A program made the translations under genes and the position numbers. Below are positions 1-64,000 of a stretch of DNA of 64,000 bases, one piece after another. The notes below the pieces were generated by a model. It had not been told where the DNA came from. It worked only from the letters and a program-made list of their open reading frames with translations, and did no database searches. How positions within the stretch are numbered: position 1 is the stretch's first letter; each line of letters starts with the position of its first letter. Origin of the DNA: Anaerohalosphaeraceae bacterium (GTDB lineage: Bacteria > Planctomycetota > Phycisphaerae > Sedimentisphaerales > Anaerohalosphaeraceae); assembly GCA_050309605.1 (NCBI GenBank), contig JBNRMN010000010.1:1-64000 (forward strand). Direction: 5' to 3'.

Positions 1-132
1 GCATCGTCTGGAACGATCTGACGGAACACTTAAAGAAACTGTCCAGTGGAACGCAAATTGTCAAAGAGCTTGGGCGACTACTGATCGCCGCATAAATCTA
101 TGTTTAAAAAATCAGTCAACTTGAGTACTTAG
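1..132 (+). mobile_element. probable right end of an IS element (3' end of a transposase-like ORF, stop at 93-95, plus terminal sequence)
   Basis: Frame 3 is open from the window edge (IVWNDLTEHLKKLSSGTQIVKELGRLLIAA*), followed by ...AACTTGAGTACTTAG. The sequence then switches abruptly into the middle of a PASTA repeat. IS identity is inferred from this junction. Confidence 0.35.
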
Positions 133-905
133 ATGCTTATGCAGCAATTGATGCGGCCGGCCTGGTGCTGGGACAAGTTACAACAGAGAATCACCCTACT
201 ATTCCCTATGGGTATGTCATCAGCCAGAATCCTGCTGCCGGAACCAAAGTGCCGCCAGGGTCAGCCGTTAATGGGGTGGTGTCAATCGGGCCGGTGTTGG
301 TGTCCGTACCCGATGTAACCGGCATGACGCAGGCAAACGCACAAGCCGCGATAGTTGCGGCTGGACTGGTCGTGGGAACCGTTACAGAAGCCTATAGCAA
401 TACAGTGCCCCCAGGAAACGTGATCAGCCAGGACCCTCTTGGCGGAACTCAGGTTTCGAAAGGGTCAACAGTAAATTTGACCATTTCAAAAGGTGTAACA
501 GCAGGTCCCGTCCCCAATTTAATCGGGATGACTCAAGAATATGCGCAATTTCAAATAGTGATGAAAGGATTTGTAGTAGGAACGATTTCGCAGGAATACA
601 GCGAGACGGTGGAGTCGGGTCATGTGATCAGTCAAAACCCTGCTCCTGGAACCTTATATTTGCATGGTTCGCCTATAAACTTGGTGGTTTCAAAGGGGCC
701 CTCAGCCACTGTTCCCAACGTAGTCGGTATGCATATCTCAGATGCCTTTGCATCAATTAATGCGGCAAGTTTAGTAGTCGGTACAATAACACAACAAAGA
801 CATCCCTTTATTCCATATGGTCATGTTATCAGCCAAAATCCTGTTGGCGGAACCATCGTACCACGAGGGTCAGCCGTTAATGGTGTCATATCGATGGGGC
901 CCTGA
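132..905 (+). pseudogene. 5'-truncated PASTA-repeat protein (about 4 PASTA domains)
   Basis: Repeats of VP(D/N)V.G....A...I..AGLVVG.......VP.G.VISQ.P..GT.V..GS.VN..IS.G. PASTA homology continues upstream of the called start to 132 (DAYAAIDAAGLVLG). There is an in-frame TAA at 105-107 and no signal peptide or RBS. Confidence 0.75.
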
Positions 906-1038
906 TATTCACGATACGATCATTGGTCTTTGGTTTTAATCGAATCAATTTAGACACCTGAAGCAGACAAATAGCTGAAAGCTAAGAGAAAAAAAGTAGA
1001 AGATTGGTATAAGGAACTCAATTTATAGGAGAAAAGCA

Positions 1039-4000
1039 ATGTTACCGGCAAATAAAAATTCGATGTTCGCGGGAATTGCCGCGATGGGTATGATGCTGTT
1101 GACGGGGTTGCTTCAGGCCGCAACGGGAGTCGGAACTTCAAGCAGTTTTGCACTTGCAAATTTCACCGGAGATAAATTTCAAATTGAATCGGTTGTATCG
1201 GAATATGCCGGCGTATTTGTTCAGGGAGTGAGCCTGCAAAATGAGATGACGGCTTGGGTTAACTGGCAAGATAAAACGCAGGGACAGGTCTTTTTTAATT
1301 TGAACGGCAAACAAAAAATCGTCAATACGACTGAATTCTGGGCAAAGACAATCTTTGATATGGGTCAGGATTTGAATTATTTACCCGGAGCCAGGAATGA
1401 GTTAAGTGTCTATGCCGTTGCCGCGGATAATACCCAGACGCCCGTCTATACCCTGAATTTCGGAGGAACACAATTGCCGGATTGGACAAGGCATCAAGGA
1501 CGTATAGCAGCTGTTATTGAAACAGACAAAGAAACGGCAAAGAAAGTCAACTATCAAGGGAATTCCAAATATAAGGATTTTTCTATAAATGCCGTGGCAG
1601 ATATCCCGGATTTGATCCCTAAAATTGGAGGTAAATGGGGCCTTGAATTGGACCCATTATTATTTAACTGGGATTTACTTTCAGATTTCTCCGAGCCTGG
1701 TTATAAAGCGGATTTCAGTCTTACAGGCGGCTGGGGTGGAAGACTTTGGGGCGGAGACCACGGAGAGGCTGAGATTGAATCCAAAATCAATGGCAGCGGG
1801 CGATGTATTCCTGAATTTAAACTTCATGACCTGGATGTGTATCTTTATGCGTCGAGGCAATTTAAAACTCCTGATGCACGTCTTCCTTTCTGTCCTGTAG
1901 ATCCATGTCCTTATTTTAATGCAACCATCAGGACGGGGATCGGAGGTCATATATTCCTCGAAGAAGGAACACCGGATTTGGTGGCGGGGTTGAAATTTAA
2001 AAGGGGAACTTTAACATTTGATAGTTCGATCGCAGGAACAGTAGGAACCAAGCTCTCAATCCTCTGGGATGCGTCGGGGACGATAGGCGGAAACCCCTCT
2101 ATCACATTTCAATTTCCAAAAGCCCCCGAGGGCGACACCAATTACTGTTTGAGCCGATATATTCAGAATATCTATTTTAAGATATTTGTCGAAGCACGAG
2201 TCAGAGCATTACTATGGACAAAAAAATGGGAAGAGACATTTGATGTTTCCCCATGTCCTGAAACATCAGCGATGCAGCTGATACCAATGCAAAGCATGTC
2301 AACTTCCGTTATTGAACTGATGAGCCGGGATTACCTCGATGCCGAACAAGGCTATTGTGTGTTTCCGGTTGATGACCCTGATCTGATGCGGCCCATGGCG
2401 ATAGACGGTTTGCCCGGACCGATATTGAATGTCGGACCTTCGCCGAGGCCTTCGATTGCGGCCACGAATGACATGGGGGTGCTGGTATTTGTCTATGATG
2501 ACGCCTCCAAGCCGATTGGCAAGCATCAGGAAATCTACTTTGCGCGATGGAACGGCAATCATTGGACCACGCACGCACCGATTACGGATAACCTGAAAGT
2601 GGATACCCATCCGGCTGCGGCGATTGACGAAGCCGGAACCGAGATTGCGGTCTGGATGCAGGCGCCGGAGATTACCGGAGCCGAAGAAGGTCCCGAGGAT
2701 ATTATCGGAGATTTCGAGGTTGTCTGGTCAAAATACAACAAGGCAACGGGAAGCTGGCAGACTCCGCTTGCGCTGACCAACAATCAATATGCGGACATCT
2801 TGCCGTGGTTTGACAGGTCTGTCCCCGGTCAGTTGCGAGTTTGCTGGATGTCCAGCCCGACCAATGCAATTTCCGTGTGGGACGACGATTCTGTTGCGCC
2901 GCTGGTCAACCTGATGGCCGCGGACTGGAACGGGACCGGCTTCGGACCGGCGTATGAAATCGCTGAAAATCTGCCGACCGCCTTGCCTCCCGCCGTTGCG
3001 CGCACGGCGACGCATGAAATACTGACCTGGCTGAATGATCACGATGGCAATGCGGCGACATTGGAAGATATCGAGGTGGTCGTTCGCACTCGTCTTCGGG
3101 GCGGCCAATGGAGCGAGGAGTACTATCTGACCAATGAAGCGGCCATAGCCAAGGTATCCGCAAATGTGGCAATTGATCGAGCGGGCATGCCGATTGTGGT
3201 GTGGACAAAAAGTCAGGTTCCGCAGATGCTCTCAAACGGCGAACAGTCCACAACCGACCAGGTGTGGTTTTCGGCTTTCATTGATGGTATCTGGACGGAA
3301 CCTGAGTTGGCATTCGAATATCCGGGAATATCAGAACCGACTCTTTATCGAAACCAAGCCGGTAAGATTGTCATGTATTGGACTGCCCTTTCCGAAGAAT
3401 TTGTAGATATCTATTACAGTGTGCTGGATGCCGACTATATGCTTTGGTCGGCGGCTCAGCAGATCACCTTCGATCAGGATGTCGAAACCATGATATCGGT
3501 AACAGAAAGCGGCGGCAATATTCTGGCGGCTTATGTTAAAGAGCGGATTGATATGTCAGACCCTAACCTTCCACCGCAGATTGGTCTATCGGACATTTAT
3601 CTGCTTGAGCATATCCCAACGCGAGATTTGCATATTGCGGACGTGGATATCTCAGTGTCGGCGGATCCGCTTGTTGAAGTTGTGAACTTTGCACGGGAAT
3701 GGCTGAATCAGGATTGTCATGAGCCGAACTGGTGCAATGGTCAGGATTTCAACAATGATGGCGTCGTCAATTTTCAGGATTTCTCTGTTCTGTCCGGCAC
3801 TTACCATGCATATAACATTCGTCCCGGCCGAACCGTTAATCTGACCGCAAATATTCATCTGTCAGGTGATTATATTGCTGAAGATATCAGGGTGGACTTT
3901 TATAATGGCGAGCCGATGGGCGAATTGATTGGAAGTCAGCAAATCCCGATCATGATTCCCGGCCGGCCGATACCCGTGAACTTAGCGTGGCAAATTCCAT

Positions 4001-4863
4001 ATATATTGGATACAGGGTTTGTGTCAGTGGTGATTGATCCGGAAGGAATGATCCCCGATGATAACACGGAAAACAACTGTGCATACAAGAACGTTCTCAA
4101 TGCGGATATGAAAGTGGGACAACCTTCTATCGTTGCGTATCCAACTGTGGATCTTGCTCTGGTAGCGTTTTCAGTTCACAACAAGGGCGGCCAAACATTG
4201 ATGTCTATTCTGTGTCGTGTGTATATGAATGACCTGGAAGGCTTGCAGATATATGAGGATACAATAGATTCACTGGCTTGGGGCACATCAACCGAAATAC
4301 AATTTGTCTGGGATGTCTCGGATCTTGAGCCGGGAACGTATGAACTGTTTGTCCTTATTGATGCGCTGGGGCAAAACGTTGAATTTGATCAAAGTCGGCA
4401 TGCAGCACAGGCGACGGTATCGATTCTCCCTGATTTACAAATTCAGCCGTGGAGCATTCAGCCTGCCGAGAATGGTGTGGAGATGGTGGTACGCAACGTC
4501 GGACCAAAATCCAGTCAGGCAACGGTTGTTAAGGCGATTCGAGACTATGTGCTGATTGGAGAGGCTCAGGTACCTGCTTTGAATGCCATGGCATCTGCAA
4601 CAATTATGATTCCGTATTCAGAGACTGTCACGGATGCTGTAGTAAAAGTGATTGTCAATCCGGATTCAGATGGGACTGACGAAGTTTCTCTGCACAATAA
4701 CTCAAAGAATGTGTATTATTCTGTGCCTAACGAAGCTGCTGCGTTACCGCAACAAGGTCATATCGCAGAGCTGTTCTCCCTTGCAAAAAGTTGGCTTGAA
4801 CTGCCATTGGGAGAGCAGGAGGAATTCGTTTATACTCAACAGAATCTTCTGAGCATGAAGTAA
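1039..4863 (+). CDS. large secreted protein with beta-propeller-like middle region, CARDB-like C-terminal domains and a dockerin-like insert
   Basis: AGGAG RBS and a signal-peptide-like N-terminus. CARDB-like motifs (VVIDPEGMIPDDNTENN, VRNVG, VIVNP...DEVSLHNN) and DFNNDGVVNFQDF. Confidence 0.75.
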   Translation: MLPANKNSMFAGIAAMGMMLLTGLLQAATGVGTSSSFALANFTGDKFQIESVVSEYAGVFVQGVSLQNEMTAWVNWQDKTQGQVFFNLNGKQKIVNTTEFWAKTIFDMGQDLNYLPGARNELSVYAVAADNTQTPVYTLNFGGTQLPDWTRHQGRIAAVIETDKETAKKVNYQGNSKYKDFSINAVADIPDLIPKIGGKWGLELDPLLFNWDLLSDFSEPGYKADFSLTGGWGGRLWGGDHGEAEIESKINGSGRCIPEFKLHDLDVYLYASRQFKTPDARLPFCPVDPCPYFNATIRTGIGGHIFLEEGTPDLVAGLKFKRGTLTFDSSIAGTVGTKLSILWDASGTIGGNPSITFQFPKAPEGDTNYCLSRYIQNIYFKIFVEARVRALLWTKKWEETFDVSPCPETSAMQLIPMQSMSTSVIELMSRDYLDAEQGYCVFPVDDPDLMRPMAIDGLPGPILNVGPSPRPSIAATNDMGVLVFVYDDASKPIGKHQEIYFARWNGNHWTTHAPITDNLKVDTHPAAAIDEAGTEIAVWMQAPEITGAEEGPEDIIGDFEVVWSKYNKATGSWQTPLALTNNQYADILPWFDRSVPGQLRVCWMSSPTNAISVWDDDSVAPLVNLMAADWNGTGFGPAYEIAENLPTALPPAVARTATHEILTWLNDHDGNAATLEDIEVVVRTRLRGGQWSEEYYLTNEAAIAKVSANVAIDRAGMPIVVWTKSQVPQMLSNGEQSTTDQVWFSAFIDGIWTEPELAFEYPGISEPTLYRNQAGKIVMYWTALSEEFVDIYYSVLDADYMLWSAAQQITFDQDVETMISVTESGGNILAAYVKERIDMSDPNLPPQIGLSDIYLLEHIPTRDLHIADVDISVSADPLVEVVNFAREWLNQDCHEPNWCNGQDFNNDGVVNFQDFSVLSGTYHAYNIRPGRTVNLTANIHLSGDYIAEDIRVDFYNGEPMGELIGSQQIPIMIPGRPIPVNLAWQIPYILDTGFVSVVIDPEGMIPDDNTENNCAYKNVLNADMKVGQPSIVAYPTVDLALVAFSVHNKGGQTLMSILCRVYMNDLEGLQIYEDTIDSLAWGTSTEIQFVWDVSDLEPGTYELFVLIDALGQNVEFDQSRHAAQATVSILPDLQIQPWSIQPAENGVEMVVRNVGPKSSQATVVKAIRDYVLIGEAQVPALNAMASATIMIPYSETVTDAVVKVIVNPDSDGTDEVSLHNNSKNVYYSVPNEAAALPQQGHIAELFSLAKSWLELPLGEQEEFVYTQQNLLSMK

Positions 4864-4969
4864 TTTGAATATTAGGCACAGAGTGGCTGCATCGCCATTC
4901 ACAGTGGCAAGTAAAAGCGACAACAGCCGGGGTCGTCGAGTCGGCGGCCCCGGCAGGAGTTAATACGAA

Positions 4970-6886
4970 ATGGTTCTGGTAAAACAGAACCCCATAGAAC
5001 AGGAGAAAATGACTATGGAAACGGTACGAAAAACAATGTGTTTAAGAAAATGGTTTTTCAAGTCCATCTTATTGGGTAGTCTTGCCGTGGGGCTTTCAGC
5101 GGCAATCGCGGCGGCTGCCAAGCCCCCGGCTCCGGAACCGACGCTTCAGTATCAGTTGATTGACTTGGGAGCCGAGGAGTTTGCGACAAGCACCCATTCT
5201 CACATCATCGGAATAAACGCCGATGGCGTAATGCTTGTCGGTTATTCAAGAAGGGTATATCTTTCAGGAGCGGGATTTTCCGGCAACTATCCTACCGACC
5301 CTTACAAGATTGTGTCTGAGCAAGTAGATGGGCAGCGCATCTGGATGCGCCAAGATCTCGAGATTCCTGAAGGTCCTGTGGCGGTCGAGGCGATGTGTAT
5401 CAACGACAGCGGCTGGGTCGTCGGTATAGCTCTGTTTCAGGATGACCCGATGGCTGAACTTTATGGACGTCTCATTGTCTGGGACGCGGAAGGCCAGCCG
5501 ACTTTCCTGGAAGACATCGCTTTGATTGACTGGTGGGAAGTTGGCGACATGAACAATAATTTTCAGATAGTGGCGTCAGGTCTGACAGCTGACAGGTACG
5601 TCAGTGCCCTGGTCACAGTAACGTGCCAGGATGACGGCATTATCGTTTCATGGGTTGACTTGGGATGTAACGCTCAGGGTATGAACGAAAGTGGAGAAGT
5701 TGTCGGTACACTTTTCGGAGGTCTTCAGGCCGTTCTGCTGCGCAATGCTGGGACCGAGGGTGCACAATTGATTACCCTGCCAGTCGCCGGCAGTGAACGA
5801 AGTGCTGCCCGCGATATTAACGAATCCGGTGTAATCGTCGGTACGGCACACTTTGTGACTAACGGTCAAAAAAGCTACACCCGTGCTTTTATGTGGCAGA
5901 TTAATGATGCAGGAACAGTGACCGCGACCGATCTCGGTGCTTTTCCCGGTATTGATGGTGTCGATTGGTACGGTTATACGCCGTACGGAATCAATGATAC
6001 GGGGCGAATTGTCGGCACCTGCAGCTATTATGCCAAAGGCAACACAAGGGCTTATAAAGGCTTTGTTCGCGAAAACGAATATCTGTGGGATTTGGAAACC
6101 CTGATGGTGAATCGTCCGGCCGGTATTAATGGTCTTTGTGCCTTTGGGATCAACAATAACGGCTGGATCATCGGGGAATACCGCACCGATGCAGCCGGCT
6201 GGCGGAATTGTGTATTCATTCCCGTCTCTTTAGAACAGGCCGGGATCACGGTGGTTCCTGTAAGCGGTCTAATAACCACAGAAGCCGGCGGCAAGGCAGT
6301 GTTTGAGGTCGTGCTGAATACCCAGCCGACAAGTGAGGTTGCGATTCCTATCACTTCAAGCAATGAAGCCGAGGGCGTCGTGTATCCGGACATCCTGATA
6401 TTTGACCCTGACACCTGGGATGTGCCCCAGACAGTTACCATTACCGGCGTGGACGATGATATGGTCGATGGGGATGTATCTTATACAGTCTGGGTCGGCC
6501 CGACCGCAAGTGATGACCCGGTTTACGAGGGACTTTCTGAGGTTGCGGTGTTCGTTGTCAATCGCGATGATGAGGTACCAAGTGGACCCACAATCGTTTC
6601 TGTCAGCAACATCAGTTACTCCACCATCGGCGGAAAACATCTGCGGGTTTCAGTTGAATTGAAAAATAATCTTGGAATGCTGGTATCCAATGCCTCGGTC
6701 TCTGCGACATTGTATAGGAATTCCAGTTCCATTGTATCGTGGACCGGCACGACGGGTTCCGATGGCAAGGTGACGTTCGCCTACAACAACGCACCTTCAG
6801 GCACATACACGACAAGTGTTACCCAGGTTCAGGCTGTCGGCCTGTCTTGGGACGGCCAGACGCCGGACAACACATTCACAAAATAG
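4970..6886 (+). CDS. secreted protein with HAF-like extracellular repeats, a Calx-beta-like domain and a C-terminal Ig-like domain
   Basis: Repeated (A/G).DIN..G.IVG / TDLG motifs, then SGLITTEAGG...VVLNTQPT...LIFDPDTWDVPQTVTITGVDD. The start may instead be 5015 (AGGAG at 5001). Confidence 0.7.
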   Translation: MVLVKQNPIEQEKMTMETVRKTMCLRKWFFKSILLGSLAVGLSAAIAAAAKPPAPEPTLQYQLIDLGAEEFATSTHSHIIGINADGVMLVGYSRRVYLSGAGFSGNYPTDPYKIVSEQVDGQRIWMRQDLEIPEGPVAVEAMCINDSGWVVGIALFQDDPMAELYGRLIVWDAEGQPTFLEDIALIDWWEVGDMNNNFQIVASGLTADRYVSALVTVTCQDDGIIVSWVDLGCNAQGMNESGEVVGTLFGGLQAVLLRNAGTEGAQLITLPVAGSERSAARDINESGVIVGTAHFVTNGQKSYTRAFMWQINDAGTVTATDLGAFPGIDGVDWYGYTPYGINDTGRIVGTCSYYAKGNTRAYKGFVRENEYLWDLETLMVNRPAGINGLCAFGINNNGWIIGEYRTDAAGWRNCVFIPVSLEQAGITVVPVSGLITTEAGGKAVFEVVLNTQPTSEVAIPITSSNEAEGVVYPDILIFDPDTWDVPQTVTITGVDDDMVDGDVSYTVWVGPTASDDPVYEGLSEVAVFVVNRDDEVPSGPTIVSVSNISYSTIGGKHLRVSVELKNNLGMLVSNASVSATLYRNSSSIVSWTGTTGSDGKVTFAYNNAPSGTYTTSVTQVQAVGLSWDGQTPDNTFTK

Positions 6887-6902
6887 TCATTTATGCTTCA
6901 AG

Positions 6903-6942
6903 GCCGATGGGTCGCCTCTCGCAGGCGGCTCATCGGTTATTT
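6903..6942 (+). terminator. rho-independent terminator
   Basis: GCCGATGGGTCGCCT-ctcgc-AGGCGGCTCATCGGT hairpin followed by TATTTT just after the 6886 stop. Confidence 0.65.
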
Positions 6943-7227
6943 TCGGGGGAAGCCAAAAGTCGAACGGTAGCTTGATATCTTGTATTCCAGACCTTCCTAC
7001 CGTTCCCTCCCAGCGGCAATCCAGCGTCCACAACATTCCACCTTTGACTCTACTGCCAGTAGGTTATGAGTCTACTTTAGAGTACATTGCACATGTAGCG
7101 GGAAAAAGGTACGCTCAAAACTGGAAAATAAGGTCGGGAAAAAGAGAGGTGTAAAGCAGTTGACAGGTGGGGGACAGGAGGAAATTCAGACAGTTTATTG
7201 TATCTGGCTATTGTCCGGAAACTTTAA

Positions 7228-7740
7228 TTGTCGCCGATCAGAAAAGTACGATATCGATTGGTCATCGCCAAAGTGGTTATTTGGCACAAGGTCTCTGCCG
7301 CTCCTGTCCTGTTGGTCATCAGCCGCGATCCGGCGGGCAAGGAAAAGGACGACTTTTTCGTTACGACCGATCTGAGGTTGACGCCCGCTCAGGTTATCGG
7401 CGGATTTGCCGGACGCTGGTGTATCGAAGATACGTTCAAGAATGTCAAGCAGTCGCTGGGCAGCGAGGAACCGCAGACATGGAAGGGCAAGGGGCCGGAA
7501 CGCGCCGCGGTGATCGGCTTGTTTCTGTATTCGGTGACGTGGGCTTGGTATCTGAGGCATGGCTATCGAAAAATCAAGTTTCCGATTCCGCCGTGGTACA
7601 CGATCAAGACGCACCCCAGTTTTCAGGATGCGCTGGCCGCTCTGCGACGGGCGTTGTGGCGAAAACGAATTATAACGATGTTCGGCAATCATACCGTACC
7701 TGCACGAATTACAGAATTCCTTATCAATGCCGTAGCATGA
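7228..7740 (+). mobile_element. truncated DDE transposase (IS701/IS4-like), C-terminal fragment
   Basis: FFVTTDL.LTPAQVI..FAGRWCIEDTFKNVKQSLG (R-W.IE..F...KQ.LG motif) and PWY..K..PSFQDAL..LRR.LW. The N-terminal catalytic part is missing. Confidence 0.8.
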
Positions 7741-7937
7741 GAATACAGATATTTTGCTTCTTTTTGAGAAAATAATTCGTGAGGTATCATTGCATAAGTA
7801 CGGAAGCCCCACTCAAAACCTGTTACAAGGCGGCCAATATCGTCTTTTGGCAATATTGTTGCGGGGCAGATTGGCGAACGGTTGATTATTGTGTTCATTG
7901 GAGCAATCACAGTTTTCCAGCGAAAGGAAAAACCAAG

Positions 7938-9527
7938 ATGGGTATCCTGAACAGAATCAAGCCCATGTTATGTGCGGCCAGGTTTGGATGTGTCGTTCTG
8001 TTATGTTTATGTGGTGTGGTGCATGCGGCGGAAAGAAAGACGACCAGCAAGTGGGTTTATCCGGGGCCGGATGGCAAGCTGGTTTACAAAACGACCCCGG
8101 CCGGTGACCGGATTATGGATTTTTCTTATGCCGGCTATATGGGCGGCGGGATGGCGCTGCCTGACGTGCCGGTCAAAATGACAGTCCGGCCATCGGGCGA
8201 GGACGATACCGCCGCGATTCAGTCTGCTCTCGATACCGTTTCACAATTGCCGCTGAAGGATGGGTTCAGGGGTGCTGTTCTATTGGAGCCGGGTGAATTT
8301 ATCCTTTCTCGAACAATTACCGTTTCGACCAATGGGGTGGTATTGCGCGGAAGCGGGGCCGAGGGTCCGACTCGCTCCACCCTGAAAATGACCGGTCGGC
8401 CTTTCAATGCGATTGCCGTTCGCCTGTCCGGCGGTCAGTCGCGCGGGTCGTCGCCGCCTTCCGATCAAATTCAAACGACACTTGCCGATAACTATGTTCC
8501 ATCGGGTGCGATCCAATTCTCTGTCGTCGATGCAAGCCGTTTTTCTGTCGGCGATACCATTCACGTTCGAAAACCGGTTACCGCGGCGTGGGTCGAATTG
8601 ATGGAAATGCATAATTTGGTGCGGGACGGTCGCCCCCAGACGTGGTTGTCAACCGGCTCGACAATTAATACCGAACGGCTGATTGCGGCTATTTCGGGCA
8701 ATACAATTACGCTGGATGTGCCGTTGTCCGATTCGTATGATTCAGTTTACCTGAATCCGCCGGGGACAGAAGTAATCAGGGTGAATCCGCCGGAACGCAT
8801 CCGTCAGGCCGGCGTGGAAAGTCTTCATATTTTATCTCCGCTCCAACCGATCAGTCATTCTCAGCCTCATTTCACGGCGTTGAGAATGAACGGCCAGGAC
8901 TGCTGGGCGAAAGATCTTGTCATTGAAGAGACGATGAACAGCGTATCCGTCGGCGGCCGTCGAATCACACTTCAAAATATTGCGGTTAATCGCAAGGCGC
9001 GGCATCAGGGGGCTTCGCGTCCGGCGGAATTTGCTCCCAACGGCAGTCAAGTTCTGCTGGATCGCTGTTCGGTCAATGCCGACAATGTTTGGTTTGTCGC
9101 CACCGGAGGCCGACTGTCCGGCCCGATTGTGGTCCTCAATGGCGAATTTCGCGGCGATAGTCGTGCCGAATCTCACCAGCGATGGGCCACGGGGATGCTT
9201 TTTGACAATGTGCGAGCTCCGCAGGGCGCGATTGAATTTCGCAATCGAGGATCGATGGGATCGGGTCATGGCTGGTCGATGGGTTGGGGGGTATTATGGA
9301 ATTGCGTGGCCGATCACTATATAGTTCAGCAGCCGCCCGGTGCGGCCAACTGGGTCATCGGGTGTGTTGGTCGCAGTCGTCTTACCGCGAGACCTTTTGG
9401 TTCCGAGCCGCTATTGCCCGAAGGGATGCTGGATTCACACAACGAGCCGGTAACGCCGCAAAGTCTGTATCTGGCGCAGTTGGCCGAGCGTTTGGGGGCT
9501 GAAGCGCTCGGACATATCGGTTACTGA
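7938..9527 (+). CDS. secreted pectin-lyase-fold (beta-helix) protein
   Basis: ATG 7938 follows AAAGGA and precedes a signal peptide. Motifs DFSYAGYMGGG, DDTAAIQSALD, GAVLLEPG, GVVLRGSG (Pectate_lyase_3-like start) and GSGHGW. Confidence 0.7.
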   Translation: MGILNRIKPMLCAARFGCVVLLCLCGVVHAAERKTTSKWVYPGPDGKLVYKTTPAGDRIMDFSYAGYMGGGMALPDVPVKMTVRPSGEDDTAAIQSALDTVSQLPLKDGFRGAVLLEPGEFILSRTITVSTNGVVLRGSGAEGPTRSTLKMTGRPFNAIAVRLSGGQSRGSSPPSDQIQTTLADNYVPSGAIQFSVVDASRFSVGDTIHVRKPVTAAWVELMEMHNLVRDGRPQTWLSTGSTINTERLIAAISGNTITLDVPLSDSYDSVYLNPPGTEVIRVNPPERIRQAGVESLHILSPLQPISHSQPHFTALRMNGQDCWAKDLVIEETMNSVSVGGRRITLQNIAVNRKARHQGASRPAEFAPNGSQVLLDRCSVNADNVWFVATGGRLSGPIVVLNGEFRGDSRAESHQRWATGMLFDNVRAPQGAIEFRNRGSMGSGHGWSMGWGVLWNCVADHYIVQQPPGAANWVIGCVGRSRLTARPFGSEPLLPEGMLDSHNEPVTPQSLYLAQLAERLGAEALGHIGY

Positions 9528-9598
9528 AAAACGGTTACAAAGAGCGGCACAAAAAACGCGCTGCCGACAGGTGCGGCATTATTTTTACAGAAAAAATG

Positions 9599-9626
9599 TG
9601 TAAGATTTCGTTGCCTTATGCGAATA
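9599..9626 (+). promoter_or_regulatory. candidate ECF-sigma promoter TGTAAGA-N15-CGAATA
   Basis: The same bipartite motif with the same spacing occurs upstream of several other units (15526, 49516-, 57709-, 57994). Confidence 0.55.
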
Positions 9627-9662
9627 CAATAATAAGTCTGCATAAATGTGTATGTTGTTTGA

Positions 9663-12023
9663 ATGTCAGCAAGCTGTTCGGTGTGGAGTTTCAATATGAA
9701 AATGAGTTCTAAATCGTTTCAAGTCAAAGTTCACCTTGTTTTTGTATGGTTTTTTCTGTGTTTTCCTGTGTTCTGCGTTTCGGATGTTATTTTAGATGTT
9801 GATTGGGGTTCCTTTCTCTCTCGCAGTGACTTGGTATGGACGCAGTTGCCGACTGGCTGGAAGGACGGGGCGTTTACCGGTAACGGCATTATCGGAACGG
9901 TGTTCTGGCAAGAAGAGGACGGCTCTTTATTTTTTGAGGTCAGCCGAACGGATGCGTACGATCACCGTAACAACAGTTCGATTTACACCGGCCGGTATCG
10001 TATGCCGCACGGGAATTTTACACTTGATTTCGAGGGTGATAATCCAACCGGTCAGTTGCGATTGGACCTGTGGAATGCTGAGGTTCGCGGCCAGATCAAG
10101 ACCAGCCGCGGTTCAATGACGCTTCGCACCCTGACGCATGCGATTGACGACATCATTTTGCTGGAAATTCAACCCATCGGCGGCGAATCGCTGAATCTTG
10201 AGTGGCATCCGGATATTTGTCAGACGTCTCGTCCGGAACAACGCGGCAGGCCCGGCACAACGCCTTATCCGCCGCAAACACGCCATACGGTTGACGACGT
10301 TACAGTCAGTGTACAGGAGATGCCCGACAGCCCTGAGTATGATACACAGGGGCGCGGTCCCGGTCAGTCGGCAACCGGCTGGAAGATCGTCAACGGCGGC
10401 GACGGGACCTTTTATGTCTATATCAGTCGGACGCATTCCTGGCCCGGCACAACGGCGAAACAGCAGGCCGCCGACAATGTCAATCGAGCGGCGGCAAGGG
10501 GGGTGAGACAGTTCATTCAGACCCACCGTCAGTGGTGGCACGACTATTATCAAAAGAGCTTTTTATCGATACCAAGCTGTCGTTTGGAAAGTTTTTACTG
10601 GATTCAGATGTACAAAATGGCCTCGGCGACGCGGGCCGACCGGCCGATTATCGATTTGGCCGGGCCGTGGTATTTACGCGGCACGCCGTGGCCGGGTATC
10701 TGGTGGAATTTAAATATTCAGGCCACGTATGCGCCATTTTATGCGGCCAATCATAACGATACGGCCGATTCGCTGATCAATTGGATGATCAAATATAAAG
10801 ACAACCTTGAATCCAACGCCGGCGGCAACGGGCGGTATGCAATTGGTCGATCAGCGCCGATTACGCTCGAACGCCGTTGTCCGACATCGGGTTATGAGTT
10901 CGGCAATCTGGGCTATGCGCTGCACAATGTGTGGCAGCAGTATCGCTGTACAATGGATGATGAACTGCTGAAGGAAAAGCTGTATCCGCTGATGCGGGGA
11001 CATTATCGATTTGCGATGGATTATTATGTCGAAAAGATGGATGACGGCACATATCATCTCAAGCCGAGCGGTTCGCCGGAATATACGCGAGACGGGTATC
11101 CGCCGCCGCGAAACTGCAACTATAATCTGTCGATTTTGAAGTGGATGATGACAGCGATGGTCTATGCCGATGATCGTCTTAATCTGAACGACCCGATCAT
11201 TTCGGAAGTCAAGACCGTTCTGGGCAATCTGGTCGAGTATCCGGTTCATCCTGAGGAGGGCTTTATGGTCGGTCAGGACCAGCGGTTTGCCTATTCACAT
11301 CGGCATTGGTCACATCTATTTATGATTTATCCGTTTTATGAATATACATACGATGATCCGGCCCAGGGTGCGTTGATTGATAAGTCGCTTGAGCATTGGT
11401 TGTCCTATTCGCAGGCTTTCCGCGGTTATTCGTGGCTGGCGGCGGCCTCAATGGCGGCGATGAAGGGGCAAGGAGATGCGGCTTTGGATTATATTCTCCG
11501 TTCGCTGGATCATCCACGGTATCCGGCGCAGCCCAATACATTCTATATCGAGGCCGGGCCGGTGATAGAAACGCCTCTGATGGCTGCACGGACGATTCAG
11601 GATTTGATATTGACCAGTTATAACGATGTCATTCGGGTATTTCCGGCGGTTCCTGCGGCGTGGAAAGACGCAGCATTCCACACCTTCCGAGCGGAAGGGG
11701 CCTTTTTAGTCAGCGCCAAACGTGAAAAAGGCAAAACCGTGTTCATTCGTATCGAAAGCCTGGCCGGGGAACCGTGTCGTGTTCAAACCGGAATGACCGG
11801 TCCAATCAAAGCGTACGGGGGGCGCGAATTCACGTTGACTGATGTCGGCGATGGAGTCATAGAGGTTGATCTTCGCAAGAGTGAGGCGGTTATTCTTTAT
11901 TCGGACGATCTGCCCGAACGAAGACTTCAGCCTGTGAATGTGTTCGATGCTGACAATTATTGGGGAACAATTGCCGACGGTCGTAAACCGGAGATACTCA
12001 AGATTGGTCCGGCACAGAACTGA
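9663..12023 (+). CDS. GH95-like (alpha/alpha)6 glycoside hydrolase (alpha-L-fucosidase/galactosidase-like)
   Basis: GAFTGNG, WWNLNIQ, SGSPEY, HRHWSHL, IRVFPAVP, FRAEGAFLVSA and a signal peptide. The true start is probably ~9696-9702. Confidence 0.7.
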   Translation: MSASCSVWSFNMKMSSKSFQVKVHLVFVWFFLCFPVFCVSDVILDVDWGSFLSRSDLVWTQLPTGWKDGAFTGNGIIGTVFWQEEDGSLFFEVSRTDAYDHRNNSSIYTGRYRMPHGNFTLDFEGDNPTGQLRLDLWNAEVRGQIKTSRGSMTLRTLTHAIDDIILLEIQPIGGESLNLEWHPDICQTSRPEQRGRPGTTPYPPQTRHTVDDVTVSVQEMPDSPEYDTQGRGPGQSATGWKIVNGGDGTFYVYISRTHSWPGTTAKQQAADNVNRAAARGVRQFIQTHRQWWHDYYQKSFLSIPSCRLESFYWIQMYKMASATRADRPIIDLAGPWYLRGTPWPGIWWNLNIQATYAPFYAANHNDTADSLINWMIKYKDNLESNAGGNGRYAIGRSAPITLERRCPTSGYEFGNLGYALHNVWQQYRCTMDDELLKEKLYPLMRGHYRFAMDYYVEKMDDGTYHLKPSGSPEYTRDGYPPPRNCNYNLSILKWMMTAMVYADDRLNLNDPIISEVKTVLGNLVEYPVHPEEGFMVGQDQRFAYSHRHWSHLFMIYPFYEYTYDDPAQGALIDKSLEHWLSYSQAFRGYSWLAAASMAAMKGQGDAALDYILRSLDHPRYPAQPNTFYIEAGPVIETPLMAARTIQDLILTSYNDVIRVFPAVPAAWKDAAFHTFRAEGAFLVSAKREKGKTVFIRIESLAGEPCRVQTGMTGPIKAYGGREFTLTDVGDGVIEVDLRKSEAVILYSDDLPERRLQPVNVFDADNYWGTIADGRKPEILKIGPAQN

Positions 12024-12186
12024 AAAACGCTTTATTGTTTTCGATTTGTGGACATTTTTTTGAAAGAATACTGAATCTGTGAAGATTTTTGGGATTGTCC
12101 ATACGATGTTGCAGCATTCGGGAAATTATTAAAAGAAGGTCATCGATATAAACGGCGGCGGCAATTTGCCGGCTGACGAGGCGCAA

Positions 12187-12705
12187 ATGAATGAATTTCA
12201 AAACACAGAGGAAATGACGCTTCATTGGACACAATGTCAATCTGTTGTGTCTGCTTATATTTCTTCTGCGATTCCCAATTTTGAAGACGCCAATGATGTT
12301 CTTCAAAGCGTGGCGTTGACCATTGTTCGTGCGTATGACAAATACGACAAACAATCGTCTTTCACGGCGTGGGCAATTGGCATTGCGCGCAACGAAATAC
12401 TTCACTATTATCGCAAAGTCGGGCGCGACCGGCATGTTTTCGATGATGATTTGGTTCAGCAGATTGCCCAGGTTTATCAGGAAAACGAAAACGAATTTTC
12501 CGAGCTTAAAAAAGCGCTGGAACAGTGTTTGTCAAAGCTTCAAGGACGATGGAAAGAAATCATTCAGTTACGATATTTGCGCGGTATGGATGCTCGCCGC
12601 ATTGGTCAGAGTTTCGGGATTTCTCAGAATGCGGTGTTTGCTCTGCTGCATCGGATTCGCCAGTCGCTTCGTGAGTGTATTCAGCGGACCGTGAAATATG
12701 AATAA
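12187..12705 (+). CDS. ECF sigma-70 factor (planctomycete/verrucomicrobial type), cassette 1
   Basis: DANDVLQSVAL, SFTAWAIGIARN, LEQCLSKL, LRY..G....I.....IS.NAV..LLHRIR..LRECI. Confidence 0.9.
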   Translation: MNEFQNTEEMTLHWTQCQSVVSAYISSAIPNFEDANDVLQSVALTIVRAYDKYDKQSSFTAWAIGIARNEILHYYRKVGRDRHVFDDDLVQQIAQVYQENENEFSELKKALEQCLSKLQGRWKEIIQLRYLRGMDARRIGQSFGISQNAVFALLHRIRQSLRECIQRTVKYE

Positions 12706-14398
12706 TAACGACAAGACAAGTCCGGAGCAGTTGTTTACGATTTATTTTGACGGTAGTCTTTCTCCGGGCCAGCGTCAGCAGTTGGTGGAATGGCTCAAAG
12801 CAAACAAGTCGCATATCAAACAGTTTGTTTATGCCTCTTATATCCACCGGGGAATGTACGATATTCTCTACGGTCAAGACACCCACAAAATCATCAGCCG
12901 AGGCGTTGATACGGAGGGGGTGTGTGCGGATGATTTCTGGAAAGCGTTGCTGGAGGAAGAAAAAAACGCGCCTTCGGTTGAACTTGAACAATCCGATGAA
13001 TGTAAGCCTGATGTGATTGTGCCCGACCGCAGTCAGATTCAGGTGACGCGCGGGCATATTAATCGATTTGCATGGGGCACGGCGTTTGCATCCCTGGCGG
13101 CGTTTTTTTTCCTGTTGATGTATGTCCATCTCAATCCGAGACCGGTTTCCGAGCCGGTGGCGGCGGTCAGCGATGTCATCAAAGTTCAGTCTCATGACTG
13201 GGATCCGGCCCTTCGTCCGGGGGTGCGGTTGTTGACGCGGGACGGTGTGTATCGCGTGGGGCAGGGACTTGCCAAAATTCAACTTGACAACGGGGTTCAT
13301 GCGGTGATTGAAGGTCCCGGTGAATTTGAATTGATCAGTTATGATGAAATCGCACTTCACTCCGGTCGGCTCTTCGCCTCTGTGCCGCGTCGGTCGGTGG
13401 GGTTTATCGTCAGTACCTCCAATGCCAAAGTCATTGATCTGGGGACTGAGTTCGGCGTATATGCAGACGGATACGGCGACACCGAGATCCATGTGCTGGA
13501 TGGACGAGTGTCTCTGGTCTCAGGGATGCGGGCCGACGTTCGACATTCACAGGTGGTTTCTGAATCTCAGGCGTGTCGTGTCAGGGGCGATTCCGAGACC
13601 ATTGAGCCGATTGACTTTCATCCCACCGCATTTGCTCGGGATATCAATTCAAAGACGCGGTTTATTTGGCGAGGTCAGCCGCTGGATCTGGCGGATATAG
13701 CGGGAGGGGGTAACGGATTGGGAACCGGTCGATTGAATGTATGTATTGATGTGGCCACCGGCAGGCTCAGAGAAGATATACCGCGAGCTCGCATTCAGTT
13801 GGAAAAGCCCTATGTGGCGACGGAGCAGTTGCCTTTTGTGGACGGGCTTTTTATTCCGGACGGACGAAACGGGCCCATTGAGGTGACCTCCGAGGGACAT
13901 CTTTATGAGGCGCCTGCGACGCTGGGAGAAACGTATTACGGCGTCTTTAACGGCTCTGTACTGCCGCTGCGAACGGGCGACAATTATGTGGATCATCCCG
14001 TTCAGTTCAGAGGGACTATTTACGGGACTTCCGAACAGCCGGCGCTGATGCTGCATTCCAATTTGGGTGTGACGTTTGATTTACAGGCCATTCGTAAGAC
14101 GCTGCCGCCCGGAAGACGTATCACAGGTTTTTCGGCTCGCTGCGGAATCGCTGAAGGTCCGCTGCGTTCGCGGCGCGACGAGGATTACTCGGACTTTTTT
14201 GTGCTGGTCGATGGCGTGGAGCGATTTCGGGCGGTGGATATGAATTATCTGTCGGAGATGAGGCCGGTGAAAGTGGAGTTGACGGACAACGATCGGTTTT
14301 TGACGTTGATGACCACGGACGGCAGAGACGGAACCCTTCATTTGGGCTGGTCGTTCTTTGCCGAGCCGCAATTGACCGTCGGTTTGGAACACGAGTAA
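12698..14398 (+). CDS. FecR-type transmembrane anti-sigma factor with C-terminal NPCBM/NEW2-like domain, cassette 1
   Basis: Overlaps the sigma stop. One TM helix (AFASLAAFFFLLMYV), FecR motif VIDLGTEFGV and C-terminal HSNLGVTFDL...DRFLTLMTTDG. Confidence 0.85.
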   Translation: MNNNDKTSPEQLFTIYFDGSLSPGQRQQLVEWLKANKSHIKQFVYASYIHRGMYDILYGQDTHKIISRGVDTEGVCADDFWKALLEEEKNAPSVELEQSDECKPDVIVPDRSQIQVTRGHINRFAWGTAFASLAAFFFLLMYVHLNPRPVSEPVAAVSDVIKVQSHDWDPALRPGVRLLTRDGVYRVGQGLAKIQLDNGVHAVIEGPGEFELISYDEIALHSGRLFASVPRRSVGFIVSTSNAKVIDLGTEFGVYADGYGDTEIHVLDGRVSLVSGMRADVRHSQVVSESQACRVRGDSETIEPIDFHPTAFARDINSKTRFIWRGQPLDLADIAGGGNGLGTGRLNVCIDVATGRLREDIPRARIQLEKPYVATEQLPFVDGLFIPDGRNGPIEVTSEGHLYEAPATLGETYYGVFNGSVLPLRTGDNYVDHPVQFRGTIYGTSEQPALMLHSNLGVTFDLQAIRKTLPPGRRITGFSARCGIAEGPLRSRRDEDYSDFFVLVDGVERFRAVDMNYLSEMRPVKVELTDNDRFLTLMTTDGRDGTLHLGWSFFAEPQLTVGLEHE

Positions 14399-14442
14399 GC
14401 GCATGGAAGAAATTGCCTGATATTCAGCGGAGAATTGTGAAA

Positions 14443-15339
14443 ATGAAAGTTTCAAAAGGATTTACGCTGATTGAACTGCTGGTGGTGATTGCGATTATCG
14501 CGCTGCTGATGGCCATCGTGGTCCCGGGGCTGAGGGCGGCCAAGCTCAAGGCGCAGCTTGTAATTGATATGTCCAATTTGAGCGGTCTTGCCAAAGCATG
14601 GTTTATGTATTCACAGAATTTTGACGGTGAACTGATGGGAGGAAACGCGCCGGGAAACGCCGGCGGCGGTGTGGCCGGTTCGTGGACGAGGGCGCCTTAT
14701 TTTACATGGGTGGATTACCCGATATCGAAAAGCAATCCTGCGCAGTATGCCGGTGCGGATTTTGACTATCAGGAAGAGATTCTCGGTATTGAGAACGGGC
14801 TGATGTTTGACTATGTCGGAAAAGCGGAGATGTATCACTGTGCGGCGGACAAGCGCTATTTGAGTCCCCCGGCGCGATCCGGGGCCGCCTCTTTGCACGG
14901 GGGATATCGGTCTTATTCGATGACCGGCGGCGCACGAGGCGGCACGTGGAATGCGACGCTGGGTCGATACGCGGCGACAGGAGCCAATTTTCAATATGTG
15001 GCGGTAACCACGTTCTCACAGATCAAATCTCCCGGCAACAAATACATTTTCGTGGAAGAAAATGACGGACGCGGTCTGAATGCCGGCCCCTGGGATCAGG
15101 ATATGCGGCAGTTGACTCAGCCCAGCTCAACGTGGCGTTGGGTGGATGTGCCGGCGGTTTGGCATATGGGACGCAGCAGTTTCGGATTTGCCGACGGTCA
15201 TGCGGACGCTCACAAATGGAACGATCCCGACTTGATTCCGGCGGCCGAGGAGGGTGTGCAGTATGTCCCCGTCAGTCCGGCCGGGGTGGAGGATTTTGCC
15301 TTTATTTTGCACGGTTTTCCTTTTTTGGAATTGCCGTGA
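14443..15339 (+). CDS. prepilin-type N-terminal cleavage/methylation protein with H-X9-DG motif (DUF1559-like), cassette 1
   Basis: [26 protein letters not shown] and H-MGRSSFGFA-DG. GGAG RBS before ATG 14443. Confidence 0.9.
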   Translation: MKVSKGFTLIELLVVIAIIALLMAIVVPGLRAAKLKAQLVIDMSNLSGLAKAWFMYSQNFDGELMGGNAPGNAGGGVAGSWTRAPYFTWVDYPISKSNPAQYAGADFDYQEEILGIENGLMFDYVGKAEMYHCAADKRYLSPPARSGAASLHGGYRSYSMTGGARGGTWNATLGRYAATGANFQYVAVTTFSQIKSPGNKYIFVEENDGRGLNAGPWDQDMRQLTQPSSTWRWVDVPAVWHMGRSSFGFADGHADAHKWNDPDLIPAAEEGVQYVPVSPAGVEDFAFILHGFPFLELP

Positions 15340-15525
15340 AAGGCGATGGAAATAGAGATTGCGAGATATGATGATTTGATACATGACGGAAATTGATCAT
15401 AGGGTTAAGGATTGTCGCAGACACATTCAGAAAACAGAGAAAGGAGAGTTGAGAGATGAAATGAGAAAGGGTGATGATTCCTGATTTCGCGTGGAAAACG
15501 TGGAATGATGGTGTCAACGTCAGTG

Positions 15526-15553
15526 TGTAAGCGTGTTTTTGATTTTTCGTACA
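15526..15553 (+). promoter_or_regulatory. candidate ECF promoter TGTAAGC-N15-CGTACA
   Basis: Matches the recurrent motif and lies ~60 nt upstream of the 15611 ATG. Confidence 0.45.
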
Positions 15554-15610
15554 GACAGCACGTTTCTTGCAGTGAAAAGAAAACTGTAAATTTGTTTCGG
15601 AGGATGTATT

Positions 15611-17713
15611 ATGAGAAAGATGAGATTGATTTTTATGGTCATTGCGACGGCACTGATAGGCATCGGTGCATTATCGCCCGTCCGTGCGGAGTTGGTGGCG
15701 CACTATCCCTTTGACGACGGGACCGCAACGGATATCTCCGGCAACGCCAATCACGGTGTCCTTGTCGGGAATGTGGCTATGTCGCCCGATCCCGAACGCG
15801 GAAATGTGATGTATTTCCCCGGCGGAAACGGCAACTATATTCGCGTGCCGGCGAGTCCCAGTTTGAACGCCGTTGCGGCATCTTATACCTTGGCGGTGTG
15901 GCTGAATCGTCCTGCCGACACCATGGGGCAGTTCATTGAAAAAGGCGGAACCGGCCGCAGCGCGTGGTATGAGCCGCCGTGGGGCGTCCGTCTGGAGAGC
16001 GACGGTCTGCTGCGTTTGAACTGGGGCAATACTCCCTGGTACACGAATTCGGCGATTCCTCTTAATACCTGGACTCACGTGGCAATAGTCTTTGACGCTT
16101 CTCTTCCGTCGAACCAGCGAAAGGTGTACATTGACGGCGTGCTGGATGCAGAAAGTGACTGGGCTGCCGCAAGTACGAACACCTATGATCTGTTCATTGG
16201 TACGGACTGGTATAGCGGTGTTTCGCGATGGGGTCTCAATGCGTATCTGAGTGATCTTCAAATTTTCAGTACAGCCCTGTCCGAGTCCGATATTATCAAC
16301 GTGATGACTGGGACGGGAGTAACGGATATTGACCCGCCCAACGGTGCGATTCGTGTGCCGGTGGATCAGGTTCTTTCGTGGAATCCTCCAGAAATAGAGG
16401 ATCCGAATTTTGTGATAACGGGGTATGATGTTTATTTTGATCCGAATCAGGTCAAAGTGGCCGATGGCGATATTACGGTGAAAGTCGCAACCCATCAACC
16501 TGAAACCACGTATGATCCCGGATTACTGGACTATGTCAGAACCTATTACTGGCGTGTGGATGTGGTCGGCCAATACGATAATCTGCCCGATCCGAATATC
16601 TTTCCCGGGGCGGTTTTTTCCTTTACGACAATGTCCTTGTCGCCGGAAATTATCGGTCAGCCGGTCGATCAGGTGCGCGGCCCGGCCAACGGCAAGCCGG
16701 ACGCCGTTCTGGCGGTCGAAGCGCTGAATGCGACCCATTATCAATGGTATAAAGACGACGCACCGATAGCCGGTTCCACGGATCCGACGCTGACGATTGC
16801 CGGCGTTCAGCCGGGCGACGAGGGGCAATACTATTGCGTCGTGTCCAATATCGACAGCCCCGATGAAATTCAATCAAATACGGTCTGGGTCGAATATGCC
16901 CGCCTGACCAGTCAGTGGGATTTCGAACAAACCCTGACGGATGCGATTGGCGACTATGACGGCATCTATTACGATCCGAACGAGTCGCCGGGCGTCTTTG
17001 CGACCGACAGCCGGTCGGGCAATTATGCGGTTCAGTTCGGCGGCGAAGACGATTGGGTTGAGCTGCCGGTGACGGCCTTGCCCAAAGCCGGCACCGAGAT
17101 GACGTTTGCCTTCTGGGCCAAGAACTTCACGCCGTCGGTGGGGACGGTGACGTTGTACGCCAGTGCGGACGCCGCACCGGGTGACCGTCTGATCAACATC
17201 CATACCCCCTGGAGCAACAACAATGCTTATCTGGATGTCTCCAACCCCGATGCGGGCGGAAGTTATGATCGGGTATCCGCCGGCGGTGCGGTAAACGGGG
17301 CAGTCGAGCCTTACTGGATTCACTGGGTCTTTACCAAAGACGCGGAAACCGGTGTGATGCGAATTTACCGAAACGGTCAGCGGGTCGGCCAGTCAACCGG
17401 TCAGACGCGACGCTACTCTGGCGCCGACCGATTCTTCCTCGGTGCCAATCGCAATGCCGACGAGCAGTTCGGTCAGTTCTTCAATGGGCTGATTGACGAC
17501 CTGAGGATTTACAACTATGCTCTGGGTGAGGTTGAAACGGCGTATTTGTATTATGATATGGCCGGCGAAAAAGTATGTGTTGACCCGGCCGATCCTGTAT
17601 TGGCCCTCTACGACTTTAACGGCAACTGTAAGATCGATCTGGGTGATATTGCCGAACTGGCCTCCCATTGGCTGACTTGCCAGCGGGTTCCGGATTGTAT
17701 TGAACGTCCCTGA
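15611..17713 (+). CDS. secreted LamG - FN3-like - Ig - LamG - dockerin-like protein
   Basis: Signal peptide, WTHVAIVFD...YIDG, YYWRVD, YQWYKD...DEGQYYC, FNGLIDDLRIYNYAL and C-terminal DFNGNCKIDLGDIAELASHWL. Confidence 0.85.
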   Translation: MRKMRLIFMVIATALIGIGALSPVRAELVAHYPFDDGTATDISGNANHGVLVGNVAMSPDPERGNVMYFPGGNGNYIRVPASPSLNAVAASYTLAVWLNRPADTMGQFIEKGGTGRSAWYEPPWGVRLESDGLLRLNWGNTPWYTNSAIPLNTWTHVAIVFDASLPSNQRKVYIDGVLDAESDWAAASTNTYDLFIGTDWYSGVSRWGLNAYLSDLQIFSTALSESDIINVMTGTGVTDIDPPNGAIRVPVDQVLSWNPPEIEDPNFVITGYDVYFDPNQVKVADGDITVKVATHQPETTYDPGLLDYVRTYYWRVDVVGQYDNLPDPNIFPGAVFSFTTMSLSPEIIGQPVDQVRGPANGKPDAVLAVEALNATHYQWYKDDAPIAGSTDPTLTIAGVQPGDEGQYYCVVSNIDSPDEIQSNTVWVEYARLTSQWDFEQTLTDAIGDYDGIYYDPNESPGVFATDSRSGNYAVQFGGEDDWVELPVTALPKAGTEMTFAFWAKNFTPSVGTVTLYASADAAPGDRLINIHTPWSNNNAYLDVSNPDAGGSYDRVSAGGAVNGAVEPYWIHWVFTKDAETGVMRIYRNGQRVGQSTGQTRRYSGADRFFLGANRNADEQFGQFFNGLIDDLRIYNYALGEVETAYLYYDMAGEKVCVDPADPVLALYDFNGNCKIDLGDIAELASHWLTCQRVPDCIERP

Positions 17714-17772
17714 GACGTTTCAGATCGCATCGTTCAAATAAAAGACGTTTAACGTTTGTTTGAAAGGGGATA

Positions 17773-19998
17773 ATGATGAAACGAGTAACAGGTCATATGT
17801 GGATCCTGCTGACGGTTCTGGTGATGGGAATCGCCGCCGTACAGGCGGACCTTTCTTTTGTCGATGATTTTGAGAATCGTACCGGCCACATCCACAATAC
17901 GCCGACCGCCGGCGGAGACGGCACGTGGAGTACGAACAATGGGACAACCGGCAATGTGGTGCTTGAAACGAACAGCGGCAGTACGGTGGTGCGTTTTATG
18001 ACCACCACCGCCGGAGACGGTCGCGGCGTCGGGTTTGCCGACATCGACAATCCGGTTGAGAACACCGAGAAAGGGATTCTGTTCTTCCGATTCTCGGTGC
18101 GTTCTGAAAGCAACGCAGCAGATACGTATCTGGGAATCCACGCGATGTCCGGCACAACACCGTTTGGCTCCAGCCAGCGGGCCAATCCGCAGGATTATAT
18201 TGTCGCTGGGTTCCGCCTTGTCAACGGCGAGGGCAGTCTGGTCAATCTGGTGAACACAAGGGACTCCGATTCCGTCTTTTTGTCCGGGTTGTCCCGAGGG
18301 CAGTGGTATAATTGCTGGATTGAAGCGGATAATGTGGCCGATACGTTTAATCTGTTTATCAGCGAAGCGGACGGCCCGGCCGGACCGGCAACCCTTCCGA
18401 CGCCCGCCGACAAAGTTGGCGATACCGTTCCCTTCGGCGTGGCGACGGATGATCCGCTGACCGGTGCGTTTTTCGGCACACCCAGTATTGGATCAACTGA
18501 CAGATCAACCCAGCAGTCGGCACGTGTGTTCATTGACGAGGTGTATTGGGACGGCGACAGGGGACTCAGTTCGCTGGTTGCGCAGAATCCCAATCCGGGC
18601 AACAATGCCGCTGGTGTGGCGCCGGAAGCGATCCTGTCGTGGGAAGCGCCGGACGATGAAAGCATCGGGCAGATACTGTGGTATGATGTGTATATGGATC
18701 CCAATGAGACAAAAGTGGCGACGGCGGATCCGGCCGCTTTACGAAGCGCTGCTCAGACCGAAACCGCTTATGATCCGGTGCCGGATATGCTGTTTGACAG
18801 CCGGTACTTCTGGCGGGTGGATACGACGGTTATTTTTGCGGCCGATCCCAATCAGGATATGGTAATCTCCGAAGGCGCTGTCTGGTCGTTTACCACCAAG
18901 ACGCCCGCCCCCGAAATTGTCGGCCAGCCTGAGGATGTGCTTGTCGGGCCGGGAGAAACGGCGGTCTTTGTGGTGGATGTCAGCAGCCCTTATGCGACGG
19001 CATCCTATCAATGGTATGCGTCAACCGACCGCGCCAACAATACGCCGGCCGATGATGTGCTGCTTGCCGGGGCAACATCGGAGACGCTGACGCTTTTGGA
19101 CGTGTCAGCGGCTGACGAACGGTTTTATTACTGCGAAGTTTCCAATGTGTATAACGGGACGACCTATACGGTCTATTCCGATGCGGCGGCGCTGGGCGTC
19201 AAGCGCAAAGTCGCCCACTGGACGCTCGATGAACTCGTGAACGGACAGTACGCCGACAGCAGCGGTGAAGGCCGTCATGCCGATCCGAACGGCGTACCGG
19301 CCTTTATTCCCGGCGTCAATCCGGATTTGACCGGCAACGGTGTTGTCGTTGATCCGGACAATGGCTGGGCACATGCCGGCACGTGGGATCCATCGCTGTT
19401 TTCCGGTCAGTTGACGATTTCGATGTGGGTCAAATGGGCCGGTCAGACCACCCCGTTCAGTTATCAGGGGTTGATCGGCAAGCGAAATGTCTATAGCAGC
19501 GATATGCGGTGGCAGTTGGAAATCGCAAACAACGCAGCCAGTCTGCTGACCTTCAAGAGCAATATCAACGGCATTACCGGACCGATTTTGCCGGTTGATG
19601 AATGGGAGCAGGTCGTTGTGACGTATGACGGGGGCACCGCGACGATGTACCGCAATGGGACGCCGGTGGTCAGCGGGCCGGTCACGCTTAACGACGGCTT
19701 TGCAGCCAATATGATGCTTGGTGCGGTCGGCTGGGATCCGACATCGCCGACGCCGACGTCGATTCTCAACGGTGCGCTGGATGACATTCAGCTTTTCAAC
19801 TATGCCCTCGATCCGGTAACGGTGGCCTATTCTTATACGGACATCTCCGGCGAAACGGCTTGTGTGAATCCGGATGATCCGGTTTTGCTCCGGTATGACC
19901 TGGACGGCGATTGTCAGGTCGGGTTGGGCGATCTGGTGATGTTGATAGAGCACTGGCTGGCCGGACAACTGGTGCCGGATGTTATTGATCGTCCGTAG
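17773..19998 (+). CDS. secreted protein: unknown N-terminal jelly-roll-like domain - FN3-like - Ig - LamG - dockerin-like
   Basis: Signal peptide, YFWRVD, YQWY...DERFYYC, LNGALDDIQLFNYAL and DLDGDCQVGLGDL..LIEHWL. Confidence 0.85.
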   Translation: MMKRVTGHMWILLTVLVMGIAAVQADLSFVDDFENRTGHIHNTPTAGGDGTWSTNNGTTGNVVLETNSGSTVVRFMTTTAGDGRGVGFADIDNPVENTEKGILFFRFSVRSESNAADTYLGIHAMSGTTPFGSSQRANPQDYIVAGFRLVNGEGSLVNLVNTRDSDSVFLSGLSRGQWYNCWIEADNVADTFNLFISEADGPAGPATLPTPADKVGDTVPFGVATDDPLTGAFFGTPSIGSTDRSTQQSARVFIDEVYWDGDRGLSSLVAQNPNPGNNAAGVAPEAILSWEAPDDESIGQILWYDVYMDPNETKVATADPAALRSAAQTETAYDPVPDMLFDSRYFWRVDTTVIFAADPNQDMVISEGAVWSFTTKTPAPEIVGQPEDVLVGPGETAVFVVDVSSPYATASYQWYASTDRANNTPADDVLLAGATSETLTLLDVSAADERFYYCEVSNVYNGTTYTVYSDAAALGVKRKVAHWTLDELVNGQYADSSGEGRHADPNGVPAFIPGVNPDLTGNGVVVDPDNGWAHAGTWDPSLFSGQLTISMWVKWAGQTTPFSYQGLIGKRNVYSSDMRWQLEIANNAASLLTFKSNINGITGPILPVDEWEQVVVTYDGGTATMYRNGTPVVSGPVTLNDGFAANMMLGAVGWDPTSPTPTSILNGALDDIQLFNYALDPVTVAYSYTDISGETACVNPDDPVLLRYDLDGDCQVGLGDLVMLIEHWLAGQLVPDVIDRP

Positions 19999-20068
19999 CA
20001 TAAGGTTTTGCAGAGGGAAGCGTCGCCGCGGCGGCGCTTCCCTGATTGTTAAGAAGAAAGGGGGCGCT

Positions 20069-22267
20069 ATGCAAAGCATAATCAAACGAATTGGTCTGGC
20101 AGTATTTTTTTTGACGGCGGCGACGGTCGGCTGCGCCGAATTACTTCGCGCGGAAGATTTTGATACCACGCCCGCCGGCAATATTGACGGTCGGGATGCG
20201 ACCGGTCTGCTGAGTGGTTTTTGGGATACAGAACCCGAAAGCACCGGCAACTGTGTCGTGGAAAGCATAGACGGCAGTCAGGTGATGCGTTGTATGACCA
20301 CAACCACCGGAGACCGACGCGGCGTGGCTTTGGCGGGAATTGAAAATCCGATTGAGGATACGGAATCGGGGACGTTGTTTTTTCGGTTTATGTTTCGGTC
20401 CGATTCCGAGATCATCAAGACCTATATGGGACTGCACGCTCTGACGGGAGCAAATCCGTTGCAAACTTCCCAGACGCAGAACCCCTGGGATTATATCACC
20501 GCCGGATTTGCCGCCCTGGACAACGGGTCGGGATTTGACATTAAAACAACCGACGGCTCGGTTACGCTGAAGGCCGGTTTGATGCGCGCTCAATGGTACG
20601 ATTGCTGGATTGTAGCCCATCATGCTGTTGGTACGTTTGACTTATATATCCGTCCTGCCGACGGCCCGGCCGGAGCGCCCATCCTGCCGACCGAAGAAGA
20701 CATTGTGGTTCGCGCGCAGCCTTTCGGCAGTTCGACAGCCGATCCGCTGACGGGGGCGATGTGGGTCTGTCCCGGCGTCAATAATGTTGATCCCCAGACC
20801 ACACGCATGTATCTTGATGAAATCTGGTGGGACGGCGATGAGGGGCTTGTGCTCAGAACCAAAGCGGCTCGCAATCCCGTTCCCGCCCACCGTGAAACAC
20901 AGGTTGCATTGGACAGCACGCTGTCATGGGATACTCCGGATGATCCGAATGTGGCCGAAGTGCTCGGCTACGATGTGTATCTGGACCCCAATGAAACAGA
21001 TGTCAGGGTCGGCGCCCCATCGGCGTTGGTCAGTACCGGGCAGTCGCTGACCTATTATGAGCCGCCTGTTGGTTTTGACTATGACACGGAGTACTTCTGG
21101 CGCGTCGAAACGACCGTTCGCATGGATGATCCGAATCAGACGGTATGGACGGCGCCGGGTGAAGTCTGGAGCTTTACGACGATGACGGCGCTGCCGGTAC
21201 TTACACAACAGCCCGTGAATGTGATCGCCTCGCCCGGCCAAACGGCGGAGTTTTCGGTTGCGGTCGAAAGCATCAAGCCGGTGTCTTTCCAGTGGTACAA
21301 ATCCCCCGATCGCGCCAACGATACTTTTGATGATGATGCGGCGGTGCCGGGTGCCGATGGACCGGCATTGATCCTGTCGAACATCTCGGCGGCGGATGAA
21401 GGTTTTTACTATTGCAGGGTGTCCAATCCGTCTGTTGCCTATTCCGAGGTTGCGGGGTTGGGAGTCAAGCGTGAATTGGCATACTGGACACTGAATAAAA
21501 GCGATTACGATGCGGTGAATGAGCTGTATCTCGACGCGACGGGCGGTTTTCATGCTGCGGTTGCGGTTGCCGGCAGCGTGCCGGTGTTTGTTGAGGGAGC
21601 GACCGACACTGTTACCGAAGGCGCTGTTGCTTTTGATCCGAATACCCGCGGCGTGGTCAGTTTGCTGAATCCGTCGGAGTTTACCGATCAGATGACGCTC
21701 AGCGCCTGGGTCAAGTGGGACGGCGGCCCGCTGGGCGAGTTCGGCAATGTCATCCTGCAAAAAGGCCAGACGTGGGAAACGCTGATGTGGACGTGGAAAC
21801 TTCGTCAAACCGGCGATGGTCGAGCCGGCGTGAGGTTTTATAACAATTACGGCTATTCAGCGCAAACGGACAATTTGATTGAAAGCAACGTATGGACACA
21901 TGTCTGTGCGACGTGGGACGGGATTGCTGGCCGTGTGTATATCAATGCGGCGTTGGCGGCAACCGATACCACAGGCGCTCTGGGGCCGGATACACTCGGC
22001 AACCTGCTGATTACGGGCACAGCCGATGACGATTTTCCGGGGGCGCTCGATGAGGTCCGCATTTACAACACGGCCTTTGATCCGGTTGAGATTGCGTATT
22101 TGTATGTTGATGTCAGCGGCATGTCGATATGTCTTGATCCGGATGATCCAATCCTGCAAATTTATGACTTCAACAATGATTGTGTTGTGAATCTGGCTGA
22201 TGTTGCGGAGATGGCATCGCACTGGCTGACGTGCCTGATGGTACCCGATTGCATAGAGCGGCCGTGA
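20069..22267 (+). CDS. tandem paralogue of 17773-19998 (secreted LamG/Ig/dockerin-like protein)
   Basis: ATG 20069 after AAGGGGG. Collinear with 17773 (GD.RGV....I.NP.E.TE.G.LFFRF; DGPAG...LPT; IDE..WDGD). Confidence 0.85.
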   Translation: MQSIIKRIGLAVFFLTAATVGCAELLRAEDFDTTPAGNIDGRDATGLLSGFWDTEPESTGNCVVESIDGSQVMRCMTTTTGDRRGVALAGIENPIEDTESGTLFFRFMFRSDSEIIKTYMGLHALTGANPLQTSQTQNPWDYITAGFAALDNGSGFDIKTTDGSVTLKAGLMRAQWYDCWIVAHHAVGTFDLYIRPADGPAGAPILPTEEDIVVRAQPFGSSTADPLTGAMWVCPGVNNVDPQTTRMYLDEIWWDGDEGLVLRTKAARNPVPAHRETQVALDSTLSWDTPDDPNVAEVLGYDVYLDPNETDVRVGAPSALVSTGQSLTYYEPPVGFDYDTEYFWRVETTVRMDDPNQTVWTAPGEVWSFTTMTALPVLTQQPVNVIASPGQTAEFSVAVESIKPVSFQWYKSPDRANDTFDDDAAVPGADGPALILSNISAADEGFYYCRVSNPSVAYSEVAGLGVKRELAYWTLNKSDYDAVNELYLDATGGFHAAVAVAGSVPVFVEGATDTVTEGAVAFDPNTRGVVSLLNPSEFTDQMTLSAWVKWDGGPLGEFGNVILQKGQTWETLMWTWKLRQTGDGRAGVRFYNNYGYSAQTDNLIESNVWTHVCATWDGIAGRVYINAALAATDTTGALGPDTLGNLLITGTADDDFPGALDEVRIYNTAFDPVEIAYLYVDVSGMSICLDPDDPILQIYDFNNDCVVNLADVAEMASHWLTCLMVPDCIERP

Positions 22268-22282
22268 CGGACATGATTTTTG

Positions 22283-22325
22283 GCGAGGCGGTTGCCGATG
22301 CTGCGGAACTGCCTCGCGAACTTTT
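22283..22325 (+). terminator. hairpin, possible terminator
   Basis: GCGAGGCGGTT...AACTGCCTCGC followed by GAACTTTT after the LamG trio. Confidence 0.45.
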
Positions 22326-22372
22326 GGATGTGGCGTTGAAACGTCAAGCGGGCGTGTTCTGTTGTTACTGAA

Positions 22373-25300
22373 ATGCAGAAATTTGATTATGGGGGTGTTA
22401 TGTACCGGATGACGGAGTTTGAAAATAAACCATTCTGTGTTGGCCGATGGCGGGTATTATACTTATGGTGTATATTGATTTCAGGCGGTATGTCGGTTGT
22501 TTACGGGGTTCAAAGTGAGTTGGCTTACATTGGTGATGACGGGCGGCTGACCTATGATCTTTACGCCAACGAGGGCGAAACAAATGCCGTCAATCGGCTT
22601 CCGGATTTTTCGTTTTGCGGTTATCAAGGCGGCGGCGTTGCCATTCCGGATGTGCCGGTGCGCGTGACAGTCCACCCTCAGACCGGCGACGACACGCAGC
22701 GTATTCAATCCGCCATCAATACGGTTTCGGCGTATCCGCCCGACGCTGATGGCTTCCGGGGCGCGGTGCGGCTCAGGGCGGGACGATACCAGGTCTCATC
22801 ATCGCTGAGCATCCAGGCAAGCGGGGTGGTGCTGCGAGGCGAAGGACAGGATATTCTGGGGACGGTACTGGAGGCCGTTACGCCATCGAACTATGATGTC
22901 ATTATTCTTGGCAGCGGAAGCGGCAGCTACGGTGTGCAAAACGGAACGGCGCGTACGATCACCACGTCGTATGTCCCCTCCGGAGCAATCAGCTTCGAAG
23001 TGGACAATGCAACCGGTTATTCGGTGGGCGAATTGATCATCGTTCAGCGCACCCCCAACCAGTTCTGGATTGATGACCTGGTGATGGGACAGTGGGGCTG
23101 GACGCCGAGCGGATATAATGTGGAGTATGAGCGATACATTACCGCTATTGCAGGCAATACGATCACTGTTGATGCACCGCTGGTTGATGTGATTCAGGAC
23201 AAGTACGGCGGCGGGCGGATTTATAAACCGACGACGATTTCCCGCATTCGCCAAAGCGGCGTTGAAAATCTGCGTATCGAGTCGTGTTACGCCGGAGATA
23301 CCGATGAAGAGCATCCCTGGAATGCCGTTCGGGTGCGTTATGCCGAAGACAGCTGGGTGCGCGGCGTGACGGCGCAGTATTTTGCCTATTCCTGCGTCAA
23401 TGTGTCTGCTTATGCAAGACGTATCACCGTTGAGGATTGTGCCTATGTCGATCCGAAGTCCATCGTGACCGGCGGCCGTCGATATTCCTTTAATCTTGAA
23501 AGCACGGCCACACGCATTCTCTTTCAACGGTGTTATTCGCATGAGTCCCGCCATGATTTTGTATTGGGTTCCAAGACGCGCGGCCCCAATGCCTTTGTCG
23601 ATTGTTACGCGGATCGGTCATTTGCCGACAGCGGGCCGCATCATCGCTGGTCCACCGGTGCTTTGTTTGATAATGTGTATTCGAGTAATACGCTGGCGGT
23701 GGAAAACCGCCAAAGCAGCGGTTCCGGCCACGGCTGGTCGGGCGCCCAAATGATATTCTGGAACTGCCAGGCGACGAATCAGAAATGCGATACTCCCAAA
23801 GGTGCGATGAATTTCGCCATCGGTTCTAACGCCAATAAACGCGAAGGCTCCTGGGCGCCGGAAGAGCCGTTCGGCTGGTGGGAACATCAATGGCAGGTGG
23901 TTGTTCCCCGTAGCTTATATTTTCAGCAGTTGGCGGACCGACAGGGGATGACAGCGGTTAATGCCGTCACATTGCCTGCGCAGAGAGAAGGGCGCATCTG
24001 GGATGCCTTGTCGGCATGGAAAGGGAAAGATCGCTTTCAGCCCAGTCCACTGAGGGAAAACCCCAAAGACCGGCCACTGGACATCGGTTCTGCGGTTCTC
24101 TTTGAAGTTGTTCCCCGGCCGGGTGCCGTGGTTGTCGAATACCAATGGTATGAAGTATCCGATTCCGATTACATTAGGGTCGGAGTCAATAGTCCGCTGC
24201 TGATCCTGCCGAACGCCCAGGCCTCTGACTTCGGACGGACGTTTTTCTGCCGTGTGGTCACCGACAAGGGACCCTACTGGTCGGAGCGGGCGAAAATCGC
24301 GAATGTGGCCGGTCAAACCAATATCGCTTTGGCCCAGCCTACCCTTGCCAGCAGTGTGTACGGCAGCAGTTATACCGCCGACAAGGCCGTCGATGGCGCA
24401 AATAATACATTTTGGAATTCCGCAGCGTCGGATGATTTCCCCTGGTGGGCGGTGAATTTGCAGCAACTGTATCCTGTTGCCGGTGTGACCTTTGTCAATC
24501 GAGCGACATCGACGACGTCGCTGCTGGCGCGGCTGAGCGATTTGCAGGTGGATGTATTGGACGGCCAATGGCCGGAATATGAGGTGGTTTTTACGTCCGG
24601 CCTGATCAATCCGGGCAACGTGATGAACATTCAGAACGACGGCTCAAACGGACAGTTGACATATTATCTGCCCACACCGGCAACAGGCCGTTATGTGCGA
24701 GTATCCAAGCTGACCGGTCCGGATCGGAGTTACTCGGATACCCAGGCCAACATCGCGGAGATTCAAATCTATGCCGCGCTAACTATTCCGACAGCACCGC
24801 AGCAACTGACGGCTCAGCCGGATGATGGGAAGATTACCCTAAGCTGGCAAGAAGTTGACGACCCTGATATTTCCGGATATGTGGTCTATCGTTCCGAGAC
24901 GGAAGGCGGGGGCTATGTACGCATCGCAGAGGGGCTGGCCGAATCTGTTTATATTGACGAGGATGGATTGAACATAGACCAGCGTTATTATTATCGTATT
25001 CGTGCAGAAAACGGTGCCGGGCATTTGTCGAACTTATCCGATGAAGTGTCTGCGATACCGCAGTTTTCTCCCGCGACGCCGAGAGGCATCGGCGCCGCCG
25101 GCGGCGACGGCGTTGTGCAGCTTGTCTGGGAGCCGAATACCCAGCCTGACTTTTCGTATTATACGTTGTATCGCAGTCGGCGTGCCGATGCTGATTTCCG
25201 TCCGATTGCCGAAGGGTTGACGGGGTGCGATTACCTGGATGAAAGCGTCGAAAATGCTAAGACGTACTATTACACGCTCACCGCCACGAACGCAGAAGGG

Positions 25301-26299
25301 ACGGAATCGATGTTTTGTAAGCCGGTGGCGGTAATTCCGAATGTCTCGGCGTTTTTTCCTGTGAACGTTGCGTTACACAAACCGACGACGGCCAGCAGTT
25401 ATTACGCCGATGCAGCGCCGGCATACGTTGTCGATGGTCAGATTCTGGATTATCCTTACATTTGGCACTCAGCGCGGTTTGACACGGATTTGCAGCCGTG
25501 GATACAGATTGATCTGGAGGCGACTTTTATAATTGAGCGCGTCTTGATTTATAACCGTGCCCACCCCGGCACCTATTCGCGCAATCGCGATTTTGATTTG
25601 GATATTCTGGATGAGCAGGGGAGATTGGTCTGGTCAAACTATGATGAAACGACCGGTCGGGGTGAATTGATCAATCAGGGCAACTGGATGAACAGTCCGG
25701 CGATGATTGATTATATCGTGCCTTATAACGCTTCGGGGCGTTATATTGTACTGACCAAACGCAGCAATTTGGCGGGGGATGCGGCCACAGCCAATATATC
25801 GGAAATTGAGGTTTGTCGGAGACTTTCAGTCTCGCCGGTCACCGGTGTGGCGGTTCAGGCCGGGGCAAGGTCGGTGCAGCTACAGTGGGACAGCCACCCC
25901 GATACGGCGGCGGATTTTCGTATTTATCGACGCAGCGAAACCGACAGCGAGTATCTGTTGCTGGGCCATAGCGGAGGGCTGAATACGTTTAGGGACGATA
26001 CGGCGAAGTGGGGGGAGCTGTATTATTATATGATTACAGCGGTGGACGGCGGGGGCAACGAGTCCGGATACTCCGAGGAGCAGCCGGCGATATGGGTTCT
26101 CGCGGCCGATTTGAACGATGATGGAAAGGTGGATATGGAAGACTTCGCCGTTTTCAGCCGCCAATGGCTGACGGAGGATTCGATTCCTTCGGCCGATAAT
26201 GCGTTTGAAGACGGCGACAGCGTTGTCGATATCGATGATTTAATTATCTTGATAGAACAATGGTTGATGATCAATTTTATCGAAAGGACAGGTTCATGA
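22373..26299 (+). CDS. modular secreted enzyme: beta-helix catalytic domain - Ig - F5/8(discoidin) - FN3 x2 - F5/8 - FN3 - double dockerin-like
   Basis: The N-terminal domain is homologous to 7938 (DFSFCGYQGGG, HHRWSTGALFDNV, GSGHGWS). NIALAQP/NVALHKP F5/8 starts, GYVVYRS/YYYRIRA FN3 and ADLNDDGKVDMEDF...WL. Confidence 0.8.
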   Translation: MQKFDYGGVMYRMTEFENKPFCVGRWRVLYLWCILISGGMSVVYGVQSELAYIGDDGRLTYDLYANEGETNAVNRLPDFSFCGYQGGGVAIPDVPVRVTVHPQTGDDTQRIQSAINTVSAYPPDADGFRGAVRLRAGRYQVSSSLSIQASGVVLRGEGQDILGTVLEAVTPSNYDVIILGSGSGSYGVQNGTARTITTSYVPSGAISFEVDNATGYSVGELIIVQRTPNQFWIDDLVMGQWGWTPSGYNVEYERYITAIAGNTITVDAPLVDVIQDKYGGGRIYKPTTISRIRQSGVENLRIESCYAGDTDEEHPWNAVRVRYAEDSWVRGVTAQYFAYSCVNVSAYARRITVEDCAYVDPKSIVTGGRRYSFNLESTATRILFQRCYSHESRHDFVLGSKTRGPNAFVDCYADRSFADSGPHHRWSTGALFDNVYSSNTLAVENRQSSGSGHGWSGAQMIFWNCQATNQKCDTPKGAMNFAIGSNANKREGSWAPEEPFGWWEHQWQVVVPRSLYFQQLADRQGMTAVNAVTLPAQREGRIWDALSAWKGKDRFQPSPLRENPKDRPLDIGSAVLFEVVPRPGAVVVEYQWYEVSDSDYIRVGVNSPLLILPNAQASDFGRTFFCRVVTDKGPYWSERAKIANVAGQTNIALAQPTLASSVYGSSYTADKAVDGANNTFWNSAASDDFPWWAVNLQQLYPVAGVTFVNRATSTTSLLARLSDLQVDVLDGQWPEYEVVFTSGLINPGNVMNIQNDGSNGQLTYYLPTPATGRYVRVSKLTGPDRSYSDTQANIAEIQIYAALTIPTAPQQLTAQPDDGKITLSWQEVDDPDISGYVVYRSETEGGGYVRIAEGLAESVYIDEDGLNIDQRYYYRIRAENGAGHLSNLSDEVSAIPQFSPATPRGIGAAGGDGVVQLVWEPNTQPDFSYYTLYRSRRADADFRPIAEGLTGCDYLDESVENAKTYYYTLTATNAEGTESMFCKPVAVIPNVSAFFPVNVALHKPTTASSYYADAAPAYVVDGQILDYPYIWHSARFDTDLQPWIQIDLEATFIIERVLIYNRAHPGTYSRNRDFDLDILDEQGRLVWSNYDETTGRGELINQGNWMNSPAMIDYIVPYNASGRYIVLTKRSNLAGDAATANISEIEVCRRLSVSPVTGVAVQAGARSVQLQWDSHPDTAADFRIYRRSETDSEYLLLGHSGGLNTFRDDTAKWGELYYYMITAVDGGGNESGYSEEQPAIWVLAADLNDDGKVDMEDFAVFSRQWLTEDSIPSADNAFEDGDSVVDIDDLIILIEQWLMINFIERTGS

Positions 26300-28182
26300 G
26301 GACGTTACACAGGCCAGGACGTTTATTTCTTGCGGCAATCCTTATCACATTCGGTGCGGCTGGCATCAGTGCTGCGGCGGATTATTCGATTGTCTCACCG
26401 GACGGGAATATCACAGTTACGGTGATGCACAATCAGGATGACGGGACGTTGTCCTATCGTGTTGAAAGCCGAGGCCGTGAAATTATTTCAACCAGTCCTG
26501 TCGGCATCCATACCAGCCGAGGAGATTTTCGCTCCGGATTGACGTTTGGAAACCGATCAATCGACACGATTGATGAAACCTTTACTCTGCCGCACGGGAA
26601 GGTATCAACCTATCGGAACCATGCCAACGAACAAACCTTGCGGCTGAGCAGGGACGGGCAGGCGATCCACATTCTGTTTCGCGCCTACAATGACGGCGTC
26701 GCCTTTTGCTTCGTCATCCCCGGCAGCGGAGACATTGAGTTTTTTGAGGAAAACAGCGTCATCCGTTTGGCCGGACGGAATTTTACATATTGGGGACAGC
26801 AGCACCCCAATCGATACGGCTACGAGGGATCGCTGGGGCCGATCGACGGCGAACGTTTGTCCATTCCGGTACTGTCCCACATGAAAGACCGCGACCACTA
26901 TGTGTTGATGGGACAGGCGGCCACTTATGGGCATTATATTCAGCCGCATTTTGAACGTTCAGGATCGGCCTTTTACTTCCGCTTTCCGCTGGATCAGTCG
27001 CGGGTCGGTCCGGTTCGCAGCACGCTCCCGTTCCAGTCGCCGTGGCGAATGATCATTATTTCGCCGAATACACCGGCTCGGATTGTGGAGTCCTGTTTGG
27101 TGGAAAATCTCAATCCTTCCACCGATCCGAGGCTGCTGAATCCTGATGGAACAGTCAAATCATGGGTTCGCCCCGGCCGGGTGATGTGGGATTTTATTGC
27201 CGGCGACAGAGACAAGCCGGCGATGTGGGTGGATTTGGCCGCCGAGATGGGCTGGGAGTACTATTTGGCTGATGCGGGGTTTGCCAATCGCTGGGGCGGC
27301 GGGCAGGCCGTTCGCCAAGCAGCCCAATACGCCGCTTCGAAGCATGTTGGTATTATCGGCTGGGCGCATACGCGCGATTATGACACCTATGAAAAGGCCG
27401 CCGCCAATATGCGCCGCTATGCCGAGTGGGGACTCAAGGGCGCCAAGATTGATTTCTTTGATCATAACACGCTCGATGAGAATTCGAGAGAGTGGCGCGA
27501 TTATGAGGACACGCAGCGAAGTCTTCAGATGCGCGACTGGATATTTGAGTTGGGCATCGAGAACCAATTTTTGCTGGAACTGCACGGCAATACCATGCCG
27601 ACCGGTGAACGACGACGCTATCCTCATCTGATGACGCTTGAAGGCGTTGACGGAATGGAGCGAAGAACCAAGCCCGCCGCCAACGACCTGACGATTCCCT
27701 ATGTGCGAAATGTGATGGGACCGGTCAGTTACACCGTTATCCATTTTGACCGGTCGCCGGGGTCCCATGCCTATCAAATGGCGATGCCCATTGTTTACGA
27801 AGCCGGAATGATGATTTATGCCGAACACGGACAAAAGCTGCTTGACTGGCCCGGCAGAGAGATGATTCAGGATGTTCCGTCTGCGTGGGACGAAACCCGA
27901 TTCATCGAGGGCAGGCCCGCTGAATACATTATTATAGCCCGGCGAAAAGGACAGGACTGGTTCGTTGCCGGTATGACCGAGGAAGCACGTACGGCCGACA
28001 TTTCTTTGAAGTTTCTGTCTGAGGGGCGCGACTATGCCGCTCTTCTCTTTAAGGATGAAACGCATACCACAATGGGCAGAGAAAGACGAATCGTAAAGCA
28101 AACAACCACATTGTCTATTCCCATGCGGCAGCGGGGCGGCTTTGCCATACGCCTCAGTCCTGATACCCCTGCGGCACCTTAA
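26296..28182 (+). CDS. GH97 glycoside hydrolase (KIDF type, probably retaining, alpha-galactosidase-like)
   Basis: ATGA overlap with the upstream gene. SPDG, RAYNDGVAF, SPWR, KIDFF, HG...PTG..R.YP...T.EGV.G.E, WDET and ARRKG..WF. Confidence 0.85.
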   Translation: MRTLHRPGRLFLAAILITFGAAGISAAADYSIVSPDGNITVTVMHNQDDGTLSYRVESRGREIISTSPVGIHTSRGDFRSGLTFGNRSIDTIDETFTLPHGKVSTYRNHANEQTLRLSRDGQAIHILFRAYNDGVAFCFVIPGSGDIEFFEENSVIRLAGRNFTYWGQQHPNRYGYEGSLGPIDGERLSIPVLSHMKDRDHYVLMGQAATYGHYIQPHFERSGSAFYFRFPLDQSRVGPVRSTLPFQSPWRMIIISPNTPARIVESCLVENLNPSTDPRLLNPDGTVKSWVRPGRVMWDFIAGDRDKPAMWVDLAAEMGWEYYLADAGFANRWGGGQAVRQAAQYAASKHVGIIGWAHTRDYDTYEKAAANMRRYAEWGLKGAKIDFFDHNTLDENSREWRDYEDTQRSLQMRDWIFELGIENQFLLELHGNTMPTGERRRYPHLMTLEGVDGMERRTKPAANDLTIPYVRNVMGPVSYTVIHFDRSPGSHAYQMAMPIVYEAGMMIYAEHGQKLLDWPGREMIQDVPSAWDETRFIEGRPAEYIIIARRKGQDWFVAGMTEEARTADISLKFLSEGRDYAALLFKDETHTTMGRERRIVKQTTTLSIPMRQRGGFAIRLSPDTPAAP

Positions 28183-28211
28183 AGAATGCGGCGGCGGAAG
28201 GGTATTTTGAG

Positions 28212-30725
28212 ATGGAAGTCTATATGCAGGAGAGATGCAATATGTTCAAATCGGCTTTTTGTCAGTATGCGGCCTGTATCATTGCCGCGGCGGGCTTTGT
28301 TTGCGCGACCCACGCCGCGACGTATGAAGTGAATTCCATTGCCGCACTCCAGTCGCGCATCAACAGCGCCATGCCGGGCGACCGGATACTTGTTGCCGAC
28401 GGGACTTATACCACGTCCGCTTCGATTACGATCAATCGGGTCGGCACGGCGGTGCAGCCGATTGTGATTGAAGCGGAGTCCATCGGCGGCGTCGAGATCG
28501 CGGGAACGCATGGGTTTACTCTGAACAGTCCGGCTGCTTACATTCATATCCGCGGGTTTAAATTTACCCATCCGGCCGGACGAAACACCATCAACAGCGG
28601 AGCAACCCACTGTCGTTTCACGCGAAATATTTTTGAATGTACCGGTACGGGTAATTTCCTTCTTGTTGCCGGTCATGATGCCGAAATTGACCGCAATGAG
28701 TTCCGTAACAAAAGCACTGACGGCAATATGATCGACGTACGCGGTTCAGGCAGCCAGATTGCCCGTCGCGTTTGGATTCATCACAACTATTTCCGTGATT
28801 TTTTGCCGTCCGGTTCGGGCGACGCTGAAACGATTCGCTTTGGTCTGAGCGGTTTGAGTATGTCCACCGGCGACGGACTGATCGAATACAATCTGTTTGT
28901 CAACTGCCGCGGCGAGAACGAACTGATTTCGAACAAATCCAGCGGCAATATCTACCGCTACAACACCTTCCTGAATTCGGCAGGCGCCCAACTGACCCTG
29001 CGCCACGGCAATGACTGTCTGGCGTACGGCAATTATTTTCGCGGCACCGATGGTCTGCGGGTTTTCGGCGACCGTCACGTGATTTTCTCCAATTATTTTG
29101 AAGGCAACACGCAAGGTGTTCAGATGGGCAACGGCGGCGGTGAGGTGGCCGACGGTGATCCGCTGACGAGCCATGACCGACCCGACGATGTGGTTGTCGC
29201 CTTCAATACATTTATCAATAACAACACGCATTATCGCATGTCCGGCCGTACCAATGGTCTGGGCGCTGTAAATATCACAGTTGCCAACAATATCTTTCAG
29301 GGCGGTGGAACGGTAGCCAGCCTCAACGGTCCTTATACCGGCTCGTGGCTCGGCAATATTCGCTGGAACACCGGCAGTGCCGGCGACATGCCGTCCAGCG
29401 GCTATCAGATTGTCAATCCGCTTCTGTCGCCCGATGCAAACGGCGTCTATCATCTTCAGGCGGGCAGTCCGGCCATCGATGCAGCTCTTGGTGCGTTTCC
29501 GCTTGTTACGGTCGATATGGACGGCCAGCCGCGGGACGCCAATCCTGACATCGGGGCGGACGAGTTTTCCGATGCGCCCGTGATCGCCCGGATTCTGACG
29601 GTTGCCGATGTGGGCCCCTTTTCCAATCTGCTTCCCTTCGACCCCGATACGCCGACCGATCAGCCGTTGACCGTCGGCGATGATGTGGTTTTTCGGGTTA
29701 TTCCTTTGCCCGACGTCACGGTGCTGAGCGCACAATGGTTTGAAGTAACGTCGTCAGGACAGATTGCCGTCGGCACCGATGCGCTCACACTGACCCTCCC
29801 CAAGGTGCGAAAAACGGATGCGGGAAGAAAGTTTTTCTGTCGTGTCACCACGGCCCGGGGCACGTTTACGTCCCGCACGGCGGAGATTCGTTCACCGCAT
29901 ACGGATTTGGTTATGCATTTGACTTTTGACGACGGCACGGCAAACGATCTTTCCGGACGTGGAAACCACGGTATCTTGATGAATGGCGCCGCCGTTGTCA
30001 ATGATCCGGATCGCGGTTATGTCTTGCAATTGGATGGGGTGGATGATTATGTTGATGCGGGGACGGCCGATTCTCTGGATCTCAGTGTTCGCGGACAGGC
30101 AACGCTGGCGGCATGGATTAAAATGACAAACAGCAAGGTTCATCATGCCGTTATCACCAAGGGCGAATGGAAGGACGCATACTCCCTGCTGATTAAAGGC
30201 GACACCGGCGATGTCCTCTGGACCGGTAATCCTGTCTCGGTTTTTTCGTCCGATCCGATTCCGACGGGTATCTGGACGCATGTGGCGGTGGTGATTACCG
30301 GCAGTCTGGCCACTTTTTATATTAACGGACAGGCCTCCGGGCCGGCCAATCAGAATCGGGGCGGCCCGATCAACAGCAATCCGCTTCATCGTCTCCAGAT
30401 TGGCCGCGAGGACCGCAGTACCGACGGCACATTGGCTCGATGGTATTTTGACGGGCTTATGGATGATGTTCGACTATACGCCGCGGCGCTGACGGACTCC
30501 GATATTCGGCATATTATGAATCCTCCCCCGGCCGCCGACATCAATGGTGACGGACGGATTGATTGGAGCGACTTTTGCTATATCAGTGCTCAATGGGATA
30601 CCGACGGTGCATTCAACCCTTCAGCCGACATTGCGCCCCCTCAGGGGGATGGTCGGGTGGACATGGACGATCTGAGTATATTGATTCAACAATGGCTGAC
30701 AATGAATGAAAGGACATCATGGTAA
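28212..30725 (+). CDS. PL6/chondroitinase-B-like polysaccharide lyase with Ig, LamG and double dockerin-like domains
   Basis: [42 protein letters not shown], LamG and [14 protein letters not shown]. Confidence 0.8.
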
Positions 30726-33238
30726 TTCAAAGAGGATGGCCGGTTTATGTACTGGTATGGATGTTGCCGTTCGGTGTGGTTCATCTTTTTGCAGAGGGGA
30801 AAAATGATTTATCGGCCGGTGTTGAAGGGAATCTCGAAAATGAATCGGCGTTGCGACTTTGGTATGATCAGCCTGCGGGAAAATGGGACGAAGCACTGCC
30901 GCTCGGCAACGGGCGGCTGGGTGCGATGATGTTCGGCGGCACGACCGTCGAACGATTTCAGTTGAATGAAGAGACGCTCTATTCGGGCTATCCCGGCTAT
31001 CGGGATCAGCCTTTGAAAATCGGCGAAACGCTGGATGACGTCTCGGCCATGATTGCCCGTCGGCAATTTGCCGAGGCCGATCAGTATATAACCCGTCACT
31101 GGCTCGGCGGCGCACAGGCCTGTTATCAGCCGCTGGGTGATTTATACCTGGATTTTGTACCCTCCGGACAGGTCGTCGATTACCGTCGCGAGCTCGATCT
31201 GGCGACCGCGGTTTATCGGGTGGTGTATCGGCAGGATGATGTCGTCTATACGCGCGAGGCGTTTATAAGTCATCCCGACCAGGTGCTGGTGGTGCGTCTG
31301 ACAGCGGATACCCCCGGACGGATTTCATTTTCGGTTCGACTGACCTCGCCGCACCCGACCGCCCGGAGCACTGTCGAAGGTCCTTCCGGCTTGCGTTTGT
31401 CCGGCCAAGCGCCCGGCGCGGCGCTGCGGCGCACACTCGAATGGGTCGAAGAAAGAAATGAAACATATAAATACCCTTTGCTCTGGGACGAGCAGGGAAA
31501 TCGGCGTCATGGTGATAAAACGGTTCTTTATGGAGCCGAGGCTGACAACGAGGGGATGTTCTTCAGTGCGCATCTGCACATTCAAATGACCGGCGGCCGG
31601 CTTACCTCGCAATCCGGCATGCTGACGATACATAATGCCGATGCGGCGGAACTTCGTCTGGCCGCTGCAACAAGTTTCAACGGGTTTAACAAAAACCCTG
31701 TCCGTGAGGGCATCGATCCTTCGGCGATAACGAATCAACGACTTCAGGCTGCCAGCCGCTATTCGTATGCCGGTCTGCGACAGCGCCACATTCAGGATTA
31801 CAAGCCATTATTTGATCGCGTCGCACTCCGAATCGGCCAAGTCGGTTCGGAGGCTTCTTTGCCGACCGATCAACGTATTGCACTGGCCGGGCAGGGTCGA
31901 GATCCGGGCCTGATGGTTCTGTATTTTCAGTTCGGTCGTTATCTGATGATTGCCGGCTCGCGTTCGGGAACGCAGCCGCTTAATCTTCAGGGCATCTGGA
32001 ATCCGCACATCATTCCTCCCTGGGCCAGCGCTTATACGATGAATATCAACACCCAGATGAATTACTGGCCAGCGGAGGTAACCAATCTTTCAGAGTGTTT
32101 TGAACCGCTGCTTCGGCTGACGCGCGAGTTGGCCGTTGACGGACGACAAGTCGCCCGCGAGGTGTACGGGATGAACGGCTGGGCAGCACATCACAACACG
32201 AGTATTTGGCGATGCGCCCAACCTGTGGATTTTGTCGCACGCACGGCTTATTGGCCGCTGAGTTCCGGCTGGCTGTGTCAGCATTTATATGATCATTATC
32301 TGTTTAACGGCGATCTAGACTATTTGCGTAAACAGGCCTGGCCGCTGATGAAGGGCGCCTGTGCCTTTTATCTGGACTGGCTTGTTGAAGATGACGACGG
32401 AGCCTTGGTCACGCCCGTCAGCACGTCGCCCGAAAATGTATTTTCCTATATCGACGCTGACGGAAGCCGCCGGCAAGCCAGTGTGAGTCAGGGGGCAACG
32501 ATGGATATGACCATTATTCGGGAGCTGTTTACCAATACGCTGCAAGCCGCTGAGCAGCTTAATGTTGAGCCGCAGTTTCGCCGCAGGCTTCGCCAAGTCC
32601 TGCCCTTGCTGAAACCCATTCAGATCGGCAGACAGGGGCAGATTCTTGAATGGCAGGAAGAGTTCGACGAACCCAGCCCGACGCACCGTCATATCTCACA
32701 TTTATACGGTCTTCATCCCGGCAATCAGATTACGCCGCGTCACACACCTGAGTTGGTCGCGGCGGCACGAAAAACGCTTGAGACTCGAGGCGACGGCGGC
32801 ACCGGCTGGAGCAAAGCATGGAAGGTTAATTTCTGGGCGCGTCTGGAAGACGGCGACCATGCGTATAAGATGCTCTGTGAACTGTTGGCCGGCTCTACAA
32901 TGCCGAATCTGTTCGATACGCATCCACCGTTCCAGATCGACGGCAATTTCGGCGGTACAGCGGGCATCGCAGAAATGCTGCTGCATAGTCATGCCGGAGA
33001 AGTTGTTCTGCTGCCGGCATTGCCCTCAGCGTGGCCTGCAGGTTCGTTCAAGGGGCTGCGTGCCCGCGGCGGTTTTGAAATAAATATCGACTGGCAAGCC
33101 GGTAAAATGACATCGGCTCGCATTGTTTCGCTTCTGGGCAATTCGTTGACGCTCCGTTACGGCGATGTTGTTGTTACCTGCGATACCAAGCCCGGCCAGA
33201 CAATGACGTTCGATGCAAATCTGAAATACATCCCGTGA
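30719..33238 (+). CDS. GH95 alpha-L-fucosidase family protein
   Basis: [69 protein letters not shown] and PFQIDGNFG. Confidence 0.92.
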
Positions 33239-33307
33239 TTTCGTGTTGCACGAAACACGGTTTGATAAACGAATCAAGAATCAACGAGACAAGAGAAAGG
33301 CAAATCG

Positions 33308-36300
33308 ATGAACAGGACGGTAGGTATTTTTCTGAGTATGTTAACGGTCTTGATTGTGTATGGCGGAACTGTTAAAGCGGCTTCGAATACCTCTCTACGG
33401 CTGACGGATAACTGGGAATTTGTACGCGGCGATTTGGGCGGCGTATGGGAGGCGCTTCGCAGCGACCGGTTAAGCAACAGCCTGCCGGTCTGGCAAAAAG
33501 TCTCTCTGCCGCATTGTTATAACGCTTTCGATTCGGTCGATCCGGATGGGCCCTATTATCAGGGACCGGCCTGGTATCGCACGCAATTAACAATTGACAA
33601 CCCCTGGCCCGATGGACGCACGCTGCTTGTGTTTGAAGGCGCCGGCCAAAAGACCGAGGTCTATATTGACACCCAAAAAGTCGGCGATCATATCGGCGGA
33701 TATGATGCCTTTACACTTGATATTACCGATGCCGTCAACACGTATCAACAATCGCCGCATTATCAACAGGCCTCCGCCGACCGATACATCCGTCCGGGCC
33801 TGATTCCGCTGACGGTACGCTGTGAGAACACCCGCGATCTGGAAATGATTCCGTCCGATCTGAGCGACTTCAATCTCTACGGCGGGCTGTATCGCCACGT
33901 TCACCTGGTCTATGAACCGGCGATCTCATTGGAACAGATACACATCAAAACCGAACGACAGCCTTCGGACAATGAATGGCTCGTCAGCGTCGAAGGACGG
34001 GTGTACAATCCTCTGCGATTTAACAAGAAGACGACGGCAACCGTTCGCCTCTTTGCTCCGGACGGTGAGCTGGTTTTTACGACGCAGACCGATGTTTCGT
34101 CTTTACAAAGCACCCAGATACTTGCCCGATCAAAACTGATCGATCCGGCGCTATGGTCCACACAGAAGCCGCATCTGTATCGGTGTGAGGTCGTGCTGCA
34201 AAGCCCGCGCAGTCACTCCATCATCAACGAGCGATTCGGTTTTCGCTGGTTTGAGTTTGCCGAAAAGGGACCTTTTTATCTGAATGGTGAGCGTCTGCTG
34301 CTTCGGGGGACTCATCGCCACGAAGATCATGCGGGTCTGGCCGCTGCAATGACGGACGACTTGATGGAAAAAGAAATCCGTCTGATGAAAGCCATGGGCG
34401 TCAACTTCCTCCGACTGGGGCACTATCCGCAGTCGCGTCATGTGCTGCATCTGTGCGACGAGCTGGGTATCCTCGTCTGGGAGGAAATTCCCTGGTGTCG
34501 CGGCGGTCTCGGCGGTGAGCGTTATCAACAGCAGGCGCGCGACATGCTGCGGGCGATGATCGATCAGCATCGCAACCATCCGTCTGTGATCATCTGGGGG
34601 CTGGGCAATGAGAACGACTGGCCCGGTGATTTTGAAACATTCGACCGGGAGCAGATACGCGGCTTTATGCGCGAGCTGCATGAACTGGCACACCGGTTGG
34701 ATCCGCAGCGCAAAACCGCGATTCGGCGATGCGCCTTTTGCAGCGATATTGTGGATGTCTATTCGCCGTCCATCTGGGCGGGCTGGTATCGGGGTCGATT
34801 CATCGAATACAAAGACGTCTCCGAAAGCGAAATGCAGAAGGTCAATCATTTTCTGCATGTCGAATGGGGCGGCGACAGCCACGCAGGCCGACACGCCGAA
34901 AATCCGTATATTTATCTGGCGGACGTGGCCGCGACCGGACAGGCCGACGAACGCGGCATGGATTTTATGATGACCGGCGGACAGGCCCGCGCCTCCCGCG
35001 ACGGCGACTGGTCGGAAAGCTACATCTGCGATCTGATTGATTGGCACCTGAAGGAGCAGGAAACGATGGACTGGCTGACGGGTACGGCGTTCTGGATCTT
35101 CAAGGATTTCTCCACGCCGCTGCGACCGGATAACCCGGTGCCGTTTATGAACCAAAAAGGCGCTGTCGAACGCGATCTGACGCCGAAAGAGGCGTATTAC
35201 GTTTATCAATCCTACTGGACCGAGACGCCGATGGTCCATCTCTATGCCCATAACTGGCCGGTGCGGTGGGGGGCTTCGAACGAGCGCAAGACGGTTAAAG
35301 TCTATTCCAATTGTCCGAACGTTGAGCTGTTTGTCAACGGCCGATCCGCAGGCGTAAAACAGCGAAACAGTCAGGATTATCCCGCCGCCGGGCTGCGATG
35401 GTCGGTTGCTTTCCGAAGCGGGATGAACCATTTACGAGCCGTCGCCCGAAAGGATGGGGTTAACGTGTCCGATGAGATCGTCTTTCGTTATGAAACGCGG
35501 CGCTGGGGGGACCCGGCGCGTTTGACGCTGAAGATCGTTGACCGCTCGGATGATCATGCGGTAATTGAAACCACTTTGCTGGATGAAAATGGCGTCATCT
35601 GTCTGGACAGCCGTCAGTTCGTGCGATTGGGTCTGACCGGCGACGGCACGTTGCTGGATAATCTCGGCACCTCCCGCGGTGCACGTAAGGTTCAGTTGTA
35701 TAACGGCCGGGCGCAAATCAGTGTGCGTCTCAACGGCGGACAGTCTGTCGCCTCGGTATCCACCGACGGATGCCCAACGACGTTTCTGGAGATCGGTCCT
35801 GATCCGATGAACACGACATTGAAAGAGACGCCGCGAGCGGAACGGGCCTCGGCGGCGGCGCGCATAGACCGTGAACGTATCCTGAAATTGGCCGAATCCT
35901 ATATGTCGATTGAACCGATTTCGTTGCGCGATTATCCGGCTCCAGCCGATTATGTCGGCCCCGGCGACTTTTATTCGATGGGAGATTACTGGTGGCCCAA
36001 TCCCGATACCGAAGACGGATTGCCTTATGTCCAGCGAGACGGCCAGTCCAATCCCGATAATTTTACCGAACATCGGATGGCGGTTCGGAGACTTCGCGAT
36101 GCGGTTGCGGCGCTGGCGGCGGCGTATGCATTGGACGGCAACGAGCGTTTTGCGCAGAAAGCGGTATCGTTGTTAAACACCTTTTTTGTGGATAAAGACA
36201 AACGGATGAATCCTCATTTGCTTTATGCGCAAGCGATTCCCGGAAGAACCCAAGGACGCGGCATCGGGATTATCGACACACTGCATCTGGCGGAAGTGCC

Positions 36301-36976
36301 GCTGGCGATTGAGGCACTGAAAAACTCGGATGCGATGACATTAGAAACTCTGGACGGCCTGAAACAGTGGTTTGCCGACTATGCCGATTGGATGACCACT
36401 CATCCGCAGGGCATTGATGAAATGAATACGGAGAATAATCACGCTGTGGCCTATTTTGTTCAGGTGACAACCTTTGCCCGCTTGGTCGGCGACGAGGAAA
36501 AGCTGGAGTTGGCACGGCGCCGGCTTAAAGAGGTCATTATGCCGTCTCAGATGGCGCAGGACGGCAGCTTCCCGCGCGAGCTGACCCGCACCAAACCCTA
36601 CGGCTATTCCATATTCCAGTTGGACAATATGAGTCTGTTGTGTGAACTGCTTTCGACTGAGCAGGACAATCTCTGGGTATTCACACTTCCCGACGGACGA
36701 AATATGCAAAAAGCGATGGAATTATTATTTCCCTATTTGAAGGACAAGTCGCAATGGCCGTATCGCGCGGACATTGAGCATTTCGAAGATTGGCCTGTTC
36801 GTCAGCCTTGCCTGCTTCTGGCCGGATACGCCTTCGGACGGCCGGATTATCTGTCGCTGTGGAAGACGCTGGATCCCGACCCGACGAATTTGGAAGTGCA
36901 GCGGAATATGGCGGTTACCCAGCCGCTGCTGTGGCTGCTCAGAGCCGAGGATGTACCGCTGCTGAAAGCCAACTAA
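33308..36976 (+). CDS. fusion of GH2 (with DUF4982-like domain) and a C-terminal alginate-lyase-family (alpha/alpha toroid) domain
   Basis: [38 protein letters not shown] (GH2). After ~35850: YWWPNP..DGLPY..RDG..NP, NNH and DGS.PREL.RT.P..YS. Confidence 0.85.
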
Positions 36977-37032
36977 AAAACAAAGGTGTGCAGAAACCCA
37001 AGAAATCAAAGAGTCTGCGAAGGGTATTTCAG

Positions 37033-37892
37033 ATGACTTACAGAATTGCGCATTCTGCTCGAGTATCCGTTCTGCTGAGTGTGGTTTTCATAGCAGTCAT
37101 TCAGACTTGTGCGACTGCCGATACACTGCCGGACGACCTTCAATTAACAGAACGTCAGAAGAAGCCTGACTTGGTGTGGTGGCGTGAATCGATGAAAACC
37201 CGCGACCAGCGGCTGGCGTGGTGGGAGGATGCACGTTTCGGCATGTTCATTCACTGGGGTGTTTATTCCGAACCCGGCGGCGAATGGAAGGGAAGACCGG
37301 TCGGCGGTTACGCTGAACACCTGATGCGCAAGTGCAAAATTCCCCGCGCCGAGTAGATCGAACGACAAAAATCGAACTGGCCGCAGAGCGCATAGACGGC
37401 CCGGATGTTCGGATTGTCATCCCGGCTCAGATGCCGCATCCCGCCGACAGTGTCATTGAGGTGATTTTTGAGGGCGAACCAGTCGTTTCAAAATCTCGAC
37501 TTCTTGATCCGGCGGCTCCGCTTAACCGGCTGCACGTGTTTGACAGCGACCACCACGACGGTGTACGCTTTATGGATGGCAAGGCCAACCGCGATTGTAC
37601 GCTGGGATGGAATAATCCCGACACGGCCATTATCTGGAATGTCCGTCTCGATACTCCCGCTTTATTTGATCTTCAGGCGGTCGGCATTCATGGGGCACAG
37701 GGCGGCGGAACTATCGAACTTAAGATAGGTGAACATCTTTTTTTCGGCACGCTTAATGGTAACAATGCAGATATTCCGCTTGGCCGAATTGATCTTGCGG
37801 CCGGAACACATTATATTCGTCTTCGTCCCTTAACGACGGACGGCACTGATGCAATCCAACTGCGTTGCGTCGATCTGATAACCGTACGATAA
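37033..37892 (+). pseudogene. GH29 alpha-L-fucosidase pseudogene with internal deletion and frameshift
   Basis: Signal peptide and [17 protein letters not shown]...YAEH, stopping at TAG 37354-37356. Another frame resumes at 37356 with a C-terminal beta-sandwich region. The WFDG catalytic part is absent. Confidence 0.8.
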
Positions 37893-37921
37893 TCCGCTGA
37901 TTGGCGTCTCACGGCAAGGGG

Positions 37922-38959
37922 TCAGCGTTCAACGACGGCTTTGCCGATTGTTTTTAATTGGTCCAGATAGGGTTCGGGTATCAACCCGTCGGGCCGGACG
38001 GGAACGTCCCAGGTCACGCAGCCGCCGACGTCGATGATCCGGCGAGTCCAGGGAATGACGACGGCTTCAAGGTCCTCGTAACGCGGCTTGCCGGTGCCCC
38101 ATTTTTGACCGAGATAGCTGAGTTTATGGACGCGCGCACCATCGACCCGGCCGTCCGCTTCAATACGCCACAATCGGGAAGTCTCAATCTCGTTGATTTC
38201 ACCACCTATATAATCCTCATGGGGCGTAATGGAAAGGACGCGGTCAATGACGCCGCGGTTGAAGGCTACCGCGCTGCGGGAATTTCCTGCACGTGCCGCA
38301 GCGGCGAAACTTTCGAAGTTGGGCGCATCGGGATGGCGATACATCGCATTGGGCCAGTAGCAGCCGTCAAACCACCAGCCGGCCACATGCTCGCCCCAGC
38401 GCAGCGACCATTCCCGGATGACCTGTTCCCATTTAAGCTGAAATTCCCGGTTGCGATGGGGGCCGGAATGGTACTCCAGGGCTTCCACGGCAACCCGATC
38501 GCGTCCCGGCGCCCCGGAAGGCAGATAGGCGATGAGTTTGATGTTGTATTTTTGCAGAGCCTTGGCCGTGTCAAGTATTAAGTCGCGTCGTGAGCACTTG
38601 CTTGGATGAATACCGACAAGTCTGTCATACGTTGTGTTGGGCGAAAGGGTGTAGCCCGAATTTTGTCCCACGGTCAGGATCAGATAGCCTGCTCCGGTGG
38701 AGTGGATTTGCTCGGCCAGCCCTTCGACGTCGAAGTTGTCGATCATTTCATTCCATTTTTCGACGTTCATATCAATCGTGTATTGTCGCGCCATCCAGTC
38801 GGCCAGGTAATGGGTCATCACGCCCCATTGGGCCTCTTTCATCCACACGGTGCGGTCTTCTTCAGCGTTGGCACAAATTGGCGCTGAGGCAAGGATAAGC
38901 AGTGTCATACAGAGAAGCAATGACGATCCGGAATGGGGTACAGGAAACTGCGGTTTCAT
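37922..38959 (-). CDS. GH29-like TIM-barrel glycoside hydrolase
   Basis: Signal peptide, WM....WGVMTHY, FD...A......GAGY, GWWFDGC and GG.VTWDV....DG.I. Confidence 0.65.
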   Translation of the reverse strand: MKPQFPVPHSGSSLLLCMTLLILASAPICANAEEDRTVWMKEAQWGVMTHYLADWMARQYTIDMNVEKWNEMIDNFDVEGLAEQIHSTGAGYLILTVGQNSGYTLSPNTTYDRLVGIHPSKCSRRDLILDTAKALQKYNIKLIAYLPSGAPGRDRVAVEALEYHSGPHRNREFQLKWEQVIREWSLRWGEHVAGWWFDGCYWPNAMYRHPDAPNFESFAAAARAGNSRSAVAFNRGVIDRVLSITPHEDYIGGEINEIETSRLWRIEADGRVDGARVHKLSYLGQKWGTGKPRYEDLEAVVIPWTRRIIDVGGCVTWDVPVRPDGLIPEPYLDQLKTIGKAVVER

Positions 38960-38984
38960 AGTCAATATCTCCCGATTGTAAGGA

Positions 38985-41567
38985 TTAGCGGCTTGTCGGT
39001 ACTATCTGTTTGAATTGTTCGGGCGTTGTCTCGGTGCGAATGATAACAAGGCTCTCTTTCTGCGCGGTGTCAAATTTCAGCAGATCGCCGGAAAGGGTTT
39101 CAGAACGGCTGCCCTTGCGAAACACAATCACGTCCTGTTCGTGCCATGGATTGCGCAGCCGACATTCGCCGCCGTATTGCGAATGTATTTCGACAAACTC
39201 AACTTGGCCGTCTTTCATGGCGGAGCTGACAAGAAACCCGCCTCGACACAACAGCGTGTAGTGGGCATCCCATTCAGCGGGCCAGGCGGGAAAGACGCGA
39301 ATAACAGGGGGTTTTCCGGGGGACGGGGGAACGCTCTGGATCAGCGCGTTATGCAGGGTGTCGGCGGCTCGACCAAGACGCTGGGCGCTGGTGGTTTGCC
39401 GGCCTTCCCGCTGATCCATACGATTGGCCATTACCGGTGCTCGATCAGGAAAAGAAAGCTGGTTCGGAAGCAGGTATCGGACATGGTCAGCTCGTCCCAT
39501 CATAGCGGAAGTAACTCCAAGCTTGGACAGAACACCAATTCGGGTATCTTCATTGATACGGCCACGTCCGTAACCGTTGTAGGTTGCATGTGCAATCTTC
39601 ATTGTTTCCGGATTCTCGTTTTCGAGTGTGCACAGATCAAAGAACCACATCGGCATGGTGTTGCCGTCAGGGCGTCCGGTCCCGCTGCCCTGGACAATCG
39701 GCGGCAGCGCCCGAATCCAGTAGGGGGCCTCGTCAGCACGCCGATCGGATGCTCGTACATCCGGATGGTCGCTGGTCGGCAGCGGCGATAAATGATCGAG
39801 CAGCTCCTGCCAGAGTGGACGCATATCGGTGTCTCTGTCAAGGATTTCAGAAGCTCTGATGACCACCGGAAGAATCCCCATCATCGAGGCGATTTCTTCA
39901 TCGGTGTTGCGTCCGCCCCAGATAGACTCGTTGCTGTTGACATGATGAATATGGTATTTGCCGTCCGCTTCTTTGCGGAGATTGGGATAATGCCGATAGA
40001 ACTCGGCGACCCCTTTCAGTACTGGGTACGCACGATCGGCCAGCCATTTTTCGTCCTGCGTGTATTCATAGCGCAGCCAGTATTGATACGCGATTTTTGC
40101 ACCGCGGGAAAAAATATGCGTTACATGGCCGAAGGGACCGCCTCCCTTTTCCGGATAAATCCAGTACCCGTCTTGCCAGTGTCCGTTTGCTTTCCAGTTC
40201 CAGCGGCTGGCGTGGGGCAACCGATGACGGGCATAGGCGAGAAATGGCTCGGATTTCTGCTGCCAGGGTTTGCGCAACAGGTAAAGTTCCTGCATTTCTT
40301 CGGCAATGTCGTCGGGAAGCTGCGCCAATCCGTCAAAGGAGAGCGTTTCCGGGATGAAAATGCCTTGACTGCCCCATTGCTGGCGGGCGGCCAGCGCGCA
40401 GGATTCCAACATCGACGAATACATATCAAAATGGGGAGCCAGCAACTCCGTATGATTGGCGGCCAAAAGAGCGCTGTTGTACAGACAGCTTTGATTGGCG
40501 CCCCAGTATTGTCCGCCCCACTGGCGCGTATCGCCGCCGGTCGTCCACAGCATCCCGTTGAATTTAGCGGGGAATGTGCCGCGTGAGGTACAAGCCATGA
40601 GATAGAGATAGAAAGTGTAATGCGCTTCAATCATCTCGGCCGTGCCGTCATCACTGGACAAATGCACAAATGAACGGCTCCAGAAATCATGCCACCACAC
40701 CTTGTTTGACGCCGCCAATTGAAGAAATTCCCGCTCGGCGGCATAGTCCAATTGCGTCAGGGCCGCAGAAGTCAGATCGTCTTCGCGATTGAAGCCGGCC
40801 GCAGAGGCGATCAAAACAGTAAACGTTCCCCGGCCCGGCTGTGCCACCAGTTGCCACCGGCGCTCATCCGCCTGCCTGATTTCAGAGTGGCGTCCATAGA
40901 CGCCGACGGCAACCGCAGAACCGCAATAGTAGTCCTCTTCTTCGAATCGTTGGGTCAGGATAATCGCTCCGTCGCGGCTGTTCAGAGTGGAGCGGGCGAC
41001 ATGTCCGGCGGTTCGTCTATCCGGATTGCGCAGCATCCTTAAATTCACGCTGACGGGACCGGGCTGTTTGCGCTGGTCGGTCACGTGCAGGGCGATGACA
41101 TCCTGTTCGTGCCAGGCCAGCGCCTGAATCTGTATATCCTTGCCTTCGACCCGTGCCAGCCCGTCATAACAGGAAAGATGCTGTTGTGTCTGTTCATCGG
41201 TGAAAACAGCGTCTCCGTATTCAATAAACTCCACATCCACAAAACCGGCGCCGCCGCAATAATCGGTGTGGCGCTGGGGGAAATTGCCTGTGGCGCTGCC
41301 GTTGGCGAAGATGTCCACTCGGTTGATCTGCATCTTCAGTGTGGTCGGCGTTGTCCACAACAAGGTCCCCATACGCCCGTTACCGATAGGCATACCCGCC
41401 TCGCTTTGTTCGACGGGTTTGTCGTATCTCAAGTCTGCTCGCGCAACAAGTCGGGCATAGTCCGGCTGAAGCATCCGTGATTCGGCTTGAACGGGTGTCA
41501 GCGATAAGGTCGAGCCGAAAAGCAAAACGATGCACGAATAAATGAGGCGCAGGGCGATTTCATTCAT
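38985..41567 (-). CDS. GH95-like (alpha/alpha)6 glycoside hydrolase, divergent
   Basis: GMPIGNGRMG, WHDFWSRS, YPVLKGVAEFY, IRVFPAWP.EWD and L..RGGFLVSS. Confidence 0.6.
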   Translation of the reverse strand: MNEIALRLIYSCIVLLFGSTLSLTPVQAESRMLQPDYARLVARADLRYDKPVEQSEAGMPIGNGRMGTLLWTTPTTLKMQINRVDIFANGSATGNFPQRHTDYCGGAGFVDVEFIEYGDAVFTDEQTQQHLSCYDGLARVEGKDIQIQALAWHEQDVIALHVTDQRKQPGPVSVNLRMLRNPDRRTAGHVARSTLNSRDGAIILTQRFEEEDYYCGSAVAVGVYGRHSEIRQADERRWQLVAQPGRGTFTVLIASAAGFNREDDLTSAALTQLDYAAEREFLQLAASNKVWWHDFWSRSFVHLSSDDGTAEMIEAHYTFYLYLMACTSRGTFPAKFNGMLWTTGGDTRQWGGQYWGANQSCLYNSALLAANHTELLAPHFDMYSSMLESCALAARQQWGSQGIFIPETLSFDGLAQLPDDIAEEMQELYLLRKPWQQKSEPFLAYARHRLPHASRWNWKANGHWQDGYWIYPEKGGGPFGHVTHIFSRGAKIAYQYWLRYEYTQDEKWLADRAYPVLKGVAEFYRHYPNLRKEADGKYHIHHVNSNESIWGGRNTDEEIASMMGILPVVIRASEILDRDTDMRPLWQELLDHLSPLPTSDHPDVRASDRRADEAPYWIRALPPIVQGSGTGRPDGNTMPMWFFDLCTLENENPETMKIAHATYNGYGRGRINEDTRIGVLSKLGVTSAMMGRADHVRYLLPNQLSFPDRAPVMANRMDQREGRQTTSAQRLGRAADTLHNALIQSVPPSPGKPPVIRVFPAWPAEWDAHYTLLCRGGFLVSSAMKDGQVEFVEIHSQYGGECRLRNPWHEQDVIVFRKGSRSETLSGDLLKFDTAQKESLVIIRTETTPEQFKQIVPTSR

Positions 41568-41599
41568 AGCATTGTTCTCATTGAGTATTCGATCTCGTT

Positions 41600-43921
41600 T
41601 CAGTTAAAGCGGATAGTCCATTGAACCGGTCGATTTTCTTTTGATTCAACGACGACTCTTATGTAAGGGCCGTCCTGATCGACCAATTGAATGCGGACTC
41701 CCGCGGCGTCATCGGCTGCGGATACGGCAGTATCAGCCGCCCGCCAAACGCCTTTGTCTTTCATTGCAACAATTCGCAATTCATACGGATCGCCGCCGAC
41801 CACCTCGCTGATTCCGTGAAGGGCGTTGGCTGTGCTGTCCCACCGTTCCTCCTTGACATCAATAATGCCCTGGGTGATATGACGGGAGGTACTGAGCAGC
41901 CGAGGTGTATTGCCGGCCGGAGACAGTGAGATAATACGGCATTGAGCCTGTCCAAGCTCGGCTTGGATCATGCCCTTGAATGGCTCGATAAAACGATTGC
42001 CCCAATAGTCGAATCCGACATACGTTGTCTCGCCGTCCAATCCGATTTGTTCCATAGGATACTCAATGGTTGCGGTCTTTTGGTCGTCCCAGTTATACAA
42101 GGCAACAATATCACGGCGCACTCCGGACGCATCATCGCTCAGCAGCCAAATACGGGGAATTTTCTGTTCAAACAAATCGACCGGTCGCGGCGTTAGGGTA
42201 TGTGTGGGCATAGTGCGCTTCAAAATATCCAGCCGTTCTTCGCTCAGCTTCGTATAGTCGGTGCTGCTGGCGTTAAGCTGGCCGGCAATGGTGACCCAGG
42301 AACAGAGTGTTCGAGCCTGCTCCAGCGGTACATCATTCTGACGAACGTAAATCGGGTCGGGGTCATTGTGCCACACGCGCCGATGCAGGAAATAAACCCG
42401 GCTGCCGTAATCCGGTCCGCGAAGTATTCTGTCCCAGTTACGATTGTTGTCCGGACCGATTCGCATGGCATCCACCAGTCCCATGGCTGGTGCAAACGAC
42501 CGCATATTCTGAGGAATACAGCAGCCCAGGAAATAGACCTCTTTGCCGGCCGCCTGCCGAACGATTTGCAGACCCTTTCGATAGGCCTGAATGTGCGTCA
42601 TGGTCGGATCATACAATGTTGACTCGCCGAGTTCATCATCCCGATAGCGGTCATTGACATACATCAGGCGAGTGGCGGTGCCGGTAAACAATCCATCCAT
42701 TTTGAAGTATTCATATCCCCATTCGTTAGCCAGTCGGTCGGCGATGCGATAGACATAACGCTGGGTCGCCGGATTCGTTAAATCCAGCGATGTGCCGCCC
42801 CATCGCGTGTCGAACGGCTCACCGTCTTTTGTGGCGAACAGATGCTGCTTGTCGGCGAAATAAGGGTCATCATACGTTCCCGCAAACGGCATGTACCAGA
42901 TGCCCGGCACCAGTCCGAGCGATTTGATTTTATCGGCGGTGGCTTTCATCCCCGACGGATAAGGCCCGTCCGGTTTATGGCGTTCAAAAATCTTCTGGGG
43001 GCCGTTGGAACGCACGCCGTCCTGCCACCGGTCGTCAATCTGAACAACGGAGAATCCGTAGGGTTTAAGATGTCTTTCGGCAAATTCCGCATTGGTAATC
43101 AAATCTCTTTCATTCGAGGCGCCGGCGTGATACCACGTGCAATAGACGACCGGAAGCGGCGGCAGGGCGATGGCGTACCATTCGGCTACGGCGTCGGCAT
43201 ACGCCTCCAGCCCCAGCCGCGTATCGTCAAATCCGCCGAAGATGAAGGTTTCGAGGGCCTCGGTCTGTCCGGCGTCAAGCTGGAGGCGACCGTAGTCGAT
43301 GCGGGCCTCAAGAGAAAGGGTGTTATCTTGAATGTCGCTGAAGACAACGCCGCTGCCGCGTTCATTGCTCAGCCACGCCGCGGTGATGCCGCGGCGGGTT
43401 TTCGGGTCGGCAACCGCCAAGAAGGCGTAGCTGCCCGAATTGGACTGTTTATCCACACCGCTCAGTCCGCCGGTGCCGAGAGCTTTGAGCTGATCAGCGA
43501 CAAAAGGCAGTTCTGCGGTAAGGGTAAAAGGTGTGTACCGTTTATAGAGTGTCTGCTCCGGCTCGGCGTTTTCAAGTGTTGTCTGAAGAAAAACAAACGG
43601 ACTGCCGCGGTAGAGCGTCAATGTATGTATATTTCCGTCTTGGCCGCCCACTTCAATCGTTCGGCCCCTTCCGAACACAGAGTCTTCCGTCCCGCGGACA
43701 CGCGCCGTCGCGGGCGGATCGGTGAAATGAACCGCATAAACGGTATCCGCCCACCCCTCGCTGAACCGAATCGAAATCGCTCCGGTTGCCGGACTGTAGC
43801 TGACCGTTGCATGGGCGTTTTCGATCTGAAGATCAGCATCTTGTGCGGCGACAAACGAGCTGGCGAAAAAGGCAACACTTAAGATAAACCCCTGAATTCC
43901 GTAACGGCGATACGTTCTCAT
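41600..43921 (-). CDS. clan GH-D alpha-galactosidase (GH36/GH27-like)
   Basis: YCTWY, QIDDRWQ, PSGMK, GYEYFKMDG, MRIGPD and WHNDPD. Confidence 0.75.
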   Translation of the reverse strand: MRTYRRYGIQGFILSVAFFASSFVAAQDADLQIENAHATVSYSPATGAISIRFSEGWADTVYAVHFTDPPATARVRGTEDSVFGRGRTIEVGGQDGNIHTLTLYRGSPFVFLQTTLENAEPEQTLYKRYTPFTLTAELPFVADQLKALGTGGLSGVDKQSNSGSYAFLAVADPKTRRGITAAWLSNERGSGVVFSDIQDNTLSLEARIDYGRLQLDAGQTEALETFIFGGFDDTRLGLEAYADAVAEWYAIALPPLPVVYCTWYHAGASNERDLITNAEFAERHLKPYGFSVVQIDDRWQDGVRSNGPQKIFERHKPDGPYPSGMKATADKIKSLGLVPGIWYMPFAGTYDDPYFADKQHLFATKDGEPFDTRWGGTSLDLTNPATQRYVYRIADRLANEWGYEYFKMDGLFTGTATRLMYVNDRYRDDELGESTLYDPTMTHIQAYRKGLQIVRQAAGKEVYFLGCCIPQNMRSFAPAMGLVDAMRIGPDNNRNWDRILRGPDYGSRVYFLHRRVWHNDPDPIYVRQNDVPLEQARTLCSWVTIAGQLNASSTDYTKLSEERLDILKRTMPTHTLTPRPVDLFEQKIPRIWLLSDDASGVRRDIVALYNWDDQKTATIEYPMEQIGLDGETTYVGFDYWGNRFIEPFKGMIQAELGQAQCRIISLSPAGNTPRLLSTSRHITQGIIDVKEERWDSTANALHGISEVVGGDPYELRIVAMKDKGVWRAADTAVSAADDAAGVRIQLVDQDGPYIRVVVESKENRPVQWTIRFN

Positions 43922-44083
43922 GCCAAAAAATCCTTTCCGTTAAGTTAAAAAATTTGCTTCGACCGATAGTCGGATTCCTGTTTGTTTACGGATTGTATAG
44001 AAAATCATTTTTACGGTATGACCTTTTTGGTCGTGCCGCGTTGCTCTCTGTTTATCCGGCGCCCGGGGTTGCTTGGGGTTGAT

Positions 44084-46318
44084 TTAATTCGAAGTTACAC
44101 TCCAGCGAATCGCCTGTCGTACGAGCGTCCTGTAGGCCGGATGGGCGTAAGCGTCAGGGCCATGCCCAAGTTGAAGATAACAGATATTAGCGTTTTTGTA
44201 TCGGCGCACCCAGCCGATCTCTCGGCGATTCGTTTGTGCGTCTGTTGTCAGCAGCAGATGATTATCCGGCTCTACGGCGTAATGATTGTAGGTCTCGTCG
44301 ATAAGCTGAAAATCTCCAACGCCGACTGTCACCGGATGTGATGCGTCCGTTACATAGATGTTCATCTGCACATCATGCTGATATGTTCCGGCCGGATAGA
44401 CGACGTCGTCCACCTTGGTCGGTTCTTGATAATACTGCCCGCCGATGATGCGGCGATATTCCGGCCATGTCTGGAAACTGCACAAACTATGATGCAGCGC
44501 CACCACGCCGACGCCCTGTTCAAGCAGACGAATGAAATTGGCCTGTCGGTGCGGAGAGATCGATTGTGTCATATTATACAACACAAACCCGTCGTATTTC
44601 CAATCATCAATGGATTCGAATATTTCGCTGTCATCGTGTAGCTCGATGTGGGTATAACGTACTCCCTCCATCTCATCAAACATCGCAAAAAACGGTTCTT
44701 TGCTGAAGCCGTGTCCGCCGGTTACCAGCAATACATGAACCGGCTCACGTGCGGGTCGAATGCGGACTAATTCGGCGCCGTGAGGCGCAACGGTCATTTG
44801 AAACTGTGAGCCAAACTGCCCCAGTTCTTTCTGACGCCACACGTCGCGGACGGCCTGCGTTCCCGACAGCGTTAAGTCCGCCCATCGAACCGTTACGACT
44901 GCGGCCTGCTCGCCGAGATTAAACAATCCCACGGCCTTTGAACCGTCTTCGAGGTCTTTGGCATAGACGCGCAAGGTGTTGTCCGGCCCTTCGCGGGATA
45001 CCGTGACTCCCTGCTGTCCAAGGGCATCCTGGCTGACGGCCAGCACTTCGTCATTGGTCAATAGATTAAGCGTGAATTCGTCCAGCCGTTCCAGATCACA
45101 TCCCAGCAGCAGGGGCGCCGACACCATACACCACAATGTTACGTGCGTATATTGTTCATCCGGCGTCAAACCGGTCGGCTTGGGTTCGCGGCCGCCCCAG
45201 CCGCCGGTCATGCCGACCACCATCATATCCGGATCGTTCCAGTGTCCCGGACTTTGGTAACGTGCCCACCTGTCCAGACCAAAGCCAAAACCACTCATCC
45301 GCTCCCAATTGTCGCGAATATCACCGCTGGTGCGCCAGGCGTTGAGCATATGTCGTACCTTCGGGATTTCGCTGTACTGCATACTGTTGGAATAGCTATA
45401 GACGATATCACGTCCGCTGCGGCGAAGAGCGTCCGCCATATCCCGGATCTGCTTGTCAAACGGTGCAAAATCCACCTGCGGGGCGCTGCGCGGATTCCAG
45501 TCGTATTTCAGATAGTCAATACCCCACGCCGCCCACTGTGCGGCGTCGTTATCGGCAAAAACATAACGCCCGTCGCGTCGAAATTCACGTCCTTTCATCT
45601 GTTCGGTCCATAGACCATCCGGATTGTCGGAACTGCCGCCCACATAGCCGGCGTACGTGGTAATCCAGGGCGATGAGTATATCCCCACTTTCAATCCCAT
45701 CTCATGAATAGCACTGCAGAGTCCTTCCATGTCGGGAAAACGTTCATTGCCCTGAATCGCATTATAATGGCCGCCGCGTTTTCCCTGCCAGGCATCGTCG
45801 ATATTGATATAGGTCCAGCCGTGATTAACCAGGCCGGACGACGCCATCGCGCGGGCGGCGCGGAGAATTTTATCCGCATCAATCATCGGCCCCCAGCAGT
45901 TCCAACTGTTCCAGCCCATCGGCGGCGTCAATGCAATTGTTTCCCCGACGACGATCCTGAAGGGTCGTTCATCGGTACCCAGAGCGTTTTTTGCATGCAG
46001 CGTAACACGATATTCGCCGGGCGTTCTCAGCGTGCCGGTGATCCGCCCCGTTTGAGTGTCCACGCGCAACTCGTCAGGCAGCCCTTCAGCAGAAAACTCC
46101 ATCGGTCGGCTGCCCGTGGCCGGAATCTGATACAGAAAAGGATGGTCCGGACGCACGCCGAAAATCGACGGCCCGTTGATTCGCGGTGTCGCCGGCGGTT
46201 TCGGAGTGCGTATTTCCGGCCCGGTCTGTGCGTCGCCGTATATTAGGCTTGCAGTTGCCATCATACTTATCGCCAAGAACCACAAGCGAACCCGAACGAT
46301 TTTGTGAATATACTTCAT
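44084..46318 (-). CDS. GH27 alpha-galactosidase with N-terminal putative Ig domain and C-terminal ThuA-like domain
   Basis: TPPMGWNSWN, YINIDDAWQ, WGIDYLKYDW, WRTSGDI, WNDPDM and a C-terminal VLLVTGGH...GVGVVALHH...YLQLGH. Confidence 0.88.
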   Translation of the reverse strand: MKYIHKIVRVRLWFLAISMMATASLIYGDAQTGPEIRTPKPPATPRINGPSIFGVRPDHPFLYQIPATGSRPMEFSAEGLPDELRVDTQTGRITGTLRTPGEYRVTLHAKNALGTDERPFRIVVGETIALTPPMGWNSWNCWGPMIDADKILRAARAMASSGLVNHGWTYINIDDAWQGKRGGHYNAIQGNERFPDMEGLCSAIHEMGLKVGIYSSPWITTYAGYVGGSSDNPDGLWTEQMKGREFRRDGRYVFADNDAAQWAAWGIDYLKYDWNPRSAPQVDFAPFDKQIRDMADALRRSGRDIVYSYSNSMQYSEIPKVRHMLNAWRTSGDIRDNWERMSGFGFGLDRWARYQSPGHWNDPDMMVVGMTGGWGGREPKPTGLTPDEQYTHVTLWCMVSAPLLLGCDLERLDEFTLNLLTNDEVLAVSQDALGQQGVTVSREGPDNTLRVYAKDLEDGSKAVGLFNLGEQAAVVTVRWADLTLSGTQAVRDVWRQKELGQFGSQFQMTVAPHGAELVRIRPAREPVHVLLVTGGHGFSKEPFFAMFDEMEGVRYTHIELHDDSEIFESIDDWKYDGFVLYNMTQSISPHRQANFIRLLEQGVGVVALHHSLCSFQTWPEYRRIIGGQYYQEPTKVDDVVYPAGTYQHDVQMNIYVTDASHPVTVGVGDFQLIDETYNHYAVEPDNHLLLTTDAQTNRREIGWVRRYKNANICYLQLGHGPDAYAHPAYRTLVRQAIRWSVTSN

Positions 46319-46352
46319 TAATGATCCTGTCATTGAAAGAAAGAACAAAGTG

Positions 46353-47147
46353 CTATCGTTTGCTCGGGGCGGGCTGGGGTGGGGTGACGGTGAAATCCGG
46401 CTCGGCGCCTCGATGCCACGCCAGCGTCCATAGGTCGGCGTGTGGTATGATTTTGACTTGACCGTCCACGAACACCCCGTGGGTTTCAGGACCGTGTCGA
46501 TCCATCACATAACGCCCGATCATGGTGTTGACTGTGGAATTGCCGCCGGCTCCGTCTCCCAAATCATAACGATAACCGGTTGCCGGCAGCCGGTTGGTAT
46601 TTTTCGGCCAACCATCGACCCAGTTGGCGTCCAAAATAAAGGGCGTATTCATCGGGTTTCTTACGGAGGCAATTTTCCCGTAGAGCTTGGGTTGATCCGC
46701 ATCGACAACCAACCCGACCGATCTGTATAACCAGCCGTTGAGTCCGTAACTGCCAAAGTAATAAGGCTCGGCAGGATCATTCGGTTTGGGCCAGCGCCAC
46801 GGCCTTGTGGATTCACCCCATTGATCATTGGCGGTGTCTTCGGCCTCCGGCAGCCGAGCGATGGTCTCCGGACAATATCGAACGTCATTGATGTTGTCAA
46901 CGTAATAGCCGACTCGTTCCATCCACAGATGGCCTCCGCCGTAGGTGAAAAACTCGCCGTTGTTCTCGTTGACGTAAAGCATACACGCCATACTCAGACT
47001 TCTGAGGTTGGTATGGTCGATGACCTTTCTGGCGTGGGCACGGGCTTTTCGCAGCGAGGGGACTACAATGCTCAGCAGAAGTGCAATAATTGCAATGACC
47101 ACCAGCAGCTCAATCAGCGTAAATCCTTTGTCTCGCTTGTGCTTCAT
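46353..47147 (-). CDS. prepilin-type N-terminal cleavage/methylation protein with H-X9-DG motif, cassette 2
   Basis: [26 protein letters not shown] and H-GPETHGVFV-DG. Confidence 0.9.
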   Translation of the reverse strand: MKHKRDKGFTLIELLVVIAIIALLLSIVVPSLRKARAHARKVIDHTNLRSLSMACMLYVNENNGEFFTYGGGHLWMERVGYYVDNINDVRYCPETIARLPEAEDTANDQWGESTRPWRWPKPNDPAEPYYFGSYGLNGWLYRSVGLVVDADQPKLYGKIASVRNPMNTPFILDANWVDGWPKNTNRLPATGYRYDLGDGAGGNSTVNTMIGRYVMDRHGPETHGVFVDGQVKIIPHADLWTLAWHRGAEPDFTVTPPQPAPSKR

Positions 47148-47266
47148 AATCAGTTCTCCAAATGTGTTCGGTTGCTGCTTTTTGTTATCACGGGTTCTAT
47201 CGATAGGTTAATCGATACGAGTTCAGCCGACGCTGAGTCGGCCGAACCCGTTTAGTCAATCACACT

Positions 47267-49426
47267 TTATTCAATGACATCAACACATTCCGGGAAGAGA
47301 TTGCAATCCAGCCACGATTGAGCAAAAATAGCCAAGTCGCTGATGTCCACTCGGCAGTTGCCGCTCAGATCCAGCGCCGGATTGCTCACACAGAACGGCT
47401 CCTCGTACTCGACATACAAGTAGCCGATGTCCGTCTGTGTCAAGGGATAGTTCCAGACCCGCACATCGTCCAGCAGACCGTCATACGGAATGATGCTGTC
47501 CGTAAGGGCATCACCCGTCATCGGATCGATGGTCAGCTCATTACCGAAAATGAACGGCTGACGGGTCTGTTCGTCTGTTGTCGGATTGACCGGCGCGGTG
47601 AGACCCGTTCGGGTGACGCGCACCCTGCCATCGACATACAGCCGAGCGACCTGCGCCTCGGCGTCATACGTTGCCGCCACGTGGCGCCACTGACCGTTGT
47701 TGATCGCCAGCGCCGACGAGGCGGTCAGATCGCCGGTTGTGCCGCGAAGCTGCAATCGCGTGTCGCCGCCGTTGTGCGCCATGCAAACCCCTTGCCAGGC
47801 GTCCATCTCGCCCTCAATGCTGCGCGTCGATTTGGACAGATAGGTGCCCCAGCCGGTCTGTGTGCTCTTCGTCCAGAACGACAGCGTAAAGCCGCGAGTC
47901 AGAAAGCCGAATCCCTGTGTGCTGCCGAGAATATCGACGAACACATCGTCTTCGGCGGTGAACGAGAGCGATTTGCCGCTGATACCATCGTCATCAAAAC
48001 TCGGCTCGATAGGTTCGACGAGGAGCGTTTCTCGGTCAACAACGCGCTTGGCCACGCCGTTCCAGCCGTTGCCGGTTATATCTTCGAGGCTGTCTTCAAA
48101 CTCCCAGCGGGCAATCTGCCGATTGACCGTCAAGTAGGCCGACGCCGACTGAACCTCGGCCGGGTTACTCAGGATGCAGTAATAGTATCCCTCGTCGTCA
48201 ATCTGCACATTTTCAATGATCAATGTCGGGTCGTCCGTTTTTTCTGATACGAGGACATCCGCATCATCGCCGACTTGATACCAACGGTAAACAATGGGTG
48301 TCGGGCTGGTAGCGGTAACCGTCAACTCGGCGGTATCACCGGGCAACACCCATGTCGGTTGAGGGCCGCCAAGGATAAACGGAGAAAGCGGAATCGTCGT
48401 AAAGGACCAGATTTTGCCGGCGACCGTTATTGGCGTTAGATTGGGGTCGTCATCGATTACCAGCATCGTATCCACACGCCAGAAATACGGTGTGTTGTGT
48501 TCCAGGCCACTGACGGCGATGCTGTTGTCTTCCTGTTCAGCGCTGAGCAGAGTCGCCGGATCGCCTTCGGCGACCTTTGCCTCATTCGGATCCAGATAAA
48601 GGGTATAGCCGACGACCTCTGCGATATTGGGGTCGTCGCCCGGTTCCCATGAAAGCGTCGTATCCACCGGCACGGCAATTGCGCCATTGGCGGGAATGGG
48701 ATTCATCGCCTGGCGGGTGGTCAGTTCCATCAAACCGGGAACCTCGGAGGCCGGAATCGCCACATTGAAGAGCTGGACATCGTCAATGCGTCCGGCGAAA
48801 ATCCACCGTAAATCTCCTGGACTGGTGCTTCTCCACTCTCTTCCGATTCCGCTGCCGGGAGCGGCCGGGCTTCCGAGGGCATGGCTTCGCACTCCCGTAC
48901 CGACAAGTTCGCCGTTGATATAGATGGAAACATCATAATTATCCGAAACCGTTACGGCCACATGCGTCCATTGACCAACAGGGACAGGCTCGTCGGACAA
49001 GATAGTATCCCGGCCGCCGGTCCAAATCTGGTTAGGCGGATTGGTGTCGCCTTTGATTGAAATACCAATACCGTCTCGCCATTCACCCTGTGCAAAAACC
49101 TGGTTGTGATTCTTCTGAACGGCCATATTGATCCATGCCGCCACGGTGGCGTTGCCCCCGACAGAAAAATCCAGTTCGGGAGGATTGCCAAGGTTGATGT
49201 AAGACGACGAGCCGTCCAGTTCGATCACCGTCCCGCCGCGCTCTTCGTCATAAACAAATTGCACCGGCCCAATGACCTCGCCGTGTAATCCGTTTCCGGA
49301 AGCATCGGCGGCGGTGCCGTCCTCGAAGGTATAGAGGGCGACCAATTCCGCACGAACCGCCGGTGTCGCGCCAAAACAGATCAACGCGACCACTGCACTT
49401 AGGGTCCACAGTTTTGCATGTTTCAT
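47267..49426 (-). CDS. secreted LamG - FN3-like - Ig - LamG - dockerin-like protein, cassette 2
   Basis: ATG 49426 after GGAGG, a signal peptide, two LamG domains, YFWRVD, DEGYYYC and DLSGNCRVDISDLAIFAQSWL. Confidence 0.85.
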   Translation of the reverse strand: MKHAKLWTLSAVVALICFGATPAVRAELVALYTFEDGTAADASGNGLHGEVIGPVQFVYDEERGGTVIELDGSSSYINLGNPPELDFSVGGNATVAAWINMAVQKNHNQVFAQGEWRDGIGISIKGDTNPPNQIWTGGRDTILSDEPVPVGQWTHVAVTVSDNYDVSIYINGELVGTGVRSHALGSPAAPGSGIGREWRSTSPGDLRWIFAGRIDDVQLFNVAIPASEVPGLMELTTRQAMNPIPANGAIAVPVDTTLSWEPGDDPNIAEVVGYTLYLDPNEAKVAEGDPATLLSAEQEDNSIAVSGLEHNTPYFWRVDTMLVIDDDPNLTPITVAGKIWSFTTIPLSPFILGGPQPTWVLPGDTAELTVTATSPTPIVYRWYQVGDDADVLVSEKTDDPTLIIENVQIDDEGYYYCILSNPAEVQSASAYLTVNRQIARWEFEDSLEDITGNGWNGVAKRVVDRETLLVEPIEPSFDDDGISGKSLSFTAEDDVFVDILGSTQGFGFLTRGFTLSFWTKSTQTGWGTYLSKSTRSIEGEMDAWQGVCMAHNGGDTRLQLRGTTGDLTASSALAINNGQWRHVAATYDAEAQVARLYVDGRVRVTRTGLTAPVNPTTDEQTRQPFIFGNELTIDPMTGDALTDSIIPYDGLLDDVRVWNYPLTQTDIGYLYVEYEEPFCVSNPALDLSGNCRVDISDLAIFAQSWLDCNLFPECVDVIE

Positions 49427-49515
49427 GATACTGCCTCCAAATTCTTCTAAGGTTGCGGGTTTACGGGTTTTTGATACCACGGACTTTTTTTCAGTTCGCA
49501 TCATTTGTTCCTCAG

Positions 49516-49543
49516 GGTTCGACCGATTTTGCGCCGGCTTAAA
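49516..49543 (-). promoter_or_regulatory. candidate ECF promoter TTTAAGC-N15-CGAACC
   Basis: Partial match to the recurrent motif with the same spacing, upstream of the LamG gene. Confidence 0.35.
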
Positions 49544-49559
49544 CCTCAATTGAAAGGTT

Positions 49560-51236
49560 TTACTCAATCAGAAGAACAGGTTCAGCAACGATCAGCCAGT
49601 CATTGTCAATGTCATCTCCGCCGTCGGTTGTCGTCAGCGTCAAAAACCTGTCCGTCGGTCCCAATTTCACAACAATTCGTTTGGTCTGTCGGCGGTTGTC
49701 CTGAACGTTGTAGTGTGCTCTGAGTTGTCCGTCCACCAGAATCCACATATCGGCATCGGCATCTTTTCGGCCGGAGGCTTCCGATATACCCCATAATGCC
49801 GACAGCCCGGTAATTTGGGTGCCCGGCACATAACTGCGGATCACATCCAGGTCAAAGGTGATTCCGATGTTGGTGTGCAGCGTCAAAGCGGGTCGTCCGT
49901 TTGGCGTACCGAAAAGATGATTCTCCAAAATGGTAGGCCGCGCCCCTCGACGAATAAGACCGTCCTCGCTTTCGAATTCCGCCTGCTCAATGGATTCGGT
50001 CAGTATGGGCATAAACCACCGCCCGCTGGTGGGCGGGCATTCCTCAAACAGATGTCCCATTGACGATATCTGAACCGGACTGTCTGTTTTGTTGGGAACA
50101 AAAACGCCGTCAACTGCCGGTAATGCCGGAACGGGCAAATAGCGCGAAGAGTCGGAAACAAAGTACTCAAGCCGAGTGCTGCGGTTATGTTCAACGTGTC
50201 CGGTGACCGGATTGATCATACAGAACGGCGATTGGCTGCCGTCGCCGCGTCCGCCTTTGGCAATATCGACCAAATCCAGCGGCTCCCCCTTCCAGACAAA
50301 TCCTTTCTCTGAAGAGATTTCGCGTATAAAACCGGTTGCGTTGTAGGGGATGGGGCGGACGGCAGCCCCGTCATACGATACCCGCATCGCAGTTTGTTCT
50401 TGTACCACCTGGCTGGATTCGCCTTTTCCTGTACCGGCGGCCAGATTGACCGACCCTTTCATCACGTGGACGGAGGTGGCGCCGCTGATATCCACCTGAA
50501 CACCAAAGCTTGTACCAATATCGATCACGCGGGAGGTATATGAAGAAATCGTAAATCCCGACGCTTCCGGGGGAATCCGTGCAAACAATCGACCTTCATA
50601 CAGCTTGATTTCATTGACGGAAATAATCTCAAATTTGGCCGGTGCTTCAGCAATGATGCGTGCGTCGTTATTGAACAGGAACTTGACCGTTCCTTTTTCA
50701 AGCACCACGGGGCCTTGTCGCGTCAGATACCGGCTGTTTTGTTCAAGCGACAAGCTCGCATTGCTCCACTGGGCTTCGATACTGTCTTCGAGGACGGCCA
50801 CTTCCAGCGGTGCGAAATGGGCACAAACCGCCCACAACACCAGCGCAGCAAAACTTGCGACAGCGGCTGCCAGTGAGGCGCGATTGACCTTTCGCGGGGG
50901 ACGGGCCACTTTCTGAATCGGAACCGGCAACGGGCGGACGACAGGACGGGGCGTCTTAATAATGGCCGGTTCGGCGTGTTTTTCATCGTCGGCAAGCTGA
51001 TGCAAGGCAACATTCAGGTAATCGACCACCTCTTTCGGGTTGTCAAGCTGAAGGTTGATTTCATTGGCATACAGATTTTTCAAAATGACCTGCATGTTGA
51101 CATAGTCGAGGTAATACTTTCGGATGCAGGTATCGCTTCGCAACAGTGCATTAAGCTGAGCGACGCCTTCTTCCGTAATGATTCCCTCAATCGATTCGTG
51201 GACCAACAATCGCAGTTGGGACAGTTGTTCTATCAT
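49560..51236 (-). CDS. FecR-type anti-sigma factor with NPCBM/NEW2-like C-terminus, cassette 2
   Basis: TM helix, VIDIGTSFGV, HTNIGITFDL and DRFLTLTTTDGG. Confidence 0.85.
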   Translation of the reverse strand: MIEQLSQLRLLVHESIEGIITEEGVAQLNALLRSDTCIRKYYLDYVNMQVILKNLYANEINLQLDNPKEVVDYLNVALHQLADDEKHAEPAIIKTPRPVVRPLPVPIQKVARPPRKVNRASLAAAVASFAALVLWAVCAHFAPLEVAVLEDSIEAQWSNASLSLEQNSRYLTRQGPVVLEKGTVKFLFNNDARIIAEAPAKFEIISVNEIKLYEGRLFARIPPEASGFTISSYTSRVIDIGTSFGVQVDISGATSVHVMKGSVNLAAGTGKGESSQVVQEQTAMRVSYDGAAVRPIPYNATGFIREISSEKGFVWKGEPLDLVDIAKGGRGDGSQSPFCMINPVTGHVEHNRSTRLEYFVSDSSRYLPVPALPAVDGVFVPNKTDSPVQISSMGHLFEECPPTSGRWFMPILTESIEQAEFESEDGLIRRGARPTILENHLFGTPNGRPALTLHTNIGITFDLDVIRSYVPGTQITGLSALWGISEASGRKDADADMWILVDGQLRAHYNVQDNRRQTKRIVVKLGPTDRFLTLTTTDGGDDIDNDWLIVAEPVLLIE

Positions 51237-51244
51237 AATTCGTG

Positions 51245-51805
51245 TTATCCAACTGATAAAATACGTTGAACACAGCCTAACAACAGGGCATTGAGTCGGG
51301 CGTTAACCCGATAGACAGCGGCCAGTGAAACGCCGATTCGATGCGATATTTTTTTGGCTGTTAATCCCTCGGAATATTTTAATTTAAGAAAATCACGGTC
51401 TTTTTTAGGTAGTTTTTGGAGACACTGTCGAAGCGCACGTGTACGTTGTTCAGTGTCATCAAAAAGACGTTGACTGTCTTTTTCAAGAAGAGACAAGACG
51501 GTTTCATCTAATTGAAGATGTCTTGCCTTGTTTTTTCTTCGAAATTCCAAGATTTTATATTTTGCAATCGTAACGGCCCACGCTACAAAATCCGTACCAT
51601 GTTTATAAGCGTCGAATTTTTGCCACATGGTCATGGTCGTTTCCTGCATAATATCCTCTGCATCCGATTCATTAGGGACCATGCAGAAGATAAACGAGTT
51701 GATGCGAGAACTGTTCGCGGCAAACAGACCGATAAAATCGGCTTTTTGGCCAAAGTCATCTTTTATTTCACTTTGATTCATAACAGAAATTCGTGCCATA
51801 CCCAA
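51245..51805 (-). CDS. ECF sigma-70 factor, cassette 2
   Basis: DAEDIMQET, DFVAWAVTIAKY and LRQCLQKL. The start may be 51781. Confidence 0.9.
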   Translation of the reverse strand: MGMARISVMNQSEIKDDFGQKADFIGLFAANSSRINSFIFCMVPNESDAEDIMQETTMTMWQKFDAYKHGTDFVAWAVTIAKYKILEFRRKNKARHLQLDETVLSLLEKDSQRLFDDTEQRTRALRQCLQKLPKKDRDFLKLKYSEGLTAKKISHRIGVSLAAVYRVNARLNALLLGCVQRILSVG

Positions 51806-51937
51806 TCAACCAAAATGCCAGGGAGAGAATTTAACCGTGAACCTAATAAGCAATGATAGGGGGTGCTAAATTTTTTCAAAATAATACAAGACAAAGTTTA
51901 CCCTTTCTTCAAACAAAGGCATAAGCGGAACGTGTTT

Positions 51938-54900
51938 TTACCAAGCATCCACTGAAAGCGGATCAACCGTGTAGAGGGCCTCATTCAAAGCCGACCACTG
52001 CCCTCCTGATAAGGCACGTGCTTTGACGGTTTGTGTTTCGGTCAAGGCGATAGGACCGGCATACACCATTGCTTCGGGGCAAACTTCGCCACCCGGACGT
52101 CGCGGATCGGGTCCGTCGAGGGTAAACCAAATCACGGCTCCGGGCACGGATGATTCCATCGTCAGTTCGGCCCCGGAGGGGATTGGTCCGTCGTGTCGGG
52201 CTGTGCCGTTGATGTGGAAAACAGGGGCGTCAACGGATGGATACAATCCGTAATGGATCAATTGCTGCAGGACAATACCGGGGCGCTGAGGTAAATAGGT
52301 CATCAGAATATAATCACGTTCCGTCCGCCAATGGGCCTGTGTCCATGGTGTTGTCGCATGTTGATCGCCCCAACGGGCCGATTCCGCAACGATGGCCGAT
52401 TCAACCTGGTCGGCCAGATCTCGGTATAAGGCCGAGGCCGAATCAGTCGTCATGACTCCGTTATTAAACAGGTGCTTATGAGCGTGGTCACCAAATCGAA
52501 GACGGTATTCGGTGTTGGACATCAGCCGATTATGAAGTCGTCCGAGTGTTCGGTCGTTGGTATAAACCTTGCCGATCATATCCAGTGTCACCGGGGAACG
52601 CGGGGAGTTCAGAATATCTTCAATGTCCCAGCAGTAAAACTTAAAACCGGTGCTGCCGTCAAGCCGATAGCGCCCGAACCAGTAATTGTTGTCATTCCAG
52701 CCCCAATCCTGATTGCCGGTCCAGAAGTTCACCAGCATATAGTTAATAAAATTATCCATATCCAGCAGAACAGCAAGGGCGGGATTGCGTGTGCCGTCGG
52801 CGTTGCACCCCTGAAGTTTCCAATAAGCGTCGTTGGAAAGAATGGTTGTATCGCGCGGGTTATGGTAGTCAGCGGTCTCCAGCATCTGATTGAGAGCGTC
52901 TCGTGTCCCTTCACTCAGCTCGTAGTTTTTATGTTTGAAGACATCCCATTCTCGTTTCTCTCCGCCGTAATACGCGGCTGAAAACGCGGCGTCAGGGCGC
53001 TCCACCAGATTATACAATCCCCAGTAAAGTCCGTTGACATAAAGATGAACGAAAATGCCGTGCGCCGCGGCCGCACCGTGGTCGCTTCCCGCCGCGGCCT
53101 GCAACCGACGTCCGAATTCATCCCGGATATACTGCGCTTTGCCGCCCATCGAAGCCCAGGAGTAGCCGTCATTCCCCTGGGCGCGGAGGACAAGGGTGTT
53201 GTGGCGGGTCGCCGCCTCTTGATCGTACTCAAAAAACGGAAAATCCAGCGCACCAGGACCGTATTCGCGTTTGAACAGCAGCCGGAAAGAATGTTTGGCC
53301 GTGGCGCTTGGCCGACGAAAATAGCCGCCCTGAATACGAAGACCGCAGTTGACCTGAAGTTTCTTGTCGGAGTCGGTTTCAAAGTATTCCATCGACGCGG
53401 GAACTTCCCATAGCGGTAACCCGTCATCGACTGGAATGGCGGTTTGTGTTGGATTGGCATAAATTCCGTAAGACGGATCAAACAGATTGCCCTGATCGGT
53501 AACCAGCGAGATGACCGGCAGCGATTGCAGCGACTCGACCATCTGCCCGCTGTAGTTCGGATGCTCCACGATGCGGGGATCCATTTCATAGTCGGCCGCG
53601 TAACTGGTATTCGACACATCTTTCCAAACCGCGGGAAAACCGTCGGGAAGTGTCGGCTGATGGATGACATCGGCCGGAAAAATGTATGTATGGGTTTCAA
53701 TGTCGGATGACAAATAACCGCTTTTGACCGCGACCGCTCGCAGACACGTGGTTCGAGTAATCGGAACTGGTCCGGAATACAGGATGCCGTCTTCAGGCGT
53801 TGGCCTGCCGCCGTCGATGGTGTAATAAATGGCGGCCTCCTGTGTTTTGGTGGATAAGAGGACGTCAAATGGCTGGTCGTAATAGCCGCGGGAATGACTG
53901 AACTGAATCTTCTCGACGCGCCCCGGAAAGGCATGCGGGCTGTTGACTTGCCCCGGTGTAGGCTGCTTGAAATAGCCCGACGGCCCGCATTCGGCGACCA
54001 CGCCGATCAGTTCAACATCCATTAAAAAATCCTCGTCGTCCGCTGACATATTCAATCCATGAATCGCCAGTACATTCCGACCTTCACGCAGCAAATACGC
54101 GTAGGGCGTCAGGTTGATCGTTTCATACAAAATGGCCTGTGGTTTGGGGTTCTCGGCGGTTGACGCTGCGTTCCAAAGGGACGGATTCCAGACCAGATCC
54201 GCCGGCGCATTTCGGCGGGCTGCCAGAACGCCGTTCAAATAAACCGCAAAGCCATCGTCATAGCGTGCCTTGAGATACAAAAAATCGAAGGGGCGTTCGG
54301 TTGCAACGGTGAACGGAATTCGCAAAAAGATCGAACTGTTTCTGTGCTGCATGGCGTTGCGCACGTTCGTCTCAATCAGTGAAGAATAGGTATTGTTCAG
54401 CGACGCACTTGCGAGAACGTCCACTTCCGCCAGTGTCAGTGTGTTGCGGTCGCTGTTGCTGCCCGGATCATCGGGATCGGCGGTGCGATGCACGCGCACG
54501 ATACCGCCGAGTATCGGTTCCGATGAAAAATCCACCGAAAGAAACGTCGGGTCATTCAGGATGTTGTGAGGGTTCAGCAACTCGGAGACATAGATATCGG
54601 TAGTGTCCTCCGGGTCGCGAATCGAGACGGTAATATCACGAAGCCGTGCCCAGCAGCAGTTCAGACGGTTATAAAGGACAATCTCCGAAATATAATACGC
54701 GCCGCCCAGGTTCACCTGCCAGGTCGAGTTTGTATCCCAACCGGCGGTATGACTAAATGTATTCAGCAGGCCATCGACGGCGTTTGAGGCAGGGTAACTT
54801 ACGCTGTAGTCAGACGATTGCGCCGCCGGTTTGCCAAGGGCGAGATTTTCTGGTGTTGCGCCCCATCCGCTTGCATCGTATCCCACGCCCATGACAGCGC

Positions 54901-55648
54901 TGTCCCAATGGGCGTCATCAAAGGATACCGTGTGCCAGCCAGCCGGCAAATCAGCCGCCCCGGCGGGAACCCGGTAACGACAGAATGCGCCGCTCGTAAC
55001 GAGGGTATCGCTGTGTCCGGTAATCGGAACGCCGTAAGACATATCTGTAAACTGTTCGGGGAATTCGGGTTTGTACTCATGGACAATCGTCTTTCCGTCC
55101 GGTTTGACCAGTGCCAAATATTCCCCTTCTTTATCAAGTGCAAAATTGGTATGAAGCGGCCCGGACGGGTCCCGCCGATCTTTGCCGGAGGCCAGAACAA
55201 CCATGACATCCCCGGCGTCGATGCTTATGCTTGGAAACATCCACTTTGTCAGATTGCCCGCTTTGTCGGTCAAATACCAGCCGTGCAGATTCACCGGCCC
55301 GGCCGTCATATTGTACAACTCAATCCAGTCGGACGCATCGCCGTCCTCATCCTGGAGATCATTTTTGTTCGAAGCCAAAAACTCGCTGATGATCAGCCGA
55401 TTGACCTTTTTTTGCCAGTTTTCGGAAAGATGATGATAATCGTGTAAATCGACTATCCGATCTTGATTGATGTCCGCCTCAGGGCCGTCGGTAAGCCATT
55501 GTTCAGCCATCAGGGCCAAATCCGCCATATCGACTCGACAATCCTTATTCACGTCTCCGAGCGGACAAATCGCCCCACTCGTGCACCATGAAAAATGGAA
55601 CAATGTGACCATGAAACAGACATAGCCAATATGACGATAGCATTTCAT
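51938..55648 (-). CDS. CotH-kinase-family protein with N-terminal dockerin-like, lamin-tail, F5/8 and FN3-like domains
   Basis: GDVNKDCRVDMADL..WL, ISEFLASN...DEDGDASDWIELYN (LTD), LRIQGG, KHSFRL, YWGLYNLVE and WDIE. Start set at ATG 55648. Confidence 0.8.
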   Translation of the reverse strand: MKCYRHIGYVCFMVTLFHFSWCTSGAICPLGDVNKDCRVDMADLALMAEQWLTDGPEADINQDRIVDLHDYHHLSENWQKKVNRLIISEFLASNKNDLQDEDGDASDWIELYNMTAGPVNLHGWYLTDKAGNLTKWMFPSISIDAGDVMVVLASGKDRRDPSGPLHTNFALDKEGEYLALVKPDGKTIVHEYKPEFPEQFTDMSYGVPITGHSDTLVTSGAFCRYRVPAGAADLPAGWHTVSFDDAHWDSAVMGVGYDASGWGATPENLALGKPAAQSSDYSVSYPASNAVDGLLNTFSHTAGWDTNSTWQVNLGGAYYISEIVLYNRLNCCWARLRDITVSIRDPEDTTDIYVSELLNPHNILNDPTFLSVDFSSEPILGGIVRVHRTADPDDPGSNSDRNTLTLAEVDVLASASLNNTYSSLIETNVRNAMQHRNSSIFLRIPFTVATERPFDFLYLKARYDDGFAVYLNGVLAARRNAPADLVWNPSLWNAASTAENPKPQAILYETINLTPYAYLLREGRNVLAIHGLNMSADDEDFLMDVELIGVVAECGPSGYFKQPTPGQVNSPHAFPGRVEKIQFSHSRGYYDQPFDVLLSTKTQEAAIYYTIDGGRPTPEDGILYSGPVPITRTTCLRAVAVKSGYLSSDIETHTYIFPADVIHQPTLPDGFPAVWKDVSNTSYAADYEMDPRIVEHPNYSGQMVESLQSLPVISLVTDQGNLFDPSYGIYANPTQTAIPVDDGLPLWEVPASMEYFETDSDKKLQVNCGLRIQGGYFRRPSATAKHSFRLLFKREYGPGALDFPFFEYDQEAATRHNTLVLRAQGNDGYSWASMGGKAQYIRDEFGRRLQAAAGSDHGAAAAHGIFVHLYVNGLYWGLYNLVERPDAAFSAAYYGGEKREWDVFKHKNYELSEGTRDALNQMLETADYHNPRDTTILSNDAYWKLQGCNADGTRNPALAVLLDMDNFINYMLVNFWTGNQDWGWNDNNYWFGRYRLDGSTGFKFYCWDIEDILNSPRSPVTLDMIGKVYTNDRTLGRLHNRLMSNTEYRLRFGDHAHKHLFNNGVMTTDSASALYRDLADQVESAIVAESARWGDQHATTPWTQAHWRTERDYILMTYLPQRPGIVLQQLIHYGLYPSVDAPVFHINGTARHDGPIPSGAELTMESSVPGAVIWFTLDGPDPRRPGGEVCPEAMVYAGPIALTETQTVKARALSGGQWSALNEALYTVDPLSVDAW

Positions 55649-55922
55649 AATTCTTGTCTCGCAACATAGGGAACATCGCCCATCAGTCAATCGCAAATAA
55701 TGACAGCCTCTCGATATGGATTTCCCGTAAAACACTATTTCTTTCACGAACTTTTTGAAGTCAATCGTTTTTAATCCGGAACAGATGGAAAACCAGACAA
55801 TATCTTACTTAAAGAAGGAGTAAAAACTTAAGGTCGAGATATTTTGTACGGCTGCGACAGCAGGGGGGCGAAAGCCGTTTAATATCATTTTTGGAAAGCT
55901 GTTTTCAGTATTGAAAACGCAG

Positions 55923-57668
55923 TCATCTAAAGGTTAAGAAATGGACTGCATCAGGCAGCAATGGGCTATCATAATAGCTCAAATAAGGTTCATGTTGGTC
56001 GGATTTCGAAAAACGAATTTTCGAATCATAACCGGACGAACGTACGCCGGTCCCCGTGATGCGCCCTGCCGGGGGCGGGGCGTTTGAGATGTATTTGACA
56101 TGTTCTGAGTCGGAAACGGTATAGGGTCCGGCGCTGTCGTTGATCAGGGTATCCTCAAAGGTAACATTCTCGCAATATTTGACGGTACAGCCATTGCCGG
56201 CGTTGATGTGAACGTTCTTAAACACAACATCCTGAATGCGGCTTTCGGGCAGCCCGGTACACTGAATGGCGGTTCTTACTCCGCCTTCTGACCGGATGTT
56301 CTCATAACGAATATTTCTGAATACAGGCGGTCTCGGCGCCGGTGTACCATCATTATTGACACTGTAATCCATTGTCAGTCGAATGCCGAGCCGCATTCGG
56401 GACAGGGTAATATCCCGAAACACAATGTTTTCCACCGTCCCGCCGCGAACGACGTTGGATTTAATATCCAGACCTTCCCAGGAGATTCCGCTGATTGTGC
56501 AGTCGGAAACAAACACGTTTCTGACGCCGCCGGACATTTCACTTCCGATGACAATGCCCCCCATCGATCCATCAATCACATTATCGGTAATCCGGATGTC
56601 CGTTGATGGTCTGCCAACCTCATATCCAATCAGGTTTTTACCCGATTTTACGGCGATGGAATCGTCTCCCGTTTTGAAATAATTATCGAAAATATAGACA
56701 TGGCTGGACGAATCAATGCCGATGCCGTCTCCGTTCCTGATCCGGTATTCCGGATTTCGGGAGATGACTTTTAACTGGCTGAATGTCAGCTTTTTGCTGT
56801 AAATCGCGTGGTTGGTCCAGCCCGGTCCATAACTGAGGGTCAGTCCATGGACATAGACATCTTCTGTGTTGATTAAGTGAATCAAACGTCCGCGAGATCG
56901 AATGCCCGCTTCACGTGCCTGAGCGCGGTCCAAAACACCCCCTGACCCATCAATGGTTCCCTGTCCGATAATTTTTATGTTGAATACATTGGGCGGGCCG
57001 TGGGTATCACGCTGGCCGGCATTTAACAGGCTTGCAAAACACATCAAGTCCCATCCTTCAAAACGCGATTCAATAAAGGGTTTATAGTCGTCCAGATTGG
57101 TCGTGCCCTTGAGTGTGCCTCCCTCAGCGACGTTAAGCGTCATATTGCTTTTCAGAAACAACGCTCCGCTCAAAAAAGTGCCTTTCGGGATCAATACCGT
57201 TCCCCCTTCGGTGCAGGCGTCGATTGCCTTTTGGATGGCTTGGGTATTGACGGTTTCCCCGTCGCCGACAGCACCGTATCGGGTAATATCGAATATCTCC
57301 CCCTTCGGTTCAGTTGTGACCTGTAGCGCATGACTCGCGGCAGAAAGTACGCCGCTTGTGTCTTTTGATTTTACTGTAAACGTATAGGAAGTGTCGGGTT
57401 CAAGCCCTGTCACATTGAAGCCGCCTTTGGTTGTTTCACCAATCAGCTTGCCATCCTGATAGATACAGTAACTGGAAAAGGATGCTTGAACCCAATTGTC
57501 CGGCTTGTCCCAGAGCAGCAGAATCATTGAATCCGTCACGGCCGCCGGCGGAGACATTAGGTTTTGAGGGGGAACAAGAGTGTCTGCATTGAGATTGCCC
57601 GCAATGACAGAACCAAGGATGGTTCCCGTTACTGCCAGTATGAGTAATGACGATTGTCTTTTCAGCAT
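55923..57668 (-). CDS. GH28 polygalacturonase-family protein with N-terminal FN3 domain
   Basis: YGAVGDG...NT.AIQKAID.C, GALFLKS, NGDG, TGDDSIAVKSG and IGSEMSGG. ATG 57668 after AAAGGA. Confidence 0.85.
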   Translation of the reverse strand: MLKRQSSLLILAVTGTILGSVIAGNLNADTLVPPQNLMSPPAAVTDSMILLLWDKPDNWVQASFSSYCIYQDGKLIGETTKGGFNVTGLEPDTSYTFTVKSKDTSGVLSAASHALQVTTEPKGEIFDITRYGAVGDGETVNTQAIQKAIDACTEGGTVLIPKGTFLSGALFLKSNMTLNVAEGGTLKGTTNLDDYKPFIESRFEGWDLMCFASLLNAGQRDTHGPPNVFNIKIIGQGTIDGSGGVLDRAQAREAGIRSRGRLIHLINTEDVYVHGLTLSYGPGWTNHAIYSKKLTFSQLKVISRNPEYRIRNGDGIGIDSSSHVYIFDNYFKTGDDSIAVKSGKNLIGYEVGRPSTDIRITDNVIDGSMGGIVIGSEMSGGVRNVFVSDCTISGISWEGLDIKSNVVRGGTVENIVFRDITLSRMRLGIRLTMDYSVNNDGTPAPRPPVFRNIRYENIRSEGGVRTAIQCTGLPESRIQDVVFKNVHINAGNGCTVKYCENVTFEDTLINDSAGPYTVSDSEHVKYISNAPPPAGRITGTGVRSSGYDSKIRFSKSDQHEPYLSYYDSPLLPDAVHFLTFR

Positions 57669-57708
57669 TGTAATCATCCTTTCCAAACAGTGTCGGTTTA
57701 TTATTGAC

Positions 57709-57736
57709 TGTTCGCATAAAACGGGAATTTCTTTCA
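57709..57736 (-). promoter_or_regulatory. candidate ECF promoter TGAAAGA-N15-CGAACA
   Basis: Recurrent motif ~40 nt upstream of the GH28 start. Confidence 0.55.
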
Positions 57737-57993
57737 ATAATTTTGAAGTTCGAATTAGTTTTTGACTCGCCCACGTCACAACAGGTGGATCGTCCGGACT
57801 TTTGCTTTCGGCTGAACGGCATCGGACGGCGTGCGGATACTGATTGTCTTAGATGAGGTGCGGTTTTATCTACATTAGTGTGTCCTTGGGTTTCTTGTGC
57901 CTGTTTCTCCAATATCAGAGGACATTATTGATGCCAAGAATCTGAACATTTTTCCTTCGGCTCACAAAAAAAGCGTGCAATTTCAGGAAATCC

Positions 57994-58021
57994 TGAAAGA
58001 ATCTCAGCCTTTCTGAGAATA
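57994..58021 (+). promoter_or_regulatory. candidate ECF (autoregulatory) promoter TGAAAGA-N15-AGAATA
   Basis: Recurrent motif ~40 nt upstream of the sigma gene. Confidence 0.55.
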
Positions 58022-58060
58022 TAGCAGTAAATCAAACGCGCTTTTGCGGAGTTAAAGATA

Positions 58061-58597
58061 TTGGATAATCAAGAGAACACGAAATCATTGACCCTGAACT
58101 GGACCTCGGCACAGCCGACGGTCCTGGCGTATATCTCATCCATGGTGCCTAATTTTCAGGATGCTGAGGATATCCTGCAAACCGTTGCGTTGACCATTGC
58201 GGAAAAGTACGATACGTTTGACCCGTCTTGTTCCTTTCTTTCGTGGGCGCTGGGCATTGCACAAAATAAAATTTATGATTATTTCCGAAAACAGTCGAAA
58301 CAGCGTAAAATTAAAATACTGGACACCCACACCGTAGCTCAAATCGCCGAGATTTTTGAAAAAGAAAGCTCTCATCTTAACGAGATGCGCTACGCATTGG
58401 AATTTTGTCTTGGCAAACTGTCAGGGCATTGGCGGCAGATTCTTGAATTGCGGTACATTCGGGAGTTGAGCACCCAGCGCATCGCCCAGCAGTTAGGGAT
58501 GTCCAAAAACGCAATTTTCATCACCCTCCATCGTGTCCGCATAGCCTTGCAGGAGTGCATTCAAAAACGATTGTCCGCGGAGCGAAATCCTCTATGA
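58061..58597 (+). CDS. ECF sigma-70 factor, cassette 3 (close paralogue of cassette 1 sigma)
   Basis: TTG start after GGAG. TL.WT..Q..V.AYISS..PNF.DA.D.LQ.VALTI is shared with 12187. Confidence 0.9.
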   Translation: MDNQENTKSLTLNWTSAQPTVLAYISSMVPNFQDAEDILQTVALTIAEKYDTFDPSCSFLSWALGIAQNKIYDYFRKQSKQRKIKILDTHTVAQIAEIFEKESSHLNEMRYALEFCLGKLSGHWRQILELRYIRELSTQRIAQQLGMSKNAIFITLHRVRIALQECIQKRLSAERNPL

Positions 58598-60339
58598 GAT
58601 ACGATCCGGAAATTCTGTTAAGTCTTTACCTGAACGACAACGAAGAAATGACAGACGAACAGTTTGAATGCCTTCGGTCATGGATTAACGCATCCGAGGC
58701 GCATGCTCTTCAATTTGTTCGCGCCTCTTATATGCATCGATTGGTTCATGACCATATGACGGGAAATGATTTGCAGAAGCGCTTTATGATGCCTGTCGAG
58801 CAGCAGGATGCAGAGTATCGACGCAAAGACGGGTATTGTGAAGCAGCATTTTGGGACGCCCTCTCACAGCACGAAAAAGTTGCCGAAACGCTGGTGCTGC
58901 CGAATGAGTCGTCTGAACAGCAGAAAGAATTGATTTCCGATGTTCGCCGGCGCAAAGCCATGCTGAAAACCGGACAAAAAAAAATCCCTTTCAGTCTATG
59001 GCTGTCGCTGGGTTCTTTGGCGGCCTTGTTTATGATGGTGGCGTATGTCATGCTCAATCCCCGCGTTGCCGAGCCGATCGCAACACTGACAGACAGCCAT
59101 CAGGCCCAATGGCAGTGGAAGTCGCTGGAAATCGGCGCGCGATTGACCAACGCACAGTATCCGATATCGCTGCTTTCCGGCTATGCAAAATTGCAGTTTG
59201 ATAACGGGGCGGATGTCATTCTTGAAGGTCCCGTCGAATTTCAGCTTGTCAGCGCCGAACAAATGCGTGTTTCCCACGGTAAACTGACAGCCGTCGTTCC
59301 TCCCTCGGCGTCCGGCTTTCGTGTGGATGCTCCGGAGATGAGCATCATTGACTTGGGGACCGAATTTTCGGTCGGCATCGACCGGAACGGCTTTTCGGCG
59401 GTCCACTTGTACGAGGGCAGCGCTTCGCTCCAGGTCGGCGAGGTCGGCAATCGCAAAACCAGCCATTTACTAACCGCCGGACAAGCTCGACGAGTGGAGG
59501 CCGCCACTGGACGGATTGAGGTGATTCCGCTGGAGCAGAACACATTTGTCCGACGTCTTGATTCTGAAAAACAGTTTCTCTGGCGGGGTGAATCGGTTGA
59601 TCTGGCCGCGATTGTGGCAGGAGGAGACGGGTTCAGCCCGGTCCGCGGAATCGCCGGCATTAATCCCAAAACCGGTCAGCCGGTTACGGGATACAGGTTT
59701 ACAGTTCACTATTCGACGGCGACGTACCGCCCTGTTCCCGACAATCCCTTTGTGGACGGCGTGTTTATTCCGGACGGCGGGCTGGGGGAGACGATCATTT
59801 CCTCAGCCGGTCATATTTTTAAGGATTGCCCCGATACCGCCGGCAGAAGTGACAATCCCGTCGGAGCGACCAGTCACGATATTTTGACTTTTTGCGATTA
59901 TGATGAGGATGTGATTCCCGAAGCGCGGCGAAATAAAATGGCCGTCTTCAATGGAGTTGCCAGGGGGACCGTCGAGGAGCCGGCGGTTTTGATGCACAGC
60001 AATGTAGGGATTACGTTTGATTTGCAAGCCATACGAAGCCGGCTGTCGGGAGCCGAAATCAGCCAGTTTGACTGCTTCATTGGGTTGCCGGGAAGTTTGA
60101 GAGGTGCAACGTCCCGGTCGGATGTGTGGGTATTGATAGATGGACAGCTCAGATACAGTAAACACGAATTGATGCCCGAAGCCGGGTTGCTGGACATAAC
60201 GATGGATCTGGCCGCTTCAGATCGGTTCCTGACGATTGCCGTGACAGATGCCGCCCACACCTATGAGCCGGGCGAAGGAACATATGCCGATGATTATGTC
60301 TATCTGGTCAATCCGAAACTGGTCTTAAAGGGGCGTTAA
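58594..60339 (+). CDS. FecR-type anti-sigma factor with NPCBM/NEW2-like C-terminus, cassette 3
   Basis: ATGA overlap with the sigma gene. TM helix, IIDLGTEF, HSNVGITFDL and DRFLTIAVTD. Confidence 0.85.
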   Translation: MRYDPEILLSLYLNDNEEMTDEQFECLRSWINASEAHALQFVRASYMHRLVHDHMTGNDLQKRFMMPVEQQDAEYRRKDGYCEAAFWDALSQHEKVAETLVLPNESSEQQKELISDVRRRKAMLKTGQKKIPFSLWLSLGSLAALFMMVAYVMLNPRVAEPIATLTDSHQAQWQWKSLEIGARLTNAQYPISLLSGYAKLQFDNGADVILEGPVEFQLVSAEQMRVSHGKLTAVVPPSASGFRVDAPEMSIIDLGTEFSVGIDRNGFSAVHLYEGSASLQVGEVGNRKTSHLLTAGQARRVEAATGRIEVIPLEQNTFVRRLDSEKQFLWRGESVDLAAIVAGGDGFSPVRGIAGINPKTGQPVTGYRFTVHYSTATYRPVPDNPFVDGVFIPDGGLGETIISSAGHIFKDCPDTAGRSDNPVGATSHDILTFCDYDEDVIPEARRNKMAVFNGVARGTVEEPAVLMHSNVGITFDLQAIRSRLSGAEISQFDCFIGLPGSLRGATSRSDVWVLIDGQLRYSKHELMPEAGLLDITMDLAASDRFLTIAVTDAAHTYEPGEGTYADDYVYLVNPKLVLKGR

Positions 60340-60404
60340 AAGTTTAACCAAAGTTCCCAATGACGGGATGAATAAATCGTTATTTTATTTACGGAGGTTT
60401 TGTT

Positions 60405-62432
60405 ATGAAAAAGTTGTTGGTGTTAAGTATGATGTGGGCAGCGTGCTTATCTGCTGTCTCTGCGGCGGTGATTGTTAATGTCGAGCGTACCAACGGGTAT
60501 GGGCCGGACAATCGAGCTCCAATCGGCGCGTATGAACCGGACACGCCGCCGCTGCCGTGGCCGGAAGGGGGTCTGCAGACCGGAGTCAGCAGAGCGTTAA
60601 CCCCTTATGTGTATTCAGATCGGACGTTTTGGTGGAACAACGTACCCGACGAGATGGTCGGTTGGGAACACGTTCGTACCTTTAATAATGACAAAGAGCC
60701 GGAAGCAGCCGATGTGAAGTACACGGTGACGACATCTAAAGCCGCTGCCATTTGGATTGCGTTTGAAAGTCGTCTTGCCACCAGTACAGATTACTGGCGT
60801 CCGCTCGAGGAGCCCATCACTCCGTGGGGGCAAAACGCTCCTGAGTCGCCTCAGGTTTTAGTGGATTGGCTGACGCGCCATGTAGGCCCGCCCGGCACAT
60901 TTACTGATACGGGTATGACCGTAAACGTTCAAGAGGGCGATCCCGGTACGACACGGACGTTTTTAGTCTATTCTGCGCAACTTCCTGCCGGTTCGTATGA
61001 GTTTACCTGGCAAGCCAATCGAAACATAAGTAATTACATCATAGGGTCCGCTCCTCCGCCGAGCAAGGCCTGGGGTCCGAATCCGTATGACGGCGAGGAG
61101 CTGGTGGAAATTGAAAGGGTACTGTCCTGGGAAGCTCCGGAAGATCCGAACCTGACGATCTACGGCTATGATCTCTATCTGGATCCCAACGAAACCAAAG
61201 TCACAGCCGGCGACCCGACGGTTTTGAAGGCCGAAGGCTTGACGGAAACCAGCTACCCAGCCGATTTGCTGTATGACACGCAGTTCTTCTGGAGAGTGGA
61301 TGTCGCGGGTTTGTATGACGATGACCCGAATCAGATGACGGTGGTCAACCAGGGACCGGTCTGGCGTTTCTCGACGGCCCCCGAGGCGCCTGTGATCGTG
61401 ACCCAGCCGGTCGGACAGTCGCGCGGCCCCGCTGCCGGCAGACCGGACGCCCTGCTCGCGGTTGAAGCCACCAATGCGACCGATTATCAGTGGTATAAGG
61501 ACGGCGTCGAGATTCCGGGGGCCACCGAAGCGACCCTGTCGATTCCCGGCGTTACGCTCGAAGACGAAGGATTGTATTACTGCGTTGCGTCCAATGCCAT
61601 CGATGCGGTGGTGTCGGATGAGGTGTGGCTGGAGTATGCCCGTCTGACCAGTCATTGGACCTTTGATGACACGTATGGGGATGCCGTTGGCGGATATGAC
61701 ATCATACCGGCCGCTGAACCGAACGCTCCGACGTTTGCAGAGGGCAAAATCGGTAATGCCCTTGCACTTGACGGGATCAGCCAGTTTGCACGTATTCCGG
61801 CTGAAGCGCTGCCGAAGAATCAGCACGCTTTGACGATTGCGTTCTGGGCCAGAAATGATATCGGTACGGCCTCTGCAACGACGGCCTTTTACGCCAATAC
61901 GATTGAAGAACCGGGCAATCGCCTGATCAGTGCGCAGATTCCGTTTACCAATGGCAATGCTCAGTTTGATCTCGGCAATGCCGACAGCGGAGGAGGCTAT
62001 GATCGTGCCAGTGCCTCTATGCGGCCCGCGGACGATTGGGTATTCTGGGTAATTTCCAAAGATGTCGAAACCGGCGCTATGACGGTCTATCAGAACGGTT
62101 CTGAACTGGGTCGGAATGCCAATGCACAACGGCTGTTTTACGGCGTTGAAGAGTTCTTCGTCGGTGCCAGGAATTTTGATGACGGACTGGGACAGTTTTT
62201 CGGCGGAGCGATAGACGATCTGAAAATCTACAACTATGCCCTGGATCCGGTCGAAATCGCCTATCAGTATCATGACGTAACCGGCGATCCGGTATGTGTC
62301 AATCCGGACGATCCGGTCCTTCAGCAGTTTGATTACGACGGCAATTGTATCGTGGACATTGGCGATCTGGCGGTCTTTGCATCGAATTGGCTCTCCTGCC
62401 AGAGAGTGCCCGACTGTTTTGAGCGTCCGTGA
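60405..62432 (+). CDS. secreted protein: unknown N-terminal domain - FN3-like - Ig - LamG - dockerin-like, cassette 3
   Basis: GGAGG RBS and signal peptide. The C-terminal two-thirds is collinear with 15611 (RGPA.G.PDA.LAVEA.NAT.YQWYKD; EYARLTS). Confidence 0.85.
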   Translation: MKKLLVLSMMWAACLSAVSAAVIVNVERTNGYGPDNRAPIGAYEPDTPPLPWPEGGLQTGVSRALTPYVYSDRTFWWNNVPDEMVGWEHVRTFNNDKEPEAADVKYTVTTSKAAAIWIAFESRLATSTDYWRPLEEPITPWGQNAPESPQVLVDWLTRHVGPPGTFTDTGMTVNVQEGDPGTTRTFLVYSAQLPAGSYEFTWQANRNISNYIIGSAPPPSKAWGPNPYDGEELVEIERVLSWEAPEDPNLTIYGYDLYLDPNETKVTAGDPTVLKAEGLTETSYPADLLYDTQFFWRVDVAGLYDDDPNQMTVVNQGPVWRFSTAPEAPVIVTQPVGQSRGPAAGRPDALLAVEATNATDYQWYKDGVEIPGATEATLSIPGVTLEDEGLYYCVASNAIDAVVSDEVWLEYARLTSHWTFDDTYGDAVGGYDIIPAAEPNAPTFAEGKIGNALALDGISQFARIPAEALPKNQHALTIAFWARNDIGTASATTAFYANTIEEPGNRLISAQIPFTNGNAQFDLGNADSGGGYDRASASMRPADDWVFWVISKDVETGAMTVYQNGSELGRNANAQRLFYGVEEFFVGARNFDDGLGQFFGGAIDDLKIYNYALDPVEIAYQYHDVTGDPVCVNPDDPVLQQFDYDGNCIVDIGDLAVFASNWLSCQRVPDCFERP

Positions 62433-62568
62433 TTAAATTGTATAGAGTGTTGAAATTGTCAATCGTACTGATCCGGGGTCCGCTCGGCGGACTCCGGATA
62501 TATGTCTATAATGTAAAAGCGGCGCCAATGACGGCCGTCGATCAAAATGACCATAATGGAGAATACGT

Positions 62569-63357
62569 ATGAAACAGACAGGATTGTGCAAGAAAGGATT
62601 TACGCTGATCGAATTACTGGTGGTCATTGCCATTATCGCACTGCTGATGTCGATCGTAACCCCGGCAATGCGAAAGGCCAAAGAGTATGCCCGAAAGATC
62701 ATGTGTCAGTCCAACTACAAACAGTTGGGCCTTGCACTCGGCTCGTACGAGGCTCACACAGGTTATAATTTCCGAAATTACAATTCCGCCGCTGATGTAG
62801 ATGACTTGTCGCGCCACTGGTTCTGGTATAACGGTACCGGCGACTATGCTCACGAAGCGTCGCCCTACGCCATCCGGCATTTGCGAAATTCCGGCGTGCT
62901 GCCTTCCTCTGAGGTTCTGTTTTGTCCGGGCGTCAGGAACCTGTCGTTTGATCAAAACTATCCGGCCAGCAAAGTGGTTGCGGGGGATTATGCGCCTCAG
63001 AACACAGATAATATCTATGCAAGCGTGGAAAACGGCGCGTTGCCTTCAAACGACAGACCGTTGTTTTGGAGTACTCATACATGGATTTGGAAAAAAGAGA
63101 TTCGGGGAGATGTCGTCTCGGTCAATAATATGTCTTCCGGTGCGATGATGTGCGATATGACCGAAGGCAGTTGGCAATTCGCTGCGGAGACCAATTCTAC
63201 ATTTCGAAATTTCTTTAATGCCGTCGGCGTTTCCCGGATGTTTCAGCACTGCAATGTTTTAATGAACGATATGAGTGTCAAGAATCCGACCGATAAGGAT
63301 GAAGAATTGGTTCAATGGCTGTGGAATTCAGATCGCTGGGCCGGATCGGGATATTAA
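62569..63357 (+). CDS. prepilin-type N-terminal cleavage/methylation protein, cassette 3
   Basis: [34 protein letters not shown] and LFCP. The C-terminal motif is degenerate (NVLMNDMS). Confidence 0.88.
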
Positions 63358-63511
63358 CGGTATTCTGTGTGGGATAAACCATCCGCGGTTTTGGGAATGT
63401 ATGGAATGTCGGCGATAGGGATTTCGTACCGAGTTTGGAAGCCGGCATACTTGTCGCCGGTCATCTATCTGACAACGTTATTGTTTGGGATATTGTTGAA
63501 TTATGCTTTGT

Positions 63512-64000
63512 ATGACTCGCAAGAATCCAATCGTGTGGGTAACGTATTGTATTATCCTGGTTATGTCTTTGGACACGGCGGCAAAATCAGCCCAGCCGCA
63601 GCCGTTGTCCGCCGCGCAGTCTGTTCGCGGGTGGATGCTGCTGTCCAACCGAGTGGACGACGGCCTGCGCGTTATTGAACGGGCGAAAGATTACGACATC
63701 AACCACCTCCAATTGTCTCACCATATCATTCATGATTTACGTCATGTGCGCGACGAAAGCCGGCTTGCACGGGTCCACCGACTGACGGAAGCGGCGCATC
63801 AGGCCGGTATTCAGGAAGTCGTGCTTTGGGATCGCACGCTCTATTCGCTCAGCTACTACCCTGATGAGTTTCGATCCGGCCCGAACAATACGATTGACTT
63901 GGACAATCCGGCGTTCTGGGAATGGTTTAAGAACGATTATCGGGACATGCTCGACAAAGTTCCGGATATTCAGGGACTGATTCTGACCTTTATTGAAACC
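63512..64000 (+). CDS. secreted protein, possibly a TIM-barrel glycoside hydrolase (runs off the window edge)
   Basis: Hand-translated open frame absent from the ORF track: MTRKNPIVWVTYCIILVM...YDINHLQLSHHIIHDL...DLDNPAFWEWFKNDY...PDIQGLILTFIET. Confidence 0.6.
   Translation, partial: MTRKNPIVWVTYCIILVMSLDTAAKSAQPQPLSAAQSVRGWMLLSNRVDDGLRVIERAKDYDINHLQLSHHIIHDLRHVRDESRLARVHRLTEAAHQAGIQEVVLWDRTLYSLSYYPDEFRSGPNNTIDLDNPAFWEWFKNDYRDMLDKVPDIQGLILTFIET

Follow-up and report, generated by a model that had tools for sequence, protein, structure and literature searches.

The window, that is the whole 64,000-nucleotide stretch analysed here (Anaerohalosphaeraceae bacterium, GCA_050309605.1, contig JBNRMN010000010.1, positions 1–64,000, forward strand), carries three copies of a genetic unit whose constant core is formed by an ECF sigma factor, an anti-sigma factor and a LamG-Ig protein with a dockerin-like tail, hereafter called stalk protein. 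Judged from sequence comparisons, the N-terminal head of this stalk protein is a cassette-specific module. With a probability of roughly 0.55, each unit would be the control-and-capture part of a polysaccharide utilisation locus that works without TonB, equipped with secreted exchangeable binders and an optional pilin.

Three cassettes and their enzyme neighbours

The source genome (labelled G000), that of an anaerobic planctomycete, is 99.7% complete and of the Sedimentisphaerales type. For the analysed region, 12,187–63,357, a first-pass annotation had described three co-oriented units of ECF sigma factor, CBM anti-sigma factor, LamG-Ig-dockerin protein and prepilin. All 14 genes were recovered at their positions and on their strands, and the gene order within each of the three cassettes is likewise as described:

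12187..12705, +, cassette 1 ECF sigma factor, TIGR02989 type
12698..14398, +, cassette 1 anti-sigma factor: cytoplasmic anti-sigma domain, one transmembrane helix (residues 124–145), FecR domain, NPCBM-like sensor with insertion
14443..15339, +, cassette 1 large orphan pilin, class III signal, H-X9-DG
15611..17713, +, stalk protein 1a: signal peptide, LamG head, Fn3-like, Ig, LamG, dockerin-like tail
15746..16274, +, exchangeable head of stalk 1a
17773..19998, +, stalk protein 1b, other head type, weak GH131_N-like match
20069..22267, +, stalk protein 1c, head 49% identical to that of 1b
22373..36976, +, cassette 1 enzyme run, co-oriented: F5/8-fn3-dockerin-like protein, GH97, chondroitinase-B-like-LamG-dockerin, GH95, GH2-alginate-lyase fusion
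37922..46348, −, cassette 2 enzyme run, co-oriented: GH27-ThuA, melibiase-like, GH95-like, GH29-like
46353..47147, −, cassette 2 large orphan pilin, H-X9-DG
47267..49426, −, stalk protein 2, LamG head at 48758–49357
49560..51236, −, cassette 2 anti-sigma factor, one transmembrane helix, NPCBM-like sensor
51245..51805, −, cassette 2 ECF sigma factor
51938..57779, −, CotH-kinase/LTD/dockerin protein and GH28, between cassettes 2 and 3
58061..58597, +, cassette 3 ECF sigma factor
58594..60339, +, cassette 3 anti-sigma factor, one transmembrane helix, FecR
60405..62432, +, stalk protein 3, head without Pfam family
62569..63357, +, cassette 3 large orphan pilin, weak DUF1559 match, without H-X9-DG

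An assembly artefact was ruled out by a contig from another study (X4), which covers 11812–16104 including the pilin gene. Units of this kind number 22 in the genome. Pilins are over-represented in the three copies of the window; genome-wide, 7/22 units have a pilin within the co-oriented run.

That the cassettes lead into CAZyme runs holds for cassette 1 (GH97/PL/GH95/GH2) and cassette 2 (GH27/GH95/GH29-like), whereas cassette 3 leads into a 605-aa protein with a weak polysaccharide-lyase match (E 2.7e-7) and no match in Pfam, NCBIfam or PDB; a GH28 gene lies divergently upstream of this cassette. The proposed enrichment of the cassette beside CAZymes was borne out, as 14/22 units scored positive vs 1/14 control windows (Fisher p=0.0013; both sets counted at E<=1e-18). 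Here, 13/21 upstream ORFs and 110/111 control ORFs of >=200 aa were scanned, and a hand-picked window took the place of one random control that overlapped with a T2SS locus scanned before. If the three units of the window are counted once and PF06439 is taken as a CAZyme, the result is 12/20 vs 2/14 (p=0.013). Eight of the 22 units lack a recognised glycan enzyme nearby; four of these end at contig edges and the remaining ones adjoin CotH-LTD, FAD oxidoreductase or housekeeping genes.

Regulators, stalk proteins and exchangeable heads

The three sigma factors of the window score 150.3, 141.0 and 139.6 bits against TIGR02989, above its cut-off of 124.55. Each of the three anti-sigma factors has one transmembrane helix; Pfam FecR matches two of them, NPCBM exceeds the Pfam cut-off in 2/3, and all three align at 33–37%. 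Atlas features likewise relate the sensor domain to NPCBM clusters (0.91), and the Pfam scan listed no FecR C-terminal STN-like family on these proteins. Among PDB sequences, the anti-sigma profile retrieved only the anti-sigma domain of RsiW (E 0.026). Sensors of the 22 anti-sigma factors in the genome are NPCBM-like in 19 cases, LamG in two and another repeat domain in one. Footprinting of seven orthologous cassette-1 regions and inspection of the 22 sigma upstream regions yielded no convincing shared promoter motif. Four short contigs of 99%+ identity from RNA-library run X20 lie over sigma 1 and stalks 1a/1b, which shows neither expression level nor co-transcription.

Related loci were taken as the best 80 of 579; they derive from about 30 genomes and are not independent, and 25 of them were dropped for having <6 kb of downstream sequence. 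Their genes were called in this analysis, and per-genome match counts of up to 9–11 are lower bounds. The ECF gene lies directly upstream of the anti-sigma gene in 75/76 of these loci and a stalk protein is encoded within three genes of the anti-sigma gene in 51/55, so the arrangement is far beyond chance. Stalk genes near the anti-sigma gene number 54 downstream vs 17 upstream (43 loci), and in the complete genome G099 a stalk gene is found within three genes in 9/11 loci. Composition varies among lineages: other Phycisphaerae combine the sigma/anti-sigma pair with a PEP-CTERM head and a pilin, and in further families of Phycisphaerae, as in a different class, the anti-sigma gene is followed more often by a pilin than by a stalk gene (7/13, 4/5, 7/20), which argues for a more central role of the pilin than that of an accessory.

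All five stalk proteins of the window contain Laminin_G_3 and Ig domains. By fold, the stalk LamG domain matches domain 4 of AbnA, whose structure contains arabino-oligosaccharide (Z 22.1, rmsd 2.9, 197 aligned); CBM40s and Streptococcus sanguinis PilC (Z 12.9) are matched as well. Proteins, too, are ligands of LamG folds. Toxin entries in the fold lists reflect the common LamG fold at only 11–15% identity, and a functional link was rejected.

Heads have been exchanged between cassettes and also occur in a second format. In the related-strain locus L027, the head of stalk 1a is replaced by the cassette-2 head (48758–49357), and in contigs of run X15 it is replaced by 533 other letters. The head of stalk 3 is 65% identical to a PEP-CTERM protein on another contig of the genome (C60). 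PEP-CTERM tails (PEP-TM-basic) gave 37 pattern matches in the genome, about 36 of them credible and none within the cassettes of the window; TIGR02595 was found on 2/2 tested, and two exosortases are encoded. A PEP-CTERM protein has the same head as the adjacent stalk protein in 16/22 cases and this is the top match in 11, as compared to a mean of 2.1 and a maximum of 8 in 5000 shuffles. The 127 heads fall into 44 types, many without a known family; those recognised are LamG or CBM96.

The former label 'dockerin' stands insofar as all five stalk proteins end in a single dockerin-like EF-hand repeat (alignment A3, own HMM), but at E<=0.001 Pfam Dockerin_1 does not appear among their matches, and its matches in the window are limited to two other proteins. 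Genome-wide, 85 proteins carry the dockerin-like motif, C-terminally in 69 and as a single copy in 81/85. Cohesin PF00963 has no match in G000 and none in 59/61 genomes of the order; the cohesins of the other two matched nothing in G000, and a divergent partner is possible. A cellulosome reading was rejected because cohesins are missing.

Pilins and the transport machinery

All three pilins of the window have an N_methyl motif with a class III (GFxxxE) signal peptide. The H-X9-DG pattern ascribed to them is present in the pilins at 14443 and 46353 and missing from that at 62569, which is the sole one above the PF07596 cut-off; TIGR04294 is not listed for any of them at E<=0.001. A homologue maps to N_methyl/SBP_bac_10 clusters. 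The view that prepilin and LamG protein form a fixed, substrate-specific pair found no support, since the pilin is optional (13/55 related loci; 7/22 units), has been lost by deletion in one strain and shows no co-variation with the heads. The deletion removes the cassette 1 pilin (window 14487–15409) from a 94%-identical strain, as seen in L027 and in run X15 contigs, and the pilin is also missing from 4/5 more distant orthologous cassette-1 loci that retain the LamG genes. Pilin and head similarity are barely correlated (rho 0.14, 16 cassettes); for instance, the globular part of the cassette 3 pilin is 74% identical to that of the C6 cassette pilin and the heads of the two cassettes are unrelated. 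A prediction of the complex between stalk 1a (27–700) and pilin 1 (30–298) scored 0.00 in two runs, which, the controls not being folded, counts neither for nor against a pair. The pilins are nonetheless linked to stalk proteins, 15/32 lying within three genes of one (background 4.4%), and, across the phylum, to this sigma/anti-sigma type.

The absence of TBDT, SusD, ABC and MFS proteins noted for the window was confirmed among the 34 ORFs scanned. No such gene was found in the three ORFs to the right contig end either, the window beginning at the contig's first base, and no TBDT among 82 downstream ORFs of the other units. Freedom from SusCD extends to the genome: SusD is missing (PF07980, 0 matches; B. 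thetaiotaomicron control positive), and the two TBDTs (648 and 658 aa), vs 22 sigma/anti-sigma pairs, are not beside CAZymes and have no STN domain listed (E<=1e-7). Genomes of the family have from 0 to at least 9 TBDT matches each, with none in 13/41; genome G027 combines no TBDT match with at least 11 anti-sigma matches. A genome search with the ABC sugar-binding family PF01547 gave no match above cut-off, and a BBP2 porin profile matched nothing anywhere, controls included. One OprB porin and 11 sodium-solute symporter (SSF) genes may offer a conventional uptake route; 6/11 SSF genes lie within 13 kb of a large pilin gene (background 18%, p=0.007). The shared T2SS/T4P machines that had been postulated do exist elsewhere in the genome, which encodes 7 secretins, two complete T2SS gene sets and three T4P-like loci including a PilT-like ATPase.

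Competing readings and known systems

We favour a scheme in which the single-pass anti-sigma factor would sense periplasmic oligosaccharide through a domain of its own, NPCBM-like or in some cases LamG or another type, dispensing with a TonB-dependent transducer, and then free the ECF sigma factor. The latter would turn on the downstream run, as co-orientation and short gaps suggest. Its first products would be secreted non-catalytic binders, whose cassette-specific exchangeable heads probably bind glycans and may be displayed at the surface in one of two ways, on the tip of an Fn3-Ig-LamG stalk that carries a dockerin-like tail or, with no stalk in between, on a PEP-CTERM anchor. Like surface glycan-binding proteins of Bacteroides, they could keep the cell and its enzymes on the polymer. 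The large orphan pilin would be a third, optional and independently exchanged module, built by one of the shared T2SS/T4P machines and most likely a glycan-tuned adhesin that is co-regulated with the stalk but not its obligate partner. Secreted CAZymes would cut the polymer, and products may enter via the porin and inner-membrane sodium symporters or MFS proteins encoded in or near sister loci. The anchoring step is left unexplained, since a cohesin for the dockerin-like tail is missing. The porin limit of about 600 Da given in an excerpted source (PMC5394234) means that entry of oligosaccharides for sensing is not fully explained.

A possible but clearly less probable alternative, a looser form of the first-pass proposal, gives the pilins the leading part, as glycan-binding subunits of retractile pili that haul polymer through a secretin into the periplasm, with the heads helping and paralogous pilins filling in where a cassette has lost its pilin. 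It can draw on the secretins, T2SS and T4P-like loci with their PilT-like ATPase, on the 29 large orphan pilins, most of them in glycan loci, and on the phylum-wide adjacency to sigma/anti-sigma pairs; genomes without a pilin-1 orthologue keep paralogues of 38–43% identity, and in two Planctomycetia dextran binds pili-like fibres and reaches the periplasm, as excerpted from PMC5394234. The pilin model is confident (pLDDT 90.9) and shows a large loop-rich head with conserved Trp/Tyr/His/Asp, but it has no lectin fold match: Foldseek gave nothing at E<=0.001, and the highest VIA score was Z 4.6, for type IV pilins, which does not establish a new fold. The scarcity of pilins in related loci, where their density downstream does not exceed that upstream (7 vs 7), their absence from all seven loci with room in genome G008, the strain deletion and the missing co-variation with heads also speak against this alternative. 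That the pilins instead act as substrate-selecting pseudopilins, which help a T2SS to export the stalks and dockerin-tailed enzymes of their own locus and bind no glycan, is unlikely. Two complete T2SS sets, the proximity of 20/32 pilins to a stalk or tailed protein within three genes (background 12%) and a widespread, mostly C-terminal tail lacking a cohesin, which would fit a sorting signal, are set against the conservation of the tails as compared to highly diverse pilins, the lack of a pilin neighbour in most tailed genes (22/52 stalks have one) and lineages in which the same regulator occurs without a stalk and pilins still follow the anti-sigma genes.

These stalk-less lineages also weigh against a role of the stalk in place of FecA/SusC, as a periplasmic or surface-spanning signal transducer that binds glycan by its head and contacts the anti-sigma factor. 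We consider this improbable even though the stalk gene occupies the TBDT gene position in 48/55 loci (first gene besides pilin or PEP-CTERM): the anti-sigma factor has its own CBM-like sensor instead of an STN-like domain, sensor and stalk-tail similarity are barely correlated (rho 0.11, 73 cassettes) and 29/52 stalk-type genes have no anti-sigma gene within three genes. We give least credence to the idea that all three kinds of product (stalk, PEP-CTERM, pilin) serve generally as adhesins of the envelope or of biofilms, which are diversified by selection (e.g. by phage), are induced on particles and have heads that are not glycan-selective. Although the heads are highly diverse and swapped, several units have no CAZyme neighbour and PEP-CTERM proteins are generally linked to exopolysaccharide, the recognised heads belong to LamG or CBM96, the association with CAZymes and sugar symporters is strong and both formats of one head are retained side by side in a cassette.

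The favoured control-and-capture scheme has counterparts in several known systems. Polysaccharide utilisation loci of Bacteroidota with ECF/anti-sigma pairs (ECF240, SusC/SusD, SGBPs) similarly comprise many paralogous pairs, each heading non-catalytic binders and CAZymes. Here, SusC/SusD and a TonB transducer are missing and a pilin is present; SGBPs of Bacteroidota are lipoproteins, whereas the present binders are Sec-type with C-terminal tails. FecIRA-type signalling shares the ECF sigma factor and single-TM FecR anti-sigma factor, but its TonB transducer with N-terminal signalling domain is missing here. In the glycan-binding minor pilin complex PilA/PilC of Streptococcus sanguinis, a type IV pilus carries a ConA-like lectin, which sets a precedent; there the lectin is part of a pilin and encoded in one locus; the LamG proteins described here have neither a prepilin signal nor a fixed pilin partner. 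The regulator resembles ECF46, with which it was compared by description, our sigma factors being scored with TIGR02989. As excerpted from Casas-Pastor et al. 2021 (PMC7826278), ECF46 is a PVC group with a single-TM FecR-like anti-sigma factor at position +1, proposed to sense periplasmic carbohydrate, in a rhamnosidase/sulfatase context and with no conserved promoter motif. Its anti-sigma factors are described there with a LamG sensor, while those of the window are NPCBM-like and 2/22 paralogues have LamG; genes for stalk, PEP-CTERM or pilin proteins do not figure in the excerpted description.

Pilus-based capture of polysaccharides by 'fishing rod' pili has previously been proposed for the planctomycete phylum, with expanded N_methyl/SBP_bac_10 (DUF1559) prepilins of unassigned role that are often flanked by signal-peptide genes. 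In the excerpted parts of these papers (PMC5394234, PMC12078418, PMC8567305) no pilin gene is tied to a glycan locus or a sigma factor, whereas here pilins are gained and lost within glycan regulons. The excerpted report on Akkermansia MUL2 (PMC13174399) likewise implicates type IV-like pilus genes of a SusCD-free PVC bacterium in glycan attachment, but as a single conserved assembly locus, unlike the dozens of orphan pilins that are linked here to glycans and accompanied by sigma factors. The cellulosome or 'planctosome', as excerpted from PMC6461901 and PMC11557425, shares dockerin-like tails on many enzymes and binders and nearby LTD proteins; the single-repeat tail and the lack of cohesins set the present system apart. 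No prior description of the cassette was found in the literature searched, and the stalk head as a cassette-specific, swappable module that also occurs in PEP-CTERM form is new.

CAZyme clusters of Planctomycetota are said to lack functional characterisation (PMC11131199), and the outer-membrane step in Verrucomicrobiota has been called unknown (PMC8857213). As a countable repeated unit, with pilin-minus and head-swapped variants occurring naturally, the cassette makes it directly testable by what means polysaccharides are captured and imported in PVC bacteria that lack SusCD. The 44 head types, many of them family-less, are candidate new CBM families whose ligands might be guessed from neighbouring enzymes. 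More speculatively, and with much less confidence than for the control-and-capture scheme itself, the units may belong to a phylum-wide, TonB-independent alternative to SusCD, in which sigma-gated heads in three formats (PEP-CTERM, stalked with a cohesin-independent tail, and pilin-borne) would cooperate with secretin and pilus to haul polysaccharide into an enlarged periplasm, their specificity being re-programmed by recombinational head swapping. If true, this would name the genes behind planctomycete 'fishing rod' uptake.

The three units of the window

The first-pass annotation had described a three-fold repeated cassette, and the ORF list together with a Pfam scan of the 34 window proteins reproduced its coordinates and gene order:

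12187-22267 (+), cassette 1: sigma factor, anti-sigma factor, large orphan prepilin (pilin), three LamG-Ig proteins with dockerin-like tails (stalks 1a, 1b, 1c)
51805-46353 (-), cassette 2: sigma factor, anti-sigma factor, stalk 2, pilin
58061-63357 (+), cassette 3: sigma factor, anti-sigma factor, stalk 3, pilin

The sigma factors score above the TIGR02989 cut-off, and each anti-sigma factor has a single transmembrane helix and a FecR region and ends in an NPCBM-like domain. All five LamG proteins follow one plan (alignment A3), that is, a signal peptide, a variable head of 200-250 residues, conserved Fn3-like, Ig and LamG domains and a single dockerin-like repeat, while the three pilins can be aligned over their first 50-66 residues only. 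Since the paralogues are 30-49% identical and thus old, recent triplication and misassembly were rejected. A contig of sequencing run X4, from another study, covers sigma factor 1 through stalk 1a, pilin included.

The window also encodes a GH2 enzyme with a fused C-terminal alginate-lyase-family domain (33308-36976) and a GH29 fucosidase remnant (36790-37892), in which ~107 N-terminal codons are followed by the C-terminal beta-domain in another frame, the catalytic domain being mostly missing. The first gene after cassette 3 (window 63503 onward; L026:1504-3321) specifies a secreted 605-aa protein without match in Pfam, NCBIfam or PDB sequence searches, a candidate new glycan-active family. 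At the contig start lie:

165-905: PASTA-repeat ORF
1039-4863: CARDB protein with an internal dockerin-like motif
4970-6886: DUF3466-like protein

Core, optional parts and distribution

The window's genome (G000, 99.73% complete) contains 22 sigma and 22 anti-sigma factors of cassette type, 52 stalk-type genes, 32 pilin-motif genes >200 aa, 37 PEP-CTERM pattern matches, 7 secretins, 2 exosortases, 1 OprB and 11 SSF genes. An Fn3-type stalk lies within four genes after the anti-sigma factor in 14/22 units and, as read from domain scans, a LamG-PKD or truncated variant in six more; the two anti-sigma factors without either are both close to contig ends. Only 7/22 units have a pilin in the run. 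At related loci, the ECF gene is directly upstream of the anti-sigma gene in 75/76 cases, a stalk is within three genes of it in 51/55, a PEP-CTERM protein is present in 20/55 and a pilin within four genes in 13/55. Where 6 kb were available on both sides (43 related loci), downstream versus upstream counts were 54 versus 17 for stalks, 16 versus 1 for PEP-CTERM proteins and 7 versus 7 for pilins. Stalk, pilin and PEP-CTERM protein occur at 9, 5 and 4 of the 11 loci of the complete genome G099 and at 9, 4 and 2 of 16 loci in genomes G106/G113. Among the best 80 of 579 anti-sigma relatives, 41 are labelled Sedimentisphaerales or Anaerohalosphaeraceae and 39 Phycisphaerae, Phycisphaerales, Planctomycetota, Planctomycetaceae or Pirellulales.

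The claimed adjacency to CAZymes is borne out genome-wide: glycan hydrolases, lyases or sulfatases lie beside 14/22 units (about -3/+11 kb) as compared to 1/14 control windows (p=0.0013; conservative count p=0.013). The proposed absence of SusCD held as well, with no transporter among the 34 window proteins or in the remainder of the contig, and no SusD but 2 TBDTs in a search of all of G000. TBDT matches number 0-9 per genome across 41 family genomes, with none in 13; genome G027 combines at least 11 anti-sigma matches with no TBDT match at all. Cognate TonB transducers therefore cannot be a requirement of the regulator. As had been predicted, shared pilus/T2SS machinery is encoded elsewhere: the secretin loci of G000 include two full T2SS and three T4P-like sets. 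A small TonB-dependent receptor (C92:40826-46500; L111:7719-13517) lies immediately downstream of a tandem pair of secretin genes, which have no recognised N-domains and no other T2SS genes beside them.

Four anti-sigma factors carry swapped or extended sensors (one ~190-aa insertion, two LamG sensors, one repeat-type sensor), and in G008, from another family of the order, a single multi-domain protein of 1000-2000 aa after the anti-sigma factor replaces stalk or pilin (L201-L208), twice with galactose-oxidase-like/kelch domains. Of five large secreted CotH-kinase/lamin-tail-domain proteins in G000, four adjoin sigma/anti-sigma cassettes and one is in a pilin locus.

C6:1212-3470, C33:21783-23498, C53:23426-25177, C82:37658-39376: anti-sigma factors with swapped or extended sensors
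Window 51938-55747, C10:67712-72935, C89:43319-49345, C33:25855-30069, C87:3542-7930: CotH-kinase/lamin-tail-domain proteins

Heads, tails and pilins

The head is an exchangeable module of the stalk protein. The small gene frequently inserted after the anti-sigma gene encodes a PEP-CTERM protein whose body is a copy of an adjacent stalk's head, so that one head occurs in two display formats: 16/22 match a neighbouring head (E<=1e-8; mean 2.1, maximum 8 in 5000 shuffles), which is the best match among 90 heads for 11/22. In G000 such sharing is found on contigs C15, C52, C53 (twice), C64 and C87, and a PEP-CTERM protein on C60 shares 65% identity with the stalk 3 head. The 127 heads form 44 similarity groups, recognised ones being LamG or CBM96. 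At L027, an orthologous cassette-1 locus, the stalk 1a head has been swapped for that of stalk 2 (48758-49357; 92.7% identity), and the crossover lies in a short similar stretch where both heads begin; contigs of run X15 have 533 other bases there in place of 527. Outside Sedimentisphaerales, 0/13 loci have a stalk, and LamG- or CBM96-PEP-CTERM proteins stand in for it. In the stalk 1a model, whose head is of low confidence, the constant LamG domain matches AbnA domain 4 with bound arabino-oligosaccharide (Z 22.1), and also CBM40s.

The single-repeat tail is found on 85 G000 proteins. No evident binding partner was found: cohesins occur in 2/61 order genomes, with none in a genome-wide search of G000. 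An NCBIfam scan gave a weak match to the 'GC-type dockerin domain-anchored protein' family, in which tails of this kind are regarded as anchors. In the G000 proteome, DPN ranks as one of the two most over-represented tripeptides (3-fold); [DE]PN reaches 2.35 per 1000 aa in tailed proteins versus 0.11 in PEP-CTERM and 0.34 in other proteins, and 3.6 in stalks versus 0.18 in anti-sigma factors of relatives, making it a candidate modification or sorting motif.

The pilin is no fixed partner of the stalk protein, and the pilin-LamG pair of the first-pass annotation was an over-reading. L027, 94% identical to cassette 1, skips from window position 14491 to 15410, leaving the first pilin codons only; X15 contigs, possibly from the same strain as L027, show this skip too (923 bases; microhomology of 5 bases). 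The more distant orthologues L028-L031 have stalks and no pilin, and L032 has two pilins. None of the five pilin-less genomes, draft MAGs with paralogues kept, has a pilin orthologue elsewhere (best match 38-43%). Pilin-head correlation is 0.14 (16 cassettes with both). The globular part of pilin 3 is 74% identical to that of the C6-unit pilin, the heads of both units are unrelated, and pectin-type enzymes occur at both loci (GH28 in the window; GH88 and pectate lyases on C6), a single hint, from one locus pair, that pilin type may track the glycan rather than the LamG neighbour.

Its gene neighbours and a deep link to the cassette regulator count against dismissing the pilin. In G000 a stalk is within three genes of 15/32 pilins (background 4.4%), and pilins without sigma factor adjoin sulfatases, GH38, BNR proteins and SSF/MFS transporters. 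In other Phycisphaerae families a pilin is within four genes of the regulator at 7/13 loci; the corresponding counts are 4/5 in G056, 1/5 in G042, 0/7 in G008 and 7/20 in another class, where DUF1549/1553 plus DUF1501 is the other frequent follower. The predicted pilin 1 structure (pLDDT 90.9), a 50-residue helix with a loop-rich head, weakly resembles type IV pilins (Z 4.6).

Mode of action and known systems

We favour, at a probability of about 0.55, a PUL-analogue with an accessory pilin. The anti-sigma factor would sense directly in the periplasm and the sigma factor would control the downstream run; heads would bind glycan, the binders would be displayed on the surface, and products may enter via the porin and SSF/MFS carriers. 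Of the 11 SSF genes, six have a large pilin no more than 13 kb away, against a background of 18%.

Pilus-based capture has already been hypothesised for planctomycetes (PMC5394234, PMC12078418), and Akkermansia MUL2 is a pilus precedent (PMC13174399); uptake driven by a pilus appears unlikely here, where T4P-like sets exist and orthologous cassettes persist without pilin. That pilins serve as secretion adaptors is still more doubtful; the two T2SS sets speak for it, pilins next to the regulator in lineages with no stalk against it. A role of the stalk as signal relay, with its place after the anti-sigma gene on one side and its absence outside the order on the other, seems improbable, and we give the least credence to general adhesins, a reading favoured by the diversity of heads and disfavoured by the CAZyme neighbourhood.

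By the description of ECF46 in PMC7826278, the cassette regulator works alike but differs by its NPCBM-like sensor. The locus likewise resembles a Bacteroidota ECF PUL in its working, but is not a member, as cassette loci lack SusC and SusD. Expanded N_methyl/SBP_bac_10 proteins were known (PMC8567305). CAZyme clusters, missing SusCD or dockerins are covered by PMC11131199, PMC11266412, PMC8857213, PMC11980603, PMC6461901 and PMC11557425, whose passages on these topics do not describe the cassette; nor did full-text searches of the openly accessible literature list a description of it. Taken together, the cassette is a real, lineage-wide and apparently undescribed variant of the PUL principle.
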